A DNA stretch of 64,000 bases, from NCBI GenBank assembly GCA_963769885.1, contig CAVYNH010000004.1, positions 288,001 through 352,000 on the forward strand. Direction: 5' to 3'. Both the position numbers and the translations under genes were made by a program. The notes under the pieces are model-generated. The model ran no database searches and was not told the DNA's origin. It was given only the letters and a program-made list of their open reading frames with translations. Below are positions 1 through 64,000 of this stretch, piece by piece; the first letter of the stretch is position 1, and each line of letters starts with the position of its first letter. Origin of the DNA: Methanobacteriota archaeon. Its GTDB lineage: Archaea; Thermoplasmatota; E2; DHVEG-1.

Positions 1-2
1 CG

Positions 3-218
3 CGGGATCGGGAGGCCGCGGCCGCGATCGCGTTGTTGAACGGGGGGCGGGTGGCGTCGCGGTTGCCGCTGGAGCCGACGCGGGGCGCGATTCGGAACGT
101 GCAGCGGCACAGCCGGCAGCTGACGGACGGGCGGTTCACGATCTCGGAGGAGGTGGCGCTGCGGGTGCTGCGCGGCGAGCTGAGCCTCTCGGAGGCCGTT
201 GAAGGCGTCCATGGATAA
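3..218 (+). CDS. 3' end of a hypothetical protein (5' end outside window)
   Basis: Frame is open from base 3 (RDREAAAAIALLNGG...) to TAA at 216-218, with GC3-rich codons. Confidence 0.6.
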   Translation, partial: RDREAAAAIALLNGGRVASRLPLEPTRGAIRNVQRHSRQLTDGRFTISEEVALRVLRGELSLSEAVEGVHG

Positions 219-318
219 TAATTATCTCGTCTCTTTTCAGGAACGTGAAATCTAGAAGGTATCCTTATCATAAAATTTATATAAATGATATGTATTAGCA
301 TCACACGGAGGACGTGAT

Positions 319-939
319 ATGAAGAAAATTCTTGGAATCCTTGTTTGTATGCTGTTGATGACCACGCTTTTCCCAATCTCAGCTATGGCTGGAGACATGG
401 AACACCCTGAAATATCGGACGCTATGGGAGACGGGATATTGAGCGTTGATATCCAAAAAGCCTGGTTCTCTGAGAACCCATCGACTCCGGATTATCTCTA
501 TGTTACGATTCAGCTTGCGGCCCTCGAGCCATTTTATCGAGGGACTCTCCTGAATGACGTCTTCTGGACCATGAATGGTGAAAAATATTATGTTGCCGGT
601 TGTCTCGGACGATATTTGGCCGGCGTCATCCATCGGTTGTATATAGATGTGGGTCTTGTACATCAGTATCAAGGGACTGAGATTAACGGTTTTCTGGATT
701 TAACAAATCAAACGATCACCTGTATTATTCCGAAGTTACTCATCGGCAACCCGCACCCTGGCTATATCCTCACGAGGACCTTCGCCTGGTCATCGCAGCG
801 CACCCCGTTCATGGAAAAGTTGGGGTGGGACGCCATGGTGAGGAGTTTGTTCTTTCAGAGGTTTGGATTAAGTAAGCTCAGCTGGATCGACCAGGCACCG
901 GACAGCGGATACGGAAACGATTACACCATTCTCTACTAA
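319..939 (+). CDS. Secreted hypothetical protein
   Basis: Signal peptide MKKILGILVCMLLMTT; GGAGG SD and an AT-rich TATA-like element upstream. Confidence 0.8.
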   Translation: MKKILGILVCMLLMTTLFPISAMAGDMEHPEISDAMGDGILSVDIQKAWFSENPSTPDYLYVTIQLAALEPFYRGTLLNDVFWTMNGEKYYVAGCLGRYLAGVIHRLYIDVGLVHQYQGTEINGFLDLTNQTITCIIPKLLIGNPHPGYILTRTFAWSSQRTPFMEKLGWDAMVRSLFFQRFGLSKLSWIDQAPDSGYGNDYTILY

Positions 940-1084
940 GAACACAGTGCAGCGCAGCACCCTTTCTTTTTTTTCTTTCATCTTCTCTCCTCTTTGTACT
1001 GCCTAAACCGAAGTCCGGTCTGTACGACGACAGTCTTTCTTCTGCACCCTTCCGATGAGTGTGAAAGTAACGGTTTCCCGCCAT
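878..1084 (-). CDS. Small basic protein with RYFHTHRK motif (3' end uncertain)
   Basis: Shares the RYFHT(H/Q)RK motif with ORF 19568-19741, with mostly synonymous codon differences; overlaps the 3' end of 319-939. Confidence 0.45.
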   Translation of the reverse strand: MAGNRYFHTHRKGAEERLSSYRPDFGLGSTKRREDERKKRKGAALHCVLSREWCNRFRIRCPVPGRSS

Positions 1085-1172
1085 AAGTACGATTGGATTT
1101 GCCTCATTTGTACGATTTGTCAGTAGAGTAAATATTTTGTTGAGGCAGGGAGAATGGAGGGGTGGGCGGGCG

Positions 1173-2198
1173 CTATGTCTCAGTGGTAAACGTAAATACT
1201 TTGGTCGTAGTATCTTTACCGTCGGTGACTTGGACGGTCCAGGTGTAGAGGGTGGCGCTTTGCAGACTGCTGATGGGCACGTTGTAGGTGCCGTCTTTGA
1301 GCTGGTTGCCGTTCCCGCCGCCGATGTCGGGGTTGGTGACGACGCTGTAGCTCATCAGGTCGCCGTCGAAGTCTTGGATCGCAAATTGGAGCTGGGTGGT
1401 GTTCATAGGGACTTGCGTGGCGCCGTCCAGGGGGTAGACGGCTTCGATTTCTGGGGCGTTGTTCGGGTTCCATTGGACGATGTTCTTGGCGGCGACCTGG
1501 GTGAAGGCCGCGTAGCCGAACAGGGCGTAACCGGAGATCGGTGGCAGGAAGATGCTGAAGCCGATACCCCAGAATCCGAGGGAGAATCCGTGTTGTTTCC
1601 CGGTGGCGATGAACCCGGTGTGGGAGAGGAGGCCGCCGATGGAGGCGACTCCGACTTGGGTTTTCCAGAAGATGAAGATCCGCGGGACGGGGAGTTCGAT
1701 GAGGGGGAGGTACCTTGGTAGGATGATGAGGGGAAGGACGCCTCCGGTTCCCGTTGTGGCCATGTTGCAGACGAACTCATGGTCTCTATCTTGGCCGAAG
1801 AGCGTCGGCTGGGGCATATTGACGAGGCGTTCGCGGTAGTGTTGCAGCTGGGTGTGGACGTCGGCTGCGGTGAGGCCGTCTGGGAGGATGCCGTCTGCCT
1901 CCGCGTCGTAGAGAATCTGCTGCTGTACCGCTTGTGTTGCGGTGGATTGGGGACCGGCTGCGATGGCGTCTGCTAGCTTGGTGAAGAGCTCATGGAAGTG
2001 CTGTGCCTTCTCAACGGTGATGGTGGTGGTGTGCTGTCGTCCTGCGAAATAGCAGGTGATTGTCGCGGCTCCGTCTGTGGCTGGTTTCGTGGTTTGGATG
2101 GTTTGCTTTGTGAGTGAAGCAGCTGGCACTGAGGAGCTTACGAGTACGAGCGCCAGCGCTATGACTGAAACGAGAACCTTGTAGTTCATATGGTTCAT
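1173..2198 (-). CDS. Secreted protein: conserved N-terminal domain plus one Ig/FN3-like module
   Basis: Signal peptide; NNAP...YTWTVQVTDG Ig-like module; paralog of 2427-4245. Confidence 0.85.
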   Translation of the reverse strand: MNHMNYKVLVSVIALALVLVSSSVPAASLTKQTIQTTKPATDGAATITCYFAGRQHTTTITVEKAQHFHELFTKLADAIAAGPQSTATQAVQQQILYDAEADGILPDGLTAADVHTQLQHYRERLVNMPQPTLFGQDRDHEFVCNMATTGTGGVLPLIILPRYLPLIELPVPRIFIFWKTQVGVASIGGLLSHTGFIATGKQHGFSLGFWGIGFSIFLPPISGYALFGYAAFTQVAAKNIVQWNPNNAPEIEAVYPLDGATQVPMNTTQLQFAIQDFDGDLMSYSVVTNPDIGGGNGNQLKDGTYNVPISSLQSATLYTWTVQVTDGKDTTTKVFTFTTET

Positions 2199-2426
2199 CC
2201 TTCCTTTAACCCCAAGTTAGCGAATTACCTTTACGTATTTTAAATTATCTCAAAGCAGAAAATCAATAATACCAAGAGAAAAACAAAAAAATATCCTTAT
2301 AATGAGAACTTACTCGACTTTCCTTGTATCCTCCTCATTATTTTTACAATAATGGCGTTTTACTAGATGTTCCTGTCAAGGGGAAAGCTGATTAATTTTT
2401 GTGGATGAAATCCCGTTTCGCCTCAG

Positions 2427-4245
2427 TCAATCATATTGGATGTGCAGGATCGGCGGGTTGTTCGGATCTTGTCGTGACCGGAAGTACGTACACACGTTTT
2501 CTCCACTCGTGTCCGCGAGGCGCCAGCCGTAGTTCGGTGTGCCGTGGTAGAAGCTGATGATGTCGCTTGTGACGTCCACAGTCATCCACAATCCAGGCTG
2601 AGATGGGATGTGTCCTGTTGCGCTGGATTGAGGGACATAGGATGGCTGGTTGTTCCATGTCGAAGTGTTTTCGTCCCAGGGGCTCGTGATCCTGTAGAAG
2701 TTAACCGGGTTTCCGGCCGGGTTTCCGTCAACACTCTTCCAGTAGTAGATATCCATGGTGGCGGAGCTGATGGTGATATTCGGTGGGAGCATGCTGAGGT
2801 CGTATTGAAGGAGGATGTCCCATTCCCACCCAGAGAGGCTTCGGACGACGATGTGATCGAGGGGGCCGCAGTTCCAATCGGGGTGGTTCTCCTCGAGGGT
2901 GTTGTCTTGGATTGGATTGATGTGGAATTCGTGTTCGGCAGTGGTCTGGAAGGTATAGACCTGATGGCTGGAGTGGGTGCCGTCTGAGGCGTTGACGTAC
3001 CATGTGGTACTGAGTCGAATACTGTAAATTGGAGACCGGGATGCTGAATCGGCCGTTATGCTGGTTGGTCTGGCTGCCGTGGCCGATGTCAGGGGAGGTT
3101 TCGACGGTGTAGCTGATGGGGTCGTTTTGGTAGTCGGTGAGGGTGAAGCTGAGGTTGCCGAGGGTGATGGGGATGTACTTTGCATGGTCTATTGGCTTGG
3201 GGTCTGTGATGGCGGGGGCGAGCATTTCGGTCGTGAAGCTGTAGGTTCCGATGGTGGTGTCTTTTCCATCGGAGACTTGGACGGTCCAGGTGTATGTAGT
3301 CGAGCTTTGGAGGTTTGTGATGGGGACCGTGTAGGTCCCATCGCGTTTCATGTTCCCGTTGCCGCCGCCGACGTCCGGGGTGGTGGTGACGCTGTAGCTC
3401 ATGAAGTCGCTGTCATCGTCCTTGATGTGGAACTGGAGTTCGTTCGTGTTCGTGGAGACATGGGTCGCGCCGTCGAGGGGGAAGACCGCAGAGACTTCTG
3501 GTGGGTTGTTAGGCGGCCATTGTTCAATGTAATCTGCGGTGACTTTGGTGTAGGCTGCGTACCCGATGAGGCCGTAGCCGCTGAGCGGCGGGAGGAAGAT
3601 GCTGAAGCCGATGCCCCAGAAGCCGAGGGCGATGCCTTGCTGGCTTCCTTCGGCGATGAACCCGGTCCGGGAGACAAGGCCGCCGACTGAGGTGATCCCG
3701 TATGAGGTCTTCCATCCGACGAACAGGCGGGGGATCGGGAGTTGGATAATAGGGATGAGCCTGGGGAGGATGATGATGGGGAAGGCGCTGCCTGTCCCAG
3801 AGGTGGCGAAGTTGCAGAGGAACTCTCGGTCGGTCGTCCCATAGGGGAGAGGCGAGGCGTGGGTTGCAGTATGGGCGGCGAGGCGTTCACCGTACTGCCG
3901 GATTATGGTGTGAGCCTCGGTCGCGGTCATGCCCTTGGGGAGGAGGCCGAATGCCTCCGCCTTGGCAAGAATCTGTTGTTGGAGGGCTCGGGTTTCGGTA
4001 GATTGGGGATCGTCTCCGGTCGCCTGGGTGAGTGCAGTAAGGAGCGTCTGGAAGTCTTGAGCGGCCTGTCTGGTCACGGTCACGGTTTGCGGTTTACCGC
4101 CGAAGTAGCAGGTGATTCTCGCTGCCTCGTTTTTCTCCTGCTCCGTAGTGGTTGAGGCGTGGTGTGACAGCAAGGATGCCGGTACAGTAGAGCTAACCAG
4201 CATGAAGGTGAGAACTGCGAGTGAGAAAAGTATCTTGTTTTTCAT
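2427..4245 (-). pseudogene. Secreted Ig-like plus DNRLRE/CBM96-like domain protein, +1 frameshift at ~3006
   Basis: The 505-aa ORF reads NLQYSTQY and continues as TWYVNASDG in another frame. The C-terminal part has ILLQYDLS, ITSPWDENTSTWNNQP and NYGW motifs. Confidence 0.8.
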
Positions 4246-4377
4246 AAGTCCGTCCTTCCTTTACCCCGTGTATTAGAATTTCCTTCCCATATATTAAGTT
4301 TATTCTAGGCAGAAAATTAATTGAATAGGCTGTGATAAAGGAAGAAAATCTCCTTAAAATCGTTGTGAAAGGGGTTA

Positions 4378-4668
4378 TTATTCGATTATTTTCTTTGGGT
4401 AGCGGCCGGGGGAGATCGGGCCTTTCTTCCGTCCGTCTTCCCTGATGACGTTGTTGATGCCGTAGGGGTGGTTCTTCAGGGCGTTGTGCAGGTTGACGTG
4501 GCAGGCTGGGCAGACCCTGATCGCGATGTTCTTCTGGTAGTCGATGTGGTGCAGACACAGGCGGCGGTCCTCCAGGGATGGTCTCTCACTGGATTTCGCC
4601 CGTGCTGGCGGGACGTCCTCCCTTGGAACAAGTTCGATGCCGCAGACCTTGCAGTGGTACGGTTTCAC
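4378..4668 (-). CDS. Small HNH-type zinc-binding nuclease-like protein
   Basis: CxxC ... LHHIDY ... N ... VCxxCHxxLH pattern. Confidence 0.7.
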   Translation of the reverse strand: MKPYHCKVCGIELVPREDVPPARAKSSERPSLEDRRLCLHHIDYQKNIAIRVCPACHVNLHNALKNHPYGINNVIREDGRKKGPISPGRYPKKIIE

Positions 4669-4727
4669 TGGTCTTTCCTATCAGAAATGAGGCTGATAAA
4701 CCTATGTTTTGAAAAATCTTTTTTTCA

Positions 4728-5954
4728 CTAGGCGTGGAGGAACAAGGATGTCTTGAGGATGAGGAAGACTTCGTTTTCGGTATAAATGTTTATTGGAAGC
4801 AAGGCCTGGCTCCTGCTGTACAGGAGGTATGGCCAGTACCCCGGCTTCGAGACGGTTATCAAGTAATGCCACGTGTGCTGGGTAGAACCTGCCAGCGTGA
4901 CGTCACATAGACCGGCGGTGTTGGTATAGCCGGACCCGGCGGCAGGGTCGCGGAGAAGGCGGGGAAGAAGGTCGAGTAAAAAGACATGGACTCTTGCCCC
5001 TTCGAGGGGCGCGGACCAGTTGCTATTGGGGTCTGTGGCCCATACGGTGACATGGACGATGACCGTCGGCGCTTCTGGCGTGTCGTCGGATGCCGAGAGC
5101 CCAGCGTAGTTATAGGCGATTGCCTCGACCGTTATATTTTCGTTCAATGAGTCGATCCATTCGAACGGTGCCTCGGTATCAGTATAGCAATGTCCTCCCA
5201 TCAAGTGAAATTCGACATAGTTTACCCCGCTTTCGCGATCCACAGCTTTGGCCACAAACACGAGATTATTTACTATCTTTTCCCTGAAGAGTGTGATCTC
5301 CGGCGGCGTCTGGTCAAACTTTAAAGATATAGGTTTTCCATAAACCTTGTTCCCCACATTATCTTTGCAATAGGTCTCGAAAGACGGATGATACTGACTG
5401 ATATTGAAGGGACCAGTGTATGGCTGCCACTCATGGTTGGGAGAGTACCGCCACCAAAGCTCCTTGACGCCAGATCCAGGCGTGGTGCTCCCCGCAAGGA
5501 TAGGGTCAACAGCTGTCAGCGTGACAGTGACGTTGCTGATGTACCATCCATGTTGCCCGTTCGGCCAAGGAGGATCGCTCGCCGAGACTATAGGAGGCGT
5601 TCCATCAATCTTGACTTCTACCTGTTTCACATCCTCAATGTTCCCAGCGTTGTCCACCGAATAAAACTGGACCACCGTAACTCCTTCGATTACGAACACG
5701 ATGCCCTCTGAATAAACCTGCCAGCTGCCATTATTACACCGGAAGTAAGTAACGTTCACCCCGGACTCATTGTCCGTCGCATTCAACGTCATTGTGACCC
5801 CCGGCTGCCAGAACCCATTCCACCCCTGCGGATTAAAAACGGCGACCGTCACAGGAGGCGTCATGTCATCGCGGGATGACATTGACCCTCCACACACTAG
5901 CATCACCATGCAGAGACAGAAAAAAATCCCGACTGTTTTCCTCCACATTAACAT
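4728..5954 (-). CDS. Secreted protein with repeated Ig-like (OmpL47-type) modules
   Basis: Signal peptide; repeated DxTPP, DNESGV and DNAGN motifs. Confidence 0.8.
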   Translation of the reverse strand: MLMWRKTVGIFFCLCMVMLVCGGSMSSRDDMTPPVTVAVFNPQGWNGFWQPGVTMTLNATDNESGVNVTYFRCNNGSWQVYSEGIVFVIEGVTVVQFYSVDNAGNIEDVKQVEVKIDGTPPIVSASDPPWPNGQHGWYISNVTVTLTAVDPILAGSTTPGSGVKELWWRYSPNHEWQPYTGPFNISQYHPSFETYCKDNVGNKVYGKPISLKFDQTPPEITLFREKIVNNLVFVAKAVDRESGVNYVEFHLMGGHCYTDTEAPFEWIDSLNENITVEAIAYNYAGLSASDDTPEAPTVIVHVTVWATDPNSNWSAPLEGARVHVFLLDLLPRLLRDPAAGSGYTNTAGLCDVTLAGSTQHTWHYLITVSKPGYWPYLLYSRSQALLPINIYTENEVFLILKTSLFLHA

Positions 5955-6134
5955 CTTCCCTCAAATAATAAAGGATGAACACATTAATTAATCTATTCAA
6001 ACGAACAAATTTCTTCTTATAAAAAGGCGAAGAGCTAAACTCTCATCCCTCAATATACTCCAACCTAGTTCCTCGCCCTCCGCTGTCACCCAAACGTTTA
6101 TGAGCCTCTTATCAATGCTCCCTGGGTAAGAGTA

Positions 6135-7685
6135 ATGGATCAGCGATTCGCACTCCTCAGCGTTTTTGATAAAACCAGTATTACCGACCTCGCCAGCGCC
6201 TTCGCCGCCGCCGACATCAGGATCCTCTCCACCGGCGGCACCGCCAAGGCCCTCAAGGCCGCCCGCATCCCCTACACCGAGGTCTCCGACTACACCGGCT
6301 TCCCCGAGATGCTCGACGGCCGCGTCAAAACCCTCCACCCCAAGATCCACGCCGGCATCCTCGCCCAACGACACAACAAAGACCACACCGCCACCCTCAC
6401 CAAACACGAAATCACCCTCATCGACTACGTCGTCTGCAACCTCTACCCCTTCGAAACCACCATCCAAAAACCCCACGTCACCATCGAAGACGCCATCGAG
6501 AACATCGACATCGGCGGCCCCAGCCTCCTTCGCGCCGCCGCCAAGAACTACCCCGGCGTCGTCGTCCTCACCTCACCAGCCCAATACCCAGACGTCATCA
6601 CCGCCCTGAAAACCAAGACCCCCATCACCCTCGAGCAGCGCCAGCAGTACGCCATCGCCGCCTACGCCCACACCGCCCAATACGACACCCTCATCACCAC
6701 CTACCTCCGCACCACATGGGCACCCGACCCTTACCCCACCGACCTCACCCTCACCTTCAGAAAAAAACAAGCCATGCGCTACGGCGAAAACCCACACCAA
6801 CACGCAGCCTTCTACCACACCCTCCCACCACCAACCGAGCCCTGCATCACCACCACCACCCAACTCCACGGCAAAGAACTCTCCTACAACAACATCCTCG
6901 ACAGCAACACCGCCATCGAAACCCTCAAAGAATTCACCGCCCCCACCTGCGTCATCGTCAAACACGCCACCCCCTGCGGCATCGCCACCGCCCTCACCCC
7001 CCTCCAAGCTTGGAAAGACGCGTACGCCACCGACGTCTACAGCCCCTACGGCGGCATCGTCGCCTTCAACCGCCAACTCGACGCCGACACCGCCACCGAA
7101 CTTGGCCAGTACTTCCTCGAAGTCATCATCGCCCCCGACTACACCCCTCAAGCCCAAACCATCCTTGAACAAAAAAAGAACCTCAGACTCCTCACCCTCC
7201 CCGGCCTCGACAAAGAAATCACACGCGGCGGCACCGAATACCGTAGCGTCGTCGGCGGCCTCCTCACCCAAGACCGCGACACCACCTTCACCCCCCCAGA
7301 CACCTGGAAAACCGTCACCACCACACACCCAACACAAGCCCAACTCGACAGCATGGCCTTCGCCGCCCGCTGCGTCAAACACATCAAATCCAACAGCGTC
7401 GTCTTCGTCACCGGCACCCAAACCGTCGGCATCGGCGGCGGACAGACCAGCAGAGTCGACGCCGTCTGGATCGCCACCCACAAAGGCCAAGACCGCATCC
7501 GCGGCAGCACCATGGCCTCCGACGCCTTCTTCCCCTTCAGAGACGCCGTCGACGTCGCCGCCCAAGCCGGCGTCGCCGCCATCCTCCAACCCGGCGGCAG
7601 CATCCGCGACGACGAAGTCATCCAAGCCGCCAACGAACACCACATCCCCATGGTCTTCACCGGCCAACGCTACTTCCGCCACTAA
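6135..7685 (+). CDS. purH: Bifunctional AICAR transformylase / IMP cyclohydrolase
   Basis: SVFDKT, GRVKTLHP, IDIGGP, RYGENPHQ, SDAFFPF, QPGGS motifs and RYFRH C-terminus. Confidence 0.97.
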   Translation: MDQRFALLSVFDKTSITDLASAFAAADIRILSTGGTAKALKAARIPYTEVSDYTGFPEMLDGRVKTLHPKIHAGILAQRHNKDHTATLTKHEITLIDYVVCNLYPFETTIQKPHVTIEDAIENIDIGGPSLLRAAAKNYPGVVVLTSPAQYPDVITALKTKTPITLEQRQQYAIAAYAHTAQYDTLITTYLRTTWAPDPYPTDLTLTFRKKQAMRYGENPHQHAAFYHTLPPPTEPCITTTTQLHGKELSYNNILDSNTAIETLKEFTAPTCVIVKHATPCGIATALTPLQAWKDAYATDVYSPYGGIVAFNRQLDADTATELGQYFLEVIIAPDYTPQAQTILEQKKNLRLLTLPGLDKEITRGGTEYRSVVGGLLTQDRDTTFTPPDTWKTVTTTHPTQAQLDSMAFAARCVKHIKSNSVVFVTGTQTVGIGGGQTSRVDAVWIATHKGQDRIRGSTMASDAFFPFRDAVDVAAQAGVAAILQPGGSIRDDEVIQAANEHHIPMVFTGQRYFRH

Positions 7686-7713
7686 AAACAAAAACCAAAC
7701 AAAACGGACACCC

Positions 7714-9486
7714 ATGCACCTCACCATCAAAGCCCGCGACGGACCCGCCCGCACCGGCATCCTCACCATCCACGACACCACCATCCACACCCCCTCCATC
7801 CTCACCCTCACCCCCACCACCATCCCCAACACCATCCACCTCACCACCATCCCCACCACCCTCTTCTCCCCACACCCCAAACCCACCAGCTACCTCCTCT
7901 ACCCCAACAACCTCCCACTCCCCTTCCAAAAAGAGACACTCACCTCCTCACAAAAAACCCCAGACCTCCACCTCATCCCCCCGACCCCAGAACTCCTCAC
8001 TAACCTCACCACCACCCCCGGCACCTTCTACACCGTCACCAACGCCGCCCAACTCTACCACCACCAAACCGCCTTCGTCGCCTTCATCACCACCCTCCGC
8101 CAGACCCTCGCCCCCGAAAGCCTCCTCTACCTCCCCGCCATCGCCACCCCCACCACCCTCGCCATCCTCACCTACCTCGGCGCCGACCTCACCGACACCA
8201 CCCAAGCCCACCTCGCCGCCCACCACCACACCCTCCTCTTCCCCACCGGCCCCATCCCCCAAACCGACCTCACCGAACTCCCCTGCCACTGCCCAACCTG
8301 CACCACTATCAAAGACCCAACAACCATGACCTGCTCCGACATCCTCACCCACAACATCCACGCCCTCACCACCGAAGCCCAACACATCCGCACCGCCATC
8401 ACCCGCGGCACCCTCCGCGAACACGTCGAAACCCGCGTCCGCGCCGACCCACACGCCACCGCACTCCTCCGACTCCTCGACCACAACCACCCCGCCTACC
8501 TCGAAGAAGCCACCCCCCTCACCAGACGCTACCCCCTCCTCGCCACCACCCGCGAAGCCCTCACCCGCCCCGAAGTCCGCCGCTACCAACACCGCGTCCT
8601 CTACCGCTACCACAAACCACCAACCGCCCACATCCTCCTCCTGCTCCCCTGTGCCGCCCACAAACCATACTCCGAATCCAAAAGCCACACCCTCTTCCGA
8701 GCCGCCCTGCTCGCCAGCCCCAACCCCTGGGCAGTGCACGAACTCATCGTCACCTCCCCCCTCGGCCTCGTCCCTCGCGAACTCGAGATCGTCCCCCCAG
8801 CCTCCTGCTACGACATCGCGGTCACCGGCCACTGGGACGACGACGAGAAGACCATGATCACCCGACTCCTCCGCCACTACCTCGCAGCCAACCGATACGA
8901 CCAGATCATCAGCCACCTCGGCCCCCACCTCCATGCCATTGTCGAAGCCTTGATCCCTGGCGCGACGGTGACCTGCGTAGACATCCCAACCTCGGACGCA
9001 TCACTCGACCGTCTCAAACAGGAGCTCGGTGTCCGCACCGCTCAGTACCCCCGGGTCAGCCCAGCCCAGCATGCCTGCGAAGAAGTCAGCGCCGTCGCCG
9101 CCTACCAGTTCGGCCCAGCCATCGCCGCCGCCCTCATGAAAGACAGCGCCGTCCGCGGTCGCTACCCGTACCGCAAGATCCTCAAGAGCAACAAGCAGCT
9201 CGGCATGATCACCGACCGAGGCCTCATCTCCTTGACGTTTGGCGGTGCGCAGGCCTGCGCCGCCGAATCTGGGTACTCCGTCACCATCGCGGACGACTTC
9301 CGCCTAATCGGCTCCGTGTTCGCTCCCGGCATCATCCAGGCCGACCCAGGAATCCGCATCGGGGACGACGTCTGGGTGAGACAAAACAACATGGTCCGCG
9401 GCGTCGGCGTCGCGACCATGAGCGGACCGGAGATGAACCGCGCACGGCACGGGGAGGCGATACGAATCCGCCATCGCCATACCTGA
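7714..9486 (+). CDS. arcS: Archaeosine synthase subunit alpha (TGT-like plus PUA domain)
   Basis: ARDGPARTG start, CxCxxC Zn site, LLPCAAHKPYSESKSH, TSPLGLVPRELE, C-terminal PUA domain. Confidence 0.9.
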   Translation: MHLTIKARDGPARTGILTIHDTTIHTPSILTLTPTTIPNTIHLTTIPTTLFSPHPKPTSYLLYPNNLPLPFQKETLTSSQKTPDLHLIPPTPELLTNLTTTPGTFYTVTNAAQLYHHQTAFVAFITTLRQTLAPESLLYLPAIATPTTLAILTYLGADLTDTTQAHLAAHHHTLLFPTGPIPQTDLTELPCHCPTCTTIKDPTTMTCSDILTHNIHALTTEAQHIRTAITRGTLREHVETRVRADPHATALLRLLDHNHPAYLEEATPLTRRYPLLATTREALTRPEVRRYQHRVLYRYHKPPTAHILLLLPCAAHKPYSESKSHTLFRAALLASPNPWAVHELIVTSPLGLVPRELEIVPPASCYDIAVTGHWDDDEKTMITRLLRHYLAANRYDQIISHLGPHLHAIVEALIPGATVTCVDIPTSDASLDRLKQELGVRTAQYPRVSPAQHACEEVSAVAAYQFGPAIAAALMKDSAVRGRYPYRKILKSNKQLGMITDRGLISLTFGGAQACAAESGYSVTIADDFRLIGSVFAPGIIQADPGIRIGDDVWVRQNNMVRGVGVATMSGPEMNRARHGEAIRIRHRHT

Positions 9487-9508
9487 GCTAAAAAAAGAAA
9501 ACGGTCCC

Positions 9509-9850
9509 TTATTTTCTTGCAGCGACCGTAATCGTGCCCATGTACCCGCACTGGGGGCAGGTATGAGTAAACGAGGTCGGCTTCTTGGTGCGGACCGAGA
9601 GGGAGAACGTCTTCTTACAGGAAGGGCAACGATACAGATGCACGGCAGAGGCAGGGGCTTTGTCAGTCGGAGACTTCGCAGTCTTCCGCACCCCAAGCAG
9701 CATCCATACAAGCGGGATGAGCAGGACAACGTCGACGAAGAGAACCTGCAGCATCCACCCGTTCTCATTGACCATATCATACATTGCGACGATCAGCGTC
9801 ACCAGACCCAGGGGGATGACGCAAACCGCGATGAGGACGCGTCGGTTCAT
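9509..9850 (-). CDS. Small membrane protein with C-terminal zinc ribbon
   Basis: Two hydrophobic segments, then CPSC...CPQCG; GGAGG SD upstream. Confidence 0.75.
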   Translation of the reverse strand: MNRRVLIAVCVIPLGLVTLIVAMYDMVNENGWMLQVLFVDVVLLIPLVWMLLGVRKTAKSPTDKAPASAVHLYRCPSCKKTFSLSVRTKKPTSFTHTCPQCGYMGTITVAARK

Positions 9851-9854
9851 GAGG

Positions 9855-12834
9855 CTACCTCCTCCGAATAACGAGAAGGCCGAGGAGGAAGATGACGACG
9901 AAGAACACCACCGCGAGGGTGAGGTAAAGAGCATGGTCCTGAAAGACCTCGATCAGGGATGCCTCTTGGCGGCCATGCAGAGGGTCTGTATGGGCAGTGT
10001 ACTCTTGTAGGTTACTGGCACCGTCCCCGTCCGAGTCGATGAGGGCATCCGAGGCGTTGTACGGGTCAAGCCCGTACAACAGTTCCCAGTCATCCGGCAG
10101 CCCGTCGTTGTCGGTGTCGTTGAGATCGAGGGTGATCCAGAACGTCATCTCGGGGCTGCGGGCGGTGTTGTTATAGTAGTCGACGCTGGAGACGCGATAG
10201 ATGTACTTACCGAGGTCGTGGTAGATCTGGGTGATTTGATAGTATCCGGTCGTGTTCTTTTGGAGGATCACGTCAGAGTAGGTGCCATCAGGCGTGGTGA
10301 TGCGGGCTTGGACGCTGCGGATGCCGTAGTTGTCGTGGGTCCCGCAGGTGATCTTCACGGGAAGGCCGGGGAGCTGGACCTGGGGCTCGACTTCGATGAG
10401 GTCCAGGGACGGCGGGGTCTTGTCGATGACGACGGTGAAGTTCCCCGTAGCAGTGGCCTTGTTTTTAAAGTAGGCGGCGTCGGTCGCGGTGATCGTAAAG
10501 CTGTATCTCCCGAGGGCCCAGGTATCCAGCAGGGTGTAGCGATACCTGGTATCGTTGAGGAGGGTCATGTTGGCGGCGAGTTGGGTGTTCTTGGGGGTTT
10601 TGATGGTGATGCTGACGAGGCTGATACCGGAGGCGTCGGTCGCCCTGACGGTGAAGATGGCGGGGAATCCTTTTTCGATGATGCCGGGCTCTTCGAGGAT
10701 GCTGATGACGGGCTTGTTCTTTTCCGCCGGGATGACCACCAGGGGTCGGTCGAGGCGTTTGAGGCGGTTGTTCGTGTCGTTGTAGTCTGGGGTGGAGGCG
10801 TTGGGGTGAATCTCGACGCCGACGTAACCATTCCCCCCTGTATTTCTCGTCGCCGTACTTGACGGGGGACCAGGTGAGGTCGACGATCATGGTCTCTCCC
10901 ACGTCAAGGGAGATGGTCGTGGAGTTCACTTCTCCTGTGTAGAGCACGTTGGGGGGGTCGTGCTGTTCGACGAAGAGGGCGATGGTGTAGTTGACGCCGG
11001 TCTTATGTCCGTTGTTGCGGATGGTGGTGGCGATGACTCCGGCGCCGTACTCGTTGAGGGCTGTGCTCGGCAGGCTGATGTCGACAACGGTGAAGTCGGC
11101 AGCGCCTTGGACGGTGACGGTGGCGGTCTTGTTGTTGTTGGCGGTGTTCGGCTCGGTGTAGTCCGAGCAGCTGATGGTGACGGTGATCTTGTAGGTGCCT
11201 TGGGTGGGGTGCCAGTAGCAGACGAAGCTGGTGTTCTTGTCTTTTGGTAGCACGTTTCCGGTGGAGTTCAAGAGGTAGGTGGAGTTGCATTTGAAGCTGA
11301 TGCGGACGTCGGGGACGGTGGCGTTGGTGGCAGTGGCGTAGGCGGTGATGGTGACGTTGCCTTCCGTGGGGGTGTTAGGGAATCGCAGGTATGTGAGGGC
11401 GATGTCCGGGATGGTGATGTTGAGGGAGTAGTTCTGCCGATTGATGTACCCGGCGTTGTCTATGGCGGTGGCGCGAATGCTCCAGTTGCCTCTGGGGAGG
11501 TTGAGGCGCTGGGTCCATTTGAGGGTATCGAGGGTGGAGAACGTCAGGGTCCGGTTGAAATGGCCGTTGAGGAGGAGGTCGGCGGTGACGGATTTGGCTT
11601 TCGCGACGGTTTTCAGGGTGATGGTGAAGTCTGTATTCGGCAGATAGAAGGTTTGGATGACGGTGGAGGGCTCCAGCCACCAGCCTTCGGGGTTGCTGGT
11701 GGAGTCGATGACGGCGGTGCCGGGGTTTTGGTGGATGGGTTTGGAGAGGTTGGTCCGGGTGCCGTTGTTGTCGTAGGTGTCGAAGTAGACGAGGTAGAAA
11801 CCGCGGCCGGTGACAGCCCAAGTGAGGTCTCCTTTCGCGTTGGTCTGAGAAGCGTAGTCGTTGGCTCTAGTGAACTTATAGGGGATGACGTTGTTTTTTC
11901 CGGCAGCGTATTTGACGACGGTAATAGTGGCGTCTTCAAGGGGCTTACTAGTGAGGCCGAGGGTGTGGAGTGCGGCGGTGAAGTTCACGGTCTTGGTGAG
12001 GTTTCCGGTGCCGGTGGCATTGTAGTAGTAGCGGTAGTGCCAGCTGGTGTTCCACCAGGGGATTTTAACCGTGGTGATGGTGGCGACGAGGGTGGCGGTG
12101 TTGTTGGTTTCGTTGAGTTCGTAGACGGTATGGTCTGGGTCGAGGACGATGGTGACGGTGGTAAGACCGGCGGTGGTCGGGGTCCAGCTGAAGGTGAGGG
12201 CCCAGAGTTGGCCGTGTTGGAGGCCAATGATGGCGGTGGTGTTGATGGTTTTGTCATTGATGCGGCAGTCGGCGTGGATGGTTTCGGTGGTGTTGGCGCC
12301 GGTGTTGGTCGCAGTGGCTTGCAGGGTGATGAGGGAGCCGACGGTGGTGGTGCCGGTGAGGGTGATTGGGGTGGTGAAGGCGAGGTCTGGGGGCGGGGGG
12401 TGGATGGTGATGGTGGCGGTGCGGTAGTTGTTGTGGGGGTTGGGGTCGTTGAGGCCGGTGCGGGCGGTGAAGTTGAGGGTGCGGTTTTGTGGTAGGTTGG
12501 CGGGATGGTGGCTAGTGAATTTGGCGATCCAGTAGAGGGTGAAGGTATGGTGGGTGGTGGTGAGGGTGATGGTGGTGTTGATGCTGGTGGTGTAGGTGCC
12601 GTCGACGAGGAGGCTGACGTTGATCCAGGTATTGTTATTGAGGTTGGGGGGGGTGGTGATGTTGACGGGGAGGGTGAGGTTGGTGCCGACGATGGTATCG
12701 GTGGGGATGGTGAGGGGGTCGATGGAGAGGTCGACTTGGGTGGAGGCGGTGGCGGGGAGGGCGAGGGATGGTAGAATGATGAGGACGGCCAGTACGGTGA
12801 GTATCGTGTGCGTGGTAGAACCAGGGTTTTGCAT
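9855..12834 (-). pseudogene. Large CARDB/Ig-domain surface protein with Ca-binding DxDxDG repeats and a C-terminal TM anchor, +1 frameshift at ~10826
   Basis: The 789-aa ORF ends YRGEW and continues YVGVEIHPNAS in the frame of the 9855-10739 ORF; ELNETNN CARDB motif; DTDNDGLPDDWE; TM helix followed by RRR. Confidence 0.8.
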
Positions 12835-12917
12835 TGTTCTCCTCCCGATGTGCTGGCGTCATATTTGGTTCGTAGTATTTCTATTTTTTGATAAAAATAT
12901 CGGCTTTCGGGTATTTA

Positions 12918-14162
12918 TTATTCGGTCAGTCGGTAGGGTCTGAGGTCGACGTAGTCGCCGAGGCGGACCCAGAGGGCGAGGTGGGTGAGGCCGGTGAGGG
13001 TGATGTTGGCGCTGAGGGAGGCGTAGAGGCGGGTGGGGGGGAGGAGCGGGCGGCCGTGAGGCAGGAGGATTTTCCAGGAGAAGAAGATGGTGCCGGTGAA
13101 TTTGGTGGTGGCGTGGGGGGTGAGTTCGTGTTCGGTGAGGTTCCCGTAGGCGAGGTAGTTAAGGCCAGTGGAGAGGACTGAGTAGTAGTCGATGCGCAGA
13201 TCCTTGACGTAGAGGGGGAGGCTGGAGGGGTTGTAGACGGTGAGGTTGGTTTCTCCTTGAATGCCGCCTTTGACGCGGTGGGTGTCGACGAAGAGGCGTA
13301 GTTCGATGGGGGCGGTGTGGGGAAGGAGGGTTCCGAGGTCGGGGAATGCGAGGGTGACGGCGGTGCTGAGGGGGAGGGTTTTAGTGGTGCCGGCGATGAT
13401 GGCGCTGGCTTTGCTAGTGAAGGTGATGGTAAGGGTTTGGGCGTTGAGGATGCTGAAGGCGAGGAAGCCGTTGCTGTAAAGGGTGGCATTGGCCTTGGCA
13501 GGGATGGTGCCGTTGGTGATGGGGAGGAGGGTGACGGTTTCGTTGGTTTCGTTGCCGATGCTGAGGGTGGTGTCGTGGAGGCCGAGGGCGAAGGCGTTGG
13601 GGTTGGTGATGGTGATGGTGGTGTTGAGGGCGATGCTGGTGTTGGTGATGGTGCCGAGGGTGGGGGCGATGTGGATGGTGGGGAGGTGGATCTGGTCGAT
13701 GAGGTCGTCGATGCTGGCTTGGATGGTGAGGCTGAGGGGGAGGGTTTTGTGGATGATGGCGAAGGTGATGTCGATGTCGCCGGTGAGGGCGGCGGTGAGG
13801 AGGCCGGTGAGGTTGCCGGAGAGCGTGATGGCTTTGGTGTCGGTGAGGGTGGTGGTGGTGTGGGCGGGGATGGTGCCGTTGGCGAGGGGGATGCTGGCGA
13901 GGTCGGTGGTCGTGGTGCGGAGGGTGAGGGTGAGGTGTTGGAGGCTGAGGTCAAAGTCGTTGGTGTTGTGGATGGTGAGGGTGTAAGCGAGGGTTGCCTG
14001 GTCGGTGCCGAGTGTGAAGGTGGTGACGGCGATCTCGATTTTCGGGAGGCTGGCGGAGTTGACAGTGAAGATAAGGAAGGCGCTGACGGCGATGTTGAAG
14101 ATGATGAGGATGAGGAGGACTAGGAGGGCGAAGAGGGTTCGTCGTCTGGGAAGGGGTCGCAT
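12918..14162 (-). CDS. Membrane-anchored protein with three LEA_2/WHy-like domains
   Basis: N-terminal TM helix; repeated IHNTNDF / ITNPNAF / VYNPSSL motifs. Confidence 0.75.
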   Translation of the reverse strand: MRPLPRRRTLFALLVLLILIIFNIAVSAFLIFTVNSASLPKIEIAVTTFTLGTDQATLAYTLTIHNTNDFDLSLQHLTLTLRTTTTDLASIPLANGTIPAHTTTTLTDTKAITLSGNLTGLLTAALTGDIDITFAIIHKTLPLSLTIQASIDDLIDQIHLPTIHIAPTLGTITNTSIALNTTITITNPNAFALGLHDTTLSIGNETNETVTLLPITNGTIPAKANATLYSNGFLAFSILNAQTLTITFTSKASAIIAGTTKTLPLSTAVTLAFPDLGTLLPHTAPIELRLFVDTHRVKGGIQGETNLTVYNPSSLPLYVKDLRIDYYSVLSTGLNYLAYGNLTEHELTPHATTKFTGTIFFSWKILLPHGRPLLPPTRLYASLSANITLTGLTHLALWVRLGDYVDLRPYRLTE

Positions 14163-14336
14163 GGTGGCGGTTTTTAATTATCTTATATTATATATATTAC
14201 TGTCGATGCCTCGGTGTTTTTATGGTTTACGGAAGGGGGAAGGCCTTTTCTTTTTGAAATCTGGATTTTTTTGTCTGTGGGAAAATAGTCGTTATACGGT
14301 ATGGTGTCTATAAAAAATAGAAAAGATGGGGGTCGC

Positions 14337-15818
14337 CTAGAACCCCAAGAGGCGTCGAAGGACCGGGAACGCATGAGGGAAATGTTCGAGTATCCAGGAG
14401 AGGATGCGCGGCGGCTGGTACGGCATCTTCACGGGGAGTGTTGACCAGTTGCTTGAGGCGTTGTAGGGATCGACTGCCTTTGCCTTGATGGTGTAGGTGC
14501 CTCGTTTTTGCCATGTGTGGTTCGCCTGCGCCGCGGCCCCGGAGTTGTATGGGCCGATTTGTTCGACTGCGCTGCCGTCCCCCCAGTCGATGAAATACCG
14601 GACTTGGTTCCCGTCGGGATCAATCGACGAGAAGGAGTATTGGACAGGTACTCGCGGTTTTCCACTGGATGGTCCATTGATCGATGGGGGTGCCGGTGGG
14701 TTGTTAATAGATTCTGAGACGACGTAGTCTATCGGAGAGCCATCGAGGTACCATTGGCCAGCGTCTTCCAAAAGTTGTCCTTCTTTTTCGGTGGTGTCGC
14801 CCGCGGTGTCATTCCCTTGCCGTTCGTCGTCGCGGTACTCAAGGAACACGCAGCCTTGCTGGGTGTAGATGCCGGCGAGCATGATGCAGTGGTGGTCATA
14901 GCATATCTCGACGTCCTCCGTCTTCAGCTCGTATTGGAGCCAGTCCTTCAGGTTCGCGGGGTTTTCCTCTGTGCAGCCGGCGACATTGTTACTCATCCAT
15001 CCAGTCAAGTCAACGAACTTGGTGACCGCCCTGCCGTCCTGTCCTTTGAGGTAGGCGGCTTTGGTCTCCAGCATCTGTTCTTCATCGTGGTGTCCTGTGC
15101 CGTGGCCGACTCCTAGGCCTGCGAGATCGTTGTAGACGTCCTGCGCGGTTTTCCCTGGTGGGAGATTCTTCAAATCGTACGTGGTATCCAGCCATTTGAT
15201 GCTGCGAGCGTATGCGCCGGTGATGCAGTTATTAGGTGCCTCTTGAACGCTGGAGATGTTGGTGTGTTTCAGAGCATCTGTGACAGGCCCTGATGCAATG
15301 TGTCCGCGGGGGAAGCCGACTTTCTGCGGGGGGTCGACGGTATGGCCCCAAGCGTCGCGATCAGAAGGTATCACCATATACGAGACATTGTTGCCTTGCG
15401 GCTGGGTTTGAAGCGGGGCACGCTCATACGAGACGATAGCTTGGAGGGAACTCAATGGCATGCCTTCGTGGAGACCGAGGTCCGCGATGTTGAAGTAGAC
15501 GACTTGGTCAAGGGGGAGATGATACGCTACGGGGAAAATCGGGTAGTTTTGGACAATCCAGGCAGGGGCATACCCAGCGGTTGCGACGATGTTAACGTAC
15601 CAAAAGGCGGAATCGGGCACGGTATGGAGATCAATTCGTCCCCACAATGAATGCATTACGAGCGGCATGCCGTTATAATACCAATCGAGCTGACTGAACG
15701 CGACGGTATGACGGGGTTGATCTACTTTATCACTGTCTATCCTTTGAGCATTTACCATAGGAATGGCGGTTGCAAGTAACAGCATGCAGATAAAGAATCC
15801 AACTATCTTCGTTTTCAT
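14337..15818 (-). CDS. Secreted protein with putative papain/C39-like peptidase domain and C-terminal PKD domain
   Basis: Signal peptide; Q-x5-C, HCIMLAG and YRDD motifs; YFIDWGDG PKD motif. Confidence 0.75.
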   Translation of the reverse strand: MKTKIVGFFICMLLLATAIPMVNAQRIDSDKVDQPRHTVAFSQLDWYYNGMPLVMHSLWGRIDLHTVPDSAFWYVNIVATAGYAPAWIVQNYPIFPVAYHLPLDQVVYFNIADLGLHEGMPLSSLQAIVSYERAPLQTQPQGNNVSYMVIPSDRDAWGHTVDPPQKVGFPRGHIASGPVTDALKHTNISSVQEAPNNCITGAYARSIKWLDTTYDLKNLPPGKTAQDVYNDLAGLGVGHGTGHHDEEQMLETKAAYLKGQDGRAVTKFVDLTGWMSNNVAGCTEENPANLKDWLQYELKTEDVEICYDHHCIMLAGIYTQQGCVFLEYRDDERQGNDTAGDTTEKEGQLLEDAGQWYLDGSPIDYVVSESINNPPAPPSINGPSSGKPRVPVQYSFSSIDPDGNQVRYFIDWGDGSAVEQIGPYNSGAAAQANHTWQKRGTYTIKAKAVDPYNASSNWSTLPVKMPYQPPRILSWILEHFPHAFPVLRRLLGF

Positions 15819-16103
15819 GGTGGCTTTCCTCCCCATGCCTAGACATGGCACACCTTCTTATTGTTCAATAGTATATAAATTTTCACAATTGAATGTACTT
15901 TGACAGATAGAAAAAAATTTTAACTAATTTGTTTTGACTGGGCTCGGTTTGATACGGTTCACTTGGAAGATAAGAATTTTTCTTGTTTATTTTTCACGGT
16001 TGAATACTGCAAGAAAGTAAAAAAAATTGAGTAAAAGAAATAGCCTCAACAGCGTAAAAATCAAAAAACTAAGATTTTTAACAAATGGAATTCATTTTGA
16101 ATC

Positions 16104-16541
16104 TCAACTCGAGCCGGCATCCAAGGCTTCGTTGACGAGGGCGTCCGCTTGGGCCTGATGGGGGTTGCTCCTGGGAACGTTTCGATAAATCACTTTTACG
16201 AAGGCTTTCTCCCGTCTTTTGACAGCTTCGTAGAGCGGGAGAAGATGGGGAGCCTTGATCTGATAAGACCCTTTCATTTGTCTGATGACGACTTCGGAGT
16301 CCATGAACACATGGACTTCCCCTTGAGTATGCCGGACTGCGAGTTGTAGCGCTTTCAGTAGCGCGGTGTACTCAGCGACGTTGTTTGTCGCAGTCCCAAT
16401 GAATTCCTTATGCCGTTCGATGACCTGGTCGTGTTCATCGAGAATAATGACGCCGATAGCCGCAGGACCGGGATTGCGTCTCGATCCCCCGTCAGCATAG
16501 ACAGAAACCAGTCGGTGTATCACAGTTACCTCGCTCTCCAA
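16104..16541 (-). CDS. rnhA: Ribonuclease HI (archaeal/Gram-positive type)
   Basis: YADGGSRRNPGPA, TNNVAEY, DSEVV, ADALVN motifs. Confidence 0.92.
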   Translation of the reverse strand: MESEVTVIHRLVSVYADGGSRRNPGPAAIGVIILDEHDQVIERHKEFIGTATNNVAEYTALLKALQLAVRHTQGEVHVFMDSEVVIRQMKGSYQIKAPHLLPLYEAVKRREKAFVKVIYRNVPRSNPHQAQADALVNEALDAGSS

Positions 16542-16584
16542 CGACTTTTGTAGGACAGACCCCTGGAGTTTAAAAAGATTTCAT

Positions 16585-16627
16585 TAAAAAAATGAGGCTC
16601 CCGGAGCAGTCCAGGCCCCGGAGTCTT
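16585..16627 (-). terminator. Hairpin followed by a U-tract downstream of the CocE gene
   Basis: Minus strand reads GACTCCGGGGC...GCTCCGGGAGCCTCA followed by T7. Confidence 0.45.
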
Positions 16628-16633
16628 CCTATA

Positions 16634-18365
16634 CTAGGATTCGTCAGATACCTTGCCTTGAGGAATCAAGCTTGCCCAGATGGCCGGGCTCAACCATGAG
16701 AAGAACGCACGGTGCGTCGAGGGTATCATAGGGAAATCAACCGTAGAATTGCACGGAATCCAGGGAAGGACGAAGGTACGAACCATGATCTGCGTCAACA
16801 TAGAGGGAGTTGTTGGCCACCTGCGAAGTCGTGTTCCGGGCGATGCCGTCCCTCGTGTTGGGGTTCGCAAGGAACCGTGGGTAGTTGGAGCTGGAGACCG
16901 CGACCCGGATGCTGTGTCCGATGTCCCACATATACGAGATGCTCATGAGGTCGACCTCGACCCGGTAGACAGTGCCCGGCTGCATGAACTCCCAATGGTC
17001 GGTGCCATTGCGGTTCCGCATTCGCAGGATCCCATCGCAGATTAGCATGCTGCGGCCGTCTGGATACACATCCGTGAGTTTCACGGTGAAGTCCGTGTCC
17101 GGCCGATCCGAGCTGACATAAAGGACCGCGTGGACCCGGCCGGTCGCCTCGAATGGATGCGTCAGCACCGGGCTGGTGAAGACGATGACGTCGCTTCGGT
17201 TCTCGACGGGCCGCTGGTCGTAGGGACCGAGTTTACCGTAGAGCTCCTGACCACCCCGGGTGGGGACCGGGTGGTTTGGGTTATAGGCGTAGGTGAATGG
17301 GCTTCCGGCTGTCGCGGGCGACTGCAGGAGGCTGTGGTTCGCGTGGAAGTAGAAGTTGGCCGGTGTGGAGGCGGGAGGCCAGTCTGTGGTATGCCGCCAG
17401 AAATTGCCGGAGCCATTAATGTCCCCCATGACGTAATAACTCACCGCTGGGTAGCTGTCATAGCCTTCAGGATTCCCTTGGGTGTACTGATTGACCATCT
17501 TCCAGAAGAGGTCTTGGCTGATGTTGTCGACGGAGTCCTTGGGGTAGGTAAGCTGGCCTTGTTTCGTGGAGCCCATGTTGACGTGGATCCAGGGGCCAAT
17601 AATGAGCTTGGATTTCCCAAGCGCCCCAGATCCGCCGTGGTATTGGTATCCCTCATAGGCGTCGATGGTGCCCTGGGTGAAGATGTCGTACCAGCCGCCC
17701 ATGTGAATGGCGGGGACGTTGACGTCGGAATAGTGGGTGTCGATGGTGACGTTCTGCCAGAAGGGGTCGGTGCTGTTCTCGTGGAGGTAGACGTCGTCGA
17801 GTATGTAGGTGCTGTTCACGCCTTCAAGCCAGTTGACGACCAGGTTCTTGCGGAATTCGCCGCCCTGGTACATGGCCCAGGTGAAGAGGTTGGGGGTTGC
17901 GAACTGGATGAACTGGCAGGCGAGGTTTGGCGGGTTTGCGCCGGCGGTGAGGTACTGGGTGATGCCGAGGGCGGAGGCGCCGAAGGTGGCGACCTTGCCG
18001 TTGCTGAAGGATTGGTTGGCGACCCAGGCGAGGGTGTCGGGGCCGTCGGTTGACTCGTTGCGGAAGACGGTGTCGTTGCCATCGGAGTCGTGGCGCCCGC
18101 GCATGTCTTGGATGACGGTCGGCCAACCTTGGTTGGCGAAGGCTTTACCGATGAGGATTCCTTGATTTTTTCCATAGGGGGTGCGGATGAGGATGCTGCC
18201 GTGGGGCTGCTGGCCTCGTTTGGCGTAGACGTCGGTAGCGAGGCGGGTGCCGTCGCGCATGGGAACCATATAGGTCTTAGGTGCGACGCAACCGCTGAGG
18301 AGTATGGTGGTGGTGAGCAGCATGCAAAGGGCGAGGATTAGGAGTGGCGTTTTCATCTGTTTCAT
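16634..18365 (-). CDS. CocE/NonD family (peptidase S15) hydrolase, lipoprotein; probable +1 frameshift near 16775
   Basis: LSGC lipobox, RTPY, QDMRGR, GASALG nucleophile elbow, GWYD, GPWIH, SSSNYPRF. The expected SYLxLP ending is restored only by removing one base. Confidence 0.88.
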
Positions 18366-18509
18366 AATCGTGTTTCCCCCTTGTAGGACTTATCATCCTT
18401 GGGTTATTTCATGGTTTCGCTCTCGGAGGGGGCGTGAAAAGGGCGGGGATGGCGGAATGTCAGGGTTGTTTTAAATAGGATGGCGGCGGAAGCAGGGTCA
18501 GGTGAACAC

Positions 18510-18632
18510 GTGAAATACCAGCAGAAGAAGACCTATGGTGAGAGATGGGAGCACAAAGGCTATCGGCACCAATACCGAAAGAAGTATCCGCAGAAGAAAA
18601 ACTCTTCGTATAAGACGCAGTACGCCAGCTGA
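18510..18632 (+). CDS. 40-aa Lys/Tyr-rich basic microprotein
   Basis: TTTAAATA box, GGTGA SD, GTG start, MKYQQKKTYGERWEHKGYRHQYRKKYPQKKNSSYKTQYAS, T-rich tract downstream. Confidence 0.6.
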   Translation: MKYQQKKTYGERWEHKGYRHQYRKKYPQKKNSSYKTQYAS

Positions 18633-18785
18633 GCCGGTCTCCGGTCGGTTGGCGCGCAACTCCAGCTGAACCCTCATTCTTCCTCTCTCGCATCTCATTT
18701 TTCTTTCTTCTTTTGTTTTTCTGTTTTTTTATCGAAGCGATGGTACGAGTCATTAAGTAATATTGGCTGTTATCCCCTTGTGCGG

Positions 18786-19538
18786 ATGCAGCGGACACAA
18801 GGCGACCTCTATCCGCTTGTGAAGGATCTGAGGACGAAGGCGCAGTTCACGCGCGAGATTTCCAAGCGGTACCAGGCGTACGGGGAGTTACTGGACAAGG
18901 ATACGATCGCGTTTTTGTTGGTTGATGAGTTGGGGCGCAATTCCTTCAGTCTGACGCCGATCTCCCGGTTGGCGGCAGGGATGGATGCGACCGTGGTCGC
19001 GATGGTAGGGGGGGTCGCCGAGGTGAAGACGTTTCGGAAGAAGAACGGGACGGTTGGCAAGGTCCTCAATCTCGATATCGCAGACGAGTCCGGGGGCTGT
19101 CGATTGGCGCTCTGGAATAAGGACATCGAGCTGGTGAAGAGCAAAGGGATTTCGGTGGGCACCCGGATCCGGGTCATCAACGGGTACACGAAGGACTCGT
19201 ATGGTTGCGCGGAGTTGAATCTGGGGAAATGGGGGATGCTGGAAGTCGAGCCTATGGCCGAGCAGACTTCTGACTCATCGATTGATCAGGTCCTCAGTGG
19301 CGTCCTTGTGAGCCGGGAGGCGACTCGCGCTTTTTTCAAAGAGAACGGCGAGATTGGGTTTGTGACGTCGATAACCGTAAAAACCACGAGCGGGGAGATC
19401 CTGCCGGTGACGTTGCGTGATGCGTCGGTGAAGTCGATCCAGGGCATCAAGCTTGGGGAATCGATCGCTTTGCAACGAGGACCGAACGCGATCAAAAACG
19501 GGACCGACGAGTGGCATTTCGGTCGCACAGAAGGATAA
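18786..19538 (+). CDS. OB-fold single-stranded DNA-binding protein (RPA-like)
   Basis: KTFRKKNGTVGKV...IADESG...LALWN OB-fold signature and a second OB fold. Confidence 0.85.
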   Translation: MQRTQGDLYPLVKDLRTKAQFTREISKRYQAYGELLDKDTIAFLLVDELGRNSFSLTPISRLAAGMDATVVAMVGGVAEVKTFRKKNGTVGKVLNLDIADESGGCRLALWNKDIELVKSKGISVGTRIRVINGYTKDSYGCAELNLGKWGMLEVEPMAEQTSDSSIDQVLSGVLVSREATRAFFKENGEIGFVTSITVKTTSGEILPVTLRDASVKSIQGIKLGESIALQRGPNAIKNGTDEWHFGRTEG

Positions 19539-19567
19539 TAAGAGAGGATGTCGATTGCAGGGACTCG

Positions 19568-19741
19568 ATGCGGCCGGGTCATCGTCCTCCGCGGGATAAG
19601 CGCTATTTTCATACCCAGAGAAAGTTCGATACCGCGCACCGGGTACAGCTCAATGAACGGATTGATGCGCTCGCGAAACGGCGGATTCGTCAAGTGACCA
19701 AAGCCCAGGTGAAGGCCTGCCGGAGCAGGCCGAGGGCGTAA
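19568..19741 (+). CDS. 57-aa Arg-rich microprotein with RYFHTQRK motif
   Basis: ATG 30 bp after the RPA stop; motif shared with ORF 878-1084. Confidence 0.55.
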   Translation: MRPGHRPPRDKRYFHTQRKFDTAHRVQLNERIDALAKRRIRQVTKAQVKACRSRPRA

Positions 19742-19880
19742 GCTCCCCCGGGGAAAAATAAGGGGGTTGCCCGTCTGAACCACCTCAGGCGGACAACGAG
19801 TTTCCTAATGACCAGTGCTGATAATTACAGCCGATGGCTTAATATCAATCGAAAAATAGTGATGAAACACTATTGAATCA

Positions 19881-21362
19881 TTATTGAACAATCATGTTCG
19901 CTGAGGATTTGCCGGCGAGAGCCTGCCTGCCCTTCTCAGTTATGTACACGGCCTTGGACCGGCCGTACTTCTTCACGAAGACCAACCCCAAGGACTCCAG
20001 CATCCGCAGCTTGATCGTCGTCGTCGAATAGGCGATGACAAACTTCATCCGAATCTTTTTGAACGAAACGACCACGTTGCTTTGATTTTGCTCGTACACG
20101 TACCGGAGGATTGCGACCAGGGAATCATCAATCTCCACCGGGGCCTCGACCTGCGACGGCAGGACGTGAAGCTCATGGCTGAGGAGCGCCCGCTCCCGCT
20201 CAGAGAAGAAGACGGGGTCCGCCTGCACGAACAGGATGGCGTTCGTTTCAGAGATCGCCTCGGTCGCCTTGTAGATGAACCGGAGAAACTCATCAAAGGA
20301 GAATCGACTGATCAGGTAGTCGACCCGGGACAGCAGGATTACACAGTTCTTCCGATGTCTGATGAACTCCTTGATCACGGCCAGCATCTCCTCCAGCGTC
20401 GACACCGCCTCAGGACCGCGTTTCATTTCCTTGATGAGGCGGACTTGAACGCCCTCCAGGGGAAGCCCAAAGAGCGTCTCCGGGGAATTCACCCGTGTCA
20501 TCAACAACCCATGGCTATCGGTCCTGGTCAGGGAGAAGAACGGATGGTTTGCCGTGAGCGGCGGCCGCTCGAAGCTAATATAAGCCCGGCCCTTGAGAAG
20601 CTCCTGGTGCCGCTTCTGCTCCGCCGTGATATCCTCAGCGAGAAGCACAAGACTGAGGTCCGTGTCGCTTGCCTGGGTGAGGAAGGAATGCCTCAGGCCG
20701 AGAACGCACTCCACGCCGTTTATATCTCGGATACAGATCTCCTGCAACGACACCTTCTTCCCATGAAAGACCGCGTCGATTTCCTCGGCCAGCAGTTTTG
20801 GGTCACTGAAGACGCCGCATTCCTCCACCCTCTTCCGCATGATGTCTCGCTGCCGGACACCAGTAATCCGCTCAATGGTTTTGTTCCACAGGAAAATCCG
20901 GTGCGTCTGGTCGATGGAGATAATCACGTTGGACGCATTGCCGATGATGTTGTTAAGCTGACTACGGTACTGCAGCAGCTGTGTCTCCATCAGATGCTTG
21001 TAGACGGCGATCTCGATGTTGCTTTGCAGCTCGTGGTCTTCCACGGGCTTGATAATGTAACCGTACGGCTCGGTGATTTTCGCACGGCTCAGTGTTTTGG
21101 TATCCGTGTACGCCGTCAGGAACACCACCGGGATCCTATACAGGATTCTGATTTGCTTTGCCGCTTCGATGCCGTCCATGTCACCGCCGAGTTGGATTTC
21201 CATGAGGATGACATCAGGGTGAAGGTCCTTCGCCTTTTGCACCGCCTCCTGACCGGAGGTCGCGATGCCGGGAACCCTGTACCCGAGTTTCTCAAGACGT
21301 TTTTTGATGCTGGCGGCGATGATGAGCTCGTCCTCGACGAGTAGGACTCGGATTTTTTCCAT
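19881..21362 (-). CDS. Response regulator: REC-PAS-DUF835-winged HTH
   Basis: VLLVEDE, FLTAY, YIIKP REC motifs; PAS domain; DUF835-like segment; C-terminal KKYGRSKAVYITEKG wHTH. Confidence 0.88.
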   Translation of the reverse strand: MEKIRVLLVEDELIIAASIKKRLEKLGYRVPGIATSGQEAVQKAKDLHPDVILMEIQLGGDMDGIEAAKQIRILYRIPVVFLTAYTDTKTLSRAKITEPYGYIIKPVEDHELQSNIEIAVYKHLMETQLLQYRSQLNNIIGNASNVIISIDQTHRIFLWNKTIERITGVRQRDIMRKRVEECGVFSDPKLLAEEIDAVFHGKKVSLQEICIRDINGVECVLGLRHSFLTQASDTDLSLVLLAEDITAEQKRHQELLKGRAYISFERPPLTANHPFFSLTRTDSHGLLMTRVNSPETLFGLPLEGVQVRLIKEMKRGPEAVSTLEEMLAVIKEFIRHRKNCVILLSRVDYLISRFSFDEFLRFIYKATEAISETNAILFVQADPVFFSERERALLSHELHVLPSQVEAPVEIDDSLVAILRYVYEQNQSNVVVSFKKIRMKFVIAYSTTTIKLRMLESLGLVFVKKYGRSKAVYITEKGRQALAGKSSANMIVQ

Positions 21363-21367
21363 GGTTT

Positions 21368-21578
21368 TCACCTCTTCCTCCTCTCTTTGCTCGGGAACCC
21401 GATGGTAAAGACTGCTCCATTCGACCGGCCCAAGTCGATGGTCTCATGCAGCTGGCTGATGAGGATATTCACCAGTTGGAGCCCCAAGGGTTTTCGCGGC
21501 CCGGAAATCCAGCCCGGGTGGGAAACCCAACGCTGCCGTCACCAGCACCGAGATTAGCGCGTACTCAGAGTGATTTAT
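21368..21578 (-). pseudogene. Relic of a histidine kinase HATPase_c C-terminus
   Basis: Across frameshifts reads ...GDGSVGFP/PGLDFRAAKTLG/LQLVNILISQLHETIDLGRSNGAVFTIGFP, the G1/G2-box ending typical of HisKA_2-type kinases. Confidence 0.75.
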
Positions 21579-21635
21579 CGCACACGAGAAAACACACAGG
21601 ACCTATAAAAGCCAACGCCCCAGGAGAAATCCTGA

Positions 21636-21962
21636 CTAACATCCGCCCTGCACATATCTCGCATGATGCTCCCACGCCTCCTGCGCCCGCTGCAGCTCCC
21701 GGCCCAGATACAGATAATGCGTCGCCAACAAGGGCGGCACCCGCTTCTCGATCGTATCGCATAACGCGTCCGCCCGCGTCCCCGTAAACACCATCTCCAA
21801 CCGACCAGACACGATCCGCCCCCCACGAACCACGTTCGAATAGAACTCCACCCGAATCCCACCCTTCGCTGCCTCAATCACGAAGAACCCCGCGGGATCT
21901 AATATTACATCCTTCTGCGCGGTCTTGCGCGCCGCATACGACGGCACCTCCCTATCCACCAT
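21636..21962 (-). CDS. DUF4346 domain protein
   Basis: LDPAGFFVI ... HYLYLGRELQRA signature. Confidence 0.85.
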   Translation of the reverse strand: MVDREVPSYAARKTAQKDVILDPAGFFVIEAAKGGIRVEFYSNVVRGGRIVSGRLEMVFTGTRADALCDTIEKRVPPLLATHYLYLGRELQRAQEAWEHHARYVQGGC

Positions 21963-22851
21963 ACACCCTCACCTTCGCCTCCTGCAAATTCCTCAATTTA
22001 TGAAACGCAACCTCACGCGGCAACATCCGCAGCCCGCAATCCGGCGCCACCTGCACCACCCGACACCCGAACACCTCCTCCGCCCGCTCCAAATGACTGG
22101 CAATCTCCTCAACAGCCTCCACCCGCGCATCATCCGCCCGCACCGCCCCCACACACATCCCCTTCTCCGACGGATACTCCCGAAACGTCGCAAACAACTT
22201 TGGTGATGCCGCAAACTCATGCGACAACACATCCACCGGCATCCCCACCAACCGCCCCACAATCCCAGAGACGTTCCCGCACACATGCAGCCGCATCGGA
22301 CACGCCACCCCCCGACTCACGATCCCGATCGCCTCCTCCGCATACTCCGGCAGCTCATTGCTGAACCACGGCTCATCCACACTCACCATATCCACAAACC
22401 ACGACAACGCCGCCGCCTCCTGCCGCAACGCCTCCGCAAACGCCAGACAGCACGCCCGCTCATCACGATAAAACGAATCCACACACGACTTCATCAACGT
22501 AAACGGCCCCGTCACCACCCCCAGCACCTTCACCGACGGCCCCACCACTCGACGCACCACCTCCGCGTCCCGCACCGTGATTCCCCCACAATACTCAATC
22601 GGACCCACCACCTCGGTCCGCGCCCGCACCCGACAGCCGCCCAGCCGCCGCGCGAACAACTGCACGAACGGATCCCGCGTCTGCCCATCAGACACCAGCT
22701 CGATGCCCGCCTCCACCATATCACCCACCGCGTCCACGATATACGGGTTCCACGACACCTCCTCCCCAGCGAAGTACTGCGCCATCAACTCCATCGGCGG
22801 CACCACGACCGGATACGACCCGACGACGCTGCTCAATACGCACCGACTCAT
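21952..22851 (-). CDS. Core (single-barrel) MetE-family methionine synthase, probable methylcobamide:homocysteine methyltransferase
   Basis: VVGSYP, SDGQTR, TGPFTL, DEP motifs; Zn ligands HxC, E and PDCGLR; 299 aa with no N-terminal barrel. Confidence 0.88.
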   Translation of the reverse strand: MSRCVLSSVVGSYPVVVPPMELMAQYFAGEEVSWNPYIVDAVGDMVEAGIELVSDGQTRDPFVQLFARRLGGCRVRARTEVVGPIEYCGGITVRDAEVVRRVVGPSVKVLGVVTGPFTLMKSCVDSFYRDERACCLAFAEALRQEAAALSWFVDMVSVDEPWFSNELPEYAEEAIGIVSRGVACPMRLHVCGNVSGIVGRLVGMPVDVLSHEFAASPKLFATFREYPSEKGMCVGAVRADDARVEAVEEIASHLERAEEVFGCRVVQVAPDCGLRMLPREVAFHKLRNLQEAKVRVYGG

Positions 22852-23756
22852 GGGGACAGCACCCTCCGCGGATGCCGCACCGCCGGGCAGACCCCGAAGT
22901 ACGCCTCTGTATACTCGGACACGACCATGTCGAACCAGGCCATCAACGGCACCACCACGGGAGCATGGACGATCGGGCCGAAGACCGCGAAATCACCGCC
23001 GAACAAGGCGACCCCCGCGTTCGACGCCGCATCCACCACGTCCTTCACATCCCCATACCGATGTAGCCATTTCGACTTCTCCACGACGTTATGGATCGCG
23101 CAGCCTGCAGGCAGCCCGTACTCCTCCTTGATGACCGGCAGCGACGCCAGCGCGGCCCCGCTGTTCTGCCCCGGCGCAAGCGCCGCGGTGTCCACCAGAA
23201 TCTTCTTCAGCCCCAGCGAGGATGCGACCGCCAGCAGCCCGCTTTCGATGAGGTGGGCCCCGTTTTCGAGGACTTCAACCCGCCCATCAGGGGATGAATC
23301 CTTGGGGTTGAACGCGACGATGATCGCCATCGCCGGCGGATGCGCCTTCAACGCCTCGCGTTCCGGTGCGGTTATCCCGATGTGCAGCGAATTATAGATT
23401 GTCCGGTCCAACAACCCGTGATCGCGTAGTGCCTCCAACGCCTTGACCTTGATCGCCGGTTCGATGACATCCACAGAGAACGGATGCCCGTCCGGGAGAT
23501 GCTGTTCCAGGAAATCAAGGATCGGCTCGAGGTACTCCTCCTTGCGGATGAAGACATCCGGGATTGTCGGCATCCCGGTCTCCTCGCCTGCCCGCAGCAT
23601 CGCCGCAAGCTGCGGAGCCGCGGCCGAGAAATGAGGCGCCCCTTTGAAGAATAGACCGCCGAACAACACCGTGGGATGCTCCCCCGGCTGTCCTCCAAAA
23701 TAAATCCCGCCGATCTCCATGACCTGCTGAGCCTTCGTAAACGAATACACCCTCAC
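22848..23756 (-). CDS. mtrH: Methyl-pterin:corrinoid methyltransferase MtrH/MtxH-like
   Basis: FGGQPGEHPTVLFG, IYNS, KEEYGLPAGCAIHN, GDFAVFGPI motifs. Confidence 0.9.
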   Translation of the reverse strand: MRVYSFTKAQQVMEIGGIYFGGQPGEHPTVLFGGLFFKGAPHFSAAAPQLAAMLRAGEETGMPTIPDVFIRKEEYLEPILDFLEQHLPDGHPFSVDVIEPAIKVKALEALRDHGLLDRTIYNSLHIGITAPEREALKAHPPAMAIIVAFNPKDSSPDGRVEVLENGAHLIESGLLAVASSLGLKKILVDTAALAPGQNSGAALASLPVIKEEYGLPAGCAIHNVVEKSKWLHRYGDVKDVVDAASNAGVALFGGDFAVFGPIVHAPVVVPLMAWFDMVVSEYTEAYFGVCPAVRHPRRVLSP

Positions 23757-24319
23757 TCACCTCTTTTCCTAACCCGACCCCGGGCGTCAATCATGATCCG
23801 CGCATGCAACGCCCGCGCGTCCCCAAGGCCGACTGTGGCCTCCGGCTTAATCCGAATCGCAATGTACGGTTCGCCGAACAAGGGCGGCGCCCGCTGATGA
23901 AGCTCTACGATCTGTTCGGACAACCGTCCCGGGTCCACGACCCCCACACAGTCCACGGTCTCTATCTGCTCGCGGAAACGGTTGATGGCCTCCTGTGTGA
24001 TGTTCTCGATGTACGGGATCGCCCCTGGCGCCTGGATGATCCGATGGTGTTCGTCGATGCCATGGCGGTGCAACGCCAGCAGCGACGCCCCGGACCGATG
24101 CCCGCGGATCTCCTCGCCGCAGACGACGACGTAGCGGATATGCGGGTTGGAGATTACGTTCGCCACGACCTTTTCGATGCCGATATTCTCCGTCTTCAGC
24201 CGCCCATAGATCGCCACGTCCGACGGAGGAGCGTACTCGATATTGAGCAGCACCACGGCGACGCAGCCGGTTGACGGGCCTGTCGTGAACTCACCGCCCC
24301 ATGGATAGTACTCGGTCAT
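23753..24319 (-). CDS. mtrA: Soluble corrinoid protein MtrA/MtxA-like
   Basis: KTENIGIEKVVANVISNPHIRY, EIRGH (Co-ligating His), GAIPYIEN; no C-terminal TM helix. Confidence 0.92.
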   Translation of the reverse strand: MTEYYPWGGEFTTGPSTGCVAVVLLNIEYAPPSDVAIYGRLKTENIGIEKVVANVISNPHIRYVVVCGEEIRGHRSGASLLALHRHGIDEHHRIIQAPGAIPYIENITQEAINRFREQIETVDCVGVVDPGRLSEQIVELHQRAPPLFGEPYIAIRIKPEATVGLGDARALHARIMIDARGRVRKRGE

Positions 24320-24353
24320 GACTGACGGAGACTGATAACGAAATCACAGGTTT

Positions 24354-24986
24354 TTAATCTGCCGAAGCAAGACAGTAGCAGATGATTTCCTCGGCGGCGA
24401 ACCACTGCCGCCCCACGATAGTCCCAGTAAGTCGACCTTGGCGAAACAAGGTGGTGACTACCTCCGGCGGCGACCGGGAGCTGATGATGGTATAGGCCCG
24501 TGCATTGGCAGTAAAGAACCGCCCGACGTCCTTAAGGAAGCGGCCGGTGACCGCAAGGCCGCCAGCCCCACCGCTCGTTGCCAAATCCAGCCATTGATCG
24601 AGCAATTCACCAGCAGGGGTCGGCACGTACGGGGGGTTGAAGACAATGAGGTCGAACCGTTCTCTGGGTCGGACGACGGTGAAGAGGTCACCGAGGCGAA
24701 CGTCCATGATCCCAATGATGCGGGACTGGTTTCGTATAAGGTTCTGCCGGCAGTTCTCCACAGCGTGCGGGTTGCAGTCGCTGGCGACGACGCGGGCGCC
24801 GGCGTGGGCGCAGGCCAGCGCGATGATGCCGCAGCCGGTGCCCAGCTCGAGGACCGCCTCCTGCGGCCGCGGATGGATATTCTCGAGGAGGAGGAAGGTG
24901 TCTTCGGCAGGGTCGTAAACCCTAGGGTCGACGTCGATCATCAAACCCTGGTACGAGAAGGCCTTCGGGTGCGCTTGTTCACGCAT
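24354..24986 (-). CDS. HemK2/PrmC-type SAM-dependent protein methyltransferase
   Basis: VYDPAEDTFLL, LELGTGCG, FNPPY motifs. Confidence 0.88.
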   Translation of the reverse strand: MREQAHPKAFSYQGLMIDVDPRVYDPAEDTFLLLENIHPRPQEAVLELGTGCGIIALACAHAGARVVASDCNPHAVENCRQNLIRNQSRIIGIMDVRLGDLFTVVRPRERFDLIVFNPPYVPTPAGELLDQWLDLATSGGAGGLAVTGRFLKDVGRFFTANARAYTIISSRSPPEVVTTLFRQGRLTGTIVGRQWFAAEEIICYCLASAD

Positions 24987-25305
24987 TCCCCAGGATATTT
25001 TCTCAGGGTTATATAAGGACTCGCGAATTCGAAAAACAGAGAGGGAGAGAGGGGGTAGTCAGTAAATAGACAAATAATGAGGGAGCGGGGCTCATGGAAA
25101 CGGGTAGTCAAAGTCTAGGCTACGGTGTATTTTTGGAAGCTGTTGACGCCTATTTGGTCTCAGTTGAAACGCCAGCAAGTCGTGGAATGCACGGGAAGAC
25201 CGCCTGACTACCTTTTTTATAAGTAACGTTGGTAACAGATACGTTGATATATTTAAATAGGAAACAACAGTACGTACTTGTACTAAAGATTGGGGGAAAT
25301 TCGTC

Positions 25306-26971
25306 ATGAAGCATTCACTCGTTGCACTCGTCCTCGTCACGCTGATGCTGTGCAGTGCTGTCACAGGTACTGGGAAACCGAATCGCGCCTGAGGCCCGCG
25401 CCGTCACGGCTGACGATTGGTGGGCGCAGATGCACCACGACGCGGGGAACACCGGCAGCACGACCGCCGCAGGACCCACCACCTACCAACCGTACTGGCA
25501 GACCACGCTGATGGAAAGCATCACCGACGCGGTCCCACTCGTCGTCAACAACCGCGTCTACATCAACACCAACTCTTACTACAAAGATACGACGACGCAC
25601 CCGCTGACCCTGTTCGGTTCCACGCCGATGACCCCACAGCGGGTCCTCCAAAACCTTGAAGGCGGACCCGGCGCCGCCTACTGCCTCAACGCCACGACCG
25701 GCGTGCAAATCTGGCGCCACGCCGTCTACGCCCCCAACCACCCCGTCTACCTTAACGGCAAACTCTACTTCACGGACATGAACACGGGATCCTACACCGG
25801 CTACCTCTACTGCCTCAACGCCACGACTGGCACCCAGGTCAGCGCCACCCCCTTCGCCGGCGTCGGCACCAGCCCGACTATCACGGCTAACAGCAAGCTC
25901 TACTACGGTACCCTGGACCTCTACTCTATTACCAGCACCATCATCTGCGCTTCATCCTCCGGCACTACCCTCTGGACCTATTCTATCCCCGGCTACCAAG
26001 TGGTCTTCTCTGCCCCCGCCGTCGACAGCGGGAACCTCTACGTCATCTCCTGCGACCTCTACGGCTACTACTCTTATACCGGCACCCTGATCTGCCTGAA
26101 CGCAGACACGGGCGCCTACAAATGGTCCCACACCATCGGCACCTTGTTCTCCTATTACTACGTGGCCCCCACCCCCATCGCCTCCGCCGGCAAGGTCTAC
26201 GTCACCGACATCAACCTCTACGGCTACTACTCCTACATCCGCTGCTACGTCGGAAGCACCGGCGCGACCGCCTGGTCCTACCCCATCTACATGGGTGTCC
26301 CGATCGGCAACCTCGCCCTCTCCGACGGCGCTGTGTACGGTACCTATGCGGACTTAAACGCCTACGGCACAGACCTCATCAAACTCTACGCCACCAACGG
26401 CACTCGACAATGGACCACCCTGGTCACTGCCAACTCATACAGTCTTTTCGGTGGAACCATCTGCGGTGCAGACAACGTTCTCGTCACCTCCTCCGACGGT
26501 ACAACCGAGTACCCCAACATCATCATCACCCTCAACAAGACAAACGCCGACTATGTCTGGTCCTACACCCTCCCCTTCCAAATTCCAGGCGGCCTGTCGC
26601 TCTGCGGCGACACCCTCTATTTCGCGGGTATCGACGGCAGCGTCTATGCGGTCAAAGACCAGCTTAAAATCACCCGCTTCGCTGGAGGATTCCTCCGCGC
26701 CAAAGCCGTCCTCACCAACAACGGCCCTCACCCATTCACCACCATCACCTGGCTCTTCAACGTGAACGGCGGCTACTACGGAAAAATCAGCCTTTCGACC
26801 AACAGCACAATCTCCCTTATCAACGGCAGCCAAACCATAGTAGTCTCCATCGGACCAATCTTCGGCATCGGCAAGATCCACCTCGACTTCTTCGCCACCC
26901 CCCAAGGATGCTCACCTATGCGCCGTAGCGGTGAAGGGATCGTCTTCGGCCCCTTCATCCTCGCCCACTGA
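25306..26971 (+). pseudogene. Secreted PQQ-like beta-propeller protein, +1 frameshift just after the signal peptide (~25366-25377)
   Basis: ATG 25306 gives MKHSLVALVLVTLMLCSAVTG but stops after 28 aa; the body (WAQMHHD, CLNATTG repeats) is in the next frame. Confidence 0.8.
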
Positions 26972-27172
26972 ACACGCGCACCTAAACTCTTTGAAGAGTC
27001 ACCGTGATGCCCCGCGGTGAGGAGCCATTGAGCCTAGGCTGCTCTCATTGCACCTCAACCCCTCCTTCTTCGAGGAAAAGCAATACGTTTAATACAGGGT
27101 GACTTGATAACCCCCCTCAAGCCAACAGCGCCACGTCGGGGGTGAATATTTATCGCACTAGATCTAGCCTAT

Positions 27173-27433
27173 GTGGTTGAACTCGGGCCTCTGTTAGCAA
27201 CGCTTGTCTTCATCATCATCGCCATCGAACTCGACGACCTCATCAAAGCCACCATCTCCCTCGGCATCAGCAGCGCGATCCTCGCCGCCGTCTTCTTCAC
27301 CCTCAACGCTCCCTACGCCGCCGTCTTCGAACTCAGCGTCGCCGCCGGCCTCATCACCGTCCTGCTCCTCGCCGCCATCGGCCTCATCGAACGCACCCAA
27401 GAACCCACCCCACCCCGGGAGGAGAACCCATGA
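27173..27433 (+). CDS. Hydrogenase membrane subunit, MbhD/NuoJ N-terminal-like (DUF4040)
   Basis: Three TM segments, APYAAVFELSVAAG; first gene of the operon. Confidence 0.75.
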   Translation: MVELGPLLATLVFIIIAIELDDLIKATISLGISSAILAAVFFTLNAPYAAVFELSVAAGLITVLLLAAIGLIERTQEPTPPREENP

Positions 27434-27669
27434 CGGCCATCAAACCCTACATCACCTACGGCTTCGCCATCGTCCTCTTCCTCTTCATCATCATCACCTT
27501 CAACCGCCTCATCAGCGAAGGCATCCCCACCCCCACCGTCACCACCGGCCCCTTCTCCCAAGCGCTCTGGACCCAATGGGGCCTCGCCGTCCTCATCCTC
27601 GCCTTCATCGCACTAGCGGGCGCCGCAAGCGTCCTCGTCCTCCTCGGAGGTGGCTGGCGATGGGACTAG
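27430..27669 (+). CDS. Small hydrogenase membrane subunit (NuoJ C-terminal-like)
   Basis: Two TM segments; ATGA overlap with the previous gene. Confidence 0.65.
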   Translation: MTAIKPYITYGFAIVLFLFIIITFNRLISEGIPTPTVTTGPFSQALWTQWGLAVLILAFIALAGAASVLVLLGGGWRWD

Positions 27670-27953
27670 TCCTCGCAAACTACCTCATGTTCGCAGTCAT
27701 GATCCTGTTCCTAGGGCTCTACTGCCTCCTCACCAAAAAAAGCCTCATTAAAAGCGCCATCGGCATCAGCATCATGGTCAAAGGCGCCTCGCTAAGCTTC
27801 CTCGCCGCCGGCGGCGCCACCGCTCAGGCCATCGTCGTCCTCATCATCGTCATCGACGCCATCGTCGCCGCCATCCTGCTCAGCCTCGCCGTCAACGTCT
27901 ACCGCCGCACCGGCAGCCTCAGCATCGAAGAACTCCGGAAGCTCTGGGGGTGA
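27660..27953 (+). CDS. NuoK/MbhG-like membrane subunit
   Basis: GLYCLLTKKSLIK ... AQAIVV ... YRRTGSL. Confidence 0.8.
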   Translation: MGLVLANYLMFAVMILFLGLYCLLTKKSLIKSAIGISIMVKGASLSFLAAGGATAQAIVVLIIVIDAIVAAILLSLAVNVYRRTGSLSIEELRKLWG

Positions 27954-27959
27954 ACCACG

Positions 27960-29777
27960 ATGACCACGAACGAACTCCTCGTCTGGCTCGCCCTCTTCCT
28001 CCCCTTCGCCGGCACCGCCCTCGTCCCCCTCATCGCCAGGGCCGGCGCCAAACCCAAGGTCTACCTCGCCGTCCTCCTAGGATTCCTCACCGCCGCCGCC
28101 ACCCTCATCATCCTTGACCTCGTCTGGCTCGGCGGCACCGGCCTTTCCTACAGCTTCGCCTGGGCACCCTCACTTGGCAGCACCACCTCCACCGGACTGA
28201 GCTTCACCGTCTACATCGACCCGCTCGCCGCCATGATGGCCGCCATCGCCGGCGGCATCGGCGCCCTCGTCCTCCTCTACTCCGTCAAATACATGGAGGG
28301 CAACGCCGGCCTCACCCGCTACTACGCCTTGGTCCTGCTCTTCATCGGCTCCATGATCGGCCTCGTCTTCGTCGACAACCTCCTCATCCTCTATTTCTTC
28401 TGGGAGGCCGTCGGCCTCTGCTCCTACGCCCTCATCGGCTTCTACACCACGGACCCCAAGGCGGCCCGCGCCGGCATCAAGGCCCTTGTCACCACCCGCG
28501 TCGGTGACATCGCCTTGCTCATTGGTATCTTCATCCTCGCCGCCGGCGCCACCAGCCTGGGCGCCGACTTCTTCAGCCAAGCCCTCAGCATCCGCTACCT
28601 CATCGCCCACGTCGCGAGCATCGCCCCGACCACCCTTGCGATTGCTGGTTTCTGTTTCATCGTCGGCGCCATGGGGAAGTCCGCGCAAGTCCCCTTGCAC
28701 GTCTGGTTGCCGGATGCGATGGAGGCGCCCACCACCATCAGCGCCTTGATCCACGCTGCGACCATGGTCAACGCTGGCGTCTACGTCATGGCCCGGTCCC
28801 TGCCTCTGTTCGCTTCGGTGCCGTATTGGACGGAGACGCTGATGTGGATCGGCATCATCACGGCGTTCCTGGCCGCGACCATGGCCCTCGTTGAGCCTGA
28901 CCTGAAGCGGGTCTTGGCGTACTCGACGGTCAGCCAGCTGGGCTTCATGATGTTCGGCATCGGGCTCGGCTTCCCTGGGTTTATCGCCGCGACTTTCTTC
29001 CTCCTCAGCCACGCCGTCTTCAAGGCGCTCCTGTTCCTCGGCGCCGGCTCCGTCATCCATAATCTCGGCACCCGGAACATGTACGAGATGGGCGGTCTGA
29101 AATCCTCGATGAAGCTTACCTATTACACCATGCTGATTGGTGGCCTCTCGCTTGCCGGACTGATCCCGTTGGCAGGGTTCTGGAGCAAGGATTACGTGCT
29201 CCTCGCCGCCTGGGAGACCGGCCAGTACATCCCCATGATTATCATGGTAATCACTGCGGTCTTGACTGCGGCGTACACGTTCCGGATGCTGAACCTCGTG
29301 TTCTGGGCGCAGCCGAGCCGCGAGCACCATGTGCATCCGACCCCATGGCAGATGAGCCTGCCGCTATTGGTTCTCGCGATTGGGACGACCATCGCGTGGC
29401 TCGCGATCGGGTTTCTCTCACGGTCGTATGTGGTGTTCGGGTTCGCAGAGGCCCATGGGTTCACGGTGCTGAGTTTCATTGTTGATACGGTCACGAAGCC
29501 AGCGATTATCTTCTCCCTGACTGCGTTGGTTGTCGGTCTTGGGCTCTTCTATGCCCGAAAGAGGTATGCGGCGAATTCGGTTGGCGCTGCGACCGTCACC
29601 GTGGCGCGGAAAGGCTATGGGTTTGATGCGTTCTACAGCGCGCTCGTCGCCGGGTTGGTACGGTTCGGCAACGTGTTCCGCCGCACCCAAACAGGTGACT
29701 TGAACTATAACCTCACCGGGTTTGTCATCGGGCTCGTAATTCTCATGGTCGTATTGTTCTTCTACGGAGGGGTCTAA
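27960..29777 (+). CDS. NuoL/MrpA-like antiporter subunit
   Basis: FWEAVG, KSAQVPLHVWLPDAMEAPT, AYSTVSQLG, HAVFKA motifs. Confidence 0.92.
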   Translation: MTTNELLVWLALFLPFAGTALVPLIARAGAKPKVYLAVLLGFLTAAATLIILDLVWLGGTGLSYSFAWAPSLGSTTSTGLSFTVYIDPLAAMMAAIAGGIGALVLLYSVKYMEGNAGLTRYYALVLLFIGSMIGLVFVDNLLILYFFWEAVGLCSYALIGFYTTDPKAARAGIKALVTTRVGDIALLIGIFILAAGATSLGADFFSQALSIRYLIAHVASIAPTTLAIAGFCFIVGAMGKSAQVPLHVWLPDAMEAPTTISALIHAATMVNAGVYVMARSLPLFASVPYWTETLMWIGIITAFLAATMALVEPDLKRVLAYSTVSQLGFMMFGIGLGFPGFIAATFFLLSHAVFKALLFLGAGSVIHNLGTRNMYEMGGLKSSMKLTYYTMLIGGLSLAGLIPLAGFWSKDYVLLAAWETGQYIPMIIMVITAVLTAAYTFRMLNLVFWAQPSREHHVHPTPWQMSLPLLVLAIGTTIAWLAIGFLSRSYVVFGFAEAHGFTVLSFIVDTVTKPAIIFSLTALVVGLGLFYARKRYAANSVGAATVTVARKGYGFDAFYSALVAGLVRFGNVFRRTQTGDLNYNLTGFVIGLVILMVVLFFYGGV

Positions 29778-29779
29778 CC

Positions 29780-31285
29780 ATGGACCTGCTGTTGCTGCCG
29801 TTGGCCTTCCTTCTTTCCGGAGGTATCTTGTCGTATGCGGTGGGTCGGCTGGAGCGGCTGTATAAGAAACGGTTCCTCGCGGGAACCGTCGCATTCCTGT
29901 TCTTTTTGGTTGCCTTGGTCGTGCAGATCTTCGTGAGCCTGCAGGTCTGGCAGGGGACTGCCGTGGCGGGAACGATTGGGGGCACGCAGCTGCGGATGGA
30001 TGCGTTGTCGGTGTACCTCTCGCTCGTCGCGTTGGTCTTGGGGACCGCGGTCTGCCTGTATTCGATCGCGTACATGAAGGATGACGTGGGCCAGGAGTAC
30101 TACTACCTGCTGCTAATGCTGATGGTCGCGGGGATCCTGGGGTTGAGTCTGGCGACGGATTTCTTCGTGTTGTATCTGTTCTTTGAGTTGATGTCGATTC
30201 CGTCGTATGCGTTGGTCGCGTTCCGCCGTAATGATGGGATGGCGGTGGAGGCGGGCGTCAAGTACCTCGTGATGAGCGCGGCCGGCTCGGTGATCGCGGT
30301 CTTTGGGATTTCGCTGATCTATCTCCAGACGGGGACCGTGGTCTTCTTAAGCCTCCTGGGCAGTCTGCAGGATGCGCTGATGCTACAGGTCGCGGTGATC
30401 TTCTTGATCGTGGGGTTTGGGGTGAAGGCCGCGATTGTGCCGCTGCATACCTGGCTGCCGGATGCGCATTCGGTGGCTCCCTCCGGGATTAGTGCGATGC
30501 TGTCCGGGATTGTGATTGGCGCTGGGTTCTTCACGTTGATGAGGAGCCTGCTGGTGTTCTCCGGGTCGGGGATCCCGACGGGGCAGATTCTGATTATTTT
30601 TTCATTGCTATCGATGACGGTCGGCAACATCATGGCGTTCTCGCAGCTGTACCGCGAGCGGGTCGATCTGAAGCGGATCCTGGCGTACTCGAGCGTGGCG
30701 CAGATGGGGTACATCATCCTGGGCATTGGGGTGGGGATGGCGTACGGCATCCGGACGGGGTATGAGGGTGGGCTGTTCCATCTTATGACGCATGCGTTCA
30801 TGAAAGGGTTGGCCTTTTTGTGTGCGGGGGTGATGATCCATCATCTGGGGACCCGGTACCTCAATGAGATGCAGGGCATCGGGTTGTCCATGAAGGTGAC
30901 GGGGTTCACCTTGTCGCTGGCGTTGCTGTCGCTGGCTGGTGTCCCGCCGCTGAGTGGGTTCATGAGCGAGTGGCTCGTCTTCAGCAGTGCGATCATGACG
31001 TATAGTGTCATTGGCTGGGTCGGGATCCTGGTTGCGGTGATTGCGTTGGCGAACGGGCTGGTGAGCCTTGGGTATTACCTGCCGATCATCCGGAAGCTCT
31101 ACCTGAGTCCGAAGGAGGAGGAGAAGGCGAAGATCATGGGCCTGCGTGACCCGTCGATGGCGATGCTGGCGGCGATCCTCGTCTTGGCCGCGGTCACCCT
31201 CGTTCTGGGCGTCTGGCCGGAGCTGGGCCTACGGACCATCAAACCCGCGGTGGACGCGATCCTCAGCATCGGAGGTGGCCTATGA
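29780..31285 (+). CDS. MbhH/NuoN/MrpD-like antiporter subunit
   Basis: FELMS, KAAIVPLHTWLPDAH, AYSS, HAFMKG, GVPPLSGF motifs. Confidence 0.9.
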   Translation: MDLLLLPLAFLLSGGILSYAVGRLERLYKKRFLAGTVAFLFFLVALVVQIFVSLQVWQGTAVAGTIGGTQLRMDALSVYLSLVALVLGTAVCLYSIAYMKDDVGQEYYYLLLMLMVAGILGLSLATDFFVLYLFFELMSIPSYALVAFRRNDGMAVEAGVKYLVMSAAGSVIAVFGISLIYLQTGTVVFLSLLGSLQDALMLQVAVIFLIVGFGVKAAIVPLHTWLPDAHSVAPSGISAMLSGIVIGAGFFTLMRSLLVFSGSGIPTGQILIIFSLLSMTVGNIMAFSQLYRERVDLKRILAYSSVAQMGYIILGIGVGMAYGIRTGYEGGLFHLMTHAFMKGLAFLCAGVMIHHLGTRYLNEMQGIGLSMKVTGFTLSLALLSLAGVPPLSGFMSEWLVFSSAIMTYSVIGWVGILVAVIALANGLVSLGYYLPIIRKLYLSPKEEEKAKIMGLRDPSMAMLAAILVLAAVTLVLGVWPELGLRTIKPAVDAILSIGGGL

Positions 31286-31617
31286 TTGACCTGATTACGC
31301 CGATCGTGTCGTTCCTGGTCTTGCTGGTGATCGTGGTCCTGCTGTATCTGTTCGCGGGGCGGCTGGAGCCGCCGTTCCATGCGACCAAGTACAAGACCAA
31401 GAGTTATTTCTGCGGCGAGGAGGCCCCGCCGGTGGAGGAGGCGCACCAGTCGTACGATTTCTTCCATGTCGCGTTCTACTTCACGATCCTGCATGTGGGC
31501 GTGCTCGTGGCCGCGACCGCGCCGGTCGGCGCGAGCGCGCTCATCGCGGCGGTACTCATCGGGGTGCTGGGGCTGTCGGCGTTCGCGCTGTTCGTGGGAG
31601 GCAAGGATCATGCTTAA
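31282..31617 (+). CDS. NuoA/MbhI-like membrane subunit
   Basis: TM helix, K..SYFCGE loop, two further TM helices. Confidence 0.75.
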   Translation: MIDLITPIVSFLVLLVIVVLLYLFAGRLEPPFHATKYKTKSYFCGEEAPPVEEAHQSYDFFHVAFYFTILHVGVLVAATAPVGASALIAAVLIGVLGLSAFALFVGGKDHA

Positions 31618-32047
31618 GAAACTGGTGAAGTGGGCGCGGGTGAAGTCCCCGTGGATCCTGCATATGAACTGCGGGTCGTGCAACGGCTGCGACATCGAGA
31701 TCCTCGCTGCCCTGATCCCGCGCATGGATGTGGAGCGGTTCGGCGTCCTGCTGAAGGGGAGTCCGCGGCAGGCGGATGTGATGATCTGCACGGGGCCGGT
31801 GACGAAGCAGATGACGGAGCGGCTGCGGCGGGTTTATGACCAGATGCCGGAGCCGAAGTTCGTCGTCGTGGTCGGCCAGTGCGGCAGCAGCGGCGGTGTA
31901 TTCGCTGGGGCGTACGGCGTCGAGGGCGGGGTGGACAAAGTGATCCCGGTCGATGCCTATATCCCTGGGTGTCCACCGCGGCCGGAGGCGATCGCGGACG
32001 GGCTTATCAAGCTGCTTGCGAAGATCGAGAAGGGAGGGTCGGAATGA
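31610..32047 (+). CDS. [NiFe] hydrogenase small subunit (NuoB/MbhJ-like)
   Basis: SCNGCDIE, SPRQAD, GQC, PGCPPRP motifs. Confidence 0.93.
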   Translation: MLKKLVKWARVKSPWILHMNCGSCNGCDIEILAALIPRMDVERFGVLLKGSPRQADVMICTGPVTKQMTERLRRVYDQMPEPKFVVVVGQCGSSGGVFAGAYGVEGGVDKVIPVDAYIPGCPPRPEAIADGLIKLLAKIEKGGSE

Positions 32048-32490
32048 CGAATCTTGATCAGATTGTGGCGCGTCTGCAGGATCAGACGCATCAGACCGTG
32101 GTGCAGAAGCGGGCTCGGCGGTTGTTCCTTTCGGTTCCTCGGGAGCAGGTGCATGAGGTCGCCCGCATCCTCGCTGAGGAGGGCGTGCAGCATCTCTCAA
32201 CAATCACGGCCCGGGATGCGGGGGCGAACCTCGAGGTGTTGTACCATTTCTTCATCGATGGGACTGAGTTGACGGTGAAGGCTGCTGTTCCGCGGGATGA
32301 CACGACCGTGCAGAGCATCCTGGATGTGTTCCCGTCCGCTGTCCTGTATGAGCGGGAGATCCTTGATCTGTTGGGGATCACGGCGAAGGGGCATCCTGAC
32401 TTGCGTCGGTTGGTGTTGCCGGATGATTGGCCGGGTGGGTATCCGTTGCGGAAGGATTGGAAGCCGTCGGAGGCGGAGCCGCATGCCTAG
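32044..32490 (+). CDS. NuoC/MbhK-like subunit
   Basis: YEREILDLLGI..GHPD...PLRKD motif. Confidence 0.9.
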   Translation: MTNLDQIVARLQDQTHQTVVQKRARRLFLSVPREQVHEVARILAEEGVQHLSTITARDAGANLEVLYHFFIDGTELTVKAAVPRDDTTVQSILDVFPSAVLYEREILDLLGITAKGHPDLRRLVLPDDWPGGYPLRKDWKPSEAEPHA

Positions 32491-33667
32491 AGTGAAGATG
32501 CCGATTGGGCCGCAGCATCCCGCTTTGAAGGAGCCGGAGAACTTCATCATCACCCTGGAGGGTGAGCGGGTCGTGGATGTGGACATCCGCATCGGCTACA
32601 CGCATCGGGGCATTGAGAAGCTGATGGAGAGTCGGACCTACATCCAGAACCTGTATCTGGTGGAGCGGATCTGTGGGATTTGCTCGTATGCCCATGTGGT
32701 GAATTATTCGCAGAACGTCGAGGAGATTCTTGGTCTGACGATTCCGCCGCGGGCGTCGTATCTGCGGACGTTGGTGCTTGAGCTGGAGCGGCTGCATAGC
32801 CATTTCCTGTGGCTTGGGGTCGCGGGTCATGAGATCGGGTTCGACACCTTGTTCATGTACACCTGGGAGGACCGTGAGGTCGTCCAGGACCTCTTGGAGG
32901 ATATCAGCGGGAACCGGGTGAACTATGCGTTTAATACGATCGGCGGAGTGCGCCGGGATTTAAGTGAGGATCTGAAGAAGAAGGTTCTCGAGGGGATGGA
33001 TTACCTGGAGAAGCGTGCCGCGTATTACAAGGAGGTCGCGATCAACGAGTCGACGATCCTGTCCAGGGCGGAGGGCGTCGGGATCCTGAAGCCCGAGGTC
33101 GGGAAGCGGCTCGCCGCGGTCGGCCCGACGATCCGGGCGTCCGGGGTCGCGGTGGATATCCGCCGGGATGACCCGTATGCCTCGTACGCGGATACGTCGT
33201 TCGACGTCATCACGACCGATACGTGTGACGTCCTTGGACGTGTCGTCGTCAGGGTTCTTGAAATCTTTGAGGCGATCAAGATCATCCGTCAGCTGATGGA
33301 GAAGCTGCCTGCTGGCGATATCGTGGTGAAGGCGCCGCGGAAGGTGCCTGAGGGTGAGGCGGTGAGCCACACTGAGGCGCCCCGGGGTGAGGATTTTCAT
33401 TACTTGCGTGCGAACGGGACGGACAAGCCGGACCGCTATAAGGTGCGGACGCCGACGATGGCGAACCTGCCTTCGATTGCGGAGATGCTGAAGGATTCTT
33501 TTCTTGCTGATGTGCCGATTGTCGTCGCGGCGATCGATCCGTGCATGGGCTGCATGGACCGCCTGACCCTCGTCAAGGGTGAGGAAAAGCCTGGGGAGCG
33601 GATCTCGTGGGATCAGCTGCGGGCGTACGCGAATAAGTGGTATCGGGAGAAGGGGTGGCGGGCATGA
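32483..33667 (+). CDS. Group 4 [NiFe] hydrogenase large subunit (NuoD/MbhL-like)
   Basis: GPQHP; L1 motif ERICGIC; L2 motif DPCMGCMDR followed by a C-terminal extension. Confidence 0.93.
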   Translation: MPRVKMPIGPQHPALKEPENFIITLEGERVVDVDIRIGYTHRGIEKLMESRTYIQNLYLVERICGICSYAHVVNYSQNVEEILGLTIPPRASYLRTLVLELERLHSHFLWLGVAGHEIGFDTLFMYTWEDREVVQDLLEDISGNRVNYAFNTIGGVRRDLSEDLKKKVLEGMDYLEKRAAYYKEVAINESTILSRAEGVGILKPEVGKRLAAVGPTIRASGVAVDIRRDDPYASYADTSFDVITTDTCDVLGRVVVRVLEIFEAIKIIRQLMEKLPAGDIVVKAPRKVPEGEAVSHTEAPRGEDFHYLRANGTDKPDRYKVRTPTMANLPSIAEMLKDSFLADVPIVVAAIDPCMGCMDRLTLVKGEEKPGERISWDQLRAYANKWYREKGWRA

Positions 33668-34641
33668 ACACACTGCTGGCCGTCGTCTACCTCTTGATAT
33701 TCCCAGGCTTCCTGTTCTTGTTTGCCGTAAGTCTGTTCACGCAGTATCTGGACCGGAAGGTCTACGCGCGGATTCAGCGTCGCGTGGGGCCGCCGCTGTT
33801 GCAGCCGTTCGCGGATCTGGTGAAGCTGGCGGCGAAGGAGGACGTCGTCCCGGACAATGCCGACCGAGTTATGTTTACGATGGCGCCGATCTTCGCGGTG
33901 ACCGCGGTGTTCGCCGCGTTCCTGTTCCTCCCCATCTTAGGTGGGCGGGGATTGCACAGCTTCCAGGGCGATTTGATTGTGGTGTTGTATCTGTTGACGA
34001 TCCCGACGCTGGCGATGTTCCTGGGCGGCTGGTTCTCGGGGAATGTGTTCGGCGTGCGGGGTGGGATGCGCGTCGCCTCGTTGTTGTTCAGCTATGAAAT
34101 CCCGTTCTTCATCGCCTTGTTAACACCTGCCTTGTTGGTGGGGTCGTGGCAGATGTCGGCGATTGCGGGGGCGGAGGATGTGCATCCGATCCTCATGATC
34201 ATCTCGGTGTTTGGGTTTGCGATCGGGTTGATTGCGCTGCAGGGCAAGCTGGAGCGGCTACCGTTCGATATCCCGGAGGCGGAGACGGAAATCGTCGCCG
34301 GGCCTCTGGTGGAGTACTCGGGGCGGCGGTTCGCGTTGTTCCGGCTTGCGAAGGATGCGGAGCTGTTCGTGGGCGCGGGGCTGCTGGCCGCGGTGTTCCT
34401 CGGCGGGCCGTACCCCCTGCTGGTGAGTGCGCCGAACTGGCTGGTGTGGGTCAACGGCGGTGTCTTTTTCCTGTTGAAAACGTTCTTCGTGGTGTTCCTG
34501 TTGATTCTGATTAAGTCCGCGGTCGCGCGGATCCGGACGGACCAGATGATCAACCTGGCCTATAAGTGGCTGATTCCGCTGGCGCTGGCGCAGGTGATGG
34601 TCGTCGTCGTGCTGCGGTTCTTCCTCGGGGGGATGCTATGA
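33664..34641 (+). CDS. NuoH/MbhM-like membrane subunit
   Basis: RIQRRVGPP, QPFADLVKL, PFDIPEAETE, EYSG motifs. Confidence 0.92.
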   Translation: MNTLLAVVYLLIFPGFLFLFAVSLFTQYLDRKVYARIQRRVGPPLLQPFADLVKLAAKEDVVPDNADRVMFTMAPIFAVTAVFAAFLFLPILGGRGLHSFQGDLIVVLYLLTIPTLAMFLGGWFSGNVFGVRGGMRVASLLFSYEIPFFIALLTPALLVGSWQMSAIAGAEDVHPILMIISVFGFAIGLIALQGKLERLPFDIPEAETEIVAGPLVEYSGRRFALFRLAKDAELFVGAGLLAAVFLGGPYPLLVSAPNWLVWVNGGVFFLLKTFFVVFLLILIKSAVARIRTDQMINLAYKWLIPLALAQVMVVVVLRFFLGGML

Positions 34642-34982
34642 GGGCGCCGGGGAAGATGCTGCCGCGGATCTGCGTGTATGTGCTGCGTCGTCCGGTGACG
34701 GTGCGATACCCGAAGCAGCGGCTGGTGCCGCCGGAGGGCCTGCGGGGGAAGATGAGGTTCTACCCGGAGCGGTGCATCAGCTGCGGGCTGTGCGCGCGGG
34801 ACTGCCCGTCGGGCGCCTGCACCATGCATGAGGTGGAGGGCGGGAAGAAGCATCCACGGTTCGACCTGGATTATTGTACGTTCTGCGGGCAGTGCGCGGA
34901 GTCGTGCCCGAAGCAGGCGATTGAGATGACGAAGGAGTTCGAGCTGGCGCACTACAAGAAGGGCGAGGCGGTCGTTAAGTAG
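34638..34982 (+). CDS. NuoI/MbhN-like 2x[4Fe-4S] subunit
   Basis: CISCGLCARDCP and CTFCGQCAESCP. Confidence 0.92.
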   Translation: MRAPGKMLPRICVYVLRRPVTVRYPKQRLVPPEGLRGKMRFYPERCISCGLCARDCPSGACTMHEVEGGKKHPRFDLDYCTFCGQCAESCPKQAIEMTKEFELAHYKKGEAVVK

Positions 34983-35087
34983 AAACTCGAACATTTGCTT
35001 CAATTGCGCGATTCTCGTTAAATACCACTGTCTTGCCTGAAGTGAAATTATATATATGTAAGACTGCTTTTTTTCTTTGATTGAGAT

Positions 35088-36692
35088 ATGGATAAGGGGG
35101 ATAGCGTCTCTGCTTGGAGGATGATTCTGGTCTTCTTCGCGGTTTTTTTGATGCTGCCGCTTGGCTCGTTTGAGGCTCAGACGACTTCTGGTTCTGTAAA
35201 AAATGTGGCGAAAGAAGGTAGTGGTCTCTTGGATTCTGCATGGCCTATGTACTGCCATGACTCCAAACATACTGGGAGGAGCCCTCACGCACCAACCGGA
35301 AATTGGCGCATCGAAAAATGGCGATTCAAATCGACCTGGGACATATTATATTCCTCCCCCACCATCGATAACAATGGCACGATATATGTTGGATTATGTG
35401 GAGAACACTGCACAGTTGCTATTAACTCGGATGGATCTGAAAAATGGCGAGCTAGTACCGGGGGTGTCGAGCATTCTTCACCCGCTATTGGAATTGACGG
35501 GACAGTGTACATCGGCACAATAGCAGGAAGACTCTATGCGATTAACACGAACGGCACAATCAAATGGTGGATTTCGCTTGGAAGCGGATGGGCATCCTCC
35601 CCTGCTATCGACAACGACGGTATCATCTACTGCCCTGTCTCAGATAGTTATCGGCTCGCCGCAGTCTTCCCCAACGGAACCATTAAATGGTATTTCCACG
35701 CGCAATCCTATATCTTCACTGACCCAACTATAAGCGACGACGGCACCATTTACATCGGCTCCAATGACGGATATCTCTACGCCCTCAACCCGAATGGTAC
35801 TATGCGATGGAAATTCTATGGCGGCGGGACAAAAGGCGTCGCCTCTGCCTCCATCGCAGACGATGGAACAATCTATGTCGGGAGCACGGGAGGTTATCTC
35901 TATTCCCTTGCTCCTAATGGGACACTTAATTGGAAGGTCTACACCGGCTGGATTGGCGGATCGACCCCAGCAATCGCCGCAGACGGAACCATCTACGTCG
36001 GCGACCAGACACACTACCGACTCTATAGTATCGCTCCCAACGGGACCTTTAATTGGGCCTTCCAAACCGGCAACGACATCATGTCATCACCAGCCATTGA
36101 TGCCCATGGGACTATCTATTGTGCCTCATGCGACGGCAACCTCTATGCACTCAATAAGAATGGCAGCCTCCGCTGGGCATTCCATGCCCATGGCGATATC
36201 CAATCCTCACCTGTCATTGCCGAAGACGGCACTATCTACATCTCCGGATCTTTTGCAGGATCAGGATCTACACCTGACTATTCATACTTATATGCTTTAG
36301 GCACCATGAACGACACACAACCCACCCTGCCAACCATTACCGGCGATGCAACCGGTCACGTCCGACGGACCTACGACTACACCATCACCGCCACCGACCC
36401 GGACAACGACACCCTCCAATACTACGTCGACTGGGGCGACGGCACCTTCACGAACTGGACCACCCCGTCACCCTCCGGACACCCTATCACACAATCCCAC
36501 ACCTGGAAGAAACGAGGAACCTACACCGTCAAAGTCAAAGCCCGGGACCAATACCTCTGGGAAACCGACTGGGCCAACCTCACCGTCAAGATGCCCTACG
36601 AACCACCACGATTCCCCCTCATTCACTGGCTCCTCAATCGATTTCCGCACGCTTTCCCCATTCTGAGAATGCTTCTTACTGGAACCGAATAA
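35088..36692 (+). CDS. Secreted PQQ-like beta-propeller plus PKD domain protein
   Basis: WPMYCHD, repeated SSPAIxxDGTIY, YYVDWGDG. Confidence 0.9.
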   Translation: MDKGDSVSAWRMILVFFAVFLMLPLGSFEAQTTSGSVKNVAKEGSGLLDSAWPMYCHDSKHTGRSPHAPTGNWRIEKWRFKSTWDILYSSPTIDNNGTIYVGLCGEHCTVAINSDGSEKWRASTGGVEHSSPAIGIDGTVYIGTIAGRLYAINTNGTIKWWISLGSGWASSPAIDNDGIIYCPVSDSYRLAAVFPNGTIKWYFHAQSYIFTDPTISDDGTIYIGSNDGYLYALNPNGTMRWKFYGGGTKGVASASIADDGTIYVGSTGGYLYSLAPNGTLNWKVYTGWIGGSTPAIAADGTIYVGDQTHYRLYSIAPNGTFNWAFQTGNDIMSSPAIDAHGTIYCASCDGNLYALNKNGSLRWAFHAHGDIQSSPVIAEDGTIYISGSFAGSGSTPDYSYLYALGTMNDTQPTLPTITGDATGHVRRTYDYTITATDPDNDTLQYYVDWGDGTFTNWTTPSPSGHPITQSHTWKKRGTYTVKVKARDQYLWETDWANLTVKMPYEPPRFPLIHWLLNRFPHAFPILRMLLTGTE

Positions 36693-36853
36693 AAAAAATA
36701 CATCAAATGCCGATCAATCCGGTTTCTTGTGCAATAGCCTCCCCCCTGTTCAAAGACATCAGAATGCACTCTCTTCTCCCCTGTTTTCTAGAGCAAAAAT
36801 GAAAGGTTTAAGTAGCATCGTGATATAGGGTCCCTCCTGTAGGTAACAGGGGC

Positions 36854-37186
36854 GTGAGCCGAGACATGGAACGACGCGAGATTCTCGAAAACCTCAAGCG
36901 TACCGAGGCCGACGTCCGCGCGCGCATCGACGCTGCGCAGAAGAAGGCCGCCGAGATCAAAGACCACGCCATGAAACAAGCCAAGGCCAAGCAACGCGAA
37001 GCCGAACACCAAGCAGCCGAAGAGACAAACCGCCGGCTCACCGAGGCAAAAGCCGCCTTCGAAAAAGACCGCAAGCGCGCCCTCGCCGCCGCCACCACAG
37101 AGGCAGAGGCACTCAAGACCAAGGCGCAGCCACAGAAGGCCAAGGCGTTCTTCCTTTCCAAGTTCAACGAGTATCTCCATGCTTAG
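36854..37186 (+). CDS. atpH: A1AO ATP synthase subunit H (peripheral stalk)
   Basis: Ala/Lys/Glu-rich coiled coil immediately before atpI. Confidence 0.75.
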   Translation: MSRDMERREILENLKRTEADVRARIDAAQKKAAEIKDHAMKQAKAKQREAEHQAAEETNRRLTEAKAAFEKDRKRALAAATTEAEALKTKAQPQKAKAFFLSKFNEYLHA

Positions 37187-39209
37187 ACCACGGACCATGC
37201 GACGGACCCTCATCATCGGTGCGAAACACAACCTAGAGAAAACCATCGAGATCCTCCATCGCCTCGACATGGCGCACATCATCGACTTCCCCCCAGAAGG
37301 CGAAGAAGGCCTGCAGCGCGGCTCCCCCATCGGGAAGGCCTCAGAGATGAGCCGCCAGCTCGTCACCCTACGGGCGAGCTCCCAGATGCTGGGCATCAAC
37401 CCCGAGGAACCTGCCCCCAGCGAATTGATGACTGACAGACAAGTCACCAGAAACCTTCACCAACAAATACAGGACATCGAATTGACTGTCTTCTCCCTGA
37501 CCGAGGAACGCAAGCGGCTCGATGAGCAGCTGCACGCTGTTTCGGATAACATCGAGCTATTGCAGCCGTTCACCACACTTGATCTCCCGTTGGAAGACTA
37601 CCGCGGCTATGATTCGGTCATCGTCTTTACCGGCGTTCTCCCAGATGCCGATCGGTTCACCAAGGAGCTTCATACGGTGACCGACGAGTTCGAGACCTTC
37701 ACAGCAAAAGAACCCAACGCGACCGCAGTCTTCGTCTCCAAGCCGCATGCGGATGAGGCGAAGAAACTCCTCATAGACCACGGGTTTCTTGATGTCGCCG
37801 TACCCGACGCCACGGGCCTCCCCAGCGAACTCGTGAAAACCTGGGAGACAAACAGAGCCCGCCTGCAGGAGACCCTAGAGCAGAAGGGAAAAGAACTCTC
37901 CGAGTGCCGTCAGCGGCACAAGGAGTTCATCCTCGCCAGCGAGGAGTACCTCAGCATCCAGGTCCAGAAGGCCGAGGCCCCAGTCCGCTTCGCCACCACC
38001 GAGCATTCCTTCATCATCGACTGCTGGATCCCCGAAAACATCGCAAAAGATGTGAAAGACGTCCTGGACAAAGAGCTGCAGGGCAGCCTGGACATCGAGG
38101 AGTACCCCGTGACAAAAGCGGAGGAGCCGCCGACGCTGCTGGACAACCCCAAACCAGTGCGGCGCTTCGAGTTCCTCCTCAACATGTACTCCGTCCCGGA
38201 CTACCACGACATCGACCCCACCTTCATCCTCTCCCTCATCTTCCCCCTGTTCTTCGGCCTGATGGTCGGCGACATCGGCTACGGCATCTCCCTCATCATC
38301 GTCGGCGCCCTCTTCATGAAATTCTTCAAGAACAGCGAAGGCCTCGCCAACATCGGCTTCTACATCATCATCGCCGGCATCTTCGCCTCCATCTTCGGCC
38401 TGTTCCTCTTCGGCGACCTGTTCGGCCTATCATTCGCCCCCATCCCAGGCGAAGCCTACAGCTGGTCAGGCCTCCTCGGCATCTCCATCCCAATCCACGC
38501 CCCGATCCACAAGATGGAGGCGCTCGGGCTCGGACAACTCCTCGTCCTCTCCATCATCGCCGGGTTCCTCCACCTCGGCCTCGGCCTCATCCTCGGCTTC
38601 GTCAGCGAACGCAAACACAACAAACGACACTCCTACGCCAAAATCGGCCTCATCCTCGTCCTCACCGCCCTCGCGCTCCTCATCTTCGTCATGGCGGACT
38701 GGACTATCGGACAGTGGCTCAAGCCGCTGCATAACACCCCCCTCGCCCCGGTCCTCTGGGGCACCCTCATCCCTGCCGTCAAAGCGGGCGTCGCCATTGG
38801 CAGCCTGACCATCCCCTACGTCACCATGGCCCTGGGCCTCACCGGCCTCGTCATCATCCTGATCGCCGTCGGCGGCTTCGGCCTCATCGAAATCCTCGAA
38901 GTCACCAGCCACCTCATCTCCTACACCCGTCTTGCGGCCATCTGCGTCGCCAAAGGCGCCATGGCGTTCGCCTTCAACCTCATCGGCCTCGGCCTCATCC
39001 TCAGCGGCAACATCGCCATCGGCATCATCGGCGTCATCGTCATCATCCTCCTACAACTCATCGTCTTCACGCTCGGAAGCCTCAGCTCAGGCATCCAGGC
39101 CGTCCGTCTCCACTACGTGGAGTTCTTCATGAAATTCTTCAAAGGAGACGGCACACCCTTCACCCCATTTGGCTATAAACGAAAATACACCACAAAACCA
39201 ACAGACTAA
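37179..39209 (+). CDS. atpI: A1AO ATP synthase subunit I (a)
   Basis: PTLLDNP, GDIGYG, SYTRL, RLHYVEFF motifs. Confidence 0.95.
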   Translation: MLRPRTMRRTLIIGAKHNLEKTIEILHRLDMAHIIDFPPEGEEGLQRGSPIGKASEMSRQLVTLRASSQMLGINPEEPAPSELMTDRQVTRNLHQQIQDIELTVFSLTEERKRLDEQLHAVSDNIELLQPFTTLDLPLEDYRGYDSVIVFTGVLPDADRFTKELHTVTDEFETFTAKEPNATAVFVSKPHADEAKKLLIDHGFLDVAVPDATGLPSELVKTWETNRARLQETLEQKGKELSECRQRHKEFILASEEYLSIQVQKAEAPVRFATTEHSFIIDCWIPENIAKDVKDVLDKELQGSLDIEEYPVTKAEEPPTLLDNPKPVRRFEFLLNMYSVPDYHDIDPTFILSLIFPLFFGLMVGDIGYGISLIIVGALFMKFFKNSEGLANIGFYIIIAGIFASIFGLFLFGDLFGLSFAPIPGEAYSWSGLLGISIPIHAPIHKMEALGLGQLLVLSIIAGFLHLGLGLILGFVSERKHNKRHSYAKIGLILVLTALALLIFVMADWTIGQWLKPLHNTPLAPVLWGTLIPAVKAGVAIGSLTIPYVTMALGLTGLVIILIAVGGFGLIEILEVTSHLISYTRLAAICVAKGAMAFAFNLIGLGLILSGNIAIGIIGVIVIILLQLIVFTLGSLSSGIQAVRLHYVEFFMKFFKGDGTPFTPFGYKRKYTTKPTD

Positions 39210-39224
39210 GGAGGTAAAACAAAA

Positions 39225-39446
39225 ATGGTAGCAGACACCGGACTCATCGCACTAGGCGCAGGCATCGCGATCGGCGCAGCAGCCATCGCCACCGCCATGG
39301 CCCAAAAAGCCATCGGAGCGGCCGCAGTCGGCGCTGCCGCAGAGAACGACAAAATGTTCGGACGAGGACTCGTCTACATGGTACTCCCCGAAACCATCGT
39401 CCTCTTCGGACTCGTCATCGCCTTCCTGCTGATCCAAAAAATCTAA
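39225..39446 (+). CDS. atpK: A1AO ATP synthase subunit K (c), single hairpin
   Basis: Two TM helices, LPET carboxylate motif. Confidence 0.95.
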   Translation: MVADTGLIALGAGIAIGAAAIATAMAQKAIGAAAVGAAAENDKMFGRGLVYMVLPETIVLFGLVIAFLLIQKI

Positions 39447-39513
39447 ACCACACAAGAAACCCGACAGGAACAACACACATGCGACCAACCATCCTATCGC
39501 ACGGCAGGTGCCC

Positions 39514-40065
39514 ATGGGCCTAGACACCGTCATCACCCGCGTCCAAAACGAAGGCGACCAGGCCATCAAAGCCATCCTCGCCGACGCAGAAAAACAGGCG
39601 AACGAAACGCTCGCCAAGGCAGCGCACGCAGCCGACGAGCTCCTCGCCGCCAGACGCGCCGAGACCGACAAAGCCATCAAAGCCCTCAGAATCCAAGAGG
39701 AAAACAGCCTAGAGATCGAGACTAAAAAGATCAGACTCAACGCCGAAAAGGAGATCCTTCAGGCCGCCTACCGCCACTGCCTCACCGCCCTCCAAGAACA
39801 AGCCACAGAAAAAATCCTCGCCGCCCTCCTCGCCACAGCCGCCAAAGAACTCCCGGACGCCGCCTACATCTCCAGCAACGCCCACGACGCCCCCACCGTG
39901 CGAAACCTCACGAAACTCACCTACGCCGGCACGATCCCCGCACTGGGCGGCATCGTCGTCGAAAACAAGGACCGCACCCTCAAACTCGACCTCCGCTACG
40001 AGACCATCGCCGCCAGCCTCTGGGACTGCCATCTCAAGGAAATCGCAGACCTCCTCCTGAGGTAA
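39514..40065 (+). CDS. atpE: A1AO ATP synthase subunit E
   Basis: MGLDTV start, LGGIVVE motif, operon position. Confidence 0.9.
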   Translation: MGLDTVITRVQNEGDQAIKAILADAEKQANETLAKAAHAADELLAARRAETDKAIKALRIQEENSLEIETKKIRLNAEKEILQAAYRHCLTALQEQATEKILAALLATAAKELPDAAYISSNAHDAPTVRNLTKLTYAGTIPALGGIVVENKDRTLKLDLRYETIAASLWDCHLKEIADLLLR

Positions 40066-40074
40066 CCATAGACT

Positions 40075-41166
40075 ATGCCAACCGCCACCCTCGAAGAACC
40101 CAGCCTCTACAACCACCTCCGCCGGCTCCTCCCCTCCACCGGCAACTACCCCTACGTCACCGCCAGAGTCCGCGCCAAACGCGCCCTCCTCCTCGCCCGT
40201 GACACCTACGAAAAACTCCTCGTCATGGACCTCAATGAAATCACCCGCTTCCTCAGCGAAAGCACCTACAAAAAAGAAATCACGGAACTCGGCCTCCTCT
40301 ACACCGGCTACGAACTCACCGAACACGCCCTCAACAAAAACCGCGATGACACCTACCAACAAATCCTCCACTTCAGCGACGGCGACCTCCACGACATGCT
40401 CGCCGCCTACCTCGAACGCGAAGACACACAAAACATCAAAACCATCCTACGCGGCATCCAACACCACGTCCCCCACGACGAAATCCTCTCTGCCCTGCGC
40501 GCCGGCGGCACCTACCCCCCCGACTACTGGAAACCGCTCCTCGACGAAAGTAAAACCATCGACGACGCCATCACCCACCTCAAAGACACCCCCTACCACG
40601 ACACCCTCCACGCCATCCAGCCCTTCGACCTCGCCACCGCCGAAAACCACCTCGAACAGCACTACTACACCCACCTCCTCCACACCATCCCGCCAAATAA
40701 CGAACCCAACCGCCTTTTCCACCACTACATCCAAACCGAAATCGACCTCGTCAACCTCAAAACCCTCCTCATGACCAAATACGAAAACGTCGAACCAGAC
40801 AGAATCCACGACATGATCATCCCCGACGGCACCATCCCAGACAAGACCATGTACCGACTCATCACCACCCCCGACTTCACCCACTTCCTCGCCGAACTCC
40901 AACACCTTCCCGTCTACAACCACATCCGCCCCGAAGCAGAAACCATCGCCACCACCGGCTCCCTCGCCCCCACCATCAGAGCCCTCGAAAAACGCCACCT
41001 CCTCGACGCCACCAAACAAAGCTACCTCCACCCCCTCTCCATCCTCCCCGTCATCGATTACCTCACCCGCAAACGCATCGAAGTCCAAAACCTCCGGATC
41101 CTTACGAGAGGCAAAGAAAAACACCTCCCCGAACAAACCATCCGAAACCTCATGGTGATCCCATAA
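40075..41166 (+). CDS. atpC: A1AO ATP synthase subunit C
   Basis: YPYVTARVRA, EIDLVNL, EVQNLRI motifs. Confidence 0.92.
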   Translation: MPTATLEEPSLYNHLRRLLPSTGNYPYVTARVRAKRALLLARDTYEKLLVMDLNEITRFLSESTYKKEITELGLLYTGYELTEHALNKNRDDTYQQILHFSDGDLHDMLAAYLEREDTQNIKTILRGIQHHVPHDEILSALRAGGTYPPDYWKPLLDESKTIDDAITHLKDTPYHDTLHAIQPFDLATAENHLEQHYYTHLLHTIPPNNEPNRLFHHYIQTEIDLVNLKTLLMTKYENVEPDRIHDMIIPDGTIPDKTMYRLITTPDFTHFLAELQHLPVYNHIRPEAETIATTGSLAPTIRALEKRHLLDATKQSYLHPLSILPVIDYLTRKRIEVQNLRILTRGKEKHLPEQTIRNLMVIP

Positions 41167-41167
41167 C

Positions 41168-41467
41168 ATGGCAGGAATAACCGTCGTCGGCAGCCCCGAC
41201 TTCATCCTCGGCTTCCGCCTCGCCGGCATCCGCAACGTGTATTCGGAAAAAACCAACATCGAACCCCGCATCAACCAAATCCTCGCCGAAGGCCAAGCCA
41301 GCATCCTCATCCTCCACGACGAAGACTTCACCAAACTCCCCGCCGCCATGAAACGCAAACTACGCGACAGCCGCAAACCCATCGTCATCTCCGTCGGCAG
41401 CCACGAAGAAGACGACCTCCGCGCCAAAATCAAACGCGTCATCGGCATCGACCTCTACACCAAATAA
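41168..41467 (+). CDS. atpF: A1AO ATP synthase subunit F
   Basis: VVGSPDFILGFRLAGI ... IKRVIGIDL. Confidence 0.93.
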   Translation: MAGITVVGSPDFILGFRLAGIRNVYSEKTNIEPRINQILAEGQASILILHDEDFTKLPAAMKRKLRDSRKPIVISVGSHEEDDLRAKIKRVIGIDLYTK

Positions 41468-41515
41468 AAAAAACACACAGACTCAAAAAAAAACAGAAAA
41501 AAAGGTGCACCCACA

Positions 41516-43255
41516 ATGGCACAAGAAACAGGAACCATCTACCGCGTCGCCGGCCCCGTCGTCACCGCAGTCGGCATCAAACCCCGCATGTACGACGTCG
41601 TCTACGTCAGCGACCTCAACCTCATGGGCGAAGTCATCCTCATCAGCGGCAACAAATCCGTCATCCAAGTCTACGAAGACACCAGCGGCATCCGCCCCGG
41701 AGAACCCGTCCACGCCACCGGATCACCACTCCTGGCTGAACTCGGTCCAGGCCTCATCACCGGCATCTTCGACGGCATCCAACGCCCCCTCGTCGTCCTC
41801 CAGAAAAAAGCAGGCGACTTCATCACCCGCGGCATCAGCGAACCAGGCCTCGACCGCACCAAACAATGGCAGTTCATCCCCACCGCCAAAAAAGGAGACA
41901 GCGTCGAAGGCGGCACCATCCTCGGAACAAGCCAAGAAACCAAAGACGTCCAACACCGCATCCTCGTCCCCCCTAACATCACCGGCACCATCGAAGACCT
42001 CCACGAAGGCAAATACACCGTCGAAGAACCCTTCTGCAAACTCACCGGAGGCACAACCCTCACGATGCTGCAGCGCTGGCCTGTCCGTACCCCCCGGCCC
42101 TACCGCCAAAAACTCATGCCCGACATCCCCCTCATTACCGGACAGCGCATCTTCGACACCTTCTTCCCCATCGCCAAAGGCGGCACCGCCTGCATCCCCG
42201 GCGGCTTCGGCACCGGCAAAACCGTCATGCAACACCAGCTCGCCAAATGGAGCGACGCCGACATCGTCGTCTACATCGGCTGCGGCGAACGCGGCAATGA
42301 AATGACTGAAGTCCTCACCGACTTCCCCGAACTCAAAAACCCCCGCACCGGACAACCCCTCATGGACCGCACCATCCTCATCGCCAACACCAGCAACATG
42401 CCCGTCGCCGCCCGAGAAGCCAGCATCTACACCGGCATCACCCTCGCCGAATACTACCGCGACCAAGGCTACGGCATCGCCCTCATGGCAGACAGCACCA
42501 GCCGCTGGGCCGAGGCCCTGCGAGAAATCAGCAGCCGCCTCGAAGAGATGCCCGGCGAGGAAGGCTACCCCGCCTACCTCCCCAGCCGCCTCGCCGCTTT
42601 CTACGAACGCTCCGGCCGCGTCACCACCATGAACAACAAAGAAGGCAGCATCACCGTCGTCGGCGCCGTCAGCCCACCCAGCGCAGACTTCTCCGAACCC
42701 GTCACCCAAGACACCCTCAGAATCACCAAAGTCTTCTGGGCGCTCGACACCAACCTCGCCCACCGCCGCCACTTCCCAGCCATCAACTGGCTCGTCTCCT
42801 ACAGCTTCTACCTTAACACCCTGGAGAAATGGTTCGACGACCACATGTCACCAGAATGGAACCTAAACCGCGCCAAAGCCATGGAGATCCTCCAAGAAGA
42901 AGCCTCCCTCCAAGAGATCGTGCAGCTCATCGGCTCAGACGCCCTCCCTGAAAACCAACAGCTCACCCTCGAGATCGCCAGAGCCATCCGCGAAGTCTTC
43001 CTCCAACAGCACGCCGGCCACGACATTGACTCCTTCTGCCCCATCGCCAAACAATACAAGATGCTCAAAGCAATCCTCGATTACGGGAAGCTGGCCAGCG
43101 ACGCCCTCGAAGCCGGCATCCCCATCAGCGACATTTTGAAGATGAAATCACGCGATCTCCTCGCCAACTCCAAATATGAGACCAACTTCGACGAATACCT
43201 CGAGAAAGCCCTGGCTGCGATGCGCAAGGAATTCCAGACAGCGGAGGCGGTCTAA
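41516..43255 (+). CDS. atpA: A1AO ATP synthase subunit A
   Basis: P-loop [29 protein letters not shown]; no intein. Confidence 0.98.
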
Positions 43256-43257
43256 CC

Positions 43258-44640
43258 ATGGTCAAGGAATACCACACCATCACCCAGATCGCCGGCCCCC
43301 TCATCTTCGTCGAAAAAACCGAGCCGGTCGGCTACAGCGAAGTCGTCCGCATCCAGCTCCCAGACGGCAGCATCCGCCGCGGTCAAGTCCTCGACACCAG
43401 CGGCGACATCATCGTCGTCCAAGTCTTCGAAGGCACCGCCGGCATCGATAAAGCCTCAGGCGTCACCTTCCTTGGGGAAACCATCAAGCTCTCCGTCTCA
43501 CCCGACATCCTCGGCCGCATCTTCGACGGCTCCGGCAACCCCATCGACGGCGGCCCCCGAATCATCCCCGACGAGCGCATGGACACCACCGGCTCCGCGA
43601 TCAACCCTTGGGCCCGCGCCAGCCCCCGCGAGTTCATCCAAACCGGAATCTCCACCATCGACGGCCTCCTGACCCTCGTACGCGGCCAGAAACTCCCCCT
43701 GTTTTCAGGGCCAGGGCTGCCGCACAACGAGATCGCCCTGCAGATCACCCGACAAGCCCGAGTCCTCGGAAAAGAAGAGGAGTTCGCCGTCGTCTTCGGC
43801 GCCATGGGCATCACCAACGAAGAAGCCCAATATTTCATCAAAGACTTCGAACGAACCGGGGCGCTGAAGCGCGCGATCGTGTTCCTGAACCTGGCCAATG
43901 ACCCTGCCGTCGAACGGATCATCACCCCGAGGCTGGCGTTGACCGCTGCCGAATACCTCGCCCTGCGTCAGGACATGCAGGTCCTCGTCATTCTGACCGA
44001 CATGGTGAACTATGCAGAGTCGCTGCGTGAGATCGGTGCGGCCCGCAAAGAAGTCCCCGGCAGGAAAGGCTATCCCGGGTACATGTACACGGACCTGGCA
44101 AGCATCTACGAACGCGCGGTTCGTATCAAGGGCAAGAAAGGCTCAATCACCCAAATCCCGATTCTCTCCATCCCAGATGACGACTGGACGAACCCGGTCG
44201 CAGACCTCACCGGCTATATCACGGAAGGCCAGATCGCGGTGTCCCGTGAGCTGTACCGCAAGGGTATCTACCCGCCGATCAACCCATTGCCCTCTTTGTC
44301 TCGGTTGATGCGCCTCGGGATCGGCCCGGGGATGACTCGGGAAGACCATCGCGACGTCGAGCAGGGCTTATATGCGACCTACGCAAAAGGCCGGGATGTC
44401 CGAGACCTCATCGCGATCATTGGCAAGGAGGCGCTCTCTGAGAACGACAAGAAGTTCCTGGCGTTCACGGATGCCTTCGAGCAGCGGTTCATCCGACAGG
44501 GGAAGAACGAAGACCGCTCCATTGAGGAGACATTAAACCTGGGCTGGGAGCTGCTCAATATGGTGCCGGAGAGCACCCTGACCATGGTCGACCATAAGAT
44601 CCTTGAGCAGTATTACCCGGAGCATCGGAAGAAGAAATAA
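43258..44640 (+). CDS. atpB: A1AO ATP synthase subunit B
   Basis: [27 protein letters not shown] motifs. Confidence 0.98.
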
Positions 44641-45269
44641 TGGTGATACAAGAAATCAAGCCGACACGCAGCGAGCTGCTCGCGATCCAGCGGAGGATCT
44701 CCCTCTACGAGCGAGGCCATAAGCTGCTGAAGATGAAACGGGACGGCCTGGTCATGGAGTTCTTCTCCGTGCTCGCCAAGGTCAAGGACGTCCGCTCGAA
44801 GATCATCGAAGATTACAAAAAGGCCGAGGAGCGGCTGGCGATTGCGACGAGCGTCGACGGCCGGAATGCGGTGCAGTCCGCCGCCTTCGCCATCCGTGAC
44901 GATCCGCACATCAAGATCGGCAGCAAGAACGTCATGGGCGTTGTCGTCCCGACAAGGTTGGAAGGCGGGACGGTGAAGCGCCGTATCGACCAGCGTGGGT
45001 ACGGGGTCACCGGCATCAGCGTCCGCATCGACGAGGCCTCGGATGCCTTCGAGCAGCTCGTCGAGGATATCATCCTGGCCGCGGAGTTTGAGACGACGCT
45101 GCGCCGGCTCATCGACGAGATTGAGAAGAACAAACGGATTGTCAACGCCTTGGAGTTCCGGATCATCCCTGAGTTGAAAAGACAGGTGTCGTTCATCCGG
45201 GCGCGTCTTGAGGAGATGGAGCGGGAGAACATCTTCCGGCTGATTAGGATTAAGGGCAGCCAGGTGTGA
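44640..45269 (+). CDS. atpD: A1AO ATP synthase subunit D
   Basis: PTRSEL, GHKLLKMKRD, RIVNALE motifs. Confidence 0.95.
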   Translation: MVIQEIKPTRSELLAIQRRISLYERGHKLLKMKRDGLVMEFFSVLAKVKDVRSKIIEDYKKAEERLAIATSVDGRNAVQSAAFAIRDDPHIKIGSKNVMGVVVPTRLEGGTVKRRIDQRGYGVTGISVRIDEASDAFEQLVEDIILAAEFETTLRRLIDEIEKNKRIVNALEFRIIPELKRQVSFIRARLEEMERENIFRLIRIKGSQV

Positions 45270-45276
45270 CGGGCGG

Positions 45277-45408
45277 ATGCGGAAGCGTTTCGAGGAGGCC
45301 TGGCGGGATCCGGAGAGGAAGGCGAAGCTGCTGTTCTGGATCTGGATCCTCTCCCTAGTCATGACCGTAGTCGGCTACGCGATCATCTTTTTCACTTTGC
45401 TCCAGTAA
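45277..45408 (+). CDS. 43-aa single-TM protein after atpD
   Basis: MRKRFEEAWRDPERKAKLLFWIWILSLVMTVVGYAIIFFTLLQ; starts 7 bp after the atpD stop. Confidence 0.7.
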   Translation: MRKRFEEAWRDPERKAKLLFWIWILSLVMTVVGYAIIFFTLLQ

Positions 45409-45454
45409 AAAGGGAAGAAGAAAGAGTGAAGGGCCTGTGGCCCTATCTCGTTTT

Positions 45455-47953
45455 TTAGGCTTGTTGTCCGGACATAATCCGCATGCCGTAGAAGCTGCGG
45501 TAGACGAAGGTCATGCTGACGGCCAGGAACACGGCGAAGAGGACGTAGTTGAGGTTCGGATACTGGTTGGAGAGGCTCACGGCAAGCGAGACGGCCAGGA
45601 GCCCGAACAGGGTGGTGAACTTGATGATCGGGTTCATGGCGACCGATGAGGTGTCCTTGAAGGGGTCGCCGACCGTGTCGCCGATGACGGTCGCCGCGTG
45701 CAGGTCCGTGCCTTTCTCCTTGAGGTCGACCTCGACGATCTTCTTGGCGTTGTCCCAGGCGCCACCCGCGTTTGCCATGAAGATGGCCTGGAAGAGTCCG
45801 AAAACGGCGATGCTGATCAGGTAGCCTATAAAGAAGAATGGCTCGAAGAAGGCGAAGGCGAGGGTGGCGAAGAAGACGGCGATGAAGATGTTGAACATCC
45901 CTTTCTGGGCGTACTTGGTGCAGATGGCAACGACTTTCTTGCTGTCCTCGACGGATGCTCTTTCCACGCCTTCGAGCTTGATGTTCTTTTTAATGAACTC
46001 GACGGCCCGGTAAGCACCGGTGCCCACAGCCTGGGTCGATGCACCCGTGAACCAGTAAATCATGGCGCCACCGGTGATGAGGCCGAGGAAGAACGGAGGG
46101 TGCAGGAGGCTGAGGTTCGCAATGTTCGTCTGCAGGCCGTTCGTCAGCAGGACGATGATGGAGAAAATCATGGTAGTAGCCCCGACGACTGCAGTACCGA
46201 TAAGGACGGGTTTGGCAGAGGCCTTGAAGGTGTTACCAGCGCCATCTCCTTCTTCGAGGAGGAGTTTGCCGTGCTCGAAATCTGGCTCGAAGCCGTAATC
46301 GCGTTTGATCTCTTCTTTGATGCCTGGCTGCTGCTCAATCAGTGAGAGTTCGTAGATGGATTGGGCGTTATCCGCCACCGGTCCGTAGCTGTCAACCGCG
46401 ATGGTGACAGGGCCCATGCCGAGGAACCCGAAGGCGACGAGCCCGAAGGCAAAGACCGCGTAGATTAAGGGATTGATTGAGAGAGCGGCCAACCCACCTA
46501 CATTTTCACCAAGAGCGTTAACATGAGCACCGTAGGTGCTGACCCCGAATGCGATGCCCATGAGTAGGACGATGGTTAACCCAAGCCAGTAGGCGCTGAA
46601 GTTGCCGTCGACGAATCCGGAGAGGATGCCAAGAGACGGTCCGCTTTTGTCGCTAGTGACGATTTCTTTGACGTGACGGGATTTGGTGGAGGTGAAGACT
46701 TTGACGAACTCGGGGATGATAGCACCGGCCATGGTGCCGCAGGAGATCACGATGCTGAGTTTCCACCAGAGGGTTGGGTCGGAGAGGTTGCCGAGGAGGA
46801 AGTAGGAGGCGATGAAGGTGAAGGCGACAGAGACGAAGCTGGTGAGCCAGACGAGGGTGGTGAGAGGGGATTCGAAGTTCATGGTCTTGGCGTTGCGGTA
46901 GCGGGCGAGGGTGAGGGCGTCGTTGATGAGGTAGGAGAACATGCTGGAGAAAATCATGAGGATGCGCATCAGGAAGATCCAGACGAGGAGGAGGATCTTG
47001 ATGGCGGGATCCGCGACCGCGACGATGATGAAGGTGATGAGGGCGACGCCGGTGACGCCGTAGGTCTCGAAGCCGTCCGCGGTGGGGCCGACCGAGTCTC
47101 CTGCGTTGTCGCCGGTGCAGTCTGCGATGACGCCGGGGTTGCGGGCGTCGTCTTCTTTGATTTTGAAGACGATCTTCATGAGGTCGGAGCCGATGTCTGC
47201 GATTTTGGTGAAGATGCCGCCGGCGATTCTGAGGGCGGCGGCGCCGAGGGATTCGCCGATGGCGAAGCCGACGAAGCAGGGGCCGGCGTAGTCGCCGGGG
47301 ATGAAGAGCAGGATCGCGAGCATCATGAAGAGTTCGACGCTGATGAGGAACATGCCGATGCTGATGCCTGCTTTGAGGGGGATGCGGTTGACTTGGACGG
47401 CTTTGCCGGTGAGGCTGGAGAAGGCGCTGCGGCTGTTGGCGAGGGTGTTGAGTCGGATGCCGAACCAGGCGACGCTGTAGCTGCCTGCGATGCCGATGAG
47501 GCTGAAGATGAGGATGATGGCGATTTGGAAGGGGGCGTAGTTGGAGATGCCGAAGTAGATGACGATGACGATGCCGATGAAGAGTTCGAGGAGGAGGAGG
47601 AATTTGCCTTGGGTGATGAGGTAGGTTTTGCAGGTTTCGTAGATGAGTTCGGAGATGTCGCGCATGGATTTGTGGACGGGGAGGCGTTTGAGGGTGAGGT
47701 AGTTGTAGAGTCCGAAGGCGAGTCCGATGAGGCAGGCGACGAGGCCGATCATGAGGAGGGCTCTGGCGTTGATGCCGAAGTAGGTTTGGGTGCCCAGGTC
47801 AGGGAGTTTGAGGCTGGCTTCGCCGCTGGGTTCGGCGGCGAGGATGCTGGGGGCGGTTGTGAGGAAGAGGATGCTGAGTAGGAGCCCGATGGCGAGGAGT
47901 CGGTGGACTTGGTGTCTGTTTTTCTGTGGGGATCTTCTCATGGTGTGGACCAT
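45455..47953 (-). CDS. hppA: Membrane-bound H+-translocating pyrophosphatase, long divergent type
   Basis: KIADIGSDLMK, EDDARNPGVIADCTGDNAGD, DSYGPVADNA, GNTFK, GGAWDNAKK, GDTVGDPFKD. Confidence 0.95.
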   Translation of the reverse strand: MVHTMRRSPQKNRHQVHRLLAIGLLLSILFLTTAPSILAAEPSGEASLKLPDLGTQTYFGINARALLMIGLVACLIGLAFGLYNYLTLKRLPVHKSMRDISELIYETCKTYLITQGKFLLLLELFIGIVIVIYFGISNYAPFQIAIILIFSLIGIAGSYSVAWFGIRLNTLANSRSAFSSLTGKAVQVNRIPLKAGISIGMFLISVELFMMLAILLFIPGDYAGPCFVGFAIGESLGAAALRIAGGIFTKIADIGSDLMKIVFKIKEDDARNPGVIADCTGDNAGDSVGPTADGFETYGVTGVALITFIIVAVADPAIKILLLVWIFLMRILMIFSSMFSYLINDALTLARYRNAKTMNFESPLTTLVWLTSFVSVAFTFIASYFLLGNLSDPTLWWKLSIVISCGTMAGAIIPEFVKVFTSTKSRHVKEIVTSDKSGPSLGILSGFVDGNFSAYWLGLTIVLLMGIAFGVSTYGAHVNALGENVGGLAALSINPLIYAVFAFGLVAFGFLGMGPVTIAVDSYGPVADNAQSIYELSLIEQQPGIKEEIKRDYGFEPDFEHGKLLLEEGDGAGNTFKASAKPVLIGTAVVGATTMIFSIIVLLTNGLQTNIANLSLLHPPFFLGLITGGAMIYWFTGASTQAVGTGAYRAVEFIKKNIKLEGVERASVEDSKKVVAICTKYAQKGMFNIFIAVFFATLAFAFFEPFFFIGYLISIAVFGLFQAIFMANAGGAWDNAKKIVEVDLKEKGTDLHAATVIGDTVGDPFKDTSSVAMNPIIKFTTLFGLLAVSLAVSLSNQYPNLNYVLFAVFLAVSMTFVYRSFYGMRIMSGQQA

Positions 47954-48054
47954 CTCCTTTTTGTTTACCCTGAATCTGGTGTTTCTATTTAAAGGAACGT
48001 CTTGCGTGGGTTGTAGAATATTGTCTCCCAGGTATGAAGGATGGAAAATGGGGT

Positions 48055-49299
48055 TTAGGGAGCCGTGGTTCCGATGCTGGCTTTCTTTCTTTTCACATCG
48101 ACGTAGCGTGCGACCATGAGGAGGCTCATGGCGACGGCGCTGATAATCATGAATATTAGGACGCCGAGGCCGCCGTAGCGGTCGGAGATGCCGGCGATGG
48201 CGGGGATGCCGATGAACATGCCTGCGCTGATGACGATGCTGTAGACGGCCATGGTGACGCCTCGCATCGACTCCTTCGCCTCGTCCGCAAGCGAGGACAG
48301 CGCGGAGGGCCCGAAGGCGAGGGCCATGAACCCGAACAGTGCGAGGAGCGGCCAGTAGGCGATGATGTTGGTCTTGATGGCGCCCTCGGTCATGGGGCTG
48401 GCGGTGAGGTAGCCGATGCCCAGGACGGTCATGATGCCGACGAAGCCGATGGTGCCGACGACCATGATGGGCAGCCGGCCGTACTTATCGGACAACCTGC
48501 CGTAGAAGTACTGGGTGAGGATGAGGAAGGCACCGCCGCCGGCGATGAGCCCAGCGAGGTATATAGGGGGGATGGTGAGGACGCCTTGGGAGGTGGAGAC
48601 GGTGAGGAAGGTGAGGGCGGCGCCGATGATCATGAAGACGATGAACCAGGGGAGGGTGACGAGGAGGATGGACCGCTGGCGCAGGACCGCAATGATGTTG
48701 CGGAACTCGATCTTCTTGGCGAGGATGTCGTGTTTCTTCGGCTCGGTGATGTTGACGGCGGAGTAGATGACGCCGACCATGGCCATGATGCCGGCGACAG
48801 CGAAGGTCATACCAAGGCTGCCTTTGAAGAATTCGAGGAAGAGGGCGCCGACCGCGAAGCCGAAGATCCAGCCGAGGAGGTTGAAGGCGTCGAAGGCGCC
48901 CATCTCGCGGCCGCGGCGGTCCTCGGGGGCGTAGTCGGTGAGCAACGCAAGCGATGAGACGAGGATGGAGCCGGCGGCGACGCCGTGGCCGGCGTTGAGG
49001 AGGAAGACGGCGTAGAGGTTGGTGGTGAGGGAGAGGGCGAAGAGGAGGAGGCCGGCGCTGAGGAGGCCGAGGAGGAGGATGATCTTGCGGCCGTAGCGGT
49101 CGACGATGGTGCCGATGAACAGGACGGTGCCCATCTCGAAGAGGGGTGAGGCGGCGGCGACGATGCCGTAGCCCAGGTACGTGGTGGTGATGCCCAGGTA
49201 TATGGGCAGGGTTGCGAGCATGATTCCGAAGCTGGCGCGGATGAAGAAGGTGGAGATGTAGAGGGAGGAGAGGAGTCTGAGGGGCGGGTGTTGGGGCAT
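48055..49299 (-). CDS. MFS transporter
   Basis: About 12 TM helices; motif A (DRYGRK and GRLSDKYGR). Confidence 0.9.
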   Translation of the reverse strand: MPQHPPLRLLSSLYISTFFIRASFGIMLATLPIYLGITTTYLGYGIVAAASPLFEMGTVLFIGTIVDRYGRKIILLLGLLSAGLLLFALSLTTNLYAVFLLNAGHGVAAGSILVSSLALLTDYAPEDRRGREMGAFDAFNLLGWIFGFAVGALFLEFFKGSLGMTFAVAGIMAMVGVIYSAVNITEPKKHDILAKKIEFRNIIAVLRQRSILLVTLPWFIVFMIIGAALTFLTVSTSQGVLTIPPIYLAGLIAGGGAFLILTQYFYGRLSDKYGRLPIMVVGTIGFVGIMTVLGIGYLTASPMTEGAIKTNIIAYWPLLALFGFMALAFGPSALSSLADEAKESMRGVTMAVYSIVISAGMFIGIPAIAGISDRYGGLGVLIFMIISAVAMSLLMVARYVDVKRKKASIGTTAP

Positions 49300-49566
49300 C
49301 CTAGTAGTGTGTATTTGGGTGGCGTTTAAAAAGGGATTCTGTGTGGGGGGGGGGGGTGTTTCTCCTGTTTCTTTCGTTTGCTGTGGTTTTTCCTTCACGG
49401 GATGCGAAGCGTTGGGTGTTTTAAATATGGGTTGTTGTTTTTGGGTGGTTTTGTGTCTTTTTGTTGCATTGGTTAGGGGTGTGGTTTTTAAGCAAAGGCT
49501 TTTAAATGTTTATTCGCAATATGCCGGCTCAGTCCTTGTGGTTGGAACGAAGAGCACGATTCCCCG

Positions 49567-51552
49567 ATGCAGAATGATAACGGTGCCAAAGGTGGTTTGC
49601 TTTATCGGATTCGCTGTAAGCTGATTGGCCGGCCGCGGAACATCAGGGATCCTCTTTTGTTTCAGACGATTTCTCTGATTGCGCTGTTGTCGTGGATCGG
49701 GCTCGGGGCGGATGGGTTGTCCTCGTCGTCGTACGGGCCGGAGGCGGCGTTCAATGAGATCCTCCACCATCCATATATCGCCGTTTTCCTGGCGATCGCG
49801 ACCGCGGCGACGGTATTCATCATCTCGTACACCTATTCGAAGATCATCGAGGAGTTCCCGCATGGCGGCGGCGGCTACATCGTCGCGACGCACACGCTTG
49901 GGCGGGTGCCCGGGGTGGTCTCCGGGTCCGCGTTACTCGTGGACTACGTGCTGACAATCGCGGTGTCCATCTCAGCATGCGGGGACGCAATCTTCAGCTT
50001 CATCCCCCCGGAATATCAGGTATATAAGCTTTCGGTGAAACTTGGTTTAATCCTGTTTCTCGTCGTCTTGAATCTGCGGGGAGTGAAGGAGTCGGTGAAG
50101 GTGCTGGCGCCAATCTTCCTGTTGTTTCTCGTGATGCATGTGTTGCTGCTTGGCTGGGGGCTGGCGAGTAACGTGCCGCATATCGGGTCGCATGCAGCGA
50201 GTGTGACCACGAGCCTACGGTCAGATGTCGCCGCGATCGGGCTTGTCGGTGTGTTCGCGATTTTCCTACGAGCCTTTTCCTTAGGTGCGGGGACGTACAC
50301 CGGAATCGAGGCGGTGTCGAACGGTCTGCAGATCATGCGTCAACCGCGGGTGCAGACTGGGAAGCGGACGATGATGTACATGGCGATTTCGCTGTCGGCG
50401 GTCGCCGGCGGCATTCTGCTATGTTACTTCTTGACCGATATCCAACCAGTGAAGAATCAGACGTTGAACGCGGTGCTGGCGAACACGTTGTTCAGCGGCT
50501 GGCCGGCCGGGTACTGGATTGCGGCTCTAATCATCTTCTCGGAGGCGCTGCTGTTGATTGTAGCGTCGCAAACCGGGTTTATCGACGGCCCACGGGTCAT
50601 GGCGAACATGGCCGTAGACTCCTGGTTCCCGAAGAAGTTCGCGGCGCTGTCAGAGCGACTGACGATCCAGAACGGCGTGCTGGTCATGGGTATCTCCGCG
50701 CTACTAGTAGTTGGGTTAAGTCTCGGAAAAGTATCAATCCTGGTGATTATGTACGCGATCAATGTGTTCGTCACGTTCTCGCTGTCGCAGCTGGGAATGG
50801 CGCGGTTCACGCTCAAGAATCGGATGAAGAACCCGCATTGGCGGCGGCGGTTCACAATCTTCGCTGTGGGGTTTGCCGTGTGCTTCACGATTTTGATGGT
50901 GACGGTCCTTGAGAAGTTCAGGGAGGGCGGCTATGTGACTTTGGTGGTCACAGCAGTCATCATCCTGATCTGTTATACGATTTACCGGCATTACCAGAAA
51001 GTGAGAACCGCGATGAAGAAGTTCGACGAGGTCCTGATGCTTTCAAATATTCATCTTGCGGACAAGCCGAACACCAAGGCGATTGACCCGACGAAGCGGA
51101 CTGCGGTGCTGCTCGTCCGGCGGTACGACGGCTTCAGCGTCAACACCTTCCTACAGCTGATCCGCAACTTCCCAGGGCTGTACAGCAACATCATCTTCAC
51201 CGCGGTCGCGGAGGTCGACTCCGGGTCGTTCAAGGGCCGCGAGGAGCTGGAGTCGCTGGAGAAGTCGGTGCGCGGTGACATGATGAAGTATGTGAAGCTG
51301 GCGCGGGCGCTGGGGTTCGCCGCGGACTACCGCATGGACATCGGTACGGATGTGGTCGCGACCGCGTCCTCGCTGTGCGAGTCGATCGCGCATGAGTTCC
51401 CGATCGTCACGTTCTTCACTGGAAAACTGTGCTTTAGACATGAGACGATCTTCCATAAGCTGTTGCATAACGAGACGGCGTTGGCGGTGCAGCGGCGGCT
51501 GCAGTGGGATGGGCTACCGGTCGTTATCATCCCCGTCCCCGTCGAAATCTAA
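49567..51552 (+). CDS. APC-superfamily permease, KimA/YdaO-like (possible K+ uptake)
   Basis: GADGLSSSSYGPE, GGGGY, DYVLT, NLRGVKES, TGIEAVSNG; soluble C-terminal domain. Confidence 0.8.
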   Translation: MQNDNGAKGGLLYRIRCKLIGRPRNIRDPLLFQTISLIALLSWIGLGADGLSSSSYGPEAAFNEILHHPYIAVFLAIATAATVFIISYTYSKIIEEFPHGGGGYIVATHTLGRVPGVVSGSALLVDYVLTIAVSISACGDAIFSFIPPEYQVYKLSVKLGLILFLVVLNLRGVKESVKVLAPIFLLFLVMHVLLLGWGLASNVPHIGSHAASVTTSLRSDVAAIGLVGVFAIFLRAFSLGAGTYTGIEAVSNGLQIMRQPRVQTGKRTMMYMAISLSAVAGGILLCYFLTDIQPVKNQTLNAVLANTLFSGWPAGYWIAALIIFSEALLLIVASQTGFIDGPRVMANMAVDSWFPKKFAALSERLTIQNGVLVMGISALLVVGLSLGKVSILVIMYAINVFVTFSLSQLGMARFTLKNRMKNPHWRRRFTIFAVGFAVCFTILMVTVLEKFREGGYVTLVVTAVIILICYTIYRHYQKVRTAMKKFDEVLMLSNIHLADKPNTKAIDPTKRTAVLLVRRYDGFSVNTFLQLIRNFPGLYSNIIFTAVAEVDSGSFKGREELESLEKSVRGDMMKYVKLARALGFAADYRMDIGTDVVATASSLCESIAHEFPIVTFFTGKLCFRHETIFHKLLHNETALAVQRRLQWDGLPVVIIPVPVEI

Positions 51553-51560
51553 TCGAGTTT

Positions 51561-52184
51561 TTAGGGAATCCTGGCGAAGTCCTGCAGGGTCCGGGCGCGC
51601 AGGGTCTTGTTCGTCTTCTTCTGGTTGCCCAGCGTATCAAAGGGTTTGTCGCCGTAGTCGTGGCCGGGGTAGACGATGAGGTAGTCCGGGAGTGGGAGTA
51701 TTTTATGCTGGAGGGTATCGTACATCTGCTCCAGGCTGCCGTCGCCGAGGTCGGTTCGGCCGCAGTCGCCGATGAAGAGCGTGTCGCCCGTGATGAGCGC
51801 CTGGTCGTCGACGAGGAGGCAGATGCCGCCCGGGGTATGCCCGGGGGTGCTGATGATGGTGATCGAGATGCTGCCCACAGGGAGGGTGCTGCCGTCGGAG
51901 ACGACGAGGTCGGGGTGGACTCTGAGGTAGCGGCCGTCGGTTTGGCTGGCGACAACCTTGGCCGAGGGGTGCGCCTTCTTGGCTGTGGGGAGGGCAGCGG
52001 TGTGGTCCCCGTGGTAGTGAGTGATAATAATATAGAGAAGGGCGAGGCGTTTGTCCGCTATTTGTTTGAGGGCGGCTGTTGCGTCGGTGCCGGGGTCGAC
52101 GAGGGCCGCCTGCATGTCGCTTGTGATGAGGTAGCTGAAGTTATCGACGCCGACGCGGATCTGTTCGATGGTCACTCTCGTCAC
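51561..52184 (-). CDS. Metallo-beta-lactamase fold hydrolase (glyoxalase II-like)
   Basis: THYHGDH, TPGHT, GDTLF, PGHDY motifs. Confidence 0.9.
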   Translation of the reverse strand: MTRVTIEQIRVGVDNFSYLITSDMQAALVDPGTDATAALKQIADKRLALLYIIITHYHGDHTAALPTAKKAHPSAKVVASQTDGRYLRVHPDLVVSDGSTLPVGSISITIISTPGHTPGGICLLVDDQALITGDTLFIGDCGRTDLGDGSLEQMYDTLQHKILPLPDYLIVYPGHDYGDKPFDTLGNQKKTNKTLRARTLQDFARIP

Positions 52185-52215
52185 CCGACGATGATGGGAG
52201 AATGGCCTGGGTTCT

Positions 52216-53163
52216 TCAAGCTTTGTATGCGCTCTGGGGCATCTCCGAGAGCCGAAGGACCCCCTGGAGGTGGTGGTGTCTGCGCAGGATCTTGACCTGG
52301 ATGGTCTCGCCGCTCTTGTGTTTCCAGAGGGTGCTGCGGAGGTCCTCGATGCCGTTGACGTCGTGGTCCTCGGCCTGCAGGATGATGTCGCCGGGCTTCA
52401 GGCCTGCTTTGTCGGCGGGGCTGTCCTGGGTGATCTGGACGATCAGCGCACCTTTGTCGGAGCAGAGACGGTAGTAGGAGGCGAGCGTCGGGGTCATGTC
52501 GATGCCGATGATGCCGAGCCATGGTCGGACGACGCGGCCGTTCTGGATGAGTTCGTTGGCGATGTCGCGGACGGTGTTGGAGGGGATGGCGAAGCCGATG
52601 CCGTTGGCGTAGGGGATGATGGCATTGTTGACGCCGATGATGCGACCGTCGCTGTCGATGAGGGGGCCGCCGCTGTTGCCGGGGTTGATGGCGGCGTCCG
52701 TCTGAATCATGTTCTCCAGGATGCCCTGCTGGGTGGGGATGTTGCGGCGCAGCGCGGAGACGACGCCGACGGTGACCGAGGGTCCGCCGACGAGGCCGAG
52801 GGAGTGGCCGATGGCGATGGCGGTCTGGCCGAGGCGCAGGTTGTCGGAGTCGCCGAACTCGCCGCTGTAGAAGTTCTCGCCGTCAATCTTCAGGACCGCG
52901 ATGTCGGTGCTGGGGTCCGTCGCCACAACGCGGGCGTCGAAGCGGTCGCCGTCGAGGAGGTAGACTTCGGCGGTGCGGGTGTCGGTGACGACGTGGCTGT
53001 TCGTAACCAGATAGCCGTCAGGGTTGAGGATGATGCCGGAGCCGATGCCGGTGGCCTCGAAGGTGGTGAAGAGGTCGTATTTGAGGAGTAGTTTGGTGCT
53101 GATGCTGACGATGCTTGGGCTGACTTTCTCGACGGCGCGGATGATGCGCTCTTCATCGGACAT
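52216..53163 (-). CDS. HtrA/DegP-type serine protease with one PDZ domain
   Basis: TNSHV, DIAVL, TDAAINPGNSGGPL triad motifs; PDZ domain. Confidence 0.92.
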   Translation of the reverse strand: MSDEERIIRAVEKVSPSIVSISTKLLLKYDLFTTFEATGIGSGIILNPDGYLVTNSHVVTDTRTAEVYLLDGDRFDARVVATDPSTDIAVLKIDGENFYSGEFGDSDNLRLGQTAIAIGHSLGLVGGPSVTVGVVSALRRNIPTQQGILENMIQTDAAINPGNSGGPLIDSDGRIIGVNNAIIPYANGIGFAIPSNTVRDIANELIQNGRVVRPWLGIIGIDMTPTLASYYRLCSDKGALIVQITQDSPADKAGLKPGDIILQAEDHDVNGIEDLRSTLWKHKSGETIQVKILRRHHHLQGVLRLSEMPQSAYKA

Positions 53164-53209
53164 GGTTCGTGGTCTCCCCCTTAGGGTAGGTATGCTCACT
53201 AATCTTATG

Positions 53210-53223
53210 TTAACAATTGTTAA
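53210..53223. promoter_or_regulatory. Perfect 14-bp palindrome upstream of the HtrA gene
   Basis: TTAACAATTGTTAA. Confidence 0.5.
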
Positions 53224-53284
53224 TTAAGGTTGCGGTTCCAGCAAGACAAAAGACACCTTACGCCAGATCCCTCCACCCGAGAGC

Positions 53285-54499
53285 CTAGAAACGGCCCAGC
53301 CGGTCCCGCACGTACCCCGTGAGCGTATGCCGCGCCACGCTCCACCCGACATCCCGGACCCGCACCGACCCCATCAACAACGCAATCCCATGCGCCTTCA
53401 GCACGGGATCCCGCTCGACGATCCGCCACAGCCGCTCCGTCGGCACCCGCCAAAACCGTGACGCCCGATAATACCGCCGGTTATCGTCCCCAAAATCCTC
53501 CATCCACCACCGCTGATACACCGAGAGCGCCGTGGGGGAGGAATCCCTCGTCTTCATCGCCCGGACAATCGCCTTGGCCGCATGCTCCCCCGACGACATC
53601 GCCTCATAGATGCCCTCGCCGGTGAGCGGATTCGCCAGCCCCCCCGCATCCCCACACAACAAAAAGCAACTCCCGTACGTCCGCCGCTGCGGCAGCGTCG
53701 GAAACACCCCGCCCTTCGGCGAAAGAACAGAAACCATCTCTGGGACGAGCCCACGGCTCTTGAGAAGATCGATGAACTGGGAGTACAGCTGTCTGAGGTT
53801 CTTCTTCGGATGCCCACCGAGCGCATGGTAGAACTCGCTGACGCCGACGTTCACATGCTCCGCCTTCGGGAAGACCCAGCCGTAGCCCGCTATCCCCAAG
53901 ACGCCGAAACACACGTGGACGCAGCGCTCCTCCCCGTACACCTGGTCCATCACCGACCGAGGCACCGGGTACTCCTCCATGACGCAGGCGCCGATATGCC
54001 GCCGGCTCAGAGGATAGCCCAGGTCCCGAAGGATTCGGCTGCCCATCCCCGTCGCCACGATGACATAGGGCGCAGGGAGAAACGAGCCGTCCGACAGCGT
54101 CACCTGCGCCCGATGCCCAGAAACGGTCAGTCGCGTCACCGCAACCCCGGTCCTCAGCTCCGCCCCGCTGTCCGCCGCCAGCCCGACGAGCGCAACGTCG
54201 AAGGGCACACGCCGGATCATCGCGAGCATCGGCGCCGAATGCTCCAGGTTGGTCTGGCTTCGCAGCGACGAGGAATACACGCACATCCGCGAGGAGTACG
54301 ACTCCACCAGCCCCTTCTTCCCCACGTACGGAAATCGGCGTAGGACCCGGGCAGGCAGACCGCCGCCACAGGGCTTGTCCCGAGGGAACGAATGCTTATC
54401 AACGAGCAACACGGAGACGCCGTTCTCCGCGAGCACCTTCGCCGCCGTGGACCCCGCAGGGCCCGCCCCGACGACGATCACCTCAGGTTTGGCAACCAC
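53285..54499 (-). CDS. Geranylgeranyl reductase family FAD oxidoreductase
   Basis: GAGPAGS, PRDKPCGGG, GYGWVFPK, GDAGG...PLTGEGI motifs. Confidence 0.9.
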   Translation of the reverse strand: MVAKPEVIVVGAGPAGSTAAKVLAENGVSVLLVDKHSFPRDKPCGGGLPARVLRRFPYVGKKGLVESYSSRMCVYSSSLRSQTNLEHSAPMLAMIRRVPFDVALVGLAADSGAELRTGVAVTRLTVSGHRAQVTLSDGSFLPAPYVIVATGMGSRILRDLGYPLSRRHIGACVMEEYPVPRSVMDQVYGEERCVHVCFGVLGIAGYGWVFPKAEHVNVGVSEFYHALGGHPKKNLRQLYSQFIDLLKSRGLVPEMVSVLSPKGGVFPTLPQRRTYGSCFLLCGDAGGLANPLTGEGIYEAMSSGEHAAKAIVRAMKTRDSSPTALSVYQRWWMEDFGDDNRRYYRASRFWRVPTERLWRIVERDPVLKAHGIALLMGSVRVRDVGWSVARHTLTGYVRDRLGRF

Positions 54500-54563
54500 G
54501 CTTCCCTGCTCCAAGGTAACGAACAGCAAGGAGTTATTTAAAACATTTTGTCCTGCATGCCTA

Positions 54564-54974
54564 GAAGCAGGCACCAGCGGGACCCTCACCCTCACCTGCA
54601 CCAGCGTCGACGTCAAACTCTCCGGCTACGAAGACGCCAGAACCATGATCGGCACCACCGTCACCAGCCAAGTCGACACCACCATGACCGACGCCACCCA
54701 CCTCACCCTCTACGCCCACACCTCCAGCGGCACCTACACTTTCTACCTGGCACTCAACGGCGACGCCATGACCGGCGGCGGTGTCTACAGCGGCGCCGCC
54801 GGAGAACCCAACACCTGGACCTTCCAATTGACCCGCGGCGGCCTCTTCGGCTCCTTCAGCCTTGACAGCCTTACTCCCCTCATGGCCCCCGCCGCCGCCA
54901 TCGGCGCCATCGGCGGACTTGCCGGCCTCGCCACCTCAATATCCTCCCTCCTCTCCGCGATCAGAGGATATTAG
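54564..54974 (+). pseudogene. Gene fragment (Thr/Gly-rich domain plus hydrophobic C-terminus), 5' end missing
   Basis: Coding-like NNC codon bias, but no credible start or SD. Confidence 0.45.
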
Positions 54975-55037
54975 AGAGAACAACAAGCCCAGCAAAGCCA
55001 ACAGTTTTCTTCTTTCTTAAAACACGATTTGAGGTGA

Positions 55038-55054
55038 CGCCGGGAGGGAGATTT
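55038..55054 (-). repeat. att-like tRNA(Ser) 3' fragment
   Basis: Minus strand AAATCTCCCTCCCGGCG matches T-loop end + T-stem CTCCC + acceptor strand TCCCGGC + discriminator G; no 5' half nearby. Confidence 0.7.
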
Positions 55055-55243
55055 CGATTTAGATTTACTGATAAACAATCAGTTTCTTACCATAATATCT
55101 AAGAAATTTCATCACAAATTAATTATCTTAGAGATTCAAAAGACTCGAGCGCAATAAAAAAAATGCGTAAAATATTTCATAATTTGTAAACCCAAAGGAT
55201 TTATTAATGCCATTTTAGGTTATTGAAAACAGATAGAGGAATT

Positions 55244-55657
55244 ATGAGATTAGCCGTAGTAGACACAGAACGATGTATTGATTGCCAGAGTTGTATGTTT
55301 GCTTGTGCCCGGCGACAGAATGAAGCAGGATTATCCAGCTCCTGCATAGGAGTGAAATCGATCGGTGGCATGGAACGAGGGTTTATAGTGTTGGTTTGTA
55401 GAGCATGTGATGATCCTCCTTGTTCAAAAGTATGCCCAACTGATGCTCTCAAACCCAAGAAAGGAGGGGGCGTACTTCTCGATGCTGCAAAATGTATAGG
55501 GTGTGGTCACTGCCGTGATTCTTGCATTATCGGGGCAATTTTCTGGAATGATGAAATCAATAAACCAATGATTTGCATTCACTGTGGATATTGCACTCAA
55601 TTCTGTCCTCATGGGGTATTAAAATTAGAAAAGAAGGAGAGAATAATACATGCTTGA
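55244..55657 (+). CDS. 4x[4Fe-4S] DmsB-like electron-transfer subunit
   Basis: CIDCQSCMFAC, CRACDDPPCSKVCP, CIGCGHCRDSC, CIHCGYCTQFCP. Confidence 0.9.
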   Translation: MRLAVVDTERCIDCQSCMFACARRQNEAGLSSSCIGVKSIGGMERGFIVLVCRACDDPPCSKVCPTDALKPKKGGGVLLDAAKCIGCGHCRDSCIIGAIFWNDEINKPMICIHCGYCTQFCPHGVLKLEKKERIIHA

Positions 55658-57410
55658 GAATGATACGCTCTCCCGTGTACTGTATATCGATCTTTCAAAG
55701 AACGAGTTTTGGATTGAAAAAAAACCAGAGCTTTTCGAGAAGCATCTGGGCGGAACAGGTGTTGCAATCCAGCTGCTTCATGAAAACTGTCCCAAAGGAT
55801 GCAATGCGTTTGCACCAGAGAATCCAATTATATTCGCCGTAGGACCCTTAACCGGATTATTTCCTCTTGCTTCAAAAACCGTAGCCATGTTTAAATCACC
55901 TCATACTGGCAATCTGGGTGAGAGTCATTGTGGTGGACGAAGCGCTATTGCCATCCGTATGGCGGGATATGGAGCTATCGTGATCAAAGGATCAAGTGCT
56001 ACCCCATTATATCTATCCATCAAGGACAAAAAAGTGTTTTTCCGTGATGCCTCTACTTTATGGGGGATGGAAAATTGTTTCACCGTAGGACGTATCATTA
56101 GGGAAAATGAGCCTGGCTCGGGTTTAAGAACAATTATGCGTATTGGAGGAGCAGGAGAGAAACTTGTTTCATACGCATGTGTTACAACAGAAACATACCG
56201 TCATTTCGGTAGACTTGGTTTAGGAGCTGTTTTTGGAAGTAAGAAACTCAAAGCGGTAGTAATCGCTGGTAAACGCTCGCTCCCTGTACGTGACATGGAT
56301 CAATATCGGAAGCTGTATGATGATATTTATCAATCAGCTGTCACCTCGTCGGTAATGAAGAAATATCATGATCTTGGAACAGCTGAGAATGTTCTACCTT
56401 TAAATGAGCTCGGTGGGTTTCCTACAAGAAATCTTGAGACAGCAAAATTCGAAGGTGCTTCTAAACTATCAGGTGAGGTATTTGCTGAGCAGTATTTGGG
56501 GAGACGGCTTGCGTGTTCTCATTGTCCTGTAGGATGCATTCATATTGCCGCACTTAGGGAGTCATATGGAGATGAACCGTATTTCTATAAGACGTCTATG
56601 ATCTCGTATGATTATGAGCCTATCTATGCTCTCGGTTCCATGTTGGGAATATCCGATGCTGAAGGTTTCTTAAAATTGATGGAGCAGGTAGAAATACGAG
56701 GTTTAGATGCAATGAGTACTGGTGTTGTTTTAGCTTGGGCTACCGAGGCTCAAAAACGAGGTATTATATCTGAGAAGGAAACAATGGGTATCAATCTTCG
56801 ATGGGGTAATTATAATGCTTACATGGAGGCGGTACGATGCATTATTGAGCAACCAAATGAGTTTTACAAAGCGCTTGCACATGGAGTTAAACAGGCTGCT
56901 TCGCAGTATGGTGGGGCTGATTTTGCTTTAAGTCTTGGCGGTAATGAAATGCCAGGTTATCACACTGGACCTGGAGCGCATCTGGGGGTCTTGATTGGTT
57001 CAAGACATAGTCACTTAGATAACGCAGGTTATAGTATTGATCAAAAAATTCTGTTAACAAAACGGATTAGCTCTGAGGAACTTGCAAAAGTGTTATTAGA
57101 CGAGGAACGTTGGCGTCAGATTTTGTCAAGCCTTGTAATTTGTTTCTTCGCAAGAGGCATATTTACACCGGATATTGTCTCAAAAGCGTTGCAGGTGGTA
57201 GGTTTTGATTTTCAACCCGAAGATCTTCATAAAATCGGAGAAGAGATTCATAGAGAAAAATATAAGTTTAAGATCCGAGAAGGTTTCTCATTGGACACAC
57301 TTCATGCGCCTAAACGAATTTTTGAAACCCCTTCGCCAGTCAGTAATTTCGATGAGAAGTTCATCCTCGATGCTATAGCCTATGTCAAGAGAGAACTTTT
57401 ATTAGAATAG
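55650..57410 (+). CDS. Aldehyde:ferredoxin oxidoreductase (AOR/WOR) family large subunit, possibly GOR-type
   Basis: SPHTGNLGESHCGG, GLGAVFGSKKLKA, CSHCPVGC, DYE, GLDAMS motifs. Confidence 0.88.
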   Translation: MLENDTLSRVLYIDLSKNEFWIEKKPELFEKHLGGTGVAIQLLHENCPKGCNAFAPENPIIFAVGPLTGLFPLASKTVAMFKSPHTGNLGESHCGGRSAIAIRMAGYGAIVIKGSSATPLYLSIKDKKVFFRDASTLWGMENCFTVGRIIRENEPGSGLRTIMRIGGAGEKLVSYACVTTETYRHFGRLGLGAVFGSKKLKAVVIAGKRSLPVRDMDQYRKLYDDIYQSAVTSSVMKKYHDLGTAENVLPLNELGGFPTRNLETAKFEGASKLSGEVFAEQYLGRRLACSHCPVGCIHIAALRESYGDEPYFYKTSMISYDYEPIYALGSMLGISDAEGFLKLMEQVEIRGLDAMSTGVVLAWATEAQKRGIISEKETMGINLRWGNYNAYMEAVRCIIEQPNEFYKALAHGVKQAASQYGGADFALSLGGNEMPGYHTGPGAHLGVLIGSRHSHLDNAGYSIDQKILLTKRISSEELAKVLLDEERWRQILSSLVICFFARGIFTPDIVSKALQVVGFDFQPEDLHKIGEEIHREKYKFKIREGFSLDTLHAPKRIFETPSPVSNFDEKFILDAIAYVKRELLLE

Positions 57411-57628
57411 ATAAGAAGTAACACTGGGCTTACAACAAAAAAATAATGCTTTTTCCTCCGTATTTATATTTTGATTAAAAAAATCTATAAAATAGTTCAG
57501 AGGAACGAGATGTGAACGTCAATTTACTGGTTTGCTCCTTAATTCATTGACACCCATCGTATAATGAATGGTTATGTCATCGGCCTGAAAAACTGTATTA
57601 CATCGATTACAGACATATTTCATGTATT

Positions 57629-57787
57629 TCAACTAATTATTCCGCTTAATTTATTATTTTTTATGTAAAAACTAGTCATGTAAACTATTTGTCTGCTATA
57701 TGGCCGTTGTTCTTTCTTCGCGAGTTTTTTAATGAGCACATTTTCTTCCTTTGTTAAAGATATATTCATTCGCATTCTTTTTTCCAT
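57629..57787 (-). CDS. Ribbon-helix-helix-like DNA-binding protein
   Basis: RMNISL beta-strand, then helix-turn-helix (LAKKEQRPYSRQI). Confidence 0.6.
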   Translation of the reverse strand: MEKRMRMNISLTKEENVLIKKLAKKEQRPYSRQIVYMTSFYIKNNKLSGIIS

Positions 57788-58182
57788 GTTTACACAAACA
57801 TGTAATAACCTTACATACTTATATGCCTTTCTACACAAAGGTATATACTACCTACGACATACTACTATCATCCGATAAACTTCGGAAAGGACCGCTGAAG
57901 TCAATGAAGATCAACGAACAAGTAAAACAACCATTGGAAACGCAAACGACTTCAAACTTTGCAATCAGGTCCTTATTTCCAGAGCCGGATACTTAACGCT
58001 TACTCTGAAAATGAAAACTAAGAAAATGAGATAAACGAAATATCAAGGGCGATCATATCGTCCAAGTCTCTTTTTTTAGTAGGAAAAATAAGGAAAAAAT
58101 TTGTATATGCTTTGAGCGGAAATTTAGTAAGAGATAATGACCCCAAAGGTCAAGGAATCGAAGGTTATAAGGAGGGTATATA

Positions 58183-59370
58183 ATGCCATCAGTCTGTCTC
58201 TATTTCGAAGTTCATCAGCCAATGAGATTAAATCGTTTTACGGTATTCAATATAGGTGCAAACCATAATCGACCTTCCGAGTATTTTAATAGTAAACTTA
58301 ACCAAGAAATCTTTGAAAAAGTTGCAAAAAAATGTTATCTTCCAACAAATAAAATATTGCTTGAATTAATTAATAAATATGATGGCAAATTTCGGGTTTC
58401 ATTTAGTTTAACCGGTACATTCATTGAATATTGTGAACGTTATATGCCTTCGGTTCTTGATAGTTTTAAGGCTCTGTTTGCCACAGGTGCTGTTGACCTC
58501 ATCGAGGAGACATATTTTCATTCACTTTCAAGCTTGTATGACGATCTGGATGAGTTCGAAAAGCAAGTACATATGCATCGGCAGATGATAAAAAGAATAT
58601 TTAACTATGAGCCAAAGATTTTCAGAAACACGGAAACAATCTATGATAACCGTATAGCAAGAAAAATAGCCGAGTTGGGATACAAAGGAATTATCACTGA
58701 AGGAGCAGATAAGATTTTAGGATGGCGTTCACCAAACTTTGTCTACAAACCAGTGAACGCAAATATCAAAGTACTCATGAGAAACTACAAACTCAGCGAC
58801 GATGTCGGGTTCCGGTTTTCTTCACGAAACTGGCCAGAATTCCCGCTGATGGCAGATAAATACGCGAACTGGATGTCCAACTCCTTTGGTGATGTCATTA
58901 ACCTGTTCATGGATTACGAAACCTTCGGGGAACACCAATGGACGGAAACCGGGATCTTTGAATTCCTCAAGCATCTCCCCGGGGAAGTCTTTAAACATGA
59001 TAACCTTGATTTTGCTACCGTCAGCGAAGTGGTTGAGCGATATAAACCTGTTGGAGAAATAGATGTCCCCTGGGCAATTTCATGGGCAGATGAAGATCGG
59101 AACGTCTCAACATGGCTTGGAAATGATATGCAAATAGCATGTTTTAACGAATTAAAAAACATCGGTAGAAAACTGAAAGAAAAGGGTAATGAGGTGCTAC
59201 TCAAAACCTGGCGTCGTCTCCAAACATCAGATCATTTGTACTACTGTTCAACAAAAGGTTTTGCTGACGGAGCTGTCCATGCCTATTTTAGCCCATATGA
59301 TGATCCCTACGAAGGATTTATGAACTACATGAATATATTACAAGATTTAAAACAAAGAGTAACTATGTAA
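58183..59370 (+). CDS. GH57 family alpha-amylase
   Basis: EVHQP, ETYFHSL, RNTE (nucleophile), DYETFGEH (acid/base), SWAD, QTSDH. Confidence 0.93.
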   Translation: MPSVCLYFEVHQPMRLNRFTVFNIGANHNRPSEYFNSKLNQEIFEKVAKKCYLPTNKILLELINKYDGKFRVSFSLTGTFIEYCERYMPSVLDSFKALFATGAVDLIEETYFHSLSSLYDDLDEFEKQVHMHRQMIKRIFNYEPKIFRNTETIYDNRIARKIAELGYKGIITEGADKILGWRSPNFVYKPVNANIKVLMRNYKLSDDVGFRFSSRNWPEFPLMADKYANWMSNSFGDVINLFMDYETFGEHQWTETGIFEFLKHLPGEVFKHDNLDFATVSEVVERYKPVGEIDVPWAISWADEDRNVSTWLGNDMQIACFNELKNIGRKLKEKGNEVLLKTWRRLQTSDHLYYCSTKGFADGAVHAYFSPYDDPYEGFMNYMNILQDLKQRVTM

Positions 59371-59406
59371 AGGTTGGTGATTGAAGATCAGAGGAGGTAA
59401 CGCATA

Positions 59407-59499
59407 ATGCCTAAATGTGAGCGATGTGGTAAATCCTTTAAAACTAAAAAGGCGCTACACATACACTATACAAAAGCACACAATAAAGGATATGCATGA
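59407..59499 (+). CDS. 30-aa C2H2 zinc-finger microprotein
   Basis: GAGGAGGT SD; MPKCERCGKSFKTKKALHIHYTKAHNKGYA. Confidence 0.8.
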   Translation: MPKCERCGKSFKTKKALHIHYTKAHNKGYA

Positions 59500-59616
59500 A
59501 TGCCTAAATGTGATCTTTGTCATAAATATTTTAAGACAAAGGCACAGATGAAACAACATAGAATAAAAGAACACACTAAGAAAATTTCTGGTACTCAATT
59601 TAGGATCCCCAAATAG
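59500..59616 (+). CDS. 38-aa C2H2 zinc-finger microprotein
   Basis: MPKCDLCHKYFKTKAQMKQHRIKEHTKKISGTQFRIPK. Confidence 0.78.
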   Translation: MPKCDLCHKYFKTKAQMKQHRIKEHTKKISGTQFRIPK

Positions 59617-59731
59617 AATTTTTATCTATGTGCTGTCAATCATTAGCACAAAACGGGGGGATTCTCAGAAAGGAATGTTTTTTAAAGAATAAGTTGTTAT
59701 TTTCTTGTAATTTGGAGGAGGCATAAAGAAT

Positions 59732-59971
59732 ATGAAAACAAGAAGTAAAACGATATACAAAGGAGAATTACTTAATCTGTATGATATATCCCCCAATACT
59801 GAAGACTTATTTGATGGTGTAATAGTAGAATATATAATCATCCGAGCCGGTAAAGAGAGTCACCAAATATTCATAGATAGAGCAACATTCAATAACATAA
59901 TAAAAGAACTCCCCAATGCAATAGCGAATTACAAACAATACAAAAATAAATACCCGAAAAGGAAGGCATAG
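59732..59971 (+). CDS. Hypothetical protein
   Basis: GGAGGAGG SD, 79 aa. Confidence 0.6.
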   Translation: MKTRSKTIYKGELLNLYDISPNTEDLFDGVIVEYIIIRAGKESHQIFIDRATFNNIIKELPNAIANYKQYKNKYPKRKA

Positions 59972-60183
59972 AGAATTATTGAATGTGCTATTCATGGAAC
60001 TGAATATGATGCAGTAAATAGTAGGGGCGTGTGTAACGATTGTAATAGTTTCCTAATAACCAATTTATATCATAATCTACTTTAAATATCAACGAGTGTT
60101 TTGAAGATATAATTTGCAAGAGGGAAGGGTATGTTTTTAAAGAAAAAGATGCCTTGAAATATTGTAGATTTGAGGGGAGACAA

Positions 60184-60387
60184 ATGAAAGAGAAAAAATA
60201 TCCCACAACCGAAAGAAGCAGAAAGCGACTAGGAAGACTAAAAACCGAAGAAAAAATATACGAAGAAACGCAGAAAGAAGAAAAGAAAAGAACACAAAAA
60301 GATATTATCCTGGACGAAGAAGAAGACGAAGAAAAAGAAGAGGAAGAAGACGATGAATATGCGAATTGTTCAAAAAAAGAAACGTAG
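60184..60387 (+). CDS. Small charged protein with basic N-terminus and poly-acidic tail
   Basis: GAGGGGAG SD; DEEEDEEKEEEEDDE tract. Confidence 0.6.
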   Translation: MKEKKYPTTERSRKRLGRLKTEEKIYEETQKEEKKRTQKDIILDEEEDEEKEEEEDDEYANCSKKET

Positions 60388-60576
60388 AAGATAAAACTAT
60401 ATAGCCGCCCAGAAAAAGCAGTTATGAAATTGTAGGTTTTAGTGGGGGGAATGTGGTAAAAAGAAGATTCCTGAAAAGGATATGATGTGCTTAAGAGGAA
60501 CACAGACCATTCAAAATTATAAAAATACTCGCACAAAATTTTATGATCAAGAATAAAAAGAAATATCAAAAAAATA

Positions 60577-60711
60577 TTATTTTTTATCTTTCTTGCCGCT
60601 ATCTATTATTTTTCTAGCTCTATCAACACCGTGTTCGTAGTCGTCTTTTCTAAGTTTAATTCTTCTCGTTTTTCTTTTATTATAATCTGGATGTTTTTTA
60701 ATGTGAGGCAT
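60577..60711 (-). CDS. 44-aa basic microprotein
   Basis: MPHIKKHPDYNKRKTRRIKLRKDDYEHGVDRARKIIDSGKKDKK. Confidence 0.5.
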   Translation of the reverse strand: MPHIKKHPDYNKRKTRRIKLRKDDYEHGVDRARKIIDSGKKDKK

Positions 60712-61074
60712 ATATTTTAGAACATTTGCTGATTTAAAAAGATATCTGGTGACTGGAAAAATGTTGAATCAATCCAATAATTTTTCTATGCTCATGACCG
60801 TTAGTGCAGAGGACAAGAAATTGACACGATTTTAAAAGTAAAAAAATTGTGTTTTTCTTCTATTAATTAACCGTGCTAATAAAAACAGGTTAAAATTATA
60901 CTAAAACCTTCAAACAGAAATCTTTATTTTACATTATCGGAGAAACATTAGCATGGTTAAACCCATGTTTTTGTGCAAATGATTATCAAGCAAATAAACG
61001 GGTTACCCAAAGGATTTTTTCATATATTTACCATCATCGCACTGTATGCGTTCCCGTAATATTATGAATATTTT

Positions 61075-61425
61075 TTACGAATTTTTCTCAGCAATGTCAC
61101 CAACAACAGGCAATTTCCATTTCTGCCCCTGGAACGCTTTAATCATCAGAATAACCCACAAGATTATCACAAGGACCCAGAACAGCCAGCTGATCCACCA
61201 CAGGAAATACCAACCAGGGCCGTAATTGAATAACCCGAAAAACCCACCGAAAATCCACCCGAGGATGGATAGTGGCAGAAACACCAAAATAGACTGCATC
61301 GCATGAAAACGAATCGTCTTATTTTTATCATCGATAAAATAGAAGATTATGCCGGTGATCCAAATCCCAAGGTAACAGAGCGCTGCCTCAACATTTTCCT
61401 CAAGTCCTAACGATGTTTTTACCAT
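61075..61425 (-). CDS. DUF4870-type membrane protein
   Basis: TSLGLEENV..ALCY, IRFHAMQS, KAFQG..WKLPVVG motifs. Confidence 0.85.
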   Translation of the reverse strand: MVKTSLGLEENVEAALCYLGIWITGIIFYFIDDKNKTIRFHAMQSILVFLPLSILGWIFGGFFGLFNYGPGWYFLWWISWLFWVLVIILWVILMIKAFQGQKWKLPVVGDIAEKNS

Positions 61426-61505
61426 ATTTTTTCCTTCTGTCCATTCACACTCATCTTTTATTTAATGATTTTCATTCATCGCATGTATCGTTTTTTAAAA
61501 CGCTA

Positions 61506-61697
61506 TCATAATCCGATACTGTGAAAGATACCCACGAGAAAATCGAGTCCGATGAGAGCGATAATTACTATTGCGATGAAGATGAGAACCCATATAGCAA
61601 ATTTTATTACTCCCCATAGCAGAAACACGATCACAAGAATTCCAAGAAGTACCGCCCAAAACGGAATTGTATAACCAAATACATCCATCTCTTTCAC
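61506..61697 (-). CDS. Small membrane protein
   Basis: Two long hydrophobic segments. Confidence 0.65.
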   Translation of the reverse strand: MKEMDVFGYTIPFWAVLLGILVIVFLLWGVIKFAIWVLIFIAIVIIALIGLDFLVGIFHSIGL

Positions 61698-61816
61698 TTC
61701 TCCGTCTACAAACGATTATTTTTATTTCTTTTTTTCTGAAACACCTTCATTTACATCTCTCTTTTATTTATTCATTCTCATTCGGTAAATAGACGAGCGG
61801 ACAAACTAACCAATAT

Positions 61817-61954
61817 TTAAGTCCTCATTATGTTTTTACCTGCTGGACGGTTTTTAACCATCCCCTTTCCACCCGGACGACCGCCTGTCTTTGCTCCTCT
61901 TTTAGCTCGGTTTTTGGCTGCCGTCATTCTGCCGCCTCTGCTTTTCTTTGCCAT
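61817..61954 (-). CDS. 45-aa Lys/Arg/Gly-rich microprotein
   Basis: GGAGGT SD; MAKKSRGGRMTAAKNRAKRGAKTGGRPGGKGMVKNRPAGKNIMRT. Confidence 0.7.
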   Translation of the reverse strand: MAKKSRGGRMTAAKNRAKRGAKTGGRPGGKGMVKNRPAGKNIMRT

Positions 61955-62021
61955 ATTTTATCTACCTCCAAATTTTTTCTTTTTTCATTCTATTTTGTCT
62001 CTCATTTTGAGGTCCAAGATA

Positions 62022-62168
62022 TCAAACGACTTTTATGATTCCCATTAACACCATGACGATAATTGCCAATACTATCGCTCCGAGAAGACCGAAAATGAAC
62101 CAACCTGCCAGGAATGCTATTACCGAAAATATTGTGATGTGGGTCCATTCAACTTTTATGGCTGCCAT
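62022..62168 (-). CDS. 48-aa membrane microprotein
   Basis: MAAIKVEWTHITIFSVIAFLAGWFIFGLLGAIVLAIIVMVLMGIIKVV; AGGA SD just after the lipoprotein stop. Confidence 0.7.
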   Translation of the reverse strand: MAAIKVEWTHITIFSVIAFLAGWFIFGLLGAIVLAIIVMVLMGIIKVV

Positions 62169-62178
62169 TTTAATCGTC

Positions 62179-62526
62179 CTATGCTTTGGTTAGCGTGACA
62201 GATCCACCGTTAGAATTTGTAAATATCAGTTGATTATCAGTAGGGAATCTATAATCATAGGTCACACCAAAAGATCCACCAGACTGGGTGAAAGTTATTT
62301 TTGCACCTGCAACAGCCCACGTATAGGTTCCGCTTAATGAGAAGTCTCCAATTTGACCAGTCATCGTCACATTGTTATCATTGGTGAAGGTCATAGTGCC
62401 TTCCCCACCGGTAGTTGTCCAGGTTCCAAGAAATTTACTTTTATCAATTGCGTTCGTGCAACCGCTTAAGCTTATTGTTGTCAACATCACTAGCACAATT
62501 CCAACAAGGACGAAATGTTTTTTCAT
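62179..62526 (-). CDS. Lipoprotein, small beta-barrel (lipocalin-like)
   Basis: LSGC lipobox; FLGTW and GTYTW motifs. Confidence 0.8.
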   Translation of the reverse strand: MKKHFVLVGIVLVMLTTISLSGCTNAIDKSKFLGTWTTTGGEGTMTFTNDNNVTMTGQIGDFSLSGTYTWAVAGAKITFTQSGGSFGVTYDYRFPTDNQLIFTNSNGGSVTLTKA

Positions 62527-62579
62527 CTAAATACCTCAGCGTATGGTCCTATCAACTCCCGGTCTATATATAGAAATGA

Positions 62580-62611
62580 CTTAAAAACAATAAAAAAACA
62601 GTATAAAAACA
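62580..62611 (-). promoter_or_regulatory. Conserved upstream element, copy 1
   Basis: 29/32 identical to 63915-63946; about 54 bp upstream of the ATG at 62526. Confidence 0.55.
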
Positions 62612-62829
62612 GTTCAAAACTAATTGATATTGAGGAACGACATGTTTGTACGAAAAGAAATCATGTATGCAACGATTAACGTTTTGTCCTCTGGTTTCTT
62701 CTGTAATACAGGAATGCAATATAAAAATTACTTCTTCCATAAGGCATTGAGGTATCGATTTAGTTTAATAAGAAGAAAGAGGAGGAGGTTCTGGGGAAAA
62801 ACCCAAAAAACCCCCAATCGATTTTATAC

Positions 62830-63171
62830 TTATAATGGCCCTATGACGGTGGGTAGGACGAAGCTGACAATGGCTGCGATGATCCATACGATAATAGCTA
62901 TACATAGTGCTTTCAGCCAGCCGATTTTATACAAAACGCCAAGAGCAATAAGCCAGGCTATTCCCCCAATGAGGGATGCTAACCATCCTAACTCAGGGCG
63001 GAGGAAATAGTAGGCAGCTGCATATATTATTGCGCCAACAAAGGCAGTTATTAAAGCAGTGCCGAATCCCTCTTTTTCTCCAAATAGTTTCGTTACGACA
63101 TAGATGATAATTGCCGATATAACAAGACTTATTAAAAATACAATTACTGTTGCTAACGTGACATCAATCAT
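62830..63171 (-). CDS. Four-TM membrane protein
   Basis: Hydrophobic, 113 aa. Confidence 0.75.
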   Translation of the reverse strand: MIDVTLATVIVFLISLVISAIIIYVVTKLFGEKEGFGTALITAFVGAIIYAAAYYFLRPELGWLASLIGGIAWLIALGVLYKIGWLKALCIAIIVWIIAAIVSFVLPTVIGPL

Positions 63172-63274
63172 TTTTTCCGCTCCAGGCTCCAGTACTGTTT
63201 ATTTACATTTTCTTAGTTTATCTGAGAACAAGGAATAAGTATTGTGTATTCCGTGAACCAGATAAGGTTAACGT

Positions 63275-63475
63275 TTAATTTTTTTTGCTTGGTATCACTA
63301 CGCCTACTATAACCAACACAAGCCCACCAATGATCAATGGAATCATGTATTGCGCATATGGAGTGCTGCTTGTATTGACTAACCCGAATAACTGGGGGGT
63401 AGTTATTACCAAGGCACCCGCTATAAGACCAATTATAGCTACTACAACTCCGATGGCGACTAAGATGGTATTCAT
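63275..63475 (-). CDS. Small two-TM membrane protein
   Basis: AAGGAGGT SD; two TM helices. Confidence 0.75.
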   Translation of the reverse strand: MNTILVAIGVVVAIIGLIAGALVITTPQLFGLVNTSSTPYAQYMIPLIIGGLVLVIVGVVIPSKKN

Positions 63476-63566
63476 ATTTTTAACCTCCTTATTTCTTTAG
63501 TATCGTGTTTGGTGAGTATAGATGATCGCACGCGTTTGTGCGCGCGCCATCTATCTAGATTATGCA

Positions 63567-63866
63567 CTAACGATTTTCTACGTGTTCTATTGGTCTTAAG
63601 TACATATGAAGTTGTGCTTTTGAGACCTTCATGTTTAGTCCCCTGTCTGTCCAGCGAGCAACCCCTTCCTTCAGTGCTGAAATAGCCAGCATGTTATGTA
63701 CTCCATATTTCTTTGCCCCTAGCACAGATTCGGCTACCTCTCTGGTCAATTGGATCTCAAGATGAGTGATGTCCCAACGTTCTGGGTCTATCCCTATTTC
63801 CTTAACTGTGCCAATTTTTTCGTCTTGGGCGAAGACGTCTGCGTTCATAAATTTTTTACTTTCCAT
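63567..63866 (-). CDS. PRC-barrel domain protein
   Basis: VFAQDEKIGTVKEIGID...WDITHL; AGGTGA SD. Confidence 0.75.
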   Translation of the reverse strand: MESKKFMNADVFAQDEKIGTVKEIGIDPERWDITHLEIQLTREVAESVLGAKKYGVHNMLAISALKEGVARWTDRGLNMKVSKAQLHMYLRPIEHVENR

Positions 63867-63914
63867 TATCTATCACCTTGCTTACTTCATTGTCAGTATG
63901 TTATATTATCATAT

Positions 63915-63946
63915 CTTAAAAACAACTAAAGAACAGTATAAAAACA
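63915..63946 (-). promoter_or_regulatory. Conserved upstream element, copy 2
   Basis: 29/32 identical to 62580-62611; about 49 bp upstream of the ATG at 63866. Confidence 0.55.
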
Positions 63947-64000
63947 ATGTATTATGGAAAGAAACGAACGCTATGCAGTCTGTCGTTTATGCAGCAATGT

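Follow-up and report, generated by a model that had tools for sequence, protein, structure and literature searches.

Weakly constrained DNA throughout the genome of this uncultured Methanobacteriota archaeon (Thermoplasmatota in GTDB) is under a strong, position-dependent and strand-asymmetric substitution pressure in the direction of GC. About 150 intergenic resets occur at fixed positions; from each to the next the + strand shifts from almost entirely C/A to almost entirely G/T, and on each side of a reset the strand running 5′ to 3′ outward is the C/A-rich one. Most resets lie in gaps that contain promoters, and the ORB/cdc6 replication origin is itself a reset. The skew is real and extreme and represents the footprint of a one-directional DNA process that acts in blocks of about 5 kb and is reset between genes. 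These data support the strand-asymmetric process from many fixed sites that had been proposed in a preliminary description made from the letters alone. To our knowledge this is among the strongest local strand asymmetries in a cellular chromosome and is comparable with that of animal mitochondria.

Skew tracts and resets in the window

The window, i.e. the whole stretch of 64,000 nucleotides that was analysed, is located in the interior of a 392-kb contig containing no N. It is thus free of contig joins, and the switch points do not coincide with such joins. For the skew profile gene strands were set by Pfam and four-fold degenerate sites were evaluated in 60-site bins. Long shadow ORFs arise from such skews, and a simple longest-ORF gene caller was misled at 22219-23397 and 44613-45362.

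Raw GC skew of the + strand (1-kb scale) is −0.55 at 8–9 kb, where C makes up 51% of all bases, and +0.60 at 13–14 kb. Since AT skew is opposite in sign to GC skew, the axis is C/A versus G/T. At the four-fold sites of purH/ArcS (6.3–8.5 kb) the + strand carries 3 G versus about 378 C, and bins in the window contain as few as 0 G among 52–56 G+C sites. Between 6.1 and 54.5 kb local |skew| exceeds 0.6 at 45% of the four-fold sites, with a G/T-rich coding strand at 15% of these. The strand skew of the window was confirmed as genuine and far above chance, and the alternating C/A and G/T domains previously noticed by eye at 6.1–54.5 kb are borne out by raw as well as four-fold skew. The features are given below (coordinates in the window; strand, where assigned; description).

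1–4600; G/T-rich (+ strand) tract, four-fold skew +0.42 to +0.67
4600–6134; reset 1, G/T to C/A, K→M zone 4600-5900, bins 0.00, −0.23, −0.67, −0.96
6135–9486; +; C/A tract, purH and ArcS (Pfam AICARFT_IMPCHas; DUF5591/TGT/PUA)
9100–10300; gradual passage from C/A to G/T where genes converge, M→K zone, bins −0.60, −0.02, +0.25, +0.57
10465–14162; −; G/T tract (+ strand), CARDB and LEA_2 genes (Pfam), four-fold skew +0.57 to +1.00
14163–14336; partial reset, +0.92 to +0.21, sign kept, intergenic DNA still G/T-rich
18780–19538; +; OB-fold gene with G/T-rich coding strand, four-fold skew +0.27 to +0.38
21372–21951; reset 2, sharp C/A onset at ~21.65–21.75 kb, bins −0.22 to −0.83, tract edge 21651
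21636–21962; −; small PterinBD gene within the span of reset 2 (Pfam PterinBD-DUF4346)
21952–24319; −; C/A tract (+ strand), MetE-core, MtrH, MtrA (Pfam Meth_synt_2, MtrH, MtrA)
27173–29777; +; membrane-bound hydrogenase/Mrp operon, C/A-rich 5′ part (Pfam Oxidored_q2, Proton_antipo_M)
29780–34982; +; distal hydrogenase genes (Pfam), coding strand G/T-rich against gene direction, skew +0.21 to +0.64
34983–37178; reset 3, G/T to C/A, K→M zone 34800-36000
35088–36692; inserted PQQ beta-propeller/PKD gene (Pfam) splitting reset 3, low skew, lower GC
37179–45269; +; A-type ATP synthase operon atpI to atpD (Pfam), C/A tract
45455–53199; G/T tract (+ strand): H+-PPase (−), MFS (−), amino-acid permease (+), MBL (−), HtrA (−) (Pfam)
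53164–53284; reset 4, G/T to C/A within ~60–100 bp, K→M zone 52800-53600
53285–54616; −; FAD-dependent oxidoreductase gene (Pfam FAD_binding_3, DAO), + strand skew −0.07 to −0.52
54900–64000; low-GC segment without skew, 30–43% GC

The leftmost tract begins 4.6 kb upstream of the window in the 3′ part of a + strand ribosomal-protein cluster (C4:283.4-288 kb, +0.3 to +0.9 in + strand genes). C/A onset at reset 1 is sharp and falls in the divergent promoter region of purH (5955-6134), where a TATA-like AT-rich stretch is followed by a leader sequence rich in C/A. As claimed before, purH is C/A-rich on its coding strand: purH/ArcS is saturated at −0.96 to −1.00 and fades from 8.8 kb (−0.74, −0.60). 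The skew passes 0 at 9.5 kb and reaches +0.86 to +1.00 at 13.0–14.1 kb, with its peak at the 5′ end of the LEA gene. The OB-fold gene, whose Pfam tRNA_anti-codon match is weak (24.4 bits, under the 27-bit cut-off), agrees in polarity with its − strand neighbours.

Reset 2 is located 3′ of the MetE stop and 5′ of a response-regulator gene, and its position agrees with the sharp C/A onset described earlier at ~21.6 kb. The MetE/MtrH/MtrA tract fades rightwards (−0.96, −0.85, −0.45, −0.42, −0.38, −0.11). Its genes have a G/T-rich coding strand opposed to gene direction, as the preliminary description had stated for MetE (+ strand four-fold skew −0.83 to −0.96 at 21.8–22.7 kb). The change of composition along the hydrogenase transcript was likewise recovered: four-fold skew runs from −0.92 to +0.64 over 28–34.4 kb. 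In the 5′ part it is −0.67 to −0.92, then −0.17 and +0.32 (M→K zone 28000-29600), and the sign crossing falls within the antiporter gene 27960-29777. The PQQ beta-propeller/PKD gene is missing between the orthologous operons of congener G001, and its central 1.29 kb are 100% identical to a copy on contig C7. Nine of its 15 paralogues lie at such resets versus a baseline of 13.7%, a post hoc comparison.

In the ATP synthase operon skew goes from −0.4 to −0.96, peaks over atpC/atpA (−0.93 to −0.96), then follows −0.24, −0.13 and +0.07, with ~0 reached within atpB/atpD. The single H+-PPase gene spans +0.39 to +0.96. The + strand amino-acid permease (+0.41 to +0.54, against gene direction) is flanked by − strand genes at +0.6 to +0.9; MBL/HtrA are at +0.61 to +0.70. 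Reset 4, whose AT-rich element contains the palindrome TTAACAATTGTTAA (53210-53223), ranks among the 27 strongest four-fold-site flips genome-wide. The adjoining FAD-dependent oxidoreductase has a G/T-rich coding strand opposed to gene direction. Pfam-verified genes of "wrong" polarity in the window are thus MetE, the distal hydrogenase genes, the amino-acid permease and the FAD oxidoreductase; gradients within single genes are found in the H+-PPase, AtpB and an antiporter. The segment at 55–64 kb, for which loss of the pattern had been noted, is indeed without skew. It encodes ferredoxin, aldehyde:ferredoxin oxidoreductase and GH57, and its GC is typical for the family (0.29–0.42).

Three points of the earlier description needed correction. 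At ~14.2 kb, where an abrupt reset had been described, the drop exists but the sign does not change. The reset at ~35.0 kb is present but split by the 1.6-kb inserted gene (35.1–36.7 kb). The reset before 53.2–54.4 kb stands, but this segment, described as extremely C/A-rich, is only moderately so over 53.3–54.4 kb.

Resets, gene direction and composition across the genome

Intergenic gaps inside tracts show GC skews of −0.35 and +0.33 versus 0.02 in neutral regions. The C/A strand is composed of C.81, A.08, G.07 and T.05 (neutral: G.38, C.38), its four-fold purine:pyrimidine ratio moves to about 15:85, and the skew strengthens as local GC rises. Since the change is GC-ward and purine-to-pyrimidine changes are needed, simple deamination of single-stranded DNA of the mitochondrial type is disfavoured: C→T and A→G transitions alone explain neither the 15:85 ratio nor the GC rise. 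Proteins are reshaped by the skew, with Thr/His on one side and Val on the other. Composition counts agree with the earlier claims for ArcS (Thr 12.9, His 5.9, Pro 8.5%), AtpC (Thr 10.2, His 6.3%), the LEA protein (Thr 17.6%) and MetE (Val 15.7, Gly 8.4, Thr 2.0%). The earlier argument that this is not ordinary codon preference is supported, as intergenic gaps share the skew and gradients run inside genes, where the half-to-half skew has an SD of 0.30 versus 0.09 after permutation.

Tracts occupy about 39% of the genome (tract cores in total 822 kb). Along the + strand skew goes up in 49 and down in 5 of 54 long genes, and those with |d| > 0.6 comprise 19 rises versus 0 falls. As rises lie inside genes, the falls sit between them, which confirms the saw-tooth. 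Sign changes in each of the two directions number about 150. The K→M resets (n = 153) have a median spacing of 11.8 kb, in accordance with the many fixed sites ~10–20 kb apart of the preliminary description. No close K→M flip falls within a gene: among the 43 classified, 30 are at divergent, 12 at tandem and 1 at convergent junctions, and 42 of the 43 are at junctions with at least one gene start pointing away from the flip. Six M→K flips fall inside genes. In K→M zones GC is lower and coding DNA scarcer. The motif search at switch points suggested earlier was carried out as k-mer enrichment at the resets; it yielded TATA-like words but no reset-specific motif.

Genome-wide, gene direction explains less of the skew variance (R2 = 0.235) than the strand skew of the neighbours (R2 = 0.558), and singleton genes (n = 152) follow neighbours of opposite orientation (r = +0.38). 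The alternation is intrinsic to the skew, whose autocorrelation is −0.25 at 5–6 kb; that of gene direction shows no negative lobe. The coding strand is C/A-rich in 82–85% of strongly skewed DNA (mean coding-strand bias −0.33) and G/T-rich at 18% of tract four-fold sites. Nine of the 10 strongest "wrong-polarity" genes were Pfam-verified on the called strand; verified examples elsewhere in the genome are UvrB, Mre11-Rad50, MCM and an AspRS-like gene. The earlier statement that skew overrides gene direction therefore holds as partial independence, but direction is not irrelevant, and the link to promoters and gene direction is stronger than had been implied. No replichore-scale trend was found genome-wide, in line with the earlier contrast to two-replichore skew.

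Exact TTCSAGTGGAAA sites occur just twice in the genome, on either side of an AT-rich stretch upstream of cdc6-nucS. Here keto skew flips from +0.34 to negative, i.e. from G/T to C/A, and the single ORB/cdc6 origin is one of the resets, with the same polarity. No further exact ORB-like sites exist elsewhere in the genome, and one-mismatch matches genome-wide (n = 23) equal the reversed-pattern control (n = 22). The skew around the origin fades in 3–5 kb, as elsewhere in the genome. Cdc48 beside it is a Pfam-verified anti-polarity gene, G/T-rich over most of its length and strongly so near the 5′ end. The leading strand at yeast origins is A/C-rich (PMC3459929), and cumulative GC skew at third positions peaks locally at Haloferax volcanii Ori3 (PMC12999951); the polarity at the ORB/cdc6 origin is that reported for both.

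Orthologue skew correlates with that of the congener (r = 0.59, anti-polarity genes included). Six distal hydrogenase orthologues were compared with G001. The two 3′-most (33637-34641, 32492-33667) are at +0.43 and +0.47 here and at +0.51 and +0.33 in G001, whereas the other four are at +0.42 to +0.60 here and ~0 in G001 (−0.09 to +0.05). From these orthologues, reset sites and polarity appear to be conserved between the species, including polarity against gene direction. The family mostly has 29–42% GC, this genome 55%, and other family members show weaker versions of the skew. The genome encodes an intact NucS; neither MutS nor a Y-family polymerase was found in it. NucS is present in 7/7 genomes with raised skew versus 16/34 others, counts that ignore phylogeny and genome incompleteness. 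As many relatives without skew also have NucS, it is not sufficient.

Possible causes of the skew

We tentatively favour, with somewhat less than even confidence, an outward strand exchange or synthesis of fixed polarity that begins at promoters and the origin and whose products are screened by EndoMS/NucS. Such exchange, or synthesis during repair or replication, would start repeatedly at opened reset sites and proceed outward for about 2–6 kb, so that on each side a nascent or invading strand of constant polarity would pair with an old strand. EndoMS cleaves G/T, G/G and T/T mismatches (PMC6159521), and EndoMS/NucS, the sole recognisable mismatch system here, would spare A/C, C/C and A/A. 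An A or C entering the outward strand would thus survive, while G or T would be eliminated. In the long run this would ratchet the outward strand towards C/A and its partner towards G/T, the effect fading with distance and GC rising. As genes are mostly directed away from resets, the coding strand would usually be C/A-rich. In favour of this model are the origin behaving as a reset of like polarity, the stability of the sites in the congener, the GC-ward composition, and the intact NucS with its distribution among genomes of raised skew. The 1.29-kb identical conversion tract in the paralogue within reset 3, together with the post hoc excess of its paralogues at resets, counts as a recombination trace for strand exchange. 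Against it count some tracts in which skew is higher at a distance from the presumed reset than close by (C4:283-288 kb, +0.6 to +0.9 versus +0.5 nearer the reset) and tandem promoter gaps, which when averaged show no mirror-image tract upstream. The preference for C over A is not accounted for by the EndoMS filter alone.

The tie to promoters and gene direction is strong and suits a transcription-linked process equally well. In unicellular fungi the coding strand is C(/A)-biased near the start of a unit and G(/T)-biased at its end, with a reset at the next promoter; genes of "wrong" polarity would then be located towards the 3′ end of long units or be traversed mainly by antisense or read-through transcripts. 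Such a regime is a strong rival here, although we rate it somewhat below the strand-exchange model. Sign and shape are as in fungi, including four-fold sites, promoters and amino acids (PMC3315797), and the coding strand is C/A-rich in most skewed DNA. Coding-strand skew is −0.49 in 5′ halves versus −0.32 in 3′ halves (p = 1e-12) and its mean moves from −0.5 to ~0 along long co-directional runs. C/A passes into G/T along several operons (hydrogenase, MTase-MtrA-MtrH-MetE, ribosomal-protein cluster, MCM run, UvrB run), and skew falls at tandem gaps of at least 120 bp and rises at operon-internal junctions. Nevertheless, the strength of the skew does not track expected expression, most of the ribosomal-protein cluster being neutral and purH/ArcS saturated. 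The amino-acid permease and the OB-fold gene are G/T-rich already at the 5′ end, as is Cdc48, and mre11 is so more than rad50. Singleton genes take the strand polarity of their neighbours, and run ends hold hardly more than their share of genes whose coding strand is G-rich (44% versus 38.5%).

Dispersed replication from about 150 ORB-independent origins of comparable frequency, with a C/A-rich leading strand and a linear rise between resets that would reflect graded fork polarity of the human N-domain type, is unlikely. It would fit the saw-tooth profile, its reset spacing, the lack of a replichore-scale trend and the polarity shared with the ORB/cdc6 origin, yeast origins (PMC3459929) and H. 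volcanii Ori3 (PMC12999951). Proportionality of N-domain skew to fork polarity is established (PMC3320577), and archaea with origin-independent replication are known (PMC5333045, PMC11409957). But the ORB motif is confined to cdc6, with one-mismatch matches at control level, the resets are bound to promoter-bearing gaps, and two novelties would be needed together, namely leading and lagging strands that differ to a very large extent and origins at a density for which no archaeal precedent has been reported. Selection instead of mutation, whether for codon usage, for mRNA composition or against R-loops at 5′ ends, is very improbable and already largely refuted. The mean coding-strand bias would suit it, and R-loops would be disfavoured by C-rich 5′ mRNA; but intergenic DNA has the same skew, conserved housekeeping genes are among the 18% of tract DNA with opposite coding polarity, gradients ignore gene boundaries, and amino-acid composition is dragged along. 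An artefact, whether faulty assembly or polishing, chimeric binning or horizontally acquired DNA in mosaic form, is barely conceivable and for practical purposes refuted. The genome is metagenome-assembled, and one contig start is a 9.7-kb fold-back duplicate. Yet the window lies inside a long contig without N, Pfam matches of the proteins remain strong, the effect falls mainly on four-fold sites, orthologues of the independently assembled congener have the same polarity, and other family members show weaker versions.

In its widest form, the strand-exchange reading would have about 150 ORB-independent sites, mostly promoters plus the origin, tile the chromosome. The blind spot of EndoMS/NucS (A/C, C/C, A/A) would turn them into sources of strand-polar biased conversion that took the lineage from ~35% to 55% GC and rewrote its proteome, and the same logic would explain GRINS in NucS-dependent Streptomyces. 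We regard this extension as speculative, though possible. In any case the skew comprises a large part of the DNA, alters amino-acid usage and tracks a 20-point GC rise within one family. Since resets are recognisable directly in the sequence and shared between species, they mark about 150 candidate positions at which DNA opening, recombination or initiation may take place in this uncultured archaeon. The amino/keto axis fits the substrate range of EndoMS/NucS, which suggests a testable cause of GC drift, GRINS-type skews, codon usage and proteome composition in NucS-dependent organisms.

Comparison with known systems

In the literature we found no description of such a footprint for archaea. 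Bacterial-type skew has one sign change each at origin and terminus and a G/T-rich leading strand; it was rejected on account of the numerous sign changes, the missing long-range trend and the opposite polarity at the origin.

Fungal skew (PMC3315797) has a C-biased 5′ and a G-biased 3′ end of the coding strand and affects four-fold sites, promoters and amino-acid usage. Here, too, the C-biased 5′ end moves towards G at the 3′ end, and four-fold sites and flanking non-coding DNA are biased. Unlike in fungi, the unit spans several genes in blocks of about 5 kb and is not the single gene, the amplitude goes up to saturation with 0 G at four-fold positions, coupling of AT to GC skew gives the C/A versus G/T axis, and the host is an archaeon. 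Polarity is not set by the gene's own direction, as seen from the ~18% of tract DNA opposing it, the singleton genes and the Pfam-verified examples.

Yeast origins and human N-domains (PMC3459929, PMC3320577) share the abrupt jumps at fixed sites with gradual change between them, and in yeast the strand running 5′ to 3′ away from the site is also C/A-rich. A jump occurs here at the independently identifiable ORB/cdc6 origin, but skew does not extend over the whole replicon of this known origin, and the genome-wide ORB and k-mer searches found no recognition element at the other jump sites, which are spaced at ~12 kb in a 2-Mb archaeal chromosome. The amplitude is far above any replication-associated skew we know of.

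GRINS (2021, PMC8256042) have GC and TA skews that are intense, correlated with each other and greatest at third codon positions. They also show Gly/Val enrichment on one side and Pro/Thr/His on the other, abrupt changes and a link to gene conversion; they are commonest in Streptomyces, which also depends on NucS (PMC11109965). Their skew features (correlated GC and TA skews with mean |skew| > 0.15, third positions, Gly/Val versus Pro/Thr/His) are found here as well. By definition, however, a GRINS is a duplicated stretch longer than 500 bp with >80% identity to another region (PMC8256042), whereas self-BLAST of the whole genome gave just 196 HSPs of at least 400 bp versus the 822 kb of tract cores; the tracts are unique sequence in an ordered saw-tooth tied to intergenic resets. 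A survey of archaeal skews by Paravel et al. (2026) took third-position and non-coding skews as the mutational component and concluded that strand-specific mutational skews are largely absent from archaea (PMC12999951). The genome described here is a strong counter-example at the kilobase scale.

Genes and strand skew in the window

The window (G000:C4:288001-352000) is part of a 392-kb contig in an assembly of 2.09 Mb (7 contigs, no N, completeness 92%). By its AtpA relatives, the organism belongs to an uncultured lineage of Thermoplasmatota. The strands of about 35 window genes were set by Pfam:

plus strand: purH and ArcS
minus strand: CARDB, LEA_2, PKD and PepX surface or secreted proteins
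plus strand: OB-fold gene (weak Pfam match)
minus strand: response regulator, PterinBD, MetE-core, MtrH, MtrA and methyltransferase genes
plus strand: PQQ beta-propeller gene; membrane-bound hydrogenase/Mrp operon
plus strand: PQQ/PKD gene; A-type ATPase operon
minus strand: H+-PPase and MFS
plus strand: amino-acid permease
minus strand: MBL, HtrA and FAD oxidoreductase
low-GC segment after the FAD oxidoreductase: ferredoxin, AOR and GH57 genes

The genes for PterinBD-DUF4346, MetE-core (Meth_synt_2), MtrH, MtrA and a small methyltransferase form a cluster at 21636-24986 (minus strand), which by its predicted domains looks like a corrinoid/pterin methyl-transfer module. No RNA families were detected in the window by Rfam. 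A tRNA-Gly(TCC) of 85 nt proposed by ARAGORN at 32776-32860 is probably a false positive, as it is located within the gene of the hydrogenase large subunit and lacks Rfam support. On another contig (G000:C1:1-19446) the first 9.7 kb are repeated immediately afterwards as an inverted copy with 98.9% identity (1-9682 vs 9767-19446), suggesting a fold-back artefact of the assembly or else a large palindrome.

Greedy longest-ORF calling selected ORFs opposite MetE/MtrH and atpD, and was contradicted by Pfam. These shadow ORFs (22219-23397, plus strand, 392 aa; 44613-45362, minus strand, 249 aa) are a product of the extreme skew, and such ORFs would mislead any gene calling by length. Therefore, genes were called only from the three-base periodicity of G+C, a signal that does not change when G and C are swapped and that is blind to skew. 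All Pfam-verified genes were recovered on the correct strand by this procedure. Genome-wide, Pfam agreed with the called strand in nine of the ten strongest genes of wrong polarity, that is, with a G/T-rich instead of the usual C/A-rich coding strand. The confirmed genes encode UvrB, Rad50, Mre11, a Mur ligase, a radical-SAM enzyme, MCM, a DAO oxidoreductase, an M28 peptidase and a class II aaRS.

The alternation of C/A-rich and G/T-rich domains reported in the preliminary description was borne out by raw 1-kb windows as well as by bins of four-fold degenerate sites. Raw GC skew of the plus strand reached extremes of -0.55 (C = 51% of bases) and +0.60, and AT skew had the opposite sign. Between 6.3 and 8.5 kb the four-fold skew was -0.96 to -1.00 in 60-site bins (3 G vs about 378 C); it then rose, crossing 0 at 9.5 kb and reaching +1.00 at 13.3-13.5 kb. 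The change is continuous irrespective of gene borders and was seen inside the antiporter gene at 27960-29777 (-0.92 to +0.32), AtpB (-0.74 to -0.13) and the H+-PPase gene (+0.39 to +0.96), and along the hydrogenase operon (-0.92 to +0.64), which lies on one strand throughout. The coding strands of purH, ArcS, the atp genes and LEA are C/A-rich, those of MetE, MtrH, the distal hydrogenase genes, the permease, the OB-fold gene and the FAD oxidoreductase G/T-rich. Tracts of wrong polarity span 21.9-24.3, 29.8-35.0, 49.6-51.6 and 53.3-54.6 kb. The amino acid compositions previously ascribed to skewed proteins hold, and skew is absent from the low-GC segment, as had been stated. This segment (55223-59370, 35-42% GC), with its ferredoxin, aldehyde:ferredoxin oxidoreductase and GH57 genes, has the composition that is the norm of the family, and may thus have been acquired recently from a relative of low GC, or the skew process may have passed it by.

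Two of the abrupt resets from G/T to C/A had to be revised. At 14.2 kb the skew falls without changing sign. The reset at about 35 kb, between the hydrogenase and A-type ATPase operons, is interrupted by an inserted PQQ beta-propeller/PKD gene (35088-36692) that is absent in the congener G001. The core of this gene (35304-36595, 1.29 kb) is identical to a copy on another contig (G000:C7:293473-294885), and the 30 positions at which the copies differ are confined to the two edges, which indicates recent gene conversion. The family comprises about 15 paralogues with lower GC and weak skew, nine of 15 being located at G/T to C/A resets compared to a baseline of 13.7% (a post hoc comparison). A perfect 14-bp palindrome, TTAACAATTGTTAA, lies at 53210-53223 within an AT-rich promoter element, exactly at the skew flip between the HtrA and FAD oxidoreductase genes.

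Gene direction and shape of the skew across the genome

Coding-strand four-fold GC skew of 939 genes had a mean of -0.33 (SD 0.53, range -1 to +1), with 379 strongly C/A-coding and 76 strongly G/T-coding genes. Neighbouring genes were correlated in coding-strand skew at +0.63 when co-directional and at -0.44 when opposite. In a regression on plus-strand skew, R2 was 0.235 for direction, 0.558 for the plus-strand skew of the neighbours and 0.646 for both. Singleton genes between opposite genes (n = 152) followed the strand polarity of their neighbours (r = +0.38; matching sign in 46 of 62), and of the four-fold sites within tract cores, 18% were of wrong polarity. Gene direction therefore contributes to the pattern without determining it.

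Tracts with |skew| > 0.6 numbered 398; with a total of 822 kb, their cores make up 39% of the genome. Autocorrelation of skew was -0.25 at 5-6 kb and +0.07 at 13-14 kb; the negative lobe is absent for gene direction and remains after direction is regressed out. There were 153 crossings from G/T to C/A, with a median spacing of 11.8 kb (IQR 8.4-15.3 kb), and 151 from C/A to G/T. A trend on the scale of replichores was not found, consistent with the previous statement that the pattern is unlike two-replichore skew.

Tract edges (0.6 to 0.2) were equally sharp at both ends (242 vs 220 bp), and the mean profiles at the two kinds of crossing were near mirror images. Consequently, the asymmetry of a saw-tooth is visible only in direct flips and, decisively, in slopes within genes. 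For the latter, the half-to-half skew change was determined in the 217 genes that are 1.5 kb or longer, a strand-symmetric test. Its SD was 0.30 vs 0.09 after permutation. Among the 54 genes with |change| > 0.4, 49 went up and 5 down (p = 4e-10); above 0.6 the numbers were 19 and 0. Close G/T to C/A flips fell at 30 divergent, 12 tandem and one convergent junction and never inside genes, whereas six C/A to G/T flips were inside genes. Given gradual rises within genes and drops between them, the saw-tooth is real. Reset zones have reduced GC and coding share. Averaged profiles gave no general mirror tract upstream of tandem promoter gaps, and fine-scale profiles around start codons no abrupt onset where transcription starts. 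K-mer enrichment at resets yielded only TATA-like words, none passing multiple-test correction.

Mutational signature, relatives and a candidate origin

Intergenic gaps inside tracts are skewed as well (GC skew -0.35 and +0.33, neutral regions 0.02), and codon positions 1 and 2 are shifted along with amino acids: C/A-coding and G/T-coding genes differ in Thr (9.0 vs 4.8%), His (3.4 vs 1.9%) and Val (5.4 vs 10.2%). The skew is mutational, not translational, and the suggestion that this is no ordinary codon preference was right. Composition of the C/A strand (C.81, A.08, G.07, T.05) compared to neutral genes (G.38, C.38) implies an altered purine:pyrimidine ratio. Skew increases with local GC, rms keto skew being.057 below 40% GC and.26 at 60-65%, and the genome has 55% GC, while the family mostly has 29-42%. 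Deamination transitions on an exposed strand can yield neither the purine:pyrimidine shift nor the GC-linked skew nor the raised GC.

In 47 orthologues of G001 (about 78% protein identity, at which synonymous sites are saturated) coding-strand skew correlated with r = 0.59 at about 60% of the amplitude, genes of wrong polarity included. Among 40 sampled relatives, kilobase keto skew was raised in G001, G014, G030, G016, G015 and G005; the remaining ones and about 80 other archaeal loci were at baseline (about 0.05). The closest relative by AtpA within the genome collection (L001, 76% identity) has no skew and is thus uninformative for orthologue comparison.

The word TTCSAGTGGAAA has two exact, ORB-like sites in the whole genome. 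They lie on either side of an AT-rich stretch immediately 5' of orc1/cdc6, the gene preceding nucS, and mark a candidate replication origin (L172:2743-2915; G000:C6:261742-261914). Skew flips there from G/T over cdc6-nucS, in sense, to C/A over a PRC-barrel gene and Cdc48. Since both of the latter are on the minus strand, the C/A-rich plus strand runs against gene direction. The polarity equals that of all other resets, the strand leading 5' to 3' away from the site being C/A-rich. The same polarity was reported for yeast origins (PMC3459929), and it matches H. volcanii, in which cumulative GC skew at third positions peaks locally at Ori3 (PMC12999951). Skew around the cdc6 origin fades within 3-5 kb, like everywhere else, and the ORB-like word is absent at other resets.

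Possible mechanisms and known skew systems

Sequence by itself does not settle the mechanism. We prefer a model in which strand exchange or synthesis, always of one polarity, would begin at opened sites (promoters, the origin), the outward 5' to 3' strand on each side being the new or invading strand. EndoMS cleaves G/T, G/G and T/T mismatches (PMC6159521); with EndoMS/NucS as a filter, only A or C placed in the outward strand would escape. Such a process would yield the axis, the polarity and the decay with distance, and saturation if it were conversion-like. The model draws on this published specificity and on the presence of an intact nucS, the sole mismatch system found; neither MutS nor a Y-family polymerase was found in G000 or its family. 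NucS is present in 7/7 genomes with raised skew and 16/34 others; it may be necessary and is clearly not sufficient. An RNase HI domain occurs in G000 and is not linked to the skew trait, and none of these four genes (Y-family polymerase, MutS, RNase HI, NucS) discriminates skewed genomes by presence. A small RNase HI/RVT_3-like gene lies at 16104-16541 (minus strand); the RNase_H domain was found in 6/41 genomes (G000 and 5/40 relatives).

The main rival is a transcription-phase regime as in fungi, where genes are C-biased at the 5' end and G-biased at the 3' end (PMC3315797). Operon-wise rises and the link to promoters fit this explanation. Genes whose coding strand is G/T-rich right from the 5' end would require dominant antisense transcription, and the mostly neutral ribosomal-protein cluster does not fit. 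Strictly dispersed replication origins, selection and an artefact all rank lower than the strand-exchange model with its EndoMS filter and this rival.

No description of such a pattern in Thermoplasmatota or other archaea was found in the literature, and it runs counter to what a 2026 survey of archaeal skew concluded in general (PMC12999951). The pattern shares features with the 5'/3' gene skews of fungi, the origin skews of yeast, N-domains and GRINS. It fails a defining feature of each, namely of the fungal gene skews, of the yeast origin skews and N-domains, and of GRINS.

Follow-up and report, generated by a model that had tools for sequence, protein, structure and literature searches.

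Four overlapping genes on the minus strand of a Thermoplasmatota genome, coding for an MtrA-like protein, an MtrH-like protein, a core MetE and a DUF4346 protein, most likely specify a soluble, multi-protein, cobamide-dependent methionine synthase. The genes occupy positions 24319-21636 of the window, i.e., the whole 64,000-nt stretch of DNA that was analysed (Table 1). The best reading of the operon, and one that we regard as probable on the strength of its sequences, is a relay that would carry a methyl group from CH3-H4folate through MtrH and MtrA-bound cobalt to core MetE and methionine. In such a relay, MTHFR would make 5-methyl-tetrahydrofolate from serine-derived methylene-folate, the MtrH-like barrel would pass the methyl group from 5-methyl-tetrahydrofolate to the Co(I) of the cobamide on the soluble MtrA-like protein, and a homocysteine thiolate activated by zinc on the MesA-like MetE would take it from methyl-Co(III)-MtrA, yielding methionine and Co(I). 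The relay is based on gene content, catalytic residues, operon conservation, gene fusions and patterns of co-occurrence and exclusion, and from these we infer which way the methyl group moves, which pterin carries it, its hand-over from MtrA to MetE and the role of DUF4346; operon membership does not by itself fix the direction of methyl flow.

Table 1. Genes of the operon, in order of transcription, with window coordinates and Pfam matches.
Gene	Coordinates	Strand	Product	Pfam match
mtrA-like	23753..24319	-	188 aa	PF04208, 6e-48
mtrH-like	22848..23756	-	302 aa, GTG start	PF02007, 2e-50
core MetE (MesA-like)	21952..22851	-	299 aa	PF01717, 1e-26
DUF4346	21636..21962	-	108 aa	PF14251, 5.5e-18

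The overlapping stop and start codons described in the earlier note are borne out by the ORF coordinates, which give overlaps of 4, 4 and 11 nt in gene order, the first of them between the mtrA stop and the mtrH-like start. The mtrH-like ORF has another GTG two codons inside its GTG start. Scans for sigma-70 promoters and intrinsic terminators use a bacterial consensus and were uninformative in this archaeal host.

Judged on its sequence, the MtrA-like protein is a soluble corrinoid (cobamide) carrier devoid of a C-terminal membrane helix. Its match in the PDB is 5LAA (7e-39, GH motif aligned), the cobalamin-bound MtrA homologue of M. fervidus, a cytoplasmic protein in which His84 is the cobalt ligand and forms a hydrogen-bond chain with Glu54 and Ile111 (Wagner et al. 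2016; PMC4915002). H74 (in the motif CGEEIRGH), E44 and I101 align with 5LAA gap-free, so that both the cobalt-ligating His and its hydrogen-bond partners are retained. The protein is 188 aa long, as against 238-240 aa in membrane MtrA, and has a charged tail and a maximum Kyte-Doolittle 19-residue mean of 1.34; it thus shows every feature of the cytoplasmic type (conserved His/Glu/Ile, fewer than 215 aa, no transmembrane helix), in agreement with the earlier description of an MtrA that keeps its cobalt ligand and lacks a membrane anchor. Among 113 distinct MtrA relatives, H74 and E44 are invariant, and none of the 113 sequences has a hydrophobic tail.

The MtrH-like protein is a full-length TIM-barrel domain that covers profile positions 1-292 of 299 in PF02007 (2e-50). 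NCBIfam models place it under the equivalog cut-offs of both mtrH (178 bits) and MtgA (129 bits), and its PDB matches are about equally good to M. mazei MtrH (9qtp, 138 bits) and to 6sj8 (126 bits), the latter being MtgA, an H4folate-specific methylcorrinoid:tetrahydrofolate methyltransferase. Enzymes of the MtrH family function with either H4MPT or H4folate. We propose that the protein is a methyl-pterin:corrinoid methyltransferase that would methylate MtrA-Co(I) from CH3-H4folate.

The third protein consists of one barrel only, with PF01717 over residues 10-292 and no Meth_synt_1 domain in Pfam, and it carries the zinc ligands H189, C191, E212 and C272, which confirms the single zinc barrel noted earlier. 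Close and distant relatives (alignments A1 and A3) keep these ligands, as well as the contacts to homocysteine made by S12, Q57 and D159, with little or no variation. Its top NCBIfam model is NF002119, 'methionine synthase', with 209 bits against an equivalog cut-off of 258, and formally it is therefore not a MesA; several relatives do pass the cut-off, e.g., P0256, with 314 bits and 41% identity to core MetE. At the position of E. coli E484, the protein has a Gln, which is the signature of MesA and MesC (PMC7857596). All operon-linked MetE proteins fall into one clade (SH 96) within a superclade of the Gln type, and the catalytic halves of split MetE of the Thermococci type carry Glu and are placed outside that clade. 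MesA accepts methylcobalamin and is inactive with methyl-THF and methyl-H4MPT, and its Km of >20 mM, as given in the available text of PMC7857596 (citing Schroeder and Thauer 1999), implies a protein-bound corrinoid as donor. Core MetE is accordingly proposed, from these residues and relationships, as a methyl-corrinoid:homocysteine methyltransferase.

The host genome, which is 92% complete, encodes MtrA, MtrH, PF01717 and DUF4346 in one copy each, all of them in the operon. Searches of the genome gave no match to the MetH homocysteine domain (PF02574), to a pterin methyltransferase besides the MtrH-like one (Pterin_bind, PF00809) or, at E<=0.1, to the N-terminal half of MetE (Meth_synt_1, PF08267). 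Without these and without a second PF01717 protein, no other consumer of methyl-folate and no other methylase of homocysteine is detected, which leaves the operon MetE as the sole methionine-synthase candidate of the genome; at 92% completeness, these absences are no proof. SAM-dependent reactivation domains of the MetH kind, corrinoid reductive activators of the RACo/RamA type, which would be candidates for the repair of oxidised Co(II), and HcyBio, for de novo homocysteine synthesis, were likewise not detected in the genome. B12-binding domains are frequent, which points to cobamide being in use in the host. McrA was not found in the genome, nor was MtrE, and a full mtrA-H complex using these subunits was thus not seen; the earlier claim that mtrB-G are missing holds for MtrE, the membrane subunit that the search covered. 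MTHFR (encoded outside the operon), FolD, SHMT and SAH hydrolase are all present, and methenyl-H4MPT cyclohydrolase was found neither in this genome nor in 12 relatives. Given these results, and with MTHFR lying within the operon in other lineages, methyl-tetrahydrofolate is a likelier donor than methyl-H4MPT, and on this point the earlier note, which had named methyl-H4MPT, has to be amended.

The arrangement MtrA-MtrH-MetE-DUF4346 is kept wherever the contig permits in 80 Thermoplasmatota species genomes (MetE identity 43-78%), and 80 metagenome loci have the same gene pattern. MtrH lies upstream of MetE in 80/80 species loci, and DUF4346 lies downstream in 79, the remaining locus ending at the contig end; MtrA is present at 70 of the 72 species loci with room for it, once displaced by 2.4 kb, and is absent within 5-6 kb at the other two. 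Overlapping junctions join mtrH to metE in 115/134 cases and metE to the DUF4346 gene in 138/138. Both collection scans, of genomes and of metagenome contigs, retained only relatives from the Thermoplasmatota clade (43-88% identity), and the breadth of the operon beyond that clade therefore rests on a few loci (L095-L097, L100, L104-L106, G021 and G106). These include a single-strand MTHFR-MtrA-MtrH-MetE-DUF4346 arrangement (L106/G021) with a MetE identity of 33%. In a MAG labelled Nanoarchaeota, the order is MtrA-MtrH-MetE::DUF4346 and the MTHFR gene is convergent with it, and MTHFR stands directly 5' of mtrA in G230, G209 and G216.

Co-occurrence points the same way. MtrA was found in 15 of 121 Thermoplasmatota genomes, and all 15 encode core MetE and MTHFR, as against 25/106 and 29/106 of the rest, respectively; MtrA and MetE share one operon in 12 of the 15, and the 15 are free of split-MetE gene pairs and of ORFs the size of MetH. 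In a second phylum, MtrA occurs in two of 101 genomes, each of them also encoding a core MetE of the Gln type, and this brings the tally over the 222 genomes sampled to 17/17. Conversely, MtrA is absent from the sampled genomes with split-MetE gene pairs. The conserved cluster and the exclusion of metH anticipated by the earlier note were both observed, as was an exclusion of split MetE, and together with the sole-candidate status of core MetE they support its proposed route from methyl-pterin through MtrH and MtrA-Co to methionine. In family f17 (G132 and G143), the genes for MtrA and MetE lie apart and MtrA has no MtrH beside it; a 263-aa ORF that follows mtrA there was considered as the methyltransferase and rejected, being of low complexity with no Pfam match and no similarity to MtrH.

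DUF4346 is probably an accessory subunit of core MetE, as suggested by its fusion to the C-terminus of the latter in six 50%-identity clusters, which were recovered by a representative-sequence search with MetE as query. Its AF2 model (pLDDT 81.7) has a predicted fold of three strands and two helices, and H82, E89, A93, Y103 and Q105 are invariant family-wide. Comparisons with known structures were uninformative: Foldseek found nothing in the PDB at E<=0.001, the wide VIA-align search peaked at Z 5.8, with ribosomal proteins and EVH1/PH-like domains, a value inside the stated noise range, the A2 profile found nothing meaningful among PDB sequences, and the best score in an ESM Atlas feature search, 0.75, is under the useful range. 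A homologue search with the DUF4346 protein found no longer homologues. Prediction of a complex between core MetE (A1) and DUF4346 (A2), run without controls, returned ipSAE values of 0.01 and 0.00 and a mark of 0.32, figures that count neither for nor against an interaction. The Cys of the QGGC end, considered as a catalytic or redox site, was rejected, being invariant in the Thermoplasmatota clade and not in fused or distant members. DUF4346 most likely works on or with the MetE barrel by docking, capping or cofactor recognition.

DUF4346 might instead substitute for the folate-binding N-half of MetE, so that the two would form a cobamide-independent, methyl-pterin-dependent split MetE, with MtrA and MtrH serving another methyl transfer and being merely co-operonic. 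The current Pfam name of PF14251, 'PterinBD-DUF4346', the fusion of the domain to a DHPS-like pterin-binding enzyme in G021 as well as to MetE, and the conserved polar H82, E89, Y103 and Q105, which would fit a ligand site, all speak for this arrangement. We nevertheless consider it improbable, as MtrA and MtrH accompany MetE-DUF4346 at nearly every locus, fusion loci included, and as the core MetE of all 17 MtrA genomes has the Gln of MesA, an enzyme inactive with methyl-THF and methyl-H4MPT (PMC7857596), and not the Glu of the split and full MetE proteins sampled.

The proposed relay could also run backwards as a catabolic pathway, in which the MetE-like barrel would demethylate methionine, methylthiols or a sulfonium compound onto the MtrA cobamide and the MtrH-like enzyme would deliver the methyl group onward to tetrahydrofolate, where it could be oxidised or assimilated, much as with MtgA in glycine-betaine metabolism. 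MTHFR is reversible, the MtrH-like protein is about as close to MtgA (6sj8) as to MtrH, and MetE is distantly related to methylthiol methyltransferases of the MtaA/MtsA type, with weak URO-D and MtaA matches. The established thermodynamics of the MetH reaction, however, make it strongly uphill to move a methyl group from a thioether onto folate, and the zinc site and the three residues that bind the amino and carboxylate groups of homocysteine or methionine are invariant. Moreover, core MetE is the only methionine-synthase candidate in a genome whose SAH hydrolase makes homocysteine, and carriers of MtrA lack MetH and split MetE, as a replacement biosynthetic enzyme predicts. The chances of the reverse direction therefore appear slim.

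The coupling of MesA to MtrA is already partly in print. Price et al. (2021; PMC7857596), who found MesA only in methanogens, predicted MtrA to be the methyl donor of an enzyme of the MesA type, and Price and Arkin (2024; PMC11378808) remarked on the proximity of the two genes in 'a few genomes'. The core MetE described here resembles MesA (METE_METTM) in its single Meth_synt_2 barrel of ~300 aa, its zinc ligands and Ser/Gln/Asp contacts, its nearest curated model (NF002119) and its proposed donor, the corrinoid protein MtrA. It differs in scoring under the NF002119 cut-off and falling into a separate clade. In methanogens, the MtrA that would serve MesA is a subunit of the Na+-pumping MtrA-H complex of the membrane, with H4MPT as the pterin, whereas here neither Mcr nor MtrE was detected, MtrA is soluble, folate is the likely pterin, and a single dedicated operon unites MtrA, MtrH, MetE and DUF4346, joined in some lineages by MTHFR. 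Adjoining the operon are genes for a response regulator and for a methyltransferase of the HemK2 type. What donates the methyl group to MesA-type enzymes in vivo has only been predicted, in 1999 and 2021, and the operon supplies all candidate partners in one organism.

With MetH, the proposed system would share the passage of the methyl group from CH3-H4folate to Co(I) and from methyl-Co(III) to a zinc-activated homocysteine thiolate, as well as His-on cobamide binding. The modules are nevertheless non-homologous, the homocysteine barrel being of the MetE type and not PF02574, and the pterin barrel being MtrH and not PF00809; they are separate polypeptides, and no SAM-dependent reactivation domain was detected. 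By analogy, the system would be functionally a MetH split into separate non-homologous proteins, outside the MetH family. Split MetE (PF1268/PF1269 type, of thermophilic and halophilic archaea; PMC7857596) also has a stand-alone Meth_synt_2 subunit of ~300-340 aa beside a partner. That partner is a Meth_synt_1-like folate-binding half, for which no PF08267 match exists here; split forms show adjacent PF01717 pairs as against a single match here, and the sampled Thermococci-type halves, with Glu at the E484 position, belong to another clade. In 'Ca. Methanomethylicus mesodigestum', MtrH and a corrinoid protein likewise adjoin a metE homologue (CoP-MtrH-MetE), and a possible anabolic role was mentioned (Loh et al. 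2021, PMC7886697). The corrinoid protein of that locus is, however, of the B12-binding MtbC/MttC type and not MtrA, and the paper leaves DUF4346 unmentioned and proposes no pathway (PMC7886697).

Soluble MtrAH proteins without mtrB-G, partly from the same phylum, have been reported from Methanomassiliicoccales 'MALP', SG8-5 Thermoplasmata and Asgard archaea. In the available text of these papers, they are proposed to act as a methyl-H4F:CoM methyltransferase, with methyl-CoM-linked energy metabolism deduced from the genes (PMC6147122, PMC9723677), or MtrA and MtrH are said to have an unclear or unknown function where they occur in non-methanogens (PMC9635834; bioRxiv 10.1101/2020.03.09.984617); no link to MetE, DUF4346 or methionine was found in the same text of the four sources. 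That the present operon encodes a methyl-tetrahydrofolate:coenzyme M methyltransferase with the MetE-like barrel as thiol methylase, as this proposal for Methanomassiliicoccales and the methylation of CoM by MetE-fold relatives (MtaA) might suggest, is hardly credible, given that McrA was not found in the genome, that the residues binding the amino-acid part of homocysteine are conserved, that methionine synthases account for all of the top family models, those of the MtaA type scoring near noise, and that the operon occurs in many lineages that are not methanogens as far as sampled.

The methionine relay would give mtrA and mtrH a concrete, testable job outside methanogens, and it places DUF4346 in a defined context with a partner. 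Should mtrA and mtrH indeed serve methionine synthesis, the metabolisms reconstructed for uncultured archaea from these genes would have to be revised, and the two should not be taken by default as methanogenesis remnants. The ecology of sediment Thermoplasmatota would also come to include a need for B12 in making methionine. The suggestion that orphan mtrAH are biosynthetic in non-methanogenic archaea may hold in the two phylum samples that the survey covered. A further-reaching reading, which we think rather unlikely, makes the operon a complete, self-contained MetH alternative with DUF4346 as an essential, hitherto unrecognised subunit, which could either cap the MetE barrel or dock methyl-cobamide-MtrA onto it, or, no RACo-type activator having been found, keep or restore Co(I). 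On that reading, soluble MtrA/MtrH of non-methanogens would be primarily biosynthetic, and the methanogen Mtr pump may have arisen around such a soluble methyl relay, instead of the relay being left over from methanogenesis. Beside the operon, a SAM-dependent methyltransferase encoded at 24354-24986 was weighed as a possible reactivation partner in the manner of MetH; it was discarded as a HemK2/MTQ2 family protein, whose gene adjoins the operon in only about one third of the loci.

Comparative evidence is strong and supports the interpretation of the four-gene operon on the minus strand as a putative methionine synthase. Its ORFs, which code for an MtrA-like protein (P0001), an MtrH-like protein (P0002), a core MetE (P0003), i.e., a single zinc barrel, and a DUF4346 protein (P0004), are arranged head-to-tail with stop/start overlaps of 4, 4, and 11 nt, and their coordinates and Pfam assignments confirm the organization described in the earlier note. 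The upstream gene for a HemK2/MTQ2-family protein methyltransferase adjoins the operon in 13 of 52 genome loci and 15 of 37 metagenome loci (related loci with room for it), a proximity that probably reflects lineage synteny and not a functional link, and the downstream neighbor codes for a response regulator that carries PAS and DUF835 domains; no connection of either flank to the operon is evident. Mrp/complex-I-like membrane subunit genes start 3 kb away, and complex-I-like genes also lie beside the related operon of G021, a genome from another phylum, probably by coincidence.

Coordinates and assignments of the operon genes and of other genes of the window
Feature	Position	Strand	Remarks
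mtrA-like (P0001)	24319-23753	minus	188 aa; Pfam MtrA 6e-48
mtrH-like (P0002)	23756-22848	minus	302 aa, GTG start; Pfam MtrH 2e-50
core metE (P0003)	22851-21952	minus	299 aa; Pfam Meth_synt_2 1e-26
DUF4346 (P0004)	21962-21636	minus	108 aa; Pfam PF14251, current name "PterinBD-DUF4346," 5.5e-18
HemK2/MTQ2-family protein methyltransferase	24354-24986	minus	NCBIfam TIGR00537, 128 bits, above cut-off; end 34 nt upstream of mtrA
Mrp/complex-I-like membrane subunits	27204-29777	plus	Oxidored_q2, Proton_antipo_M
Aldehyde:ferredoxin oxidoreductase	55650-57410		in low-G+C stretch
GH57	58183-59370		in low-G+C stretch

The cobalt ligand of MtrA, His84 in the cobalamin-bound M. fervidus homologue 5LAA, belongs to a hydrogen-bond chain via Glu54 and Ile111 (PMC4915002). 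Their counterparts in P0001 are H74, E44, and I101, the first two being invariant among 113 distinct relatives. Because P0001 keeps the cobalt-ligand residues, is shorter than membrane MtrA (188 vs. 238–240 aa), and ends in a charged tail, it is predicted to be a soluble corrinoid protein, in agreement with the earlier description of an MtrA with the cobalt-ligating histidine and without a membrane anchor; a hydrophobic tail is found in none of its relatives. P0003 retains all four zinc ligands (H189, C191, E212, and C272) and all three homocysteine contacts (S12, Q57, and D159), and Gln at the position matching 57 is the MesA/MesC state, whereas Glu is that of MetE/MesD (PMC7857596). Among the NCBIfam models, NF002119 ("methionine synthase," 306 aa) scores best for P0003 and every distant relative tested; P0003 reaches 209 bits, below the cut-off of 258, which five relatives exceed. 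In a FastTree phylogeny of 132 MetE sequences, which depicts clustering rather than history since it is unrooted, built by a fast method, and devoid of named MesA/MesB/MesC references, all MtrAH- or DUF4346-associated enzymes form one 39-member clade (SH-like support 96) nested in a group of 89 that shares the signature S-Q-D-H-C-E-C, and the Thermococcus-type split-MetE catalytic halves, with Glu at the second signature position, belong to the other main group. P0002 resembles M. mazei MtrH (9qtp) and the tetrahydrofolate-specific methylcorrinoid methyltransferase 6sj8 to much the same degree; family membership does not settle its pterin.

The host assembly (2.09 Mb, 7 contigs, 92.4% complete) contains one match each for MtrA, MtrH, PF01717, and DUF4346, and none for McrA, MtrE, the MetH/BHMT homocysteine domain, Pterin_bind enzymes, Meth_synt_1, or a RACo-type corrinoid activator. 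With a single MtrA, a single MtrH, and no MtrE found in this genome, the full mtrA-H complex that the earlier note had considered as counter-evidence did not emerge. As MTHFR, FolD, SHMT, and SAH hydrolase are all encoded, along with eleven matches to the B12-binding domain, the host cell appears to produce both 5-methyl-tetrahydrofolate and homocysteine, and also to use cobamides; the operon genes are the only detectable consumers of the first two compounds. Methenyl-H4MPT cyclohydrolase had no match in the host genome or in 12 relatives.

The most economical reading of the operon is a three-step relay in which a methyl group would move from methyl-folate via MtrH and MtrA-Co to MetE. Serine would yield methylene-H4folate via SHMT, MTHFR would reduce it to methyl-H4folate, P0002 would methylate Co(I) on the soluble MtrA, and the MesA-like barrel of P0003 would pass the methyl group to zinc-bound homocysteine, the last two steps being proposed from the known activities of MtrH, MtgA, and MesA. 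MesA, the methanogen methylcobalamin:homocysteine methyltransferase of this type, uses methylcobalamin, methyl-THF and methyl-H4MPT being inactive, and its Km of more than 20 mM for free methylcobalamin implies a corrinoid-protein donor (PMC7857596). The chemistry would be that of MetH, but carried out by separate, non-homologous proteins. Comparative evidence favors the relay originally suggested, from methyl-pterin through MtrH and MtrA-Co to core MetE, with the amendment that the donor is likely folate rather than H4MPT.

Parts of this scheme have precedents. MtrA was predicted from distribution alone to be the methyl donor of MesA, which was considered to occur only in methanogens (Price et al., 2021; PMC7857596); nearly all occurrences of MesA homologues are accompanied by MtrA, and "in a few genomes" the mesA and mtrA genes lie near each other in the same orientation (Price and Arkin, 2024; PMC11378808). 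A CoP-MtrH-metE neighborhood with a possible anabolic role was also described (Loh et al., 2021; PMC7886697). For the soluble MtrAH of Thermoplasmata, Asgard, and others, published reports either propose a methyl-H4F:CoM methyltransferase or give the role as unknown or unclear (PMC6147122; 10.1101/2020.03.09.984617; PMC9723677; PMC9635834). No published description was found of the MtrA-MtrH-MetE-DUF4346 four-gene or MTHFR-containing five-gene operon, of its soluble MtrA in non-methanogens, of its MTHFR link, or of MetE::DUF4346 fusions, and a full-text literature search for "DUF4346" returned no paper.

Conservation of the cluster, a neighborhood check proposed at the outset, proved extensive. 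A scan of species-representative genomes with the MetE alignment as query recovered 80 loci (MetE identity 43–78%), all labeled Thermoplasmatota, Thermoplasmata, or "Methanobacteriota archaeon." According to tblastn, MtrH lies directly upstream of MetE in 80/80 and DUF4346 directly downstream in 79/80, the exception being a locus truncated where its contig ends. Of the 72 loci that extend far enough upstream, 70 have MtrA, in one case displaced by 2.4 kb, and in the other two none was found within 5–6 kb. The same order prevails in 80 metagenome loci; H-E junctions overlap in 115/134 cases and E-D junctions in 138/138, and the conservation of DUF4346 (43–75% identity) is similar to that of the operon enzymes.

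Of 121 evenly sampled Thermoplasmatota genomes, 15 encode MtrA and 106 do not; as kin are not independent, the following counts are descriptive, not statistical. A PF01717 gene occurs in 15/15 MtrA genomes vs. 25/106 others, and MTHFR in 15/15 vs. 29/106. MtrA and MetE share one operon in 11 of the 15, and G147, where nothing but a contig end interrupts it, would be a twelfth; the genes of G216 form two loci, MTHFR-MtrA-MtrH and MetE-DUF4346, and in G230, G209, and G216 MTHFR is immediately upstream of mtrA. MtrA and MetE are unlinked in two genomes of the family f17 (G132 and G143). There, mtrA at L223 (G132:C295, 1242-2664) and L225 (G143:C448) is followed by no mtrH, and by an overlapping 263-aa low-complexity ORF without Pfam match; the core MetE, at L224 and L226, is solitary and has 338 aa with an insertion. 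In line with the anti-correlation with metH considered in the earlier note, none of the 15 MtrA genomes has a split-MetE-type adjacent gene pair or a MetH-sized ORF (their two PF02574 matches are 308- and 410-aa ORFs); full-length MetH and split MetE are present in other Thermoplasmatota families. In the phylum of G021, MtrA occurs in 2/101 genomes, both with Gln-type core MetE, and 20-odd genomes have a Thermococcus-like split MetE, none of them with MtrA.

An exhaustive search of P0003 against 1.84 billion representatives extended the association further. P0254, from G021 and 33% identical to P0003, belongs to a same-strand MTHFR-MtrA-MtrH-MetE-DUF4346 operon, and two other distant representatives, on short contigs, have MtrH-MetE-DUF4346. 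Six clusters of 407–431 aa are MetE::DUF4346 fusions, including P0252, annotated "Nanoarchaeota archaeon," whose locus reads MtrA-MtrH-MetE::DUF4346 with a convergent MTHFR right behind. P0256 (41% identity to P0003, above the NF002119 equivalog cut-off) has no operon partners beside its gene, as expected of a methanogen-type MesA. The search also returned P0354 (745 aa), in which a core MetE domain is joined to a sugar/nucleoside kinase domain of the PfkB family.

AF2 models P0004 with confidence (pLDDT 81.7) as a small three-strand, two-helix fold, for which structure searches gave no convincing structural relative, and the protein aligns to the C-terminal part of NCBIfam NF002128, a model of 390-aa MtrA-like proteins. 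The family-wide invariant residues are A93 and the polar H82, E89, Y103, and Q105, whose polar character is more suggestive of a putative binding site than of a simple spacer. G021, besides its putative methionine operon, offers a second, unrelated context at L188 (G021:C15, 691-1737), where a 348-aa fusion of a DHPS-like Pterin_bind domain and a C-terminal DUF4346 precedes a flavoprotein gene; the common thread of these contexts is pterin-/folate-dependent one-carbon enzymes. As a candidate function, a docking or capping role as accessory subunit to the MetE barrel is tentatively favored over pterin binding.

Elsewhere in the window, G+C falls from about 58% to 35–39% over 56000-64000, and 59.4–64 kb is almost without ORFs of at least 150 aa; this low-G+C stretch may be foreign or mobile DNA. 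Sharp GC-skew flips between multi-kb blocks, from -0.49 to +0.58, mark 6000-14000 and 36000-48000.
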